Shown here: positions 1 through 20,000 of the stretch, one piece after another
Numbering within the stretch: position 1 is the stretch's first letter
Layout of the letters: each line of letters opens with the position of its first letter
Made by a program: the position numbers and the translations under genes
Virus record (IMG/VR): IMGVR_UViG_3300028887_000111
Location: 52,740-72,739 of that record
Origin: an uncultured virus (IMG/VR IMGVR_UViG_3300028887_000111)
Taxonomy: Duplodnaviria; Heunggongvirae; Uroviricota; Caudoviricetes
Strand: one strand, 5' to 3'
Length of the DNA stretch: 20,000 nucleotides
The notes under the pieces: model-generated
The model's database searches: none
Seen by the model: only the letters and a program-made list of their open reading frames with translations
What the model was told of the DNA's origin: nothing

Positions 1-430
1 GTTCAATGCCCTGAATCTGACCAGCGATGCTGATGTCGGTGCATGGGAACGAGTATGTTACAAAGTCTGCATAAGGCAATTCTTCTATCTTTGATATGTC
101 TCCCATATTCTTAGAAAGAACTGATGCCAGATAATACTTCTTTAAGTCTGCACTGTTGCGTTTCTTCTGCCAGTCATAAGCCTTGTTCTTCTCAAAGACA
201 TAGCCAATGTTACGACTTTCAAGGTACTCCACCATTTCATCTACGGGCGGATAATCATAGTTCTCAATAAGTTCTGGTGTAAGTCCACAGTGAACGGCAG
301 CGTAGCTCACGATTGCATCTTTGTCAATCTCTGATGTTGCTATTACCTCAGTGTCAAATAAACCAGAGTTTTTAAATCCTCTGATCTGAGCACCTATGCC
401 AGAAAATAATTCAATCATTGTCAACTTCAA
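1..430 (-). CDS. DNA (cytosine-5)-methyltransferase, 5' part (runs off the window start)
   Basis: Not in the ORF track; translated by hand from TTG at 430 (SD AGGAGG at 438-443): MKLTMIELFSGIGAQ (motif I, FxGxG). The catalytic motif IV DFVTYSFPCTDISIAG near the window start is in the same frame. Confidence 0.88.
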   Translation of the reverse strand, partial: MKLTMIELFSGIGAQIRGFKNSGLFDTEVIATSEIDKDAIVSYAAVHCGLTPELIENYDYPPVDEMVEYLESRNIGYVFEKNKAYDWQKKRNSADLKKYYLASVLSKNMGDISKIEELPYADFVTYSFPCTDISIAGQIQGIE

Positions 431-516
431 TTAAATTCCTCCTTGTTTCTAATTTGTTACTCTGTCAGTCAATAAAAGTAAAGTTTTATTGGATAAATAG
501 AGCCACTTTTCGGCTA

Positions 517-1380
517 TTATACGTTACCCAATCCCTTTAAAATATGAGCGATTACATCAACTGTCCAACCATTACCTATGGCTGTGTATCTTGCTGTGTT
601 TGAAACGCAGCTCGTATACTCATCTGGCAGCGTTTGTAATCTTTCATATTCAAGAGGTGTGAGTTTTCTTGCTCTGCCATTATCCATTACTTTCTTTTGA
701 GTATTACCACCGCCACAAGTTGTAAGAGTATGGCACTTAAAAGCAGGATTAAAAATTCTTTTGTGAATATCGTGATTTTTAAAATCCATTATCGCACACA
801 CTTGTTTACTCATATCAATATTCGTCAACGGATAATTGTAGAAAAAATTTTCGTCAACATTCGTTTCCATAATATCTGCAAGAACCTTATTAGATTTCTC
901 ATACATCATATCTACAGGTATATTTGTCCAATAATAGCGAGGTCTACTTTGAGCAGAGAAATCTGCACTATCTATGAAGATTGGCTCACAGCCTAAACAT
1001 TCAGATATAACCTGTTTGCATTCATCCTTCATACTTGCCACATTTTCAAACAAGAAATATCTTGGCTTCATTTCTTCAAAAGCCCTTACAAACTCAAAAA
1101 ATAATTTGCTTTTACCATCAAGATTCTGTCTTGTCTTACTCTGTACGATGCTCAAAGACTGACACGGACTACCGCCAATAAGTAAATCAAAATTTGCGTA
1201 CTCTCTAAAATCCGCTGTTGTAACATCTCCTTTGTGCTCAATCTGAGGATAATTTTTTTCGCTTACTTTTATAGCGTTTGGCTCAATTTCATATGCAACA
1301 TATTTTTCTACTGGAATGCCCGCCCTTTCAAGTGCCACCATTCCACAACTTATGCCGTCAAAAAGACTTAATACTTTCAT
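517..1380 (-). CDS. DNA (cytosine-5)-methyltransferase, 287 aa
   Basis: Motif I LSLFDGI, motif IV GGSPCQ, motif VI FENV, motif VIII QSRPRYYW, motifs IX/X ERLQTLP...IGNGW; SD AAGGAG upstream. Confidence 0.95.
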   Translation of the reverse strand: MKVLSLFDGISCGMVALERAGIPVEKYVAYEIEPNAIKVSEKNYPQIEHKGDVTTADFREYANFDLLIGGSPCQSLSIVQSKTRQNLDGKSKLFFEFVRAFEEMKPRYFLFENVASMKDECKQVISECLGCEPIFIDSADFSAQSRPRYYWTNIPVDMMYEKSNKVLADIMETNVDENFFYNYPLTNIDMSKQVCAIMDFKNHDIHKRIFNPAFKCHTLTTCGGGNTQKKVMDNGRARKLTPLEYERLQTLPDEYTSCVSNTARYTAIGNGWTVDVIAHILKGLGNV

Positions 1381-1467
1381 TTTTCTCTCCTTATCACTAA
1401 TTTATTATTTTGCAATCACATAAAAGAACCGTTTTATTCAGTTTTGACCTACGTAGAATAGGCAAAT

Positions 1468-2205
1468 TCAGACTGCTTCGATTCTGTTTTTTGCAATCTC
1501 AAAATATTTTTCATTAAGCTCCATACCGATGAAGTCTCTGTTAAGACTTTTAGCCGCCACACCAGTTGAACCACTTCCCATAACGCAATCCAAAACCAAG
1601 TCACCTTCTCTTGTGTAAGTTTTAATAAGATATTCAAGTAAGGCTACTGGCTTCTGTGTGGGGTGAAATCCGCCTTTATCTCTTGTGAACTTCTGTATTG
1701 TCTTAGGGTGACGCTTGCCGTCCTTATTGTCTGTTACAATAGTTCCTAAACCGCCTTTCCAGTTGTCGCTCATTCTGCCCGACTTCTGGCAATACGGTGT
1801 ACCATCTGTCTTTTGAGGAAAATACTTCATAGGTGTTCTTGTGCCATTTGTTACTCTGCCCTTGCCAAAGATGAACACGAACTCGTGTATTCTGAATGGT
1901 TGAAGATTCACATTAGGAGCATTTGTTCCATTGTCTTTCTCCCATACCCAATCATATTTGTAGAGGTGTGGCATAAGATTGAACAACTGTACTCCAAACC
2001 TGAACGTGCCTGTAAGAGCAATACAACCGTCCTCTCTAATCAGACGTTCAAACTCGTGGCACACTCTTTCTAAATCGAATGACCTATCCCATTTATTGCC
2101 TGTCTCCTTATAGGGGAGGTCACAAAGGATTAAATCTACGCTGTTGTCGGGCAAATCTTTGAGATGCTCAAAGCAGTCGCCTTGAAATAACTGTATATTA
2201 CTCAT
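1468..2205 (-). CDS. DNA N6-adenine/N4-cytosine methyltransferase (beta class)
   Basis: GDC...DLILCDLPY (DPPY-type motif IV) precedes HPTQKPVALL and VLDCVMGSGSTG (motif I). Start moved from 2223 to ATG 2205 because SD GAAAGGAAG lies at 2211-2219. Confidence 0.93.
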   Translation of the reverse strand: MSNIQLFQGDCFEHLKDLPDNSVDLILCDLPYKETGNKWDRSFDLERVCHEFERLIREDGCIALTGTFRFGVQLFNLMPHLYKYDWVWEKDNGTNAPNVNLQPFRIHEFVFIFGKGRVTNGTRTPMKYFPQKTDGTPYCQKSGRMSDNWKGGLGTIVTDNKDGKRHPKTIQKFTRDKGGFHPTQKPVALLEYLIKTYTREGDLVLDCVMGSGSTGVAAKSLNRDFIGMELNEKYFEIAKNRIEAV

Positions 2206-2268
2206 TACATCTTCCTTTCGCATAAAAGATTTATTTTATCCAGTTTTTATAGCCTGTTTTTGGCTATT

Positions 2269-2814
2269 TTACGTTAGTGATTTTTCATATTTGTGCAGCT
2301 CTCGCATCTCCAATTTGCTCGGAAGGAAGTCTCTGCAAAAATATGCCGATCCAAAGTGGTTGCCCTTAGTGTATGTAGTCATATTGCCATTAGTGTGATA
2401 ATCTATTCTTGCATCAAAGCACAACATCTGAATCTCGTTTTGAAATATTTTAAACCGCTTCTTGCCCTGTATACTATTGCAAGGCAGAAGGATTGCAAAA
2501 GGTTTACCGAGTTCAAAAGCTCTCTGCAACACATCGTCCTTTTTACTAAAAGGCGGATTGCTTATCATTATGTCCCACTTCTCAGGTTCATAATTGAAGA
2601 AGTCTTGACCTTCAGCAAGAGAACTTCTAACTACGTCATACCCCCCCCGCTTGAATGTCTGGTAGAACGCCGACCATTCCTCGTCAAACGGACACCAAAT
2701 CGTCTTATCTTTTGGGATAAACTCAAGCAGAGGATCAACCGCATAGTAGGGAGTGTATACTTCATCTCCTGCCGCCGTGCGGTCACAAGTTAAATACCCA
2801 ACATTTAAAGGCAT
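2269..2814 (-). CDS. Small phage adenine-specific methyltransferase-like protein, 181 aa
   Basis: DEVYTP, IWCPFD, DFF and ISNPPFS (NPPF amino-MTase motif IV); SD AGGAG upstream of a TTG/ATG-region start. Confidence 0.8.
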   Translation of the reverse strand: MPLNVGYLTCDRTAAGDEVYTPYYAVDPLLEFIPKDKTIWCPFDEEWSAFYQTFKRGGYDVVRSSLAEGQDFFNYEPEKWDIMISNPPFSKKDDVLQRAFELGKPFAILLPCNSIQGKKRFKIFQNEIQMLCFDARIDYHTNGNMTTYTKGNHFGSAYFCRDFLPSKLEMRELHKYEKSLT

Positions 2815-2851
2815 TTTAATCTCTCCTCTCTAATCTAATAAAAGGCATATT

Positions 2852-3067
2852 TCAAGTTTTGTATGGTTCTGGAAGGAAACGCCATGCTACAACGTGAGTA
2901 TATTGTTTTAATCCTACCCAACGATATACATCAGACTCATCTCCGAGAATAGGAGAATAATTAGTCCAATACCCAATTTGTATTTCGCCACTGTCATCTG
3001 TAACAAGATAATGTTCACGTTCAGGCGGTGGAGAACCTATATACCACATATCTCTCATCTTTTTCAC
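2852..3067 (-). CDS. Small phage protein, DUF551-like (ATG at 3058 is a likely alternative start)
   Basis: W..PP....YLV...VVAWRFLPEPY pattern typical of DUF551-like phage proteins. Confidence 0.65.
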   Translation of the reverse strand: MKKMRDMWYIGSPPPEREHYLVTDDSGEIQIGYWTNYSPILGDESDVYRWVGLKQYTHVVAWRFLPEPYKT

Positions 3068-3094
3068 CTCACATAAAAGACACGTTTCATTCGT

Positions 3095-3289
3095 TCAATA
3101 CTCGTCAATATCTTCATCGGTAAAATGGCTATACAAAAATCTGATTTCTGCAATAGTTAATATTATTAGCCTTTCCGAATCATCGGTATAGTCGTTATAA
3201 CTGTGTGCTGAGCGGTCTTTCTTATCCGCTATCAGCTTATCAACTATGCTCTCCATTAGTTTTGTTTCTTCATCAGTCATTCTGTTCAC
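3095..3289 (-). CDS. Hypothetical protein, 64 aa
   Basis: ORF in operon orientation, overlapping the upstream gene's stop. Confidence 0.6.
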   Translation of the reverse strand: MNRMTDEETKLMESIVDKLIADKKDRSAHSYNDYTDDSERLIILTIAEIRFLYSHFTDEDIDEY

Positions 3290-3545
3290 CGTCCCTTTTC
3301 TTCCTAAAAACTATCTCATATTCTGAGTTAGGATAACTAATAGTTCTCTCTAAGCTCTGACCACTTTCAAGTTCTGTTTCTTCTGCGGCTTCTTCATACT
3401 GCTCTTGCAACCATGCATAAAAAGCGGCAACAACTTCATCGGTAACATCAGATTTATTTATCCAACGCTTTTTATCCTTGGTGAGTGTTCCAGCGTATAT
3501 AGTACCCGCAAAGCCTATACCAACATGATATTCAGCCATTTTCAT
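3273..3545 (-). CDS. Hypothetical phage protein, 90 aa
   Basis: ORF with strong SD AGGAGG; IYAGTL...W..KSDVTDE pattern resembles small phage proteins. Confidence 0.7.
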   Translation of the reverse strand: MKMAEYHVGIGFAGTIYAGTLTKDKKRWINKSDVTDEVVAAFYAWLQEQYEEAAEETELESGQSLERTISYPNSEYEIVFRKKRDGEQND

Positions 3546-3573
3546 TTCCTCCTAACTGTTTGAAATTCGTCTT

Positions 3574-4710
3574 TCAAACAACCTTGATGCCAGTAATTTC
3601 TTCAAACACACTTGCATCAAAATTAGGAATATCCTTGACTGCAACTCTTTCATCTTCTGTCATATTATCCCACATAATACCACAAGCTGTTTTGAAATCA
3701 ACCGATTTGAGATAACCGCCAGTTGTTTCGTGTTCAGGATGTGCTTCTTTTTCTTCCGCCGTCATATTCTCACTGTAAATCCACCAGTCGTTCTCATACT
3801 TCCAATCCATAGCTCTTACAGCTAAGTTGCTATTAAAAGCATTTCTGTCAATATCTAATGGCTTGTTGAAAGCGCATAACGGTTGCTCAATTGAATTAAA
3901 AAAGCCAGTAGAGAAATCACCGCTGTTCCAATCACCGCTGTTCCAATTGCCGCTGTTGCAATTACCGCTGTTGTAATCACCGCTGTTGCGATTGCCGCTG
4001 TTCCAATTACCGCTGTTGTAATCACCGCTGTTGTAATCACCGCTGTTGCAATTACCGCTGTTGTAATCACCGCTGTTGCGATTACCGCTGTTGTAATCAC
4101 CGCTGTTGTAATCACCGCTGTTGCAATTACCGCTGTTGCAATTACCGCTGTTGTAATCACCGCTGTTGCAATTACCGCTGTTGCAATTACCGCTGTTGTA
4201 ATCACCGCTGTTGCGATTACCGCTGTTGCAATTACCGCTGTTGTAATCACCGCTGTTGTAATCACCGCTGTTGCAATTACCGCTGTTGTAATCACCGCTG
4301 TTGCGATTACCGCTGTTGCAATTACCGCTGTTGTAATCACCGCTGTTGCGATTACCGCTGTTGCAATTACCGCTGTTGCGATTACCGCTGTTGCGATTGC
4401 CCGTACAGTCCTTTCCTGTATTGGCTAAATCAAGAACCTCGTGCCAAGTAAGCTCCCTTAAAATTACGATTTCATCTGTGACGGATTTATCGCCTTTAGT
4501 CTCAACATTACCGATAGCTTCGACTTCTGCAACCTTATTGTTGCTGTTAAAGCCGTAATAATTGAAGCAATCTGAGACCTTCCGGCAGAAGTGAAATCCT
4601 GCACCACACATCTCAATATTGCCATCGTGCTTGAAAGTTTTGCCAACCTCGTACTGAAAACCTCTGCAAGTCCAGTCAGGGTTGAACACTTTGTAGCCTT
4701 TAATACTCAC
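3574..4710 (-). CDS. Pentapeptide (xNSG[N/D]) repeat protein, 378 aa
   Basis: N-terminal KGYKVFNPDWTCRGFQYEVG...GFHFC domain, 32 NSG-containing pentapeptides, globular C-terminus; GTG start with SD AAGGAGG. Confidence 0.88.
   Translation of the reverse strand: MSIKGYKVFNPDWTCRGFQYEVGKTFKHDGNIEMCGAGFHFCRKVSDCFNYYGFNSNNKVAEVEAIGNVETKGDKSVTDEIVILRELTWHEVLDLANTGKDCTGNRNSGNRNSGNCNSGNRNSGDYNSGNCNSGNRNSGDYNSGNCNSGDYNSGDYNSGNCNSGNRNSGDYNSGNCNSGNCNSGDYNSGNCNSGNCNSGDYNSGDYNSGNRNSGDYNSGNCNSGDYNSGDYNSGNWNSGNRNSGDYNSGNCNSGNWNSGDWNSGDFSTGFFNSIEQPLCAFNKPLDIDRNAFNSNLAVRAMDWKYENDWWIYSENMTAEEKEAHPEHETTGGYLKSVDFKTACGIMWDNMTEDERVAVKDIPNFDASVFEEITGIKVV
3916..4395. repeat. Coding tandem repeat, 32 x 15 bp
   Basis: Unit AT(T/C)RCCGCTGTT+(GCA/GTA/GCG/CCA) repeated head to tail; 480 bp / 15 = 32. 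Confidence 0.97.
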
Positions 4711-4778
4711 TATTATTCCTCCTTAAAACTCAACTTTTATTTGGTTAATCATTACCGCTAATTTGTTGTCTTGTAAAT

Positions 4779-5845
4779 TTAAAACAAAGCACAGCCTTGC
4801 CTCTTAAAGTCTGCTACTGCATTATCCCATGCCTCATTATCTAAGCAACAAAGTTCTTTCAGATGCTTCTTGCAGTAAATCTTGCTTGTTCCTCTGCCGA
4901 GAAGTTTCAGATTCATTGCAAGCACATCATTCTGTCTTACGTTCCTACCGCACACTTCGCAAGTCTTGTTGAAGTATTGCAAAGCCGTATCATAGTTGTC
5001 AAGTCCTTTGTGCTCCATAAACTCTGTCACAACTTCTTCTGTTGGTTCTGGTCTAAGTAAACCACCATTCCAAGCTCCGTTTACATATTCGTCTATAGTG
5101 CAATTCAGCTTAGTCCAGCGATTCTCCTGCGCAAAGACTTTGCGCAGGATGCTGCGCCATCGGTCATACGCCATGCGATACCAATACTTATCTAATACCC
5201 AAGTGTACTTGGTGTAATACGGGCAAGCCACTGAACACCCAACTCTACTATATCCCTTACGGTATTTAGGATTTATTTCAATGCCGTTTTTAAGAATATA
5301 GAGCCATATGTCAAGCTCACTCCACTTTCTTATAGGCAAGCAACTAAACCAATCACGATCTCCCCACTTTGGATTGTGCGATATATCCTGTCGGTCTGCT
5401 CTCTGCGCTGATTCGTCATTTCTCACGCCCATAAAGAAAAGCATCTGTGGTTCACTATCAAAGTATTCTATGCTCTTACCTTCCTTGAATACTGTACAGC
5501 AACCACGGCTGAATCTTGTGGGAATGAAATGCTCTTTGAAGATGTATTTGTAGAACCCAATGTCGGGATTGATAATTGTCCAGTCTTTATGAGCTTTTAC
5601 CATTTTATAGGTATCGCCTGTATCAAGAGTAGTGTTATTGAAGTGAACACCCACATCAGGTAAAACACGAGTTACCAAATCAAGAGTTACCATGCTGTCT
5701 TTACCTGTAGATGTAAATACTACTTTCTTGTGATTCGGATAGTCCTGTATCGCCTTGTTGATAACGCTCATTGAGTCTGCAATTCTGTCATCAAGTTCCC
5801 CACTGAGCCTTGCTATGGTCTGCTGCCAAGTCTCAAATTGTTGCG
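4779..5845 (-). CDS. PAPS-reductase-family (PP-loop, Fe-S) protein, body of the gene; its 5' end is inverted at 5846-6116
   Basis: STGKDS PP-loop, RGCC, GVRNDESAQR, PIRKWS, GYSRVGCSVACP and C-terminal CEVC/CKKH. Frame stays open upstream of ATG 5771 (no SD there) through the inverted repeat, with a stop at 5868-5870. Confidence 0.9.
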
Positions 5846-6116
5846 AAAGTTTGATTTTATTGCCAATTTAGCAACGTAGAATAGGCATTTCCCAGTGAAA
5901 GGAGAATGATAATGCAACCCATCTTCAAAGAGATGATTCAAATGTGGAGCGATTTAGGTTATCCTCTGCTGATAGAGGAAGGCAAGTATTGGCTTGAAAA
6001 CCACTTCGTCTGCGGATTTACAGCCGATGGTGAACTTCACAAGCTGTATAAATACAAGGTGGCAGACGATTTAAGCATTGAGATAACGCCTTACAAGTCG
6101 AATAAAATCAAACTTT
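5846..6116. mobile_element. Putative invertible DNA segment (271 bp) bounded by perfect 16-bp inverted repeats
   Basis: AAAGTTTGATTTTATT (5846-5861) is the exact reverse complement of AATAAAATCAAACTTT (6101-6116); inversion restores an in-frame fusion. Confidence 0.85.
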
Positions 6117-6118
6117 AA
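5906..6118 (+). CDS. Inverted N-terminal fragment (68-70 aa) of the PAPS-reductase-family gene
   Basis: Only credible + strand ORF in the window; SD AAAGGAG at 5898-5904 (ATG 5912 best spaced); ends at the right inverted repeat (NKIKL*). Confidence 0.85.
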   Translation: MIMQPIFKEMIQMWSDLGYPLLIEEGKYWLENHFVCGFTADGELHKLYKYKVADDLSIEITPYKSNKIKL

Positions 6119-6423
6119 TGTCTTGTCTTTACATCAGAAAAGTCAAACTTAGGTTTATTCTTTAATTTCTCGTTGCATTCATCAATGGCTTTGTGTAGAT
6201 CGGACTTCCTACCCCATTCAATATACCCTGCAATATTTGTGATAAGATAGAATATATACATTACTACCATAGGAATATTCATAGTGCCGAGAAAGTTTAC
6301 TCCCAACCACGCTATGTTCCCTAATATCCATATCCACCAGCCAGAGCGTTTCTTATGGGCGATAAGTACATTACCGCCCAAGCTGAATACGCTGCCGAGA
6401 ATTGAAAATATTAAGACTATCAC
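6115..6423 (-). CDS. Small membrane protein, PnuC / nicotinamide-mononucleotide-transporter-like, 102 aa
   Basis: Three hydrophobic segments; K.R.GWWIWILGN..W and NIAGYIEW patterns. Confidence 0.6.
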   Translation of the reverse strand: MIVLIFSILGSVFSLGGNVLIAHKKRSGWWIWILGNIAWLGVNFLGTMNIPMVVMYIFYLITNIAGYIEWGRKSDLHKAIDECNEKLKNKPKFDFSDVKTRH

Positions 6424-7244
6424 TTCTTGTTATCCTCTGCGATTATCTCTTTTGCAAGCTTCTGAGCTGCTTCTTCAAAGGCAATTTCTTTAGCTCTCTT
6501 GCGGAGAAGATAACGCTCGTGTCTTGCCTTACGACGCTCAACGTGCCATGCTTCGTGTTCCTGTTTTTCTTCTACTGTATTAAGAACCTTGCCACAGTAG
6601 ATACAAGTGCGTGATAATTCATCTTCACATCTATTCAATTTGACAGCTTCGGCGTATGCTTTGTAAAAATTACCTCCACAAATTGCATTCGCAAGAGCTT
6701 CAAGAACACCCTGTCTTTCATCATAATCTGCCTTATCACAAGTTGCAGAACCCTTAACGGTAGTGACCTTATCAAAAACATTGCCACTAAGCAACTCAAT
6801 ATTTGTTGTCATTGTCGGGATAGTGCCGTTGCAACTCTTATCCACTCTCGTTCCTTCTGTTACATAAAATGTAAATTTCATTGAATTTTTACCTCCATTT
6901 TTTGCCGATATACCGTCGTTTGAAAATGCGTTAAAATGTTCTGCTAACTCTTTATTTAATCTCTCTGCATATTCTTCGGCTTGTTTTTCATTAAACACAT
7001 ACTCCACATTCGGGAATAACACGGATCTAATAGCTACTGGTTCAAGCGTATCTCCCCTACACCACCAACCATGATTATTTTGGCAAAGACCACCGCAGCT
7101 ATGTTTATAACCACTTTCTTCAAAATCAACTGCATAATCACCACCTGAAGAAATGCCACGAATAATGCCTACTTCACCAACTTCGACATTATCAATGTCT
7201 CTTTGAACTACATAACGCACTCTGTCTCCAACTTTAAACTCCAT
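6420..7244 (-). CDS. Hypothetical protein with N-terminal SH3-like region and C2H2-type Zn finger, 274 aa
   Basis: FKVGDRVR...GII N-terminus; CIYC-x12-H-x3-H; SD AAAGGAG. Confidence 0.7.
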   Translation of the reverse strand: MEFKVGDRVRYVVQRDIDNVEVGEVGIIRGISSGGDYAVDFEESGYKHSCGGLCQNNHGWWCRGDTLEPVAIRSVLFPNVEYVFNEKQAEEYAERLNKELAEHFNAFSNDGISAKNGGKNSMKFTFYVTEGTRVDKSCNGTIPTMTTNIELLSGNVFDKVTTVKGSATCDKADYDERQGVLEALANAICGGNFYKAYAEAVKLNRCEDELSRTCIYCGKVLNTVEEKQEHEAWHVERRKARHERYLLRKRAKEIAFEEAAQKLAKEIIAEDNKK

Positions 7245-7273
7245 ATTAACACTCCTTTTAGACTTTAAAATGT

Positions 7274-7309
7274 AAAAAAATACCAGAGGGCGAGTTGCCT
7301 TACCCTCTG
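7274..7309 (-). terminator. Intrinsic terminator-like hairpin downstream of the polymerase gene
   Basis: Minus strand CAGAGGG-TAAGGCAACTCG-CCCTCTG followed by GTATTTTTTT. Confidence 0.7.
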
Positions 7310-7315
7310 ATTACT

Positions 7316-7344
7316 ATTATAACACATAAATATTAGAATGTCAA
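7316..7344 (-). promoter_or_regulatory. Consensus sigma70/sigmaA promoter
   Basis: Minus strand TTGACA (7344-7339), 17-nt spacer, TATAAT (7321-7316), with extended -10 TG. Confidence 0.85.
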
Positions 7345-7348
7345 TACC

Positions 7349-10300
7349 TTATTTAGACTTTCTATAAGAATTTAGATACCAATATTTTCTGCCGTTGTAC
7401 TCTCGTGCTGAGACTTGCTCCGCGTAGAATATGTCGCCCTTTTGCAGCTTGCACTTCTCGTACACAGCTTTCATCACCGTGAGGTCGCTATCCTTGCCTT
7501 TGCCGAGGAAAGTCGCTGAGACTTTGTATGCCCAGAGCTTGCCGTCAGACTTGCGCTTGCAGGGATAGACCGTGCGGACGTAGCCAACTCTACGCTCACT
7601 CTCCTTGCCACTTGCCGCGATGTAGCCCAAGTATTCAAGCTGGGCTTCTATCTTCTCCACGGCGGGTATATCCGTATTCGGCAGACTTGCCGCGTAGTCC
7701 TCTATGAGAACGCCGAAGTCGGCAAACTGATACGCGCTTGCTGTCTCTTTGGTCGCCAGTCGGTTAAGTTGCTCTATGGTGAACCGTTCTATCGCAGTCT
7801 TTTTAATCTGCGACTTGCTTACCCATTCGCCACCGTCACGTTTGAACAGCTTTTGGAATAGGTCGAATATTGCAAGGAGCTTTGCGCTGCCGCCAAATTC
7901 GCTGAAGAAGTCCAACCGGATAAGGATTTCAGTCTGACGGGTGTTGCAAGGGTTCACGCGGAGAAAGTCGAGGAAAGAACTGAATTGCTGATCTCGCATA
8001 TCGTAGAGCGCAGTCGCCACGGCTGAGTTAAGGAACTTGACCGAGCTGACGGACTTGTAGATCGTGTTGGTGGACTTGTCACAGGTGTAGCGGTCTGAGG
8101 AATGACGGAACTTGATAGGAGATAAGATGATACCGAAACTCGGCAATTCGCCTGTAAGAGAAGCTGTCTTATCTTCGTCCGAGCCGTAATTATTAAAGCA
8201 AACCGTATAATATTCTAATGGATAATGAGATTTGAGATATGCGCCATACAACATATCGTAGGCTGTGGCTACCGCATGAGGCGCGGCAAATCCGTATGAC
8301 ATACAGCTTTGTACGAGATTCCATATATCTTGGAACTTATCATCATTGCCGACCTGTTTAATCCAATTCTCGTGCAACCTATCCTCCAACTTGCTAAAAT
8401 CTTCGGGCTTTATTTTCTTCTTGCTGATTTTCTTTATAAGCCCTATTGATTCGGCAGGTGATACACCGAGCCATTCAAAGTATTGCATAAGGTTTTCTTG
8501 GAAAAGTATGAACGAGCCAGTCTCTTTTAAGACTTCATCAAACTGTGGACAGCCCGTGTCATACTTGGTTCTTGATATGAACATATCACGCCACGATTCA
8601 AATGACGGTCTAAGAGCCGCTGTGAACATTGCACACTCTCTCACGTTAGTTGCTTGATATTGTTTCATTAGTGAAGTTGCCCAATCTCCATCGACTTGAT
8701 TAAGTGTAGCGGTCAGTCCTTTTTTAAAAAGCTCAAATGTCTTATCGTCAAGAGCTTCATTGAGCTGCTGTATGCTCATAATAGGCATACCTATCATCTC
8801 AAAGGTTTCAGAGATTAACTTCCAAACAGAAACAATCAAGTAGTCATTTTTCAAAATTTTGTATTCGTCTGCTTCGGACGATGTTATCATAACACATAAA
8901 TTGTCACCTACTCTTACGACACCATACTCATAACGCAAGTCTTTGTTATCGAGAATATGAGCGCAAGGGTGAACCGAAGCAGATACTATCGCACCTACAT
9001 ATCGCTTACTTTCCTCGATTATCGGTTTCCACTTATTGTTATCGGCATACTTCTCAATATTTTTAGCAACATCATTGAACTCATCAAAAGCCAAACCGTG
9101 GGATCGGCAAACATTTCTAAAGGCTTCACCCTCTTGCATTGTGCCGTAAGCTATCATAGGATAACAACCGTGTTCGCCAAGTAGCTCTTTAGAGGCTTTC
9201 TGAAACGGTTCTTGCGATACTACGTTAAAATCTATGTCTGGGAGTGCTCTGTTCTCCAACAGCCTCGCAGTTGACATGAAGCGGCTCGCGTACAATTTAA
9301 CAGGTGATTTGAGCATATCAATCTGTGTCATACCTAAAAGCTTGTTTAAATAATAAGCTCCACATGAGCCTCTGCCTGTTCTTGTAAGAATACCACCGTA
9401 CTTATTAACCGCAAGGTCTGTATTCTTCTCATTAAATAAGAAGTAGTCTGCCGTGTTGATAGAGATTGTATCAGCAACAGTTTTTAACTCATCCTCTATC
9501 TCGGCAATATATTTTGGCTTATCGGCTTCGGATATATTTTCTTCTATGCAAGTCTTTTCACACGCTTTGTAAACGTGTTTGCGCAGTTCATCAACTCGCT
9601 CTTGTGGTGTAAGATTTGAATATATCGTAGGCATTTTAATCTCTTTGTCAAGCTGAATATCCTCACAACTCTCAAAGACAAAAGTGCTGTTCATAGCTTC
9701 GTCTATCTGTCGTGGTGACAAAACACCTTGATCTATAAATCTTTGATAGAGAGTGTTGCCGTCAGGATAGTCAAGCAAGAACTCATCTTCGTCGCCATAA
9801 TTAAGCCCTTTGCCCTCTAAGTAAGCCTTACGTTCAATCGCTTGCTCTGGATAAATATAGTGGCTATCTGTGGCGGCGATAAGTTTTAACCCGTACTGCT
9901 GTGCTATTTCAAGACATTTGATATTATGCTGTTTCTGCACTTCTACATTATGAGCCTGTACTTCAACAAACATATTCTCACCAAAGTGCCGTACTAACGG
10001 CTGAAATATGTTCTCAATAGCATCATCAGTCTTTAAAAGACCGGCGACACAGGCTGTAGACAGATATATGTCGTCCTTATCCAATGCCAGTAAATCATCA
10101 ATGAAGATACGGGGCTTGTAATAATAACCGTCAATATGAGCATGAGAGCTAACATAATTGACTTTCTTACGAGCCACATCGGTGCGCGGTATGATGATAA
10201 TGTGGTAATTAGATTTGTCCTTTTCTAAAGGATTGGCGACTATATAGCCCTCAATGCCAAACATACAGCGCAGACCATACTTATCGCACAAGGTTTTTGC

Positions 10301-10468
10301 CTCAAATATATCACCGCCTGTGCCGTGATTAGTTGTGAAATACATTGTATCGCCCAACTCTACTGCACGTTTAACATATTCTTCTGCCTTTATATGAGTG
10401 TCGGGGGTGAGAAAAGAGGAAATATGATCGTGTTTGTGGTAATTAACATACTTTCGCATAATCATCAT
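7349..10468 (-). CDS. dnaE: DNA polymerase III alpha subunit (family C), ~1039 aa
   Basis: N-terminal PHP domain (HKHDH, TNHG, ATDSHY), GRGS, catalytic PDIDF, HPCAH, LFQE, YGFAAPHA, YLKSHYP.EY. Confidence 0.95.
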   Translation of the reverse strand: MMIMRKYVNYHKHDHISSFLTPDTHIKAEEYVKRAVELGDTMYFTTNHGTGGDIFEAKTLCDKYGLRCMFGIEGYIVANPLEKDKSNYHIIIIPRTDVARKKVNYVSSHAHIDGYYYKPRIFIDDLLALDKDDIYLSTACVAGLLKTDDAIENIFQPLVRHFGENMFVEVQAHNVEVQKQHNIKCLEIAQQYGLKLIAATDSHYIYPEQAIERKAYLEGKGLNYGDEDEFLLDYPDGNTLYQRFIDQGVLSPRQIDEAMNSTFVFESCEDIQLDKEIKMPTIYSNLTPQERVDELRKHVYKACEKTCIEENISEADKPKYIAEIEDELKTVADTISINTADYFLFNEKNTDLAVNKYGGILTRTGRGSCGAYYLNKLLGMTQIDMLKSPVKLYASRFMSTARLLENRALPDIDFNVVSQEPFQKASKELLGEHGCYPMIAYGTMQEGEAFRNVCRSHGLAFDEFNDVAKNIEKYADNNKWKPIIEESKRYVGAIVSASVHPCAHILDNKDLRYEYGVVRVGDNLCVMITSSEADEYKILKNDYLIVSVWKLISETFEMIGMPIMSIQQLNEALDDKTFELFKKGLTATLNQVDGDWATSLMKQYQATNVRECAMFTAALRPSFESWRDMFISRTKYDTGCPQFDEVLKETGSFILFQENLMQYFEWLGVSPAESIGLIKKISKKKIKPEDFSKLEDRLHENWIKQVGNDDKFQDIWNLVQSCMSYGFAAPHAVATAYDMLYGAYLKSHYPLEYYTVCFNNYGSDEDKTASLTGELPSFGIILSPIKFRHSSDRYTCDKSTNTIYKSVSSVKFLNSAVATALYDMRDQQFSSFLDFLRVNPCNTRQTEILIRLDFFSEFGGSAKLLAIFDLFQKLFKRDGGEWVSKSQIKKTAIERFTIEQLNRLATKETASAYQFADFGVLIEDYAASLPNTDIPAVEKIEAQLEYLGYIAASGKESERRVGYVRTVYPCKRKSDGKLWAYKVSATFLGKGKDSDLTVMKAVYEKCKLQKGDIFYAEQVSAREYNGRKYWYLNSYRKSK

Positions 10469-10470
10469 CC

Positions 10471-11055
10471 TTATGTATCTAAGAAATCCTTTTCGTCACC
10501 CATAACCCATCTCAGCGCAGCCAGTATACCACTCCAATAACCGTAGTCCCAATCGCTTACAGGCTCTTTGAAGTCTATCCCATACTTCTCGCACACCTTA
10601 TCAATAGCCTTTATGCAACCGTCGAGAATGTCAACCTGCACACTCTCAGTACCCTCAAGCATATTGACAAACATATTTTGCTTTCTCACAAGCCACACGC
10701 GATCAAACGCTTCTGACTCATATTCGCGGATTTCTTCTTCCGACCTCATAGGCGGTTCTTCATACTCCGGCTCATCGTCCAAGTATTCGTATATATCGTC
10801 CGACGAGAAATAGTCAACAAGTATGTCGTAGACCTCTGTGAAACTATCAGCACCACAAATAAGCTCAAGTATTGTATTAACGACCTCATCGTACTTGTCA
10901 ACATTTTTGAGCAAGTAATGCCAAATACAGCCGTGACCGGCGTGGTGATAACAGACACCAAATCCATTATCACCGTCACGCAGCCAGACCTCAACGTATG
11001 AGCATTTCTGTAAATCATCTGTTTTCTTGCCGTAAATTACATCATTTCTCTGCAT
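10471..11055 (-). CDS. Hypothetical acidic protein
   Basis: Start moved to ATG 11055 (MQRND, SD GGAG 11066-11069) to avoid overlap with the primase; C-terminal GYWSGILAALRWVMG. Confidence 0.7.
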   Translation of the reverse strand: MQRNDVIYGKKTDDLQKCSYVEVWLRDGDNGFGVCYHHAGHGCIWHYLLKNVDKYDEVVNTILELICGADSFTEVYDILVDYFSSDDIYEYLDDEPEYEEPPMRSEEEIREYESEAFDRVWLVRKQNMFVNMLEGTESVQVDILDGCIKAIDKVCEKYGIDFKEPVSDWDYGYWSGILAALRWVMGDEKDFLDT

Positions 11056-11060
11056 ATTAA

Positions 11061-12956
11061 TCACGCTCCAAACACTTCTTGTTCCGTTTCTTTTATTTGC
11101 TCCATTACCACGCATTCAGGTGGGTTCTCAGCCAAGCAGTTGCCCTTATCCCAAGAATACACGCGATTTAACTCGTCCTCGTCAGTGAAAAATCTGCGGC
11201 TTGGATAGTCAAAATTCAGATTAACCGATACTCCATTTTTGCCGAGGTATCTGTCCTTAATTATCTTAACGGTAGCACCGCCCTGTGCGTTGCGCTCCAT
11301 ACCAAGCATACGGCAAGAGAGATTAGCGATATTCATTGAGCCGGAGGCATCGTCCATACCGAGACTTTCATTGGTCTTTCTTGAGTGTGCCACGAGGAAT
11401 ACTGCCACGTTGTACGTCAAGGCAAATCTTACGCACTTGCGGACGATCTCTGTCTGGCGCATAAGGTCAGAGTCACAGCCTTTACAGGATATGCAAGTCA
11501 AGTTATCAAGTATCACAAGGGAGCAACCGTAGCGGCGCACACATATCTCGGCAGTCTTGAGAATGTCGTCTATGTCAATGCTTTCTCCGTCTTTGTAGAG
11601 ATAAAGCTGTCCTTTGTAGAAGTCCAATATCTCTTTACGGGCAGCAGGGGTAACACGATAATACGGAGTTCCCTCCTTGCTGATAAAAGAATTGATATTG
11701 CGACGACCTGCTATGCTGTACATAATCCAGTTGGCTTGGAGCTGATTTGAGAGTTCCTGCGAGTACATAAATAACGACTTGCCGTCATTTAGTGTTTCCG
11801 CAGTCAATTGTCCCATGAGCGATGTTTTACCTGACGCTGCTTTAGAAAATACGGTTGTTAGAGAGCCGGAAAAATTACGCATTAAGACTTTATCCAGCTC
11901 TTTCAGTCCAAAGGTAACACCGTCCACTTCGTCGAGGTTATAATCTCTGACGTTGGAGAAGTCTACGACGGTAGGGATAGGCGCATTTATTGCCTCTAAA
12001 ACACATTCCAGCACCTTTTCTTTGCCGTACCAATACATAACTTCGTTGGTGTCTGAGACTTTAATCTCTGTGCCATCAGGCTTCTTGAATGAAGTTGGGT
12101 ATTGAACCGCGCGGCATCGCCATTGTCCCAATCTCGCCACAACAGCCTTATTGAATTTGCGACCTGCGGCATCGTTATCGCCAGCCACTACTATGGTGTC
12201 AAACTGTTCAAGGAAGTCCCACTGAGCGTCTATCCAAGACATATCGGCACACCCAAAAGGAATGCTGACTGAGTTCTTGTAGCCAGACTCAATAGCAGCG
12301 AGACAGTCAATAGCCCCCTCTGTTATCAATAAAGGCTCTGACGGATTGGCAAGATGCTGTAAAAACAGAACGCTTTCGTGGTCAGTATCTTTTTGAACCC
12401 AACATTTTGCACCTTTGCCCTTTTCTACTTTATGGGCAGGACGGAGCTTGACCGTCTTGAGAACGTCATTGCTGTCAATGAATGGAAACTCAATATTGCC
12501 GTTACCGTCACATGAAAGTCCGGCATAGTCAACAACAGCCTTGCTGATGCCACGCTTTGCCAGATATTCGTAAGCGGGTGTCATATCAGCGTGAGTAAGG
12601 GTAGGATAGCGATAAGTCTTATCCTTTTTTACGCCGACCTCCGGCATTGGTATATCCATACCGGCAAGCTCAAAGACCTTTGTAGCAGCTTCGTTGAACG
12701 TCATTCCTTTGCCTTGTATATAGGAATCGAGGAGATCAACGCTCTTGCCGCAAGAAAAACAATGAAACCTCAGTCTCTTTTGGTCAAAAATCAGACTCGG
12801 AGTTTTCTCGCTGTGCCAACAGCACAATGCTTTTTTATTCTTGCTGTCATACTGCTCAAGAGAAAGAACATCAGCCATTATATCGGCGGCATTTATGCCT
12901 ATTTTCTCTTTTGCCTCCGCTATAAGTTCCTTATCTATCATCTTCATCCACCCCAC
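11061..12956 (-). CDS. Bifunctional DNA primase-helicase (Zn finger + TOPRIM + SF4 helicase)
   Basis: CCWHSEKTPS...CFSC Zn finger; ITEGAID and GDNDAAG TOPRIM; Walker A AASGKTS; Walker B ILDNL; VAHSRK. Confidence 0.92.
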   Translation of the reverse strand: MGWMKMIDKELIAEAKEKIGINAADIMADVLSLEQYDSKNKKALCCWHSEKTPSLIFDQKRLRFHCFSCGKSVDLLDSYIQGKGMTFNEAATKVFELAGMDIPMPEVGVKKDKTYRYPTLTHADMTPAYEYLAKRGISKAVVDYAGLSCDGNGNIEFPFIDSNDVLKTVKLRPAHKVEKGKGAKCWVQKDTDHESVLFLQHLANPSEPLLITEGAIDCLAAIESGYKNSVSIPFGCADMSWIDAQWDFLEQFDTIVVAGDNDAAGRKFNKAVVARLGQWRCRAVQYPTSFKKPDGTEIKVSDTNEVMYWYGKEKVLECVLEAINAPIPTVVDFSNVRDYNLDEVDGVTFGLKELDKVLMRNFSGSLTTVFSKAASGKTSLMGQLTAETLNDGKSLFMYSQELSNQLQANWIMYSIAGRRNINSFISKEGTPYYRVTPAARKEILDFYKGQLYLYKDGESIDIDDILKTAEICVRRYGCSLVILDNLTCISCKGCDSDLMRQTEIVRKCVRFALTYNVAVFLVAHSRKTNESLGMDDASGSMNIANLSCRMLGMERNAQGGATVKIIKDRYLGKNGVSVNLNFDYPSRRFFTDEDELNRVYSWDKGNCLAENPPECVVMEQIKETEQEVFGA

Positions 12957-13668
12957 TATAAACGCAATTCAGTCTGCAAAGGCTCTCACAGTAAAACTTA
13001 TCAACCTTGCACTCCCAGTCAGTCGTAGCCAGTATTGTATCAACGCCAACCTTGAACCAGTCTATCGCCGCCGTGTAGTCGCCCTCTTTGAACAGCTCCT
13101 CGTCCCACGGCTCATCGCACCGGAACTTATTGAATACTAACTTATACGGAAACTCGCCGTACATTTCCTTTATGCGGTAAGCGTACAGATAAAGCTGGCG
13201 CATATAGTCGGCACGTTCCTTCTTGGACTTCCAAGCACCGTGCGACTTGTAATCTATGAGCACAATTCCGTTCTCGTCACGCACTATTAAGTCCGCAAAT
13301 CCGATAAACTTATGCCCACCTATCACAGCTTTCAGCTCTTGCTCTACCCCGATTATCTCACCGGCAATGCCGTCAAAATTCTGGAAGTATGCAAGAGTCT
13401 TGTCGTAGAAAGCCTTATACATATTAAAATATGGGAACTTCTCAGTCACCCACATATCATATTCTTGTTCAAATGTGTCCGCAAGCTCAAACTCGTAAAG
13501 CTCACCCTTCGCCCAGCGTTCTAAAATGCTGTGAGCCAGTGAACCGTGTTGTGCAAAGGCATTATCGCCCTCAGTTATATCCTCAACATATTTCAGATAG
13601 AACGCCCACGGACAAGTCTCGTAGAGTTTGAGAGAGCTATACGACCACTCTTTTTTAGTTAAGTCCAC
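12931..13668 (-). CDS. PD-(D/E)XK exonuclease (RecB/AddB/Cas4-like), 245 aa
   Basis: WSYSSL..CP, G...H, GFADL...IDYKS, QLYLYA, C-terminal Cys cluster. Confidence 0.88.
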   Translation of the reverse strand: MDLTKKEWSYSSLKLYETCPWAFYLKYVEDITEGDNAFAQHGSLAHSILERWAKGELYEFELADTFEQEYDMWVTEKFPYFNMYKAFYDKTLAYFQNFDGIAGEIIGVEQELKAVIGGHKFIGFADLIVRDENGIVLIDYKSHGAWKSKKERADYMRQLYLYAYRIKEMYGEFPYKLVFNKFRCDEPWDEELFKEGDYTAAIDWFKVGVDTILATTDWECKVDKFYCESLCRLNCVYSGVDEDDR

Positions 13669-13696
13669 CTTACCACTCCTTTTATATTATAGGCTT

Positions 13697-13714
13697 GCCG
13701 CCCCGAAGGGCGGC
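13697..13714 (-). terminator. GC-rich stem-loop with UUCG loop after ssb (terminator or mRNA-stabilising hairpin)
   Basis: GCCGCCC-TTCG-GGGCGGC on the minus strand; no U-tract follows on that strand. Confidence 0.5.
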
Positions 13715-13721
13715 TTTACCA

Positions 13722-14126
13722 TTAGAAAGGAATATCTTCTGAAGCTGTCTCTGTTTCGGCAGGTGTCTCAGCCTTTGCCGGAGCTGCCTGTGTCTCAGTC
13801 TTAGCACCACCGTCGCCCTTAGAGCCGACAAACTCCACCTTGTCTACCCACACATCAGTTGTGAAATGCTTAGTGCCGTCCTTCTCGTAAGAGCCGGTTT
13901 TGATATTGCCCTCAAGAGCTATCTGCTTGCCCTTGCTGAAATATTTAGCCAGAAATTCGCTTGTCTTGCCCCAAGCTACGCAACGGATAAAGTCGGTTGC
14001 CTTATCCTTGCCAGCCCCTATATTTCTATCCACAGCAATGTTAAATGTAGCCGTGGAAGTGCCACCCTGAGTCTGTCTTACGTCAATATCGCTTGAGATT
14101 CTGCCTATAAGAATTACCTTATTCAT
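13722..14126 (-). CDS. ssb: Single-stranded DNA-binding protein
   Basis: MNKVILIGR..., F.IAVDR, DFIRCVAWGK, acidic tail ending DIPF. Confidence 0.96.
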   Translation of the reverse strand: MNKVILIGRISSDIDVRQTQGGTSTATFNIAVDRNIGAGKDKATDFIRCVAWGKTSEFLAKYFSKGKQIALEGNIKTGSYEKDGTKHFTTDVWVDKVEFVGSKGDGGAKTETQAAPAKAETPAETETASEDIPF

Positions 14127-14143
14127 TACTTAAATAACCTCCA

Positions 14144-14866
14144 TTACTTAGATTTCTTCTCGGACTGAAAGTCCTTAATGTCCAGTTTGTCAAGCTCCTC
14201 GTTAAGCCTTTCAAGAAGCTCATCGCTCAGATTCATCGGGTTCTTGCAACCGCCAAAGTTTGCCTGTAACCAAGCAGCCAGCTTATCGCGGTCATAGCCG
14301 TCCTTAATCTTAGCCTTAAACTTGCCAATAGCGTCCTGTCTGTCAAGTCCGTCCAACACCTTCTTATCCTTTGCAAGATCAGTGTAGTCATCCTTTAACC
14401 ATGATGATAAGCCATATCCGAGGTACGCTATATTCTTTGCCACGCAACGCCTGAGAGCCTTGTTTACGTCTGTGCTCTTTACGTTTGCCGCAGGAACAGC
14501 CTGATTGCGGTTGTCCATTATAGGCAGGGTGCAGTATTCCTCAATGCCCTGTGACGGTATCTTAACGCAGGTCTTAACCCAACAGGTATTACCGTCTGTG
14601 CCGTAGGGAAGTTCAACCTCGACAAGCTCACTATGGTATGTCTCCCCTTCTGCTGTTTTAGAGGCAAGCACCGAGACTAACTTCTGAGTCTTAAAAGTAC
14701 ACTCCTCAATAATGGCATCAGGATAATACATACGCAGTTTTTCGATTGAACGCGCCCACGGAACATAAGTAACAGAATACTTACCGTCGCCCTTAGACAC
14801 CACATCATTTGTTGTGTCGATGCTCGCCAGCGTTTCAAACACCGACTTCTTCTTTGTTTCTGACAT
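14144..14866 (-). CDS. Single-strand annealing protein (Sak/Rad52-like, DUF1071-type)
   Basis: TYVPWA, LPIMDNRNQA, VNKALRRCVAKNIA..GYGL; located next to ssb and an exonuclease. Confidence 0.8.
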   Translation of the reverse strand: MSETKKKSVFETLASIDTTNDVVSKGDGKYSVTYVPWARSIEKLRMYYPDAIIEECTFKTQKLVSVLASKTAEGETYHSELVEVELPYGTDGNTCWVKTCVKIPSQGIEEYCTLPIMDNRNQAVPAANVKSTDVNKALRRCVAKNIAYLGYGLSSWLKDDYTDLAKDKKVLDGLDRQDAIGKFKAKIKDGYDRDKLAAWLQANFGGCKNPMNLSDELLERLNEELDKLDIKDFQSEKKSK

Positions 14867-14903
14867 AGTTTACTTCCTTTCTAATAGTATATGCAAACTG
14901 TTT

Positions 14904-15146
14904 TCACAGATTTTGCCAAACATTGTTTATCTCAGTCGCTTTCCTCGCCTGTTCCTCAGTCCCATACTGCCGGATAGTGTACAGGATATTCTCTGCGACT
15001 GCCTTATTGGTTATCTTCAGCGGATTTCTCTCGCCGCCATTAAGAGCCGCGATTATATCATATAGGTACAACCGCAGTTCCTTTTTGTCTTTAGCGGCGG
15101 CTATGCGCTCCTTGCAAAGCTCGACTATCTGCTGTCTGATGTCCAC
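14904..15146 (-). CDS. Hypothetical protein, 80 aa
   Basis: GTG start with SD GGGAGG; operon orientation. Confidence 0.65.
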   Translation of the reverse strand: MDIRQQIVELCKERIAAAKDKKELRLYLYDIIAALNGGERNPLKITNKAVAENILYTIRQYGTEEQARKATEINNVWQNL

Positions 15147-15454
15147 GGTTTCTTCCTCCCTATAAGTTCAGCGAAGCGGTAAGTAGCTCTTTGCTCATCA
15201 AACCAATTGCAAGCGTCCATGAAGCCTGTAAAGCTATAAGGAAACAGCTTGTTGACCAACATCTTGCCCTCAACATCAAACCTTGCGTTCATGTTATACC
15301 TATCAGGGCAGTCAACTTCCATATAGTAATCGGGCGTTTGAACCCACAGGCACATTCCGTTAGGATTGTTGGCAATGACTTCCTTGACATCAATCATATT
15401 TACAGGCTCAAAAAATCCTCTGTCTTGTGTTCTGAATAATTCATATGTGGTCAT
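15125..15454 (-). CDS. Hypothetical protein, 109 aa
   Basis: SD GAGGAG; tightly packed with neighbours. Confidence 0.65.
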   Translation of the reverse strand: MTTYELFRTQDRGFFEPVNMIDVKEVIANNPNGMCLWVQTPDYYMEVDCPDRYNMNARFDVEGKMLVNKLFPYSFTGFMDACNWFDEQRATYRFAELIGRKKPWTSDSR

Positions 15455-15455
15455 A

Positions 15456-15644
15456 TTAATTCTCCTCGTTTAACCACGCTGCGATGCATTTGTAACAGTC
15501 CCAATTATATTTCTCACAACGCCCGTCTATGGAATTAAAATCTTGTTCTTCCATTCTATAAACAAAACATCCATCAAATCGCTCGTTAATTATATTTAGC
15601 ATATCAATAAGTGCCATATTGTTTAACCAATCACGATTCTTCAT
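15456..15644 (-). CDS. Hypothetical Cys-containing protein (likely start MKNRDWL)
   Basis: C...C..CIAAWLNEE ending, a common small phage protein pattern. Confidence 0.6.
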   Translation of the reverse strand: MKNRDWLNNMALIDMLNIINERFDGCFVYRMEEQDFNSIDGRCEKYNWDCYKCIAAWLNEEN

Positions 15645-15945
15645 ACGGCTCAAACCCCACTTCGTAAATTCGTTGCACATAATCCTCGACATCTGCCAAA
15701 GTCCAATCACAGAAGAACTTCAGATTTACAGGCTCATGCGTTCCTTTCTGATAGAGCTGCGTTTCAACTTCAAAATTCTCTGGAACTGAACCCCAAGAGT
15801 AATACATATTAACGTTGATAAAATACAGCGTATCACCATTCTCTGTCGTAAACCGCTTCTGAAAGCATTTATCCGCAGTATCAAACCTTGTTGGTGGGAA
15901 CTCTTTATAGCCTTTGTCAAGCAGTTCTTGAATATTAATTGTCAT
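15631..15945 (-). CDS. Hypothetical protein, 104 aa
   Basis: SD AGGAG; operon orientation. Confidence 0.65.
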   Translation of the reverse strand: MTINIQELLDKGYKEFPPTRFDTADKCFQKRFTTENGDTLYFINVNMYYSWGSVPENFEVETQLYQKGTHEPVNLKFFCDWTLADVEDYVQRIYEVGFEPYEES

Positions 15946-15951
15946 CTCTTA

Positions 15952-16152
15952 TCATCTCCTATTGCACTTTTCGCAAGTTCCACACCATGTATACAGAAAA
16001 TATGTGCATATCTCTAACACATCATCTGCTGACAATGAAGTGTAGGGAAAGTTAACATCGTTCTTAATGCGCTTACAAATATCTTCGTAGCACAACGTAT
16101 TATCTTCCATAGCTACCAGCGTATTCTCAATTAGATGTTCAAGATTACTCAT
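15952..16152 (-). CDS. Hypothetical protein, 66 aa
   Basis: SD GGAGGTG. Confidence 0.65.
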   Translation of the reverse strand: MSNLEHLIENTLVAMEDNTLCYEDICKRIKNDVNFPYTSLSADDVLEICTYFLYTWCGTCEKCNRR

Positions 16153-16179
16153 GTGTTCACCTCCAATAAAACGTAGGTT

Positions 16180-16377
16180 TCAAGTTTTGTTTACATAATC
16201 CCTGAATATCTGTATCATCTCATCTTCTTCGGGAAAGAAAATATCTCTCTTGGTCTTAGCTTGCCAATCAGCCAACACATTGACTATCATCTGACCGAAA
16301 CGCCAATCAGGAAAGTTCTTCTTATGTATCTCTTTAAGCTCGTCGTAGAACTTATCAAGTCTGTTTATGTCTCTCAT
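16180..16377 (-). CDS. Hypothetical protein, 65 aa (MRDINR...PDWRFGQ type)
   Basis: SD GGAGGTG; MRD.NR...PD.RFGQ...F.ED pattern. Confidence 0.75.
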   Translation of the reverse strand: MRDINRLDKFYDELKEIHKKNFPDWRFGQMIVNVLADWQAKTKRDIFFPEEDEMIQIFRDYVNKT

Positions 16378-16403
16378 GGTTCACCTCCGATAAAATGTAG
16401 CTT

Positions 16404-16637
16404 TCATATCTTTTCAAATTCTTCCTTTAACTTTATCCACTCGTCTATATACCATTGTTTTACAGCCTTTAAACAATCATCAGGCAAAAGGTCTATGTAG
16501 TCGCTCACACCATCGCTACACACTCCATGTATGTTAAAATGGTCGTACTGATTGTCATTGAGCATTTTAATTATATCATCGTACTCTGACATTTTCTTTC
16601 TTGTAGCAATAGCCTTATCAAGTTTATCATTGGTCAT
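16404..16637 (-). CDS. Hypothetical protein, 77 aa
   Basis: SD GGAGGTG; flanked by dyad sites. Confidence 0.65.
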   Translation of the reverse strand: MTNDKLDKAIATRKKMSEYDDIIKMLNDNQYDHFNIHGVCSDGVSDYIDLLPDDCLKAVKQWYIDEWIKLKEEFEKI

Positions 16638-16666
16638 TCATTGTTCACCTCCAATAAAATGCAACT

Positions 16667-16987
16667 TTAATATACAACCCAGTCCATCGGGTGTTCTGCC
16701 GCAACTCTGTTCCCGTTTGAAAATGGACAATGGTCGAGAAAAGCACACTTATTACAGTAGTAATTATTTTTGCACTCTGTTTTAATCAGGCTAAACGGAT
16801 TTGCCTTCCACTCTTTAAGTTCCGTAAGCCATTCTGCAATCTGCCTAGAATAAGCAGAACACTCAGAACACTCATCTATATACTCTTTAATTGGAGTACC
16901 CGCCAAATTATTTTTAATATTTTTAATTATTGCTTCTTGCTGATCTGCAAGTCTTTCACAATCGTTTATAGTTTGTTCAAGCGTCAT
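16667..16987 (-). CDS. Hypothetical Cys-rich protein (likely start MTLEQ)
   Basis: SD AGGAG at 16996-17000; RQIAEWLTELKE motif shared with 17686-18087. Confidence 0.65.
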   Translation of the reverse strand: MTLEQTINDCERLADQQEAIIKNIKNNLAGTPIKEYIDECSECSAYSRQIAEWLTELKEWKANPFSLIKTECKNNYYCNKCAFLDHCPFSNGNRVAAEHPMDWVVY

Positions 16988-17004
16988 TGTTAGTTCTCCT
17001 TGTT

Positions 17005-17379
17005 TCAGTGTTTCAGCTTGACGCCGCATCTCGGGCAGAATGAGGCATATCTCATACCTGTTTCATGCTCATTACATACAGAACATCTTTCGTACCCCTC
17101 ATTATCAATATAGCAATGCCCCATATTAAGCTTCTCATGCTCGTTGAATCCTAATATATAAGCAGCTACTTCTCCCTCGGTCATATCAGGATAACCACGT
17201 TTTATGTTATGTTTTTCAAGTTTTGGTACAACTACATCTTTTATGGTTTGTAGTTCTACGGTTGGTAAATTTGCAAGGTATTCAACAGGCACAACCTCTA
17301 AACTGCCATAGTCCCTTGTTTGTACTGTGATGATATGACTATCATCAAGCACCCTTTCAAGCTCTAAGTACTCTTTCAT
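17005..17379 (-). CDS. Hypothetical protein with C-terminal Zn ribbon, 124 aa
   Basis: CSVC...FCPRCG; SD GGGAGG. Confidence 0.7.
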   Translation of the reverse strand: MKEYLELERVLDDSHIITVQTRDYGSLEVVPVEYLANLPTVELQTIKDVVVPKLEKHNIKRGYPDMTEGEVAAYILGFNEHEKLNMGHCYIDNEGYERCSVCNEHETGMRYASFCPRCGVKLKH

Positions 17380-17642
17380 GGTGCTTCCTCCCTAAACGCA
17401 TCTCTATAAACTTTCAGAATATCAATAATCTCATTAATTATATCATCAGTAGACTTGCTCTTACCGTTAAAGGACATAAAAGCATCATCTATCTGCCTTA
17501 TAATATCTTTCAACACCTTATTTTCTTCTTCAAGCTTTTCGGTGTAACACTCAACTGCTTTTGCAATTAGTTTATCATGTTTAACATCTGGTTTGGCAAA
17601 TTGTCCACCAAATATATCATTCCAACTTTCAGCCATTTTCAT
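17376..17642 (-). CDS. Hypothetical coiled-coil protein, 88 aa
   Basis: ATGA overlap with the next gene; SD AAGGAG. Confidence 0.65.
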   Translation of the reverse strand: MKMAESWNDIFGGQFAKPDVKHDKLIAKAVECYTEKLEEENKVLKDIIRQIDDAFMSFNGKSKSTDDIINEIIDILKVYRDAFREEAP

Positions 17643-17685
17643 TTCTCCTTTGTTTCAAATTCGTCTTTGCCGTCTAAGACACGTT

Positions 17686-18087
17686 TTATTCATTCCAGTC
17701 TATCTTCTGACCGCAGTCAGGGCAGAATGTAACAACTGGAGCTGCTTTGCCGTTATAGATATTTGTAAAACATTTATTGCAGTTAGGACATAACGCATAA
17801 TCGCCTATGTAATGCTCTCCGTGCATATCCCATTCTTCATGCTTCACCCTGTACTTTGTGGCGGTCAATAGCTTTCTTGCTTCTTTAAGCTCATTAAGCC
17901 ACTCTGCAAGCTGTCTATGGTCTGCGGCACACTCTAAGCAGTCATTCTCCACTTTTTCTGCGAGTAGCTTTTCATACATATTGGTCTTGATTTCTTTGCA
18001 GTTCTTGTACGTTATTGAATCTATTTCATTCTGCTCCGCCACTTCAAGGCAATGCTTTATGGCTTCGTCCAATGTGAGTTCACTCAT
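17686..18087 (-). CDS. Hypothetical protein with C-terminal Zn ribbon (likely start MSELT)
   Basis: SD GAGGAGG at 18094-18100; CPNC...FCPDCGQKIDW. Confidence 0.7.
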   Translation of the reverse strand: MSELTLDEAIKHCLEVAEQNEIDSITYKNCKEIKTNMYEKLLAEKVENDCLECAADHRQLAEWLNELKEARKLLTATKYRVKHEEWDMHGEHYIGDYALCPNCNKCFTNIYNGKAAPVVTFCPDCGQKIDWNE

Positions 18088-18172
18088 CTTCATCCTCCTC
18101 ATAAAAGTGAAATTTCATGTAATTTTTAGAGCCACTTTTTGGCTATTCTACGTCGTTATTTTACCGATAAAA

Positions 18173-18775
18173 TTATTCTTTCATCTTTGACAAATGCTTT
18201 TTGTATTCTTCAGATGTTAGAATTTCATCCATAATTGGTTTTAATTCTGTTGTATTATAAGAAGCCCCACATATTCTTCTATAATTTTCGCCTACATAAT
18301 ATCCAATTGTAACCTTGCCATAATAAACATAAGACATAAGTTTAGGCGTGATTCTTTTCACAACTGGGATAGTCATATGAAATATATAATCACTATCGGT
18401 TGTAAATTCTATCCATCTGGAATACTGTTCATATCCTTCATAGCACATTCTAATTATCTCGCAAGTATCAACTTGAAAAATTTCTTTGATTTCATTTACA
18501 AGGTATTCATACGCATCTTTTTCCTTATACTTTTTACGCTTATCGTATTTTTGAGTTCTTATATCAAGCCATTCTTTTGCATCATCAAAGTAATAATCAA
18601 CCCATAAATAATTGACGTTCTTTCTGATTGTATAAGCTACATCTTCATCTGCAAGCTGACTTAGTTTCTGATGCCTTTCTAATTTTTTATGTTCATATGC
18701 TGATAGTTCTAAAGCATCTGTAATGGCTTTAACACCATCTATTGTTGTGCCATTGTAAATCGTGTCGTAATCCAC
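18173..18775 (-). CDS. Hypothetical protein, 200 aa
   Basis: GTG start with SD AAGGAGGT; low GC. Confidence 0.7.
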   Translation of the reverse strand: MDYDTIYNGTTIDGVKAITDALELSAYEHKKLERHQKLSQLADEDVAYTIRKNVNYLWVDYYFDDAKEWLDIRTQKYDKRKKYKEKDAYEYLVNEIKEIFQVDTCEIIRMCYEGYEQYSRWIEFTTDSDYIFHMTIPVVKRITPKLMSYVYYGKVTIGYYVGENYRRICGASYNTTELKPIMDEILTSEEYKKHLSKMKE

Positions 18776-18803
18776 AATAAACCTCCTTAATAAAACAAGA
18801 CTT

Positions 18804-19238
18804 TCATTTTATTGCATCACTTATAACAGATATAAAATCTGACCACTGACGCTTCTTTTTATCATTTTCAACTGTTTCATTATCATTTCGGTGATACCAA
18901 TATCCACCAGCTTTATTAAGAATATCATCTGGAAGTTTTCTATGTTTACAACATCTATATCCACGCATAATGATTTTCTTATTATTCCTATACTGAATAA
19001 AGTGAGCAATTCCGTCACAAGAAATATCTGAGTCTGATTCCGTATGATAATCTACATAATCAATTTCCAACAACTCTCTTGCTTGAAGATTTTCTTTGTA
19101 ACAATAATAACGTGAAATCCCATCATTATATATGCACTCACTTGGGCAATAAATATAGAGAACGTTGTCATCCTCGGTCTGCAAAATCAACATATCATCA
19201 AACCATCTATACATATAGTTTTTAACATTTACTCTCAT
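18804..19238 (-). CDS. Hypothetical protein, 144 aa
   Basis: SD GAGGTG; overlap with the upstream stop. Confidence 0.65.
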   Translation of the reverse strand: MRVNVKNYMYRWFDDMLILQTEDDNVLYIYCPSECIYNDGISRYYCYKENLQARELLEIDYVDYHTESDSDISCDGIAHFIQYRNNKKIIMRGYRCCKHRKLPDDILNKAGGYWYHRNDNETVENDKKKRQWSDFISVISDAIK

Positions 19239-19522
19239 AAATATCTCACCTCATGTACGGCAATATCTTTCAGCAATTCTTCATTAGAAGTCCATCGCCA
19301 AAAGCTATTACTAATCATTTCTAACTTATTTCTATAAATGTCTCTCAAATCTTCTGCCATTATCCGTTTACCACATATCCTTGCTGAGTTGCCCATACGA
19401 ATATAACTGTACATATATCTAAGAGCCTTTTCGTATTCCGAGCAAATCAGTCTAAAACCACACTGGTGACAACCCGTAAGACTCATAGGCGTGATCTCAT
19501 CATAAGGACAAACTCGTTTCAT
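19235..19522 (-). CDS. Hypothetical Cys-containing protein, 95 aa
   Basis: SD GAGGTG; CP...C..C....C. Confidence 0.6.
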   Translation of the reverse strand: MKRVCPYDEITPMSLTGCHQCGFRLICSEYEKALRYMYSYIRMGNSARICGKRIMAEDLRDIYRNKLEMISNSFWRWTSNEELLKDIAVHEVRYL

Positions 19523-19525
19523 AGT

Positions 19526-19906
19526 TTACACCTCATCGTAAAAGTCATCGTGATCAGTCGGCTCGTCAAAATAATCTGGGGCTTCGCTGCAATCATACCA
19601 ACAGTATTCGACAAGTCTTAGTTCATTAGGCATAACGATTCTGCGTTTAAGAAGTTTTCTAAACTTGCTACCATACTTTAAATACTCAGCATTGCCTAAC
19701 CGTCTTGTTCTGCCCCAATCACCTTCAGCATCATTTCTGGAAAATAGAACATAGTCAATAAAGAAATCGGATGTAGGAGCGATTTCAAACTCTGTTTTCT
19801 CAAGCAAGTCTGATATACCCCAACCGTCATCAACACCAAATATCTCACAGGCTTCTTCTTCTGATATTTTCATTCTTATGACTTTTTTGTGGCAGTAGTC
19901 ACTCAT
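19526..19906 (-). CDS. Hypothetical acidic protein, 126 aa
   Basis: SD AGGGGAG; WYDCSEAPDYFD C-terminus. Confidence 0.7.
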   Translation of the reverse strand: MSDYCHKKVIRMKISEEEACEIFGVDDGWGISDLLEKTEFEIAPTSDFFIDYVLFSRNDAEGDWGRTRRLGNAEYLKYGSKFRKLLKRRIVMPNELRLVEYCWYDCSEAPDYFDEPTDHDDFYDEV

Positions 19907-19921
19907 AATAAAACTCCCCTT

Positions 19922-20000
19922 TCATTTAGCCAGTAACTTTTGCTTTTCTTGTTCACATTTTTTAGCATCTGCTCCTGAACGGGTAAAGTCATGAGCTTTC
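19922..20000 (-). CDS. 3' end of a gene entering from beyond the window
   Basis: Open frame ...KAHDFTRSGADAKKCEQEKQKLLAK* whose TGA lies in the dyad site at 19908-19925. Confidence 0.45.
   Translation of the reverse strand, partial: KAHDFTRSGADAKKCEQEKQKLLAK

Follow-up and report, generated by a model that had tools for sequence, protein, structure and literature searches.

Gene Organization and Junction Elements of the Window

The window, which is the whole stretch of 20,000 nucleotides analyzed here, carries all of its genes on the - strand. The element found at its gene junctions is therefore read on that strand, where it has the form stop codon-AA-N6-TTTTAT and lies mostly immediately 5' of a ribosome-binding site. 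Every one of the 14 18-mers listed in the original prediction was found at its + strand coordinates, and three further matches (4458-4475, 6864-6881, and 18167-18184) were absent from that list. The complete genome G001, of an uncultivated phage of ~105 kb from cattle gut, was compared with a second complete phage, G002, and with the further relatives L198, L200, and L037. The features of the window are as follows.

19908..19925, - strand: junction element, spacer GGGGAG (- strand sequence), which also serves ORF 19526-19906 as its ribosome-binding site; the left arm contains the stop codon of the upstream ORF, and G002 and L200 carry the spacer in collinear position
18790..18807, - strand: junction element, spacer GTCTTG; the left arm holds the TGA of ORF 18804-19238, and ORF 18173-18775 starts 14 nt downstream; spacer retained in G002, L198, and L200 with unrelated flanks
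18167..18184, - strand: junction element, spacer GAATAA, at a gene end, 13 nt upstream of the ACGTAGAAT-plus-hairpin element; the following slot has no ORF, and L037 has three ORFs between its GAATAA and TTTCAC elements
18130..18153, - strand: ACGTAGAAT with a short hairpin (AGCC-N7-GGCT) after it, which together form a second kind of repeated element at junctions, -10-box-like by sequence
18101..18118, - strand: junction element, spacer TTTCAC, 13 nt ahead of the start of ORF 17686-18087; G002 has an identical 26-nt island with unrelated flanks on both sides, and a contig from run X3 joins a different ORF at the ATG
16654..16671, - strand: junction element, spacer GTTGCA, TAA stop in the left arm
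16390..16407, - strand: junction element, spacer GCTACA, TGA stop in the left arm
16166..16183, - strand: junction element, spacer CCTACG, TGA in the left arm, the last before the replication core; homology to L037 starts 3 nt into the element
7349..15146, - strand: replication core without junction elements, encoding a Pol III alpha-like polymerase, a primase-helicase, a PD-(D/E)XK exonuclease, SSB, a Sak-type annealing protein, and two small ORFs
7316..7344, - strand: predicted sigma-70-type promoter between the polymerase gene and the accessory block, a consensus match (TTGACA, 17 nt, TG-n-TATAAT; 12/12 matches)
6864..6881, - strand: motif match, spacer TTTACA, forming the first six codons of an ORF (MKFTFY), where the C-terminal part of ORF 6420-7244 likely has its true start; G002 homology starts exactly here
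6102..6119, - strand: junction element, spacer GTTTGA, located where ORF 6115-6423 (PnuC-like fragment) ends in its stop codon, with no close downstream ORF start on the - strand
4723..4740, - strand: junction element, spacer GTTGAG, 12 nt ahead of the start of the pentapeptide-repeat ORF 3574-4710
4458..4475, - strand: motif match, spacer TCGTAA, within ORF 3574-4710 and probably not a junction element
3560..3577, - strand: junction element, spacer GACGAA, TGA stop in the left arm; of its flanks, the upstream one shares 97% identity with G002 and the downstream one is unrelated
3073..3090, - strand: junction element, spacer CGTGTC, preceding the 68-aa ORF 2852-3058 (family F23)
2838..2855, - strand: junction element, spacer TATGCC, preceding the EcoRI-like methyltransferase ORF 2269-2814
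2251-2274, - strand: ACGTAAAAT-plus-hairpin element, ahead of the next junction element
2222..2239, - strand: junction element, spacer TAAATC, with perfect dyad arms, preceding the N6/N4 methyltransferase ORF 1468-2205; G002 matches it upstream with 98% identity, whereas the downstream flanks are unrelated
1420..1437, - strand: junction element, spacer CGGTTC, 39 nt ahead of the C5 methyltransferase ORF 517-1380; the spacer is also found in G002, L035, and L037, with different flanks each time
501-524, - strand: ACGTATAAT-plus-hairpin element, ahead of the next junction element
472..489, - strand: junction element, spacer CTTTAC, 41 nt ahead of a C5 methyltransferase ORF whose end lies outside the window, past position 1

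The elements at 501-524 and 2251-2274 are copies similar to the ACGTAGAAT element, and reversed copies start at 1451 and 5874 on the + strand. In three cases the motif lies 13 nt upstream of such an element, i.e., at the position of a -35 box.

Sequence and Enrichment of the Motif

In the 72.7-kb record that contains the window, WTRAAA-N6-TTTYAW occurs 22 times per strand and its backwards-read control once. The oriented form, WT[AGT]AAA-N6-TTTTAW, has 20 matches on the coding strand of the leftward module against 0.21 expected, an enrichment of ~100-fold (200 second-order Markov simulations, highest simulated count 3), and 6 matches on the opposite strand. The spacer is 6 nt at every site, as had been noted originally. 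The symmetry of the dyad did not survive, as the arm on the ribosome-binding-site side is TTTTAT with few exceptions and the opposite arm is degenerate. This left arm is largely N, a stop codon, and AA, with TGA, TAA, and TAG each seen at arm positions 2-4 among relatives; the inner arms form an A-rich/T-rich dyad. No conservation was found beyond the 18-mer, and with most of the left arm taken up by a stop codon and AA, the ~11-bp arms of a recombinase-type site are not there. The two arms vary independently, with no covariation. The motif does not form an RNA hairpin better than shuffled sequences do (0 to -2.6 kcal/mol), and no promoter was found within its core.

The placement of the motif at gene junctions was borne out by a junction count over the whole of G001. 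Occupied junctions are concentrated in the early plus accessory modules (16/27), with 7/27 in the very early module, 1/20 in nucleotide metabolism, and 2/59 in the leftward modules. The replication core has none (0/7), which upholds for these junctions the reported gap between 6.4 and 16.1 kb; the match at 6864-6881 lies within that gap. Intergenic spaces are only ~25-35 nt long. Eleven of the 14 listed sites end 1-23 nt ahead of a start codon, and the upstream stop codon falls inside the left arm at 7 of them by the ORF calls of the window, with site 19908 as an eighth by those of G001. In G001, the distance from the first motif position to the start codon is 29-34 nt at 14 of 20 sites, and 6 of the 20 do not adjoin a ribosome-binding site. 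The motifs mostly delimit units of one to three genes, as first described, with one four-ORF unit according to our ORF calls.

Conserved Tags and ORF Turnover

What is new is that the 6-bp spacer is a conserved position label, distinct for each junction within one genome. The spacer had been described as variable, and it does differ among the junctions of a genome; across genomes it is conserved by position. When AA-N6-TT tags of G001 were searched in its relatives, 24 of 28 were found exactly in G002, 23 of them in order (reversed-tag control, 4). L200 has 16 (control 1), L037 has 10 (control 1), and L198 has 12 matches covering 11 tags (control 2). For 15 of the 16 G002 sites there is a G001 counterpart with no more than one spacer mismatch, where chance would give 1.7. 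These 15 pairs are perfectly collinear, and in 9 of them both flanks are unrelated. Tags are unique within each genome and collinear between genomes; the members of a tag family differ at the outer arm positions but never in the tag.

The genes between the tags turn over. Among the G001 ORFs at 38-57 kb, tblastn matches were found for 8/44 in the parts of G002 compared, 8/43 in L198, and 10/43 in L200. The gene content of motif-bounded units differs among relatives, as predicted. The alignment of relatives also placed the homology breakpoints at the motif, give or take a few nucleotides. Similarity usually ends no more than 3 nt from the motif edges: of 43 same-tag pairs, 28 have the left boundary at motif positions 0-3; on the right, similarity ends at positions 15-20 in 21 pairs and at 22-34 in another 12. 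In 12 of the 43, the shared island extends to the ribosome-binding site or the ATG. Exact identity at orphan islands, that is, those between unrelated flanks, runs over 14-28 nt, and the collinear orphan islands of G001 and G002, counted by eye, are mostly these motifs and not other intergenic sequence. Proteins shared by same-tag phages with unrelated flanking ORFs are 34-99% identical. With tags kept in order, flanking ORFs mostly unrelated, and boundaries this sharp, the motifs look like fixed exchange points, or "addresses," that bound exchangeable ORF slots.

Some genes do not keep to one address. Family F23 stands behind three spacers, CGTGTC in the window, GAAAAC in L035, and GACGAA in a contig from run X7, and families F13, F17, F22, and F25 are likewise found behind differing tags. 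Gene indels occur at motif-less junctions as well, and L038, L039, and L186 have homologous genes without the motif. In the single "empty slot" seen in public contigs, two neighboring motifs abut and there is no one hybrid site; nor did these contigs show a circle or other recombination product.

Recombination Genes

The tyrosine recombinase that had been expected elsewhere on the genome was found, and the complete genome encodes two. A 342-aa Xer-like recombinase is present in both G001 and G002 (89% identical). Its gene adjoins a different conserved inverted repeat with 18-nt arms and a 9-nt gap, and has no copy of the motif nearby. A second, early recombinase of 333 aa, also in both genomes, is encoded in the middle of the array behind a sigma-70-type promoter, and an alignment of 23 family members shows conservation of the R..K..H-x-x-R..H..Y residues. 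In L188-L195 the early recombinase is closer to that of G001 (42-55% identical); these genomes carry 0-2 motifs of the strict pattern, and most have few shared tags, with the exception of L190, which has 7. The phage also encodes a RuvC-like resolvase. No protein that binds the motif was identified.

Comparison With Known Systems

Tyrosine-recombinase core sites such as dif and loxP have inverted arms around a 6-8-bp overlap that must match between partners. The motif shares the inverted arms and the 6-bp center, but its arms are far shorter and more degenerate than the 11-13-bp recombinase arms. Integron attC sites mark the 3' ends of promoterless ORFs that share one orientation, and a stop codon may fall inside them. 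The same is true of the motif; attC, however, travels with its cassette, whereas the motif keeps its position and does not follow the gene. No attI site, Pc promoter, or integron-type integrase was identified in the phage; integrons in phages are reportedly treated in a published study (PMC9892861). Stoperators are 13-bp asymmetric sites that are bound by a monomeric immunity repressor and, unlike the motif, have no variable center. Those of Cluster A mycobacteriophages resemble it in that they reportedly occur in many copies, in short intergenic spaces, and in one orientation relative to transcription (PMC9283540, PMC6550527).

Promoter-early stem-loop cassettes (PeSLs) of T4-type phages were proposed, in the available part of their description, as linkers for targeted modular shuffling (PMC2839356). 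Like the motif, they are concentrated in variable regions, flank ORFs of unknown function, and lie at the boundaries of insertions, deletions, and replacements. PeSLs are ~100 bp long and combine a strong sigma-70 promoter with a stable G+C stem-loop terminator, whereas the motif has a core of 12-18 bp, no promoter, and no stable hairpin, and its junctions each have their own conserved 6-nt tag, a feature absent from that part of the PeSL description (PMC2839356). The SAS/ESAS of Cluster K mycobacteriophages, again as far as the available sections of the report go, share with the motif a place ahead of start codons, in the non-structural half and in one orientation; they may contain the upstream stop codon and are associated with genes of different families (PMC3203893). 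ESAS are imperfect inverted repeats with a variable spacer and one arm nearer the consensus, and an RNA hairpin was not supported for them. They have arms of 17 bp and a spacer of 4-13 bp, as against 6-bp arms and a spacer of always 6 here; SAS include the Shine-Dalgarno sequence, whereas the motif lies 5' of it; and position-specific conserved spacers are not mentioned in those sections (PMC3203893). Cluster O mycobacteriophages carry more than 30 short 17-bp dyads (7-N3-7) per genome, many of them, like the motif, in short intergenic spaces of one operon; two copies flank some indels between relatives, and the authors suggest a dimeric binding protein (PMC4351075). Unlike the motif, these dyads have invariant, G+C-rich arms and a 3-nt spacer, in most copies AAA or TTT; their orientation follows no clear pattern, and roughly one in three is intragenic (PMC4351075).

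Possible Junction Linkers and Alternative Explanations

Our tentative preference, with a probability of about 0.4, is that the motifs are expression-linked junction linkers used for short-homology exchange. They would be conserved intercistronic elements, each junction having its own tag, and the ordered series of tags would form a scaffold common to relatives on which the ORFs in between are replaced. The constant parts (stop-AA, the exact 6-nt distance, and TTTTAT) may serve as a signal for expression in the early and accessory operons, either by binding a phage or host protein or as a context for termination and re-initiation. The whole island of 12-30 nt would be the linker at which co-infecting relatives exchange ORFs, possibly by means of the phage's own Sak-type annealing protein, PD-(D/E)XK exonuclease, SSB, and RuvC-like resolvase, and the uniqueness of each tag would keep exchange in register and prevent deletions between junctions of one genome. 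The presence of recombination genes in the window or genome is consistent with this, and the PeSLs, regulatory cassettes that recombine and shuffle ORFans in T4-type phages, offer a precedent (PMC2839356). The 14-28 nt of identity at orphan islands compare with a minimal efficient pairing segment for Red-beta quoted as 23-27 bp (PMC3945230), but many islands, exact over 14-18 nt, fall below it. General homology-driven exchange does not specifically predict an invariant tag within varying outer arms, and in-register exchange fails to explain the families that move between tags. The lack of arm covariation and of a stable RNA hairpin, the 6 of 20 G001 sites away from a ribosome-binding site, and the motif-free expression of homologous genes in L038, L039, and L186 also count against the linker reading.

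A dedicated site-specific system, in which monomers of a phage tyrosine recombinase sit on both arms and exchange strands across the 6-bp overlap, seems to us unlikely. Since the overlap must match, recombination would occur only between like-tagged junctions of two co-infecting genomes, and the result would be an ordered, position-specific cassette exchange, a natural counterpart of heterospecific lox exchange. The original prediction of cassette crossover sites is supported in part, by the bounded variable units, the coinciding breakpoints, the lack of core and late motifs, and the encoded recombinases, and overlap-dependent exchange further predicts the invariant spacer between variable outer arms and the boundaries at the motif edges. 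The spacer length of exactly 6 bp, the A-rich and T-rich inner arms, the unique, collinear tags, and the resolvase also suit it. What speaks against it is the low information content of the arms, with nothing conserved outside the 18-mer, the three spacers before F23, the abutting motifs of the empty slot, and the indels at motif-less junctions. Islands that reach the ribosome-binding site or ATG, together with the contig joint at an ATG, also count against it; the Xer-like gene has its own repeat; and L188-L195, apart from the 7 tags of L190, mostly lack the array despite their closer early recombinase.

It is similarly doubtful that the motifs are purely regulatory, as operator-like sites of a dimeric DNA-binding protein or as mRNA translation signals, with no part in recombination. 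In that case mosaic boundaries would fall at the motif only because viable recombinants must break between ORFs, and with spaces of ~25-35 nt selection alone could confine breakpoints there. The fixed orientation to transcription, the overlap with stop codons, the restriction to non-structural operons, the start-codon distance of 29-34 nt at most G001 sites, the -35 position of three motifs relative to ACGTAGAAT, and the independent, half-site-like variation of the arms all favor such a role. The comparison would be with the stoperators, start-associated sequences, and Cluster O repeats, and the first two are described likewise (PMC3203893, PMC9283540). A site contacted at its arms, however, predicts conserved arms and a drifting spacer, and the tag families show the opposite. 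Exact tags are also shared by phages with unrelated flanking ORFs and with shared proteins as little as 34% identical, which requires either constraint on the tag or repeated exchange at the island. The orphan islands would not be expected to be mostly motifs, and no binding protein was identified.

AT-rich DNA often has an A-tract followed by a T-tract, the arms consist entirely of A and T, and an unrelated provirus of 34% G+C (G003) has 26/28 palindromic matches against 4/3 for the control, but an origin by chance from AT-rich intergenic sequence, stop codons, and U-rich leaders is extremely improbable, being ruled out, as far as sequence statistics can do so, by the enrichment over the Markov expectation, the exact 6-nt distance, the near absence from leftward-module junctions, and the collinear conservation of tags relative to reversed-tag controls.

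Genome Organization and Host

The window makes up the final 20 kb of a 72.7-kb virus record (G000). This record is a fragment of G001, a complete 104.7-kb genome with direct terminal repeats, and the identity between them is 99.996% over 22.6 kb. All genes of the window are on the - strand, and it has the following main features.

20000 to about 15100, - strand: small early ORFs without a family match, first in transcription order
After the early ORFs, - strand: replication core, with a Sak-type annealing protein, SSB, a PD-(D/E)XK exonuclease, a primase-helicase and a Pol III alpha-like polymerase
7344-7316, - strand: consensus sigma-70-type promoter between the replication core and the accessory block
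Accessory block, - strand: PnuC-like fragment, PAPS-reductase-like protein, pentapeptide-repeat protein and at least four DNA methyltransferases

A search of the phage GenBank collection with the window gave no match. The ribosome-binding sites of the window genes are of the strong GGAGG type, the sequencing runs with matching contigs are from cattle gut, and one relative was binned with a Eubacteriales genome. Together, these point to Firmicutes of the rumen as candidate hosts.

An 18-mer at Gene Junctions

The original prediction listed 14 junction sites in the window and all of them were found where it had placed them. On the coding strand the motif reads W-T-[A/G/T]-A-A-A, six variable bases, which we call the tag, and T-T-T-T-A-T. 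The 72.7-kb record has 22 motif matches per strand, against 1 for a backwards control. The oriented form has 20 coding-strand matches, where a second-order Markov model expects 0.21, and 6 matches on the other strand. The spacer is exactly 6 bp at every site. Conservation is confined to the 18-mer, in which 6 positions per arm carry information, and beyond it only the ribosome-binding site is conserved.

In 11 of the 14 listed sites the motif ends 1-23 nt ahead of the following start codon and adjoins the ribosome-binding site on its 5' side; two sites end 39-41 nt ahead of a start and one has no start nearby. By our own ORF calls, the stop codon of the upstream gene sits at left-arm positions 2-4 or 3-5 in 7/14 listed sites, and ORF calls on G001 add an eighth embedded stop at site 19908. 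Relatives also have an A-TAG-AA form of the left arm, and therefore all three stop codons are used there. Three additional matches in the window lie within an ORF (4458), in the first six codons of an ORF (6864) and at a gene end (18167). [quoted passage not shown] Counts in the complete genome show the motif enriched at early and accessory junctions relative to the core.

Gene junctions of G001 that carry the motif, by our own ORF calls
Module; junctions with motif
Early plus accessory; 16/27
Very early; 7/27
Replication core; 0/7
Nucleotide metabolism; 1/20
Leftward (structural and other); 2/59

A second repeated junction element comprises ACGTA-n-AAT, which is -10-box-like, and then a short hairpin (AGCC-N7-GGCT). 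Its copies are at window 501-524, 2251-2274 and 18130-18153 (-), with reversed copies that start at window 1451 and 5874 (+), and it is also found at G000 50568 (-) and 48399 (+). As a rule, a motif follows 9-13 nt downstream of it, and both orientations of the element occur. One reversed copy is ahead of a small + strand ORF (5906-6118). In the related contig L035 the element is about 80% conserved, in differing contexts. Separately, an unrelated 132-kb provirus of 34% G+C (G003, the record of locus L076) has 26/28 matches to the palindromic WTDAAA-N6-TTTTAW against 4/3 for the control, an excess that may reflect the general A-tract/T-tract bias of AT-rich DNA.

Several simple roles for the motif were considered and set aside. 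It is not a self-folding RNA hairpin: the 18-mers reach 0 to -2.6 kcal/mol, wider windows do not outperform shuffled sequence, and there is no covariation between the arms (Watson-Crick pairs in 22/40 at positions 1/18, with 23.3 expected if independent, and in 10/40 at positions 3/16, with 12.0 expected). No Rfam family was found in the window at gathering thresholds. A sigma-70 promoter at the motif was rejected: a consensus scan finds none there, the overall count is 50 against a shuffle expectation of 51.3, and the TTTTAT arm is too near the ribosome-binding site to leave a leader. G001 also encodes a 915-aa protein with a Pfam RdRP match (PF05183, 2.5e-8) at 29932-32679 (-), equivalent to L031:11935-14679, which is possibly a YonO-like single-chain RNA polymerase. 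The motif is unlikely to be a promoter for such an enzyme: motifs are in the early and accessory operons, and YonO of SP-beta uses one late promoter (PMC5467207). A mini-ORF relay, in which ATG AAA NNN NNN TTT TAT (M-K-x-x-F-Y) would bridge the stop and the next start, is not convincing, as a frame-0 stop at -12..+6 of the next start is present in 25/47 junctions versus 17/47 for frame 2. No candidate motif-binding protein was identified; the conserved small early proteins have no family match.

Tags Are Conserved by Position Among Relatives

Of 26 viral-contig loci compared by their polymerase, only the same phage carries the motif; the distant relatives, whose polymerases are 47-65% identical, are without it. 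It is present in four metagenome contigs with a polymerase 88-90% identical (L034-L037), and three loci with a polymerase 80-84% identical (L038, L039, L186) have no array. A scan of viral contigs for the motif plus a ribosome-binding site matched 103 stretches, and motifs were counted in the 80 loci listed. Most of the loci listed are single chance matches, and a second complete phage of 99.4 kb, G002, was found among them. The genomes of G001 and G002 are mosaic with respect to each other: identity is 91-100% in some segments and 66-74% in the replication genes, and much cannot be aligned. Nevertheless, 15 of 16 motif sites in G002 pair with a G001 site at no more than one spacer mismatch, versus 1.7 by chance, and their order is perfectly collinear. 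In 9/15 of these pairs the 60-nt sequences on either side are no more alike than random ones, and the neighbouring ORFs have no family in common.

The relatives were then compared by exact tag. The spacer is a position label, conserved by junction among genomes.

Exact matches to AA-tag-TT with the 28 G001 tags; the control uses reversed tags
Genome, contig or locus; exact matches; distinct G001 tags; in G001 order; control matches
G002 (47.4 kb compared); 27; 24; 23; 4
L200; 16; 16; 15; 1
L198; 12; 11; 10; 2
L037; 10; 10; 9; 1
L035; 8; 8; 6; 3
L038; 0; 0; 0; 1
L039; 0; 0; 0; 1
L186; 1; 1; 1; 0

With the tag itself fixed by the search, the outer arm positions vary among genomes in 13-23 of 27 tag families per position. 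One-mismatch tags are barely above the control, so tags are either exactly kept or not recognizable. Drift is seen at larger distances: behind the PnuC-like ORF, GTTTGA has become GATTTA in L034 and L036, and GATTCG has become AATCGG in L035. The tag length of 6 nt is kept throughout, drifted tags included.

ORFs Are Replaced Between the Elements

The elements form a conserved ordered scaffold between which ORFs are replaced, with breakpoints at or inside the elements. Only 8/44 of the G001 ORFs at 38-57 kb have a tblastn match in the compared parts of G002, and 8/43 and 10/43 have one in L198 and L200, at identities of 27-99%. Across 43 same-tag pairs from six genomes, the left-hand limit of similarity falls at motif positions 0-3 in 28. 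The right-hand limit falls at positions 15-20 in 21/43 pairs and at 22-34, from the ribosome-binding site to the start codon, in 12/43. Counted by eye, the short collinear identity islands with unrelated flanks between G001 and G002 are mostly motifs, the very early region included. The same ORF families (F13, F22, F23, F25) occur behind or before different tags, and a single tag can be found between ORFs that are, on either side, unrelated from genome to genome.

Public cattle-gut data, as assembled contigs of four runs read where they cover the window, agree with this and contain further arrangements. A 41.8-kb contig of run X3 keeps two 22-nt islands (18097-18118 and 18785-18806) and has other sequence in between, and it joins the ORF of window 3273-3539, at its ATG, behind the TTTCAC island. 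In a run X7 contig, the elements tagged GTTGAG and GACGAA abut where G001 has ORFs; they share four bases, and are followed by the ORF found behind CGTGTC in G001. This arrangement, seen in one contig at depth 7 and composed from reported pieces, reads as an empty slot with both labels kept and not a hybrid site.

A separate patch of about 100 nt in G001 (86353-86450) is 100% identical to G002 and has its start precisely at a motif match within an ORF of 65 aa; the sequence that flanks it is about 75% or less identical.

Encoded Recombinases

G001 encodes two tyrosine recombinases, both shared with G002. The first, an early-operon protein of 333 aa, is divergent and lies outside the window behind a sigma-70-type promoter (48600-49601, +; equivalent to L032:12600-13598). 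It is missed by Pfam and matches phrog_216 at 3e-13. Its family, with 111 clusters from phage contigs of roughly 100 kb, keeps the catalytic Arg, Lys, His-x-x-Arg, His and Tyr. Relatives with this early recombinase are mostly without the array: the loci with the closer versions (L188-L195) have 0-2 motifs by the strict pattern and mostly few shared tags, with the exception of L190, which has 7. The second is an Xer-like protein of 342 aa (G001 22663-23691, -, equivalent to L031:4666-5691; G002 71774-72301), 89% identical between the two phages. Its best NCBIfam matches are XerC/XerD/XerA, far under the cut-off, and it scores 23 bits against the integron-integrase model, whose cut-off is 265 bits. 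A conserved inverted repeat, with arms of 18 nt and a gap of 9 nt, lies about 170 nt upstream of its gene and is a candidate site for this recombinase. No link was found between either tyrosine recombinase and the motif. In two of the relatives, L198 (about 12560-12600) and L193 (about 12300-12350), we noted a LexA-box-like sequence, which we take to resemble the Firmicutes LexA (SOS) box.

Comparison With Known Systems

Core sites of the dif and loxP type have two inverted recombinase-binding arms of about 11-13 bp, and tyrosine-recombinase sites have a central overlap of 6-8 bp that is identical in recombining sites. Judged by its sequence, the motif resembles the latter in its exact 6-bp spacer and in the identical tags at collinear junctions. 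It is not a classical recombinase core site because the 11-13-bp arms are missing: information is held in 6 positions per arm, and across relatives the left arm is N, a stop codon and AA. The attC sites of integrons range from 57 to 141 bp with paired cores, and are used by an IntI integrase with an adjacent attI site and Pc promoter. The motif is only 18 bp and comes without an IntI-type integrase match (23 versus 265 bits). It is not an attC site because it stays with its position and is not carried along with the gene.

The closest descriptions are those of three sets of phage repeats. Promoter-early stem-loop cassettes (PeSLs) of T4-type phages are elements of about 100 bp with a promoter and a terminator that bound shuffled ORFs (PMC2839356). 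Like PeSLs, the motif flanks variable ORFs and coincides with indel or replacement boundaries among relatives. It is not a PeSL because both the sigma-70-type promoter and the stable terminator stem-loop are missing. Start-associated sequences (SAS/ESAS) of Cluster K mycobacteriophages have a single orientation, may contain a stop codon, and are imperfect inverted repeats around a variable spacer without hairpin covariation (PMC3203893). Cluster O phages have 17-bp dyad repeats with indels between copies (PMC4351075). The resemblance to stoperators is limited to location and orientation. In the literature searched, no series of junction repeats was found with position-specific spacers conserved in order across genomes, although one may have been published.

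How the Scaffold May Work

From the ordered scaffold and the replacement of its ORFs, we infer the function of the elements and the enzymes that may act on them. Our leading reading, to which we assign a probability of roughly 40%, is that the constant parts are an expression signal and the island provides homology for ORF exchange between co-infecting relatives. The stop-AA and TTTTAT parts would act in expression. The whole island of 12-30 nt would be the homology at which relatives exchange ORFs, by means of the phage's Sak-type annealing protein, exonuclease, SSB and RuvC-like resolvase, and the unique tag would keep the exchange in register. In its favour, PeSLs offer a precedent (PMC2839356), and the tracts of exact identity, at 14-28 nt, compare with a minimal pairing segment of 23-27 bp for Red-beta (PMC3945230). 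About a quarter of pairs have an island that reaches the ATG, some ORFs have changed tags, and motif-less junctions have indels too. Against this reading, many islands are shorter than the Red-beta minimum.

The original prediction had read the sites as tyrosine-recombinase crossover sites of a cassette shuffling system distinct from attC integrons. Its cassette-like slots bounded by the motif hold up, as do breakpoints among relatives at the motif (boundaries mostly at motif edges in the 43 same-tag pairs) and a tyrosine recombinase elsewhere on the genome; several features argue against the recombinase mechanism. In that mechanism, the tags would be overlap regions of heterospecific sites, and an early-expressed phage tyrosine recombinase would cross co-infecting genomes only at like-tagged junctions. 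We consider this rather unlikely. It fits the exact 6-bp distance, tags that are invariant while the outer arms vary, boundaries at motif edges, and the presence in both G001 and G002 of the 342-aa Xer-like and the 333-aa early recombinase, the latter with its catalytic residues. However, the arms are very weak, one ORF family is found behind three tags, the empty slot is tandem and not a hybrid site, the motif is scarce and tags mostly few (L190 apart) in L188-L195, and the inverted repeat conserved next to the Xer-like gene is a different one. If this mechanism were nonetheless true, these phages would have an addressable scaffold whose ordered slots allow in-register exchange of unrelated ORFs, the slot contents being host take-over genes, methyltransferases and other counter-defence genes. 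It would then be a phage-borne, position-coded analogue of the integron.

It is similarly improbable that the motif is purely regulatory, acting on DNA like a stoperator or in translation as a start-associated signal, and that selection alone confines the breakpoints to it. Location, orientation and precedents suit such a role, but it predicts conserved arms and drifting spacers, and the tag families show the opposite. There is a slight chance that some explanation outside these readings applies, and a chance origin is excluded.

Significance

What lets phages exchange single genes so precisely at gene boundaries is an old question, with the modular theory and its linkers on one side and illegitimate recombination plus selection on the other. 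In at least five phages, about 28 short tagged junction elements make up a fixed, collinear scaffold with mostly unrelated ORFs in its slots, and the question therefore becomes directly testable. The elements belong to a known kind, the junction repeats or linkers in variable regions of phages; their added property is address-like tags, which opens the mechanism to experiment. If exchange is directed by the tags, through homology or through a site-specific recombinase, this would be a natural system for in-register cassette swapping. It would bear on the turnover of anti-defence genes in gut phages, and it could be a model for phage engineering.

Gene Content and Mobile Elements

DNA methyltransferase genes (C5, N6/N4 and EcoRI-like) are unusually dense at window 1-2814 and G001 73577-76579, and G001 has at least six. 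Radical-SAM and PAPS-reductase-like genes accompany this set, and most of these genes are in separate scaffold slots. The pentapeptide-repeat/DUF7666 ORF (window 3574-4710, -) has an internal nucleotide repeat with a 45-nt period and a self-match ladder at 89-95% identity. G001 has a 378-aa version of it and G002 a 308-aa version. The accessory block's last motif is immediately followed by the gene of a TnpB-family RNA-guided endonuclease (NF040570, 1e-56) at G001 76635-77837 (+), equivalent to L074:4635-5837; this gene is preceded by a reversed copy of the ACGTAAAAT-hairpin element. The anaerobic ribonucleotide reductase NrdD (G001 83441-85393) contains an intein with a LAGLIDADG domain. Other mobile elements in G001 are a GIY-YIG/NUMOD1 endonuclease (6381-7835) and an HNH-AP2 endonuclease (32676-33641).

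Follow-up and report, generated by a model that had tools for sequence, protein, structure and literature searches.

A 239-nt DNA segment holding the start of a PAPS-reductase-like gene was found in both orientations among related phages. This inversion has exact breakpoints and has occurred at least twice. It was detected in a stretch of 20,000 nucleotides from an uncultured virus of the Caudoviricetes (IMG/VR record IMGVR_UViG_3300028887_000111, positions 52,740 to 72,739), which we refer to as the window. One breakpoint lies at an 18-bp dyad of a kind that recurs between the genes of these phages, and comparison of related phages suggests that the flipping and swapping of gene cassettes in this phage group takes place at such short dyads.

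The inverted repeat and the split gene

The window contains a perfect 16-nt inverted repeat, the arms of which are 100% complementary and enclose 239 nt (Table 1). Among arms spaced 20 to 400 nt apart, it is the longest inverted repeat of the window, and a repeat of at least 16 nt was present in 1 of 200 simulated windows (Markov-1). The sequence-only reading had described the right repeat as the junction site ATAAAA-TCAAAC-TTTAAT (plus strand, 6102-6119), and the sequence, the repeat search and the enrichment of the motif (see below) confirmed this. The left repeat had been described as the same motif on the opposite strand, which was partly correct: the minus strand reads ATAAAA-TCAAAC-TTTCGC (5860-5843), with a good arm, the spacer and TTT, but the second arm, TTTCGC, departs from the consensus, hence there is no full dyad. 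The dyad likeness of this left site and the 16-nt repeat are one fact and not separate pieces of evidence. The site does lie within coding sequence (NKIKLS), as proposed, since it falls in minus-strand frame IGNKIKLSQQFETW, the frame of the PAPS-reductase-like gene.

Table 1. Coordinates of the features of the window (position 1 is its first nucleotide)
Feature	Position	Strand	Remarks
Dyad ATAAAA-GTTGAG-TTTTAA	4723..4740	-	Downstream of the PAPS-reductase-like gene; homology between the window and L064 stops exactly at its right edge
Gene body, PAPS-reductase-like (PP-loop enzyme)	4779..5867	-	PF01507, E = 4.3e-26
Intragenic partner site ATAAAA-TCAAAC-TTTCGC	5843..5860	-	Codes for NKIKLS in the enzyme linker
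Left arm of the inverted repeat	5846-5861		Overlaps the intragenic partner site
Invertible 239-nt segment	5862..6100	+	Here flipped relative to the gene body
Promoter-like element ACGTAGAATAG	5874..5884	+	-10-like TAGAAT at 5877-5882; within the invertible segment
Orphan 5' part of the gene	5912..6118	+	MQPIFKEMIQMW...ITPYKSNKIKL, then stop
Right arm of the inverted repeat	6101-6116		Overlaps the junction dyad
Junction dyad	6102..6119	-	Coding (minus) strand: ATTAAA-GTTTGA-TTTTAT; left arm includes the TAA stop codon of the PnuC-like ORF upstream
Upstream neighbor, PnuC-like fragment (102 aa)	6115..6423	-	Matches only profile positions 113-174 of 175
PD-(D/E)XK exonuclease	12931..13668	-	Likely partner of Sak
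Sak-like single-strand annealing protein	14144..14866	-	Candidate for a homology-driven rival mechanism
Junction dyad, spacer GCTACA	16390..16407	-	Position-specific spacer common to four phage records (G1, G2, G3, G5)

The gene is split in the window and intact in most relatives. The frame of the gene body is open from 5867 and has its first ATG at 5771, upstream of which no ribosome site was seen by eye. The orphan 5' part is preceded by the Shine-Dalgarno sequence AGGAGA (5900-5905), has an additional in-frame ATG at 5906, and is 90% identical to the N terminus of the homologue P0001 (423 aa; 95% identical), whose unbroken sequence MQPIF...ITPYKPNKIKLSQQFETW spans both pieces of the window in frame. 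Homologues were 411 to 432 aa long in 95 of the best 120 matches. Codons 1-63 of the 423-aa gene lie in the flipped piece, along with the ribosome site and a promoter-like element; this element, present in 8 copies in the complete genome, may function as a promoter, judging from its sequence. In an AlphaFold model of P0001, residues 61-70 form a low-confidence linker (mean pLDDT of 62, compared to at least 90 on either side).

The enzyme has the PF01507 PP-loop domain and fold, and Foldseek matched it to CysH and APS reductases (E of approximately 3e-9). Because it missed all NCBIfam equivalog cutoffs, it is not assignable as CysH or to a substrate, and we call it PAPS-reductase-like. Its gene is located in a block of DNA methyltransferases. 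The GenBank phage collection held no near match to the region or to the 70-aa ORF, and its PAPS-reductase matches were distant only.

Both orientations in related phages

The flipped form was found in three assemblies, namely L001, L002, and a 41.8-kb contig of run X2. Over the entire extent of the window's record, L001 is 100% identical to it. L002 is a different phage (99 kb), and the X2 contig is approximately 93% alike and collinear over 5401-6554; the flipped assemblies differ by 4% and ~7% in sequence. The unflipped form was found in L003, L060, L061, L064, L065, L070 and L071 and in contigs of X3 and X19. The segment of L002 equals that of L064 at 239 of 239 nt in the opposite orientation, with agreement also over the first 58 nt of the gene body, and the window differs from each of them at 10 of the 239 positions. 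Since the flipped L002 is identical over the segment to the unflipped L064, there were at least two inversion events.

A dyad with the same spacer is located upstream of the gene in all seven unflipped relatives, in six further upstream contexts (seven including that of the window); these close relatives were found with a pattern that includes the intragenic site, so the partner site is present in them by construction. The PnuC-like neighbor lies upstream in all three flipped assemblies, which fits descent from one event, followed by recombination. In the Logan contigs, which drop minor variants, X1 and X2 showed the flipped form only, and X3 and X19 showed unflipped junctions among the pieces listed. 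The contigs of the source run, which likewise drop rare variants, contained the flipped form only.

In the gene body, the codon differences between the window and L002 were 35 synonymous and 9 nonsynonymous, compared to 52 and 13 for two unflipped genomes. These counts show no apparent decay of, or relaxed constraint on, the gene in flipped genomes. Mosaic patches of 200 to 500 nt reveal intense homologous exchange among these phages, and such rampant exchange could import selected variation into flipped genomes and thereby blunt this evidence. Furthermore, two of the seven unflipped close relatives carry other broken alleles, with an internal disruption in L070 and a truncation after residue 117 in L071. 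It may therefore be that loss of the gene is simply tolerated or favored, with inversion as one route, and accidental loss of function stays a live rival. In other repeat-carrying lineages, site-pattern scans revealed no flipped members; for the two nearer of these lineages, the scans re-found 9 of 11 IMG/VR loci. The contigs recovered when IMG/VR was scanned for flipped members of groups B and C were all already known and all unflipped.

Matching spacers and dyads between unrelated genes

An upstream dyad was detected in 9 of 29 lineages, and in 7 of these 9 the 5' part of the gene contains an inverse copy of the dyad's own spacer plus TTT (spacers GTTTGA, ACTTGA, AGTTGA, CGTCAA, CCGAAA, GTAACG and ACTTAA). 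In the controls, such copies were present in 1 of 252 cross-lineage pairs, and there were no direct copies. Comparison of the lineages thus shows co-variation of the partner-site spacers, which differ between lineages and match within each. The intragenic DNA motif is read in different frames and at different positions (NKIKL, STIKSSF and NVIKSTL). The repeat-bearing lineages belong to two clades of the gene family; the repeats are 13, 15-16 and 18 nt long in three lineages of one clade and 9-11 nt long in six lineages of the other. Locus L089, a prophage in Hominimerdicola aceti and a cultured relative, has a 13-nt repeat.

An independent inversion was found in L036, a 45%-identical homologue, with the breakpoints ATAAAA-CAGAGG-TTTCAT and, as reverse complement, ATCGAA-CAGAGG-TTTTGT. 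Here too the partners share their spacer (CAGAGG), and the 9-kb L036 locus has no match to the dyad pattern other than the former site (0.22 expected). The CAGAGG sites are absent from L035, the nearest unflipped relative, and the pre-inversion state of L036 is therefore not directly visible.

In the window, the dyad pattern of inverted arms around an asymmetric 6-nt spacer (ATNAAA-N6-TTTTAT) occurs at 12 distinct sites: a search with ATAAAANNNNNNTTTNAT at 0 mismatches gave 15 matches, compared to 0.05 expected. A search with ATAAAANNNNNNTTTWAT at up to 1 mismatch gave 26 matches (13 sites, both strands counted; 1.09 expected). The conservation of the arms ends at 6 bp each, and the flanks are 30% identical across 17 junctions. 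The left arms often contain the stop codon of the previous gene, and a Shine-Dalgarno sequence and start codon follow directly after the right arm at 11 of the 18 sites of the record. As RNA, the dyad folds weakly: a stable hairpin was set aside, because the predicted energies were 0 to -4.8 kcal/mol, with no structure at 3 of 13 sites. No promoter hexamers were found within the dyad itself, and a separate promoter-like element with a small hairpin adjoins only some dyads. By eye, TTTTAT is located 16 nt before TAGAAT at three sites, a possible -35/-10 reading of the dyad.

Phages G1 and G2 have 43 and 35 sites, respectively, and 26 spacers are common to both, without any change of order (controls: 0, 0 and a mean of 1.09). 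Of the 26 shared dyads, 17 have 60-nt flanks that are no more than 50% identical on both sides, and at 11 of the 26, the ORFs on either side gave no blastp match. Because the spacers and their order are kept in this way, in many cases between unrelated genes, the dyads are crossover points between unrelated cassettes. In line with this, breaks in homology coincide with dyad edges, and at one dyad, L132 has the left flank of L135 on one side and the right flank of G1 on the other. Neither G1 nor G2 has a spacer in common with G6 or G7 (groups C and B), and the shared "addresses" are therefore confined to closer relatives.

The junction dyad and its intragenic partner had been singled out as the only pair with matching spacers in opposite orientation. 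This held in the complete genome, where a scan with two probes (spacer plus TTT and AA plus spacer) showed it to be the sole dyad whose inverse copy matches both, with an identity of 16 nt; one further two-probe inverse pair, of 11 nt, was found in G002 (site 87676). In the scans of G1 and G2, the inverse partners of other dyads were just 8-11-nt matches of chance-like quality (8-10 nt for single-probe matches). Furthermore, exact inverted repeats of at least 12 nt between positions -130 to 0 and +100 to +500 were detected at 5 of 318 ORFs, and 4 of these 5 were the PAPS-reductase-like gene. Together, the homologues, the two orientations, the spacer co-variation and the dyads between unrelated genes support the original proposal of the dyad as a recombination site and of an inversion produced by this pair.

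The complete genome encodes one Xer-like tyrosine recombinase (PF00589; G001, 22744-23271), which is not adjacent to the sites. Its orthologue is present in G001, G002 and G006, and ten other records, some of them repeat bearing, have distant relatives (24-33% identical) or none. A single recombinase orthologue tracking the repeat-bearing lineages was rejected as a candidate, since its distribution does not track the sites. No serine recombinase (PF00239, E of ≤0.1) was found in G000, G001, G002 and G003, of which G001 and G002 are rated complete. The known sites of tyrosine recombinases have arms of approximately 9-13 bp, and the 6-bp dyad arms are short by comparison.

A possible switch, its alternatives and known systems

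We consider it reasonably probable that the repeats are a recombination-site pair that flips the 239-bp module and so turns the PAPS-reductase-like gene on and off. One site would be the 18-bp junction dyad (ATNAAA and TTTTAT arms, 6-nt spacer) just upstream of the gene's promoter, and the other would be the inverse copy of the spacer and one arm in the flexible linker that follows the 60-residue N-terminal domain. Recombination between them would turn around codons 1-63 together with the ribosome site and the promoter-like element. With the module facing forward, the 423-aa PP-loop enzyme would be produced; the state of the window would leave an orphan 68-aa N-terminal ORF and a body that, having neither promoter nor ribosome site, is probably off. 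The flip would be reversible, because it leaves the sites unchanged. On this proposal, a site-specific recombinase would read the arms and need matching spacers, and the flip may be a selected on/off switch. A broader view, which we put forward tentatively, is that the dyads are address-coded recombination sites. Each accessory-gene slot of the early region would be bounded by an 18-bp dyad with a slot-specific 6-nt spacer, and a recombinase reading the common arms would swap nonhomologous cassettes, in register, between coinfecting phages, in a natural version of recombinase-mediated cassette exchange. This recombinase would also flip the 5' module, as an on/off switch, because the address of the gene's own slot is present within the gene as an inverse copy.

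A rather unlikely but serious alternative is an accident at a conserved regulatory linker, in which the dyads are intergenic signals for expression (stop codon, dyad, ribosome site) that act as short homologies, and the inversion is a loss of function without a switch. General or phage recombination (Sak and exonuclease, RecA, or fork template switching) would be responsible, and such shuffling by homologous recombination is established, in the parts of the literature drawn on here, for the PeSL cassettes of T4-type phages (PMC2839356, PMC4122927). The stop codons and ribosome sites at the dyads agree with this explanation, as do the Sak and exonuclease genes of the window, the mosaic patches, the broken alleles of L070 and L071, and the single genomic context common to all flipped assemblies. 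However, an accident leaves unexplained why the inverse, and never the direct, copy of a dyad's own spacer is found in seven of nine lineages; the 9-11-nt repeats of the second clade are very short for homology-driven exchange; and the flipped genomes lack signs of relaxed constraint. An arm-binding regulator, for its part, offers no reason for position-specific spacers that are kept between unrelated genes.

It is improbable that the repeat is kept for long-range pairing between leader and coding RNA, or as a second operator for DNA looping, with the inversions as by-products. As RNA, the two arms pair at -14.4 kcal/mol, auxiliary operators within coding regions are known in lac and gal, and the upstream copy of group B directly precedes the ribosome site and is therefore probably transcribed. 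In the window's group, however, the upstream copy precedes the promoter-like -10 element and would thus be outside the gene's own transcript. Moreover, the identity begins exactly at the spacer and ends inside one arm, without extended or wobble-compensated pairing (by eye); spacer identity and a fixed inverse orientation are left unexplained by a looping operator; and real inversions took place at exactly these sites at least twice. That the inversion is an assembly or amplification artifact is hardly credible. The window is metagenome derived, from a rumen sample, and the contigs of its source run show one orientation only, but the same arrangement is present in all three divergent assemblies, both junctions are clean and in frame, and a 16-nt repeat is shorter than the usual assembly word sizes.

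In phages Mu and P1, the G and C segments swap tail-fiber C termini by means of the serine invertases Gin and Cin, which use longer sites. The switch proposed here would resemble them as phage-borne invertible DNA that alters a coding region; in contrast, G000-G003 yielded no Resolvase-family gene, and the gene affected codes for an accessory enzyme, with a proposed on/off effect. loxP, FRT and dif are tyrosine-recombinase core sites with 11-13-bp arms, and heterospecific spacer variants are used for cassette exchange. The dyads have the same plan, with inverted arms on either side of an asymmetric 6-nt spacer that is common to both partners, and inversion results when the sites are in inverse orientation; by analogy, exchanges would stay in register if the spacers differ between positions. 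Unlike those sites, the dyads have 6-bp arms and are putative sites known from sequence alone, and the encoded Xer-like recombinase does not co-occur with them beyond the nearest relatives. Integron arrays are similar in that gene cassettes are each bounded by an imperfect palindrome and a tyrosine recombinase is expected, but attC sites are much longer, recombine in the form of folded single strands and have no position-specific address.

The PeSL promoter/stem-loop cassettes are described, in the portions of the two papers used here, as composite units of promoter and terminator that do not vary with position and recombine through homology (PMC2839356, PMC4122927). In both systems, short conserved motifs between variable accessory genes are exchange points between unrelated sequences. 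The dyads differ, on the basis of the same portions, in being 18 bp long, with hairpins of 0 to -4.8 kcal/mol at best, position-specific spacers and one inverse intragenic partner; an exchange point between unrelated genes was found, and a strong promoter with a terminator stem-loop was not. A literature search on boundary or linker sequences found no paper. The closest bacterial counterparts are partial intergenic invertons and gene-altering programmed inversions (Chanin et al., PMC10028968; Milman et al., PMC9881135). As far as the parts of these papers considered here go, they share with our case a short segment between inverted repeats, one outside and one inside a gene, a flip that alters the gene's product, and both orientations in natural DNA. 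Set against those parts, our case differs in being in a phage genome, in moving a promoter together with the N-terminal domain of a PP-loop enzyme rather than swapping alternative domains, and in having no invertase gene adjoining the segment. The term "PAPS" is absent from the main text of Milman et al. (PMC9881135). Among the papers listed by our literature search, none joins PAPS reductase with inversion.

To our knowledge, the phage inversions described so far switch tail fibers. An accessory PP-loop enzyme switched by inversion would, if true, be a new viral use of phase variation. Given its location within a DNA methyltransferase block, the enzyme may have a DNA-modification or antidefense function, and switching it could be a way for a phage population to hedge between hosts. 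If there is a recombinase with sites this short and addressable, it would also be a useful tool. The dyads bear on the origin of phage mosaics as well, being 18-bp junctions with position-specific spacers that are kept between unrelated genes in related phages, the pattern that a targeted, in-register mechanism of exchange would predict.

Split reductase-like gene and the repeat at its breakpoints

The window forms the final 20 kb of a 72,739-bp phage record, which is 100% identical to part of G1, a complete 104.7-kb genome with terminal repeats. Nearly all of its genes are on the - strand. The sole sizeable + strand ORF ends with SNKIKL and a stop, and the - strand frame of the PAPS-reductase-like gene begins IGNKIKLSQQFETW, with its first start codon only at 5771. 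The protein has 411-432 aa in 95 of the 120 best homologues, and an intact one, P0001 (423 aa; 95% identical), reads MQPIF...ITPYKPNKIKLSQQFETW unbroken and spans both window parts in frame. The gene is split by an inversion in the window. The flipped segment holds a promoter-like ACGTAGAATAG (eight copies in G1, this one included) and a ribosome site; in the window state, the gene body has lost both, together with the N-terminal domain. In the AlphaFold model of P0001 (mean pLDDT 89), the N-terminal domain comprises 60 residues and is joined by a low-confidence linker (residues 61-70; pLDDT 62) to a PAPS/APS-reductase-like PP-loop fold; the intragenic partner site falls into this linker.

The segment is bounded by two perfectly complementary arms with 239 nt between them. 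This is the longest inverted repeat in the window among those with arms 20-400 nt apart, and a repeat of at least 16 nt was found in 1 of 200 simulated windows. The sequence-only reading had placed the right repeat in a junction site, ATAAAA-TCAAAC-TTTAAT, and this is borne out: the site matches ATAAAA-N6-TTTNAT, which has 15 exact matches over both strands of the window (12 distinct sites; 0.05 matches expected). On the coding strand, the motif is ATNAAA-N6-TTTTAT, with 18 sites in the record at up to one mismatch. The right arm is directly followed by a Shine-Dalgarno sequence and start codon at 11 of these, and the left arm often contains the stop codon of the preceding gene. The left repeat had been read as the same motif on the opposite strand. 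Arm, spacer, strand and coding context (NKIKLS) hold for this - strand site, ATAAAA-TCAAAC-TTTCGC, but its second arm is off motif, which makes it a half-site plus spacer.

Further features were observed in the window. The PnuC-like ORF looks like a gene fragment, since it aligns to no more than the final third of the PnuC profile; its stop codon, in the dyad arm, overlaps the one that ends the orphan + strand ORF. Another ACGTAGAATAG copy, oriented against the genes, lies 13 nt from a palindromic dyad, the spacing also seen at the reductase gene and at 18153; its flanking repeats (TTTTGCAATC, 10-12 nt) are direct, not inverted. This copy could be a promoter in antisense orientation or a further flipped element. 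The pentapeptide-repeat protein (DUF7666 and Pentapeptide_2) has internal DNA repeats of ~90 nt with 90-93% identity and is longer than its 308-aa counterpart in G2, a 99-kb phage.

Features of the window and repeats of the gene family
Feature	Window position	Length	Details
Genes in the 20-kb window			Sak, SSB, exonuclease, primase-helicase, Pol III alpha, PnuC-like fragment, PAPS-reductase-like gene, pentapeptide-repeat protein, four DNA methyltransferase genes
Left repeat arm	5846-5861	16 nt	- strand site
Right repeat arm	6101-6116	16 nt	in dyad 6102-6119
Orphan ORF	5912-6118		+ strand
PnuC-like ORF	6115-6423	102 aa	
ORF with internal dyad	6420-7244	274 aa	dyad 6864-6881
Pentapeptide-repeat protein	3574-4710	378 aa	
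Downstream dyad	4723-4740		
ACGTAGAATAG copy against the genes	1451-1461		+ strand
Palindromic dyad	1420-1437		
Composite units	18120-18160, 495-530, 2240-2280		promoter-like element, small conserved hairpin AGCC-N7-GGCT, dyad
Dyads shared by G1 and G2	472, 1420, 2222, 4723, 6102, 6864, 16390, 16654, 18101, 18790, 19908		among the 26 shared
Repeat, window's group		 	AAAGTTTGATTTTATT, read as NKIKL
Repeat, group C		18 nt	AAACTTGATTTTATTGTG, different frame, read as STIKSSF
Repeat, group B (incl. Hominimerdicola prophage)		13 nt	AGTTGATTTTATT, 30 codons further on, read as NVIKSTL

Both orientations of the gene start

Of 51 IMG/VR loci encoding relatives, 46 have the N-terminal part on the body's strand and 3 have it on the other one: L001 (the window's own phage), L002 and L036. 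It was not found in the remaining 2. L002 belongs to G2, a different phage whose similarity to G1 is confined to patches (67-91% identity). Over 5401-6554, the window is collinear with a 41.8-kb contig of run X2 (~93% alike), which is therefore also flipped; contigs of X3 and X19 have the unflipped junction. Runs with near-identical words came from bovine and goat gut, and homologues are carried by prophages of Hominimerdicola and Lachnospiraceae genomes. A metagenome scan gave 12 loci (4 chance matches, 7 unflipped relatives and G1 itself), in which the intragenic site is present by construction, as it was part of the search pattern.

In flipped L002, all 239 nt of the segment match unflipped L064, as do the first 58 nt of the body; the window's segment has 10 differences from both. 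Since a patch spanning the breakpoint cannot move by ordinary exchange between genomes of opposite orientation, the 16-nt repeat must have undergone at least two inversions, or one inversion and one reversion. The comparison also backs the proposal that the two matched, inversely oriented sites are the inversion breakpoints. Body codons of the window and L002, both flipped, differ by 35 synonymous and 9 non-synonymous changes (52 and 13 between two unflipped genomes). The gene thus shows no decay in flipped genomes, although imported variation could blunt this point, given the obvious exchange of 200-500-nt patches.

An independent case is L036 (45% identical; on a 173-kb contig), in which a stretch inside the N-terminal region is flipped (3846-4004, within 3827-4023). 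The breakpoints, ATAAAA-CAGAGG-TTTCAT and, in reverse complement, ATCGAA-CAGAGG-TTTTGT, resemble dyads and have equal spacers and exchanged arms. The former is the only dyad-pattern match in the 9-kb locus (0.22 expected); this is one case, observed post hoc. The same contig carries a second, intact gene copy (L040). In the IMG/VR relatives L039 and L042-L049, table 11 gives a broken frame, with open frames of 260-305 aa, even though tblastn covers most of the 362-aa query, from residue 10 or 11 to 362; the cause could be frameshifts or a different genetic code.

Spacer matching and dyads as crossover points

Across 318 ORFs of at least 150 aa from 31 sources, exact inverted repeats between -130..0 and +100..+500 usually had a maximum length of 7-8 nt. 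A length of at least 12 nt was reached in five ORFs, four of them the reductase-like gene. Three lineages of one clade carry the long repeat: the window's group and groups B and C. Six lineages of a second clade (41-47% identical) have the dyad ~103-124 nt upstream of the start; at +149 to +168, its spacer plus TTT(T/C)A recurs in inverse orientation. The spacer is different in each lineage. In a set test of 29 lineages, 9 had an upstream dyad, and in 7 of these the gene contained the lineage's own spacer+TTT in inverse orientation; between lineages, 1 of 252 pairs matched, and direct-orientation copies numbered 0. L023 and L093 also fit, apart from a single deviation in an arm and in the spacer, respectively. 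Overall, the arms are conserved and the spacer free but matched, with the orientation always inverse. A site-specific inversion system predicts this pattern; an operator or plain homology does not. The own-spacer copies thereby support the earlier suggestion that the dyad is a recombination site and not just an operator.

Upstream of the reductase-like gene, seven different neighbors each have a stop codon forming the left arm, and homology begins at the spacer. Downstream, the window equals L064 as far as the right-hand edge of dyad 4723-4740 and is unrelated beyond. Loose ends in the X3 and X19 contigs are joined to other sequences at these same dyad points. With a looser dyad pattern on the gene strand (43 sites in G1, 35 in G2), the two genomes had 26 spacers in common, in identical order throughout, spanning 40.8-97.3 kb of G1; the genes between are often unrelated and of unequal length. 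As controls, the other strand and reversed spacers each gave 0, and letter-shuffled spacers gave a mean of 1.09 (maximum 5). Both 60-nt flanks were at most 50% identical at 17 of the 26, three of which have Shine-Dalgarno-like spacers and may be convergent, and at 11 the ORFs on either side lacked a blastp hit and were unequal in length. Across the 17 junctions, where spacer identity follows from how they were selected, identity was 0.30 in the left flank, 0.89 and 0.92 in the arms, 0.49 in the ribosome site and 0.33 beyond. In the phage genomes G3 and G5, 3 of 6 and 3 of 9 spacers were shared with G1; none was shared by the more distant G6 and G7. Spacer GCTACA had 20 IMG/VR hits, ~7 of junction type; at this dyad, L132 has a left flank of L135 type and a right flank of G1 type and is therefore a recombinant. 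Taken together, the dyads are crossover points in general. The ORF at 6420-7244 may be a fusion of two cassettes, since DNA homology with G2 begins exactly at its internal dyad (G1 65384).

Acting enzyme, switch or loss

The one tyrosine recombinase of G1 is of Xer type and has orthologues in G2 (89%) and G6 (62%). Ten other records, including repeat-bearing ones, have only distant relatives or none, and no serine recombinase was found in the genomes searched. The Xer-type enzyme is therefore only one candidate; Sak and the exonuclease offer a homology-driven route, and a host recombinase may also act.

Several observations speak against a switch. All flipped assemblies have one upstream neighbor in common, the contigs listed for X2 show the flipped form and those for X3 and X19 the unflipped one (contigs drop minor variants), and a flipped member was not found in other repeat-bearing lineages. 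Moreover, the dyad arms are short relative to known tyrosine recombinase sites. Loss of the gene may simply be tolerated, because alleles of two close relatives are disrupted differently: in L070 (2312-3654), part of the gene's interior is replaced and the frame altered, and in L071 (2312-2680) the gene breaks off after residue 117, within the PP-loop motif.

Among known systems, the closest are bacterial partial intergenic invertons (PMC10028968, PMC9881135) and, in T4-type phages, the PeSL exchange motifs (PMC2839356, PMC4122927), which the composite units in the window recall. Viral invertons beyond tail fibers have so far only been suggested, with 16 candidate contigs (PMC13501310). Our literature search, of limited coverage, found no paper joining PAPS reductase with inversion and nothing on position-specific junction spacers. 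On a bolder reading, the dyads may serve address-coded cassette exchange.

Follow-up and report, generated by a model that had tools for sequence, protein, structure and literature searches.

A repeat-bounded inversion that divides a PAPS-reductase-family gene in rumen and human-gut phages

In a 72,739-bp rumen phage record of IMG/VR, a gene of the PAPS-reductase family is divided in two by the inversion of a 271-bp segment lying between perfect 16-nt inverted repeats. The breakpoints fall inside the repeat arms, the arms are conserved in both orientations of the segment in four phage clades, the inversion has recurred, and both pieces of the gene are intact. It is rather likely that the locus is a conserved, recurrently flipping partial-intergenic inverton and that the window, the 20,000-nt stretch of DNA analysed here, holds it in the OFF state. 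Programmed on/off inversion is a familiar phenomenon in bacteria; for phages, to our knowledge, the known examples are essentially tail-fibre (host-range) segments. If the proposal is true, phage populations would be hedging their bets on a function inside the cell, probably nucleic-acid modification.

The repeat pair and the divided gene

The window is the terminal 20 kb of its record, which is classed as linear and 73% complete, and all of its long open reading frames (ORFs) lie on the - strand. A sequence-only reading had picked out a perfect 16-bp inverted repeat (Table 1), and the two arms are indeed 100% complementary over 16 nt each and 239 nt apart. Over all 72,739 bp this is the longest perfect inverted repeat with a loop of 30-2000 nt. 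The pair exceeds chance expectation. Inverted repeats of 16 nt or more arose at a mean of 0.025 per genome in 40 first-order Markov simulations of the record, and in 25 random windows of the same size around the locus the best perfect repeat reached 10 nt at most.

Table 1. Features of the invertible segment and its surroundings, in window positions
Feature	Position	Strand	Description
Inverted-repeat arm adjoining the catalytic body	5846-5861		AAAGTTTGATTTTATT; encodes NKIKL on the - strand
Inverted-repeat arm adjoining the PnuC-like gene	6101-6116		AATAAAATCAAACTTT; overlaps the PnuC-like stop codon (6115-6117)
Invertible segment including arms	5846-6116		271 bp; gene-splitting (flipped) orientation in the window
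Ribosome-binding site of the gene head	5898-5904	+	AAAGGAG, 7 nt 5' of the ATG at 5912 (the start of P0001)
ORF of the detached gene head	5906-6118	+	70 aa, MIMQPIFKEM...SNKIKL; codons 1-68, stop supplied by the flank
In-frame stop closing the body frame on its 5' side	5868-5870	-	TAA
Catalytic body	4779-5867	-	PP-loop domain and Cys-rich C-terminal part; 362 aa stop to stop
Gene for PnuC-like small membrane protein	6115-6423	-	102 aa; upstream, same operon; PF04973, E 1.4e-9; phrog_1880
Sigma-70-type promoter sequence	7316-7344	-	TTGACA, 17 nt, TATAAT, with TG; 12/12, by consensus match only

The ribosome-binding site and the 70-aa + strand ORF that had been reported inside the repeat are both present. 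This detached head comprises the N-terminal domain and linker of the PAPS-reductase-family gene. The body was said to have no Shine-Dalgarno sequence and to be closed by an in-frame stop, and this too holds: the TAA stands on the - strand, and the window sequence has no AGGAGG-like motif 5' of the ATG at 5771, from which the body ORF runs for 330 aa (4779-5771, - strand). When the segment was reverse-complemented by script, a single - strand frame of 432 aa from stop to stop was obtained with no base gained or lost. It yields 425 aa from the first ATG and 423 aa from the second, which lies 7 nt past GGAG (5901-5904), in agreement with the 423-425 aa that had been forecast for the inverted arrangement.

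The colinear arrangement is the common one among homologous proteins. A search with the body retrieved 882 relatives, and most of the best 120 are 410-430 aa long. The closest among the matches listed, P0001, has 423 aa, is 95% identical and includes 147 member sequences. In P0001 the head is fused colinearly to the body (MQPIFKEM...PNKIKLSQQFETW..., unbroken), and 65 of 68 N-terminal residues are those of the + strand ORF; since this colinear protein has a nearly identical head, the window gene carries its head reversed. Full-length homologues covering both parts had been proposed as a check on the split, and the lengths of the best matches together with the coverage of P0001 support it. Judged from these comparisons, the colinear protein of about 423 aa appears to be the normal or ancestral form.

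A search with the 70-aa head found 22 clusters of small stand-alone proteins, 12 of which depart from the full-length sequence right after N[KE]IKL and 5 more within the same linker. These stand-alone heads bear at least nine different tails, representing nine upstream contexts besides that of the window. The tails of P0127, P0123 and P0130 equal a virtual flip of the colinear locus L002, so the L002-type upstream context is known in both states. Database proteins of 303-339 aa begin at internal positions that a gene caller picks in the flipped locus L070; a naturally short enzyme devoid of the N-terminal domain was rejected on this ground, and these forms therefore probably come from flipped loci. 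INPHARED gave no match to positions 4700-6500 (blastn, distant mode) or to the 70-aa head (tblastn).

Allowing up to 3 mismatches, the window has 8 occurrences of the arm motif where 0.9 would be expected. A multi-site regulon of a recombinase was considered and dropped, as the exact 11-nt core is present as one pair and at most one single copy per relative genome. Three of the other matches were inspected and rejected as recombination sites; they are A+T-rich sequences of the type ...TTTTATT directly 5' of ribosome-binding sites. Loose copies at 16653-16668 and in the overlapping pair 18789-18804 / 18798-18813 consist of ...TTTTATT followed by the GGAGG of other genes, and 18789-18813 forms a small dyad, AATAAAA..TTTTATT. 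From their sequence, such copies look like a common intergenic feature preceding ribosome-binding sites in this phage rather than recombination sites.

A second perfect inverted repeat, the 13-nt CTCTTTGAAGATG, occurs at 5532-5544 in the body and at 5920-5932 in the detached head, both copies coding for ..IFKE... These would be direct repeats in the colinear gene and could permit a deletion there, or a further inversion in the flipped state.

Two neighbouring genes deserve description. The PnuC-like protein aligns only to positions 113-174 of 175, the final third, of the NMN transporter model, and by this alignment its 102-aa product appears to be a truncated or minimal membrane protein and not a full transporter. 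Downstream of the switch, at 3574-4710 on the - strand, a gene encodes a DUF7666 domain and then an extended array of pentapeptide-type repeats (NSGN/NSGD units). A homologous DUF7666 gene in the relative G005 (locus L148) adjoins a tyrosine recombinase gene.

Orientation of the segment across phage clades

The N-terminal and body parts of full-length homologues were compared with 132 loci and the window. Head and body are encoded on different strands in the window, L003, L004 (= L058), L036 (= L128), L070, L072, L071, L099 and L107. All of these except L036 fall in the four clades of Table 2. L003 (99 kb) and L004 (105 kb), which come from other metagenomes, are complete phage records bearing direct terminal repeats, and they have the same arms as the window with the head flipped.

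Table 2. Repeat arms and segment orientation in four phage clades
Clade	Arm	Perfect repeat	Flipped	Colinear
A, rumen	AAAGTTTGATTTTATT	15-17 nt	window, L003, L004	L002, L054, L055, L057, L060, L061
B, including human-gut contigs	AGTTGATTTTATT	12-13 nt	L070, L072	13 loci
C, including human-gut contigs	AAACTTGATTTTATTGTG	18 nt	L071	9 loci
D	(A)A(T/A)CCAATCTTTCA	11 nt	L099, L107	L102, L089, L026

In the window, L003, L004, L070, L071, L072, L099 and L107 the flanks are exchanged exactly at the arms, and in nine of nine flipped loci an inter-arm flip restores a frame of 426-438 aa. The colinear relatives of clade A have five upstream contexts, which part from one another precisely where the outer arm ends on its outward side. 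In clade A the inner arm occupies codons 64-69 (P0001 numbering) and the outer arm lies behind the stop codon of the upstream gene. The locus thus has one arm inside and one outside coding sequence, the arrangement by which partial-intergenic invertons are defined; like invertons generally, its segment is bounded by repeats with the breakpoints inside the arms, and both orientations exist in natural populations, colinear and flipped forms being found at 95-99% identity.

The arm core TTGATTTTATT is common to clades A-C; the arms of clade D and of L036 are unrelated to it in sequence. The in-gene arm reads NKIKL in clade A versus TIKS, in a different frame, in clade C, and in clade B it is shifted by about 20 codons towards the C-terminus relative to clade A. 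Because its position and frame vary among clades A-C, what is conserved is a DNA repeat paired with an upstream copy, not a peptide.

In L036 codons ~23-76 are inverted, so that the inversion is fully intragenic; its arms are imperfect (16/19) and absent from relatives, and the event may be accidental. L036 and L041 are paralogues in one 172,909-bp phage record, 83% identical in the body, and L041 is intact. In clade B, a second and distant PAPS-reductase-family gene, of 348 aa with a classical SGGKDS motif, lies directly downstream of the switchable gene (L070, 3500-4546; also in L072), and the clade B switch may toggle one of two paralogous activities.

The flip has occurred more than once. 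In clade C 1-3 substitutions in 972 nt separate the body of flipped L071 from the bodies of colinear L013 and L069; in clade D flipped L107 and colinear L102 share 99% identity. In clade B, L070 and L072 match colinear L010 and L011 throughout the head; in clade A the same holds for L003 and colinear L057. The body tree places the two flipped clade B loci on separate branches, a paraphyletic set, and flipped copies are found in at least 10 upstream contexts (that of the window and the nine tails). A single ancestral inversion is contradicted by the paraphyly in clade B, by the near-identical flipped and colinear pairs of clades C and D, and by the ten upstream contexts. The sequence-only reading had offered a phase-variable switch or a one-off inversion as alternatives. 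The inversion itself, and its recurrence across four clades, have stood; the one-off event finds no support, as the same flip is present in L003, L004 and run X2. That the repeat-bearing clades A-D hold both orientations supports the reading of the split as a flip of phase-variable type.

Among distinct loci, 8 of 39 with the repeat are flipped versus 1 of 77 without it (Fisher p 6.5e-4), a rough figure only, flipped cases having served to define the motifs and the loci being interrelated.

Comparison of the window with L003, likewise flipped, gives Sd 6.5 and Nd 3.5 (omega 0.11) for the head and Sd 33 and Nd 6 (omega 0.04) for the body, and in the flipped contig of run X2 third codon positions hold 33 of the 38 listed body differences. 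By these substitution patterns, both gene pieces appear intact and under purifying selection. As no decay is seen in the flipped pieces, the state must be transient or else the pieces are still functional; a gene permanently dead would be expected to look different.

Independent assemblies in the form of Logan contigs contain both arrangements. Run X2, from another study, contributes a 41.9-kb contig that is flipped like the window across both arms, with 80 of 1,555 bases different. A contig of run X3, also from another study, spans the right-hand flipped junction, and in X3 flipped and colinear-type junctions occur together, each with a different upstream context (in Logan contigs, not raw reads). 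Two contigs of run X19 have the opposite-strand joints 5845|6116 and 5861|6100, which correspond to the colinear gene. Run X1 gave the flipped form only, in a single Logan contig of a kind that drops rare variants, and in no run were both orientations seen in one haplotype among the Logan contigs, which again drop rare variants. For the same reason, parts of the locus left uncovered in X2, X3 and X19 count neither for nor against a flip. The contig of L053, and unitigs of X3 and X19 (at 5861-5874), stop at or beside the arms, as expected if assembly graphs branch where contexts or orientations coexist.

Expression, recombinases and rival explanations

The promoter sequence of Table 1 precedes a 274-aa gene, the PnuC-like gene and the PAPS-reductase-family gene, and from its position it is likely the operon promoter, outside the invertible segment. 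A scan with 16-18-nt spacers found no sigma-70-type promoter within the segment or on the + strand 5' of 5906. By eye, TTGATT and TAGAAT, 20 nt apart, begin in the arm, and this spacing is non-canonical. The segment therefore seems, from its motifs, to carry a translation start and not a promoter.

AlphaFold models P0001 with a mean pLDDT of 89.6. Residues 1-60 fold confidently into a small domain with one helix and four strands, and the arm maps to the low-confidence linker 61-74; in the model this linker looks able to accommodate a sequence that a DNA site imposes. Some residues of the N-terminal domain are invariant in all of 63 homologues. The internal ATG of the clade A body precedes the STGKDS PP-loop motif, and residual activity may persist in the flipped state. 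The detached body of clades B and C has its first ATG after this motif, and in L070 a TTG directly before it gives a 313-aa ORF lacking the N-terminal domain and the following helix. From the arrangement of starts and stops, the flipped state would be functionally OFF.

As we picture the inverton, recombination between the arms would reverse codons 1-68 along with the start codon and ribosome-binding site. With the segment colinear (ON), the 423-aa enzyme would be translated from the operon transcript; with it flipped (OFF), the body would be left with no ribosome-binding site, its frame closed on the 5' side by the stop, and the head would be reversed. The flip would be frequent enough that near-identical phages commonly show both states. 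The same molecule lineage would presumably flip back, a site-specific recombinase of the phage or the host would catalyse the exchange, and the benefit could lie in bet-hedging over a nucleic-acid-modifying activity.

No serine recombinase (PF00239) was matched in the record of the window and five relatives, six records in all. Tyrosine recombinases (PF00589) were matched in all 10 of the relatives' records searched, and none was matched in the window's record, which is 73% complete. In no locus examined does a recombinase gene adjoin the switch. An Xer-like tyrosine recombinase of 343-392 aa, at least 63% identical, occurs in clade A (G001, G002), in one clade B record (G003) and in clade C (G004, G005, G017). 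Four clade B records (83-98% complete) lack it, and copies at 44-46% identity occur in two phages lacking the repeat. No single recombinase orthologue common to all repeat-bearing phages was found. Nor was the arm core found paired elsewhere in five near-complete relatives, and so there is no regulon that points to a dedicated enzyme. On its distribution, the Xer-like recombinase of the phages is only a candidate for the catalyst; a host invertase may act instead, or the arms may exchange without any recombinase.

A fuller version of the inverton proposal is possible but rather doubtful. It holds that the locus is a selected contingency locus, a 0.25-0.3-kb inverton on which an Xer-like or host recombinase acts to toggle a nucleic-acid-modifying PP-loop enzyme; bursts would contain modified and unmodified progeny, a bet-hedge in which some phages would escape restriction and others the defences that the modification or the enzyme itself sets off. 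The inversions might, on the other hand, be unprogrammed, recurring by ordinary recombination or by replication template switching at short repeats, with knock-outs that are retained because phages can do without the gene, or at times bear a cost from it, and with neither a dedicated enzyme nor selected switching. This would agree with the lack of an adjacent or universally shared recombinase among those found, with the different arms of clades A-C, clade D and L036, with the flip of L036 between imperfect arms that its relatives lack, and with the restriction of the arm core to one locus. We nevertheless regard it as unlikely. Perfect pairs of 13-18 nt have been kept in both states across clades that are ~56% identical in protein, and the re-creation of the in-gene arm at another position and in another reading frame is hard to explain without selection for pairing. 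Moreover, neither piece has decayed in the flipped copies, and flipping affects about one-fifth of repeat-bearing loci, more than breakage at homologies of 13-18 nt would readily produce.

The intactness of both pieces, and the purifying selection between two flipped genomes, would also be expected if the flipped arrangement were a working split gene, its 330-aa body being made from the internal ATG and active alone or with the separate 70-aa head. The head retains its own ribosome-binding site and receives a stop codon from the flank, and in clade A the internal ATG lies 5' of the PP-loop motif. However, that ATG has no ribosome-binding site, no + strand sigma-70-type promoter was found before 5906, and in clades B and C the first body ATG is past the PP-loop, the 313-aa ORF of L070 lacking the N-terminal domain and the next helix. 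Together with the invariant residues of the N-terminal domain in 63 homologues and the probable origin of the 303-339-aa database forms from flipped loci, this makes a split gene improbable. An artefact of assembly or library preparation, by chimeric reads or mis-joining at the repeat, is very improbable indeed. Inverted chimeras are known from amplified virome libraries, and the only exact match to the window is in run X1, which may be its own source. But the same flip is present in L003 and L004, complete records with direct terminal repeats from other metagenomes, and in the X2 and X3 contigs from other studies; the breakpoints are always inside the arms and flipping restores the frame in every one of the nine loci; and the arms, at 13-18 nt, do not reach the length of the 31-nt words used in Logan assembly. 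The recurrently flipping inverton is thus the reading that we prefer.

The enzyme family and known inversion systems

The body belongs to the PAPS-reductase PP-loop superfamily. It matches Pfam PF01507 (PAPS_reduct) with E 3e-26 and 92.8 bits against a cut-off of 22.5, and the best Foldseek matches are CysH and APS reductases (TM-score on target 0.62-0.69). It also matches PHROG 424. Scores against the models for CysH proper fall below their cut-offs (TIGR00434, 50.9 vs 165.1; TIGR02057, 39.1 vs 254.2; NF002537, 59.7 vs 154), and every NCBIfam cut-off for CysH, APS reductase and CysD was missed. On this evidence the gene should not be labelled as one of sulfate assimilation. A PADLOC match to BrxP covers only profile positions 76-358 of 779, the PAPS-reductase domain; BrxP (BREX type 4) was rejected, as the match is partial and the neighbours are phage replication genes, the PnuC-like gene and the DUF7666 gene, with no BREX neighbourhood. 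The enzyme may act on nucleic acid as a modifying enzyme.

The G segment of phage Mu (Gin) and the C segment of P1 (Cin) are kilobase-long, swap the C-termini of tail fibres and thereby host range, have an adjacent serine invertase and an enhancer, and give mixed progeny. The present element resembles them as a phage-borne inversion between inverted repeats that changes the protein made. It differs in that the segment is 271 bp long, acts as an on/off element on an enzyme and has no adjacent recombinase. A segment of the Mu Gin or P1 Cin type was rejected, there being no PF00239 match in the six records and the segment encoding the N-terminus of an enzyme. The fimS element of E. coli, ~0.3 kb with short inverted repeats, bears a promoter, lies wholly outside coding sequence and is adjacent to the FimB and FimE tyrosine recombinase genes. 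Like fimS, which is driven by tyrosine recombinases, the element described here is small, repeat-bounded and of the ON/OFF type; in contrast to fimS, it carries a ribosome-binding site and 68 codons, and its promoter is apparently outside.

The closest parallels are in bacteria. Partial-intergenic and intragenic invertons, as described in two reports, have short repeats, create a premature stop or separate ORFs on inversion and occur naturally in both orientations (Chanin et al., bioRxiv 10.1101/2023.03.11.532203, PMC10028968; Milman et al., NAR 2023, PMC9881135). In these reports the invertase is often left unassigned, some loci having no nearby recombinase gene, and the catalogues comprise bacterial and a few archaeal chromosomes, with validation by reads in clonal isolates (PMC10028968; PMC9881135). 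Viruses are named there as future work by Milman et al. (PMC9881135). The available text of the two reports makes no mention of PAPS reductase (0 occurrences in PMC9881135). The locus in the window shares with the bacterial invertons the short repeats, the position of one arm inside and the other outside the coding region, and the splitting of the gene on inversion. It differs from those described there in being phage-borne, in its presence across four rumen and human-gut phage clades, in the between-genome comparison that supports it, and in gating the translation start and N-terminal domain of an enzyme. A literature search found no paper that combines a phage PAPS reductase with DNA inversion, and among the titles and abstracts returned for invertons, phage genomes, phase variation and virome there was no phage-borne enzyme inverton.

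There are consequences for annotation. The present gene type is routinely counted as the sulfur auxiliary metabolic gene cysH, despite missing every CysH cut-off. In the flipped state the locus yields a head ORF of 70-117 aa and a body ORF of 303-339 aa, which resemble truncated or orphan genes in catalogues.

A recombinant relative, L059 (P0020), has a head like that of clade A and a body only 64% identical. Its outer arm (2436-2450) is kept, and its in-gene arm (codons 62-67) is degraded to 12/14. A stand-alone head of the L059/P0020 type, P0134, is present in the database.
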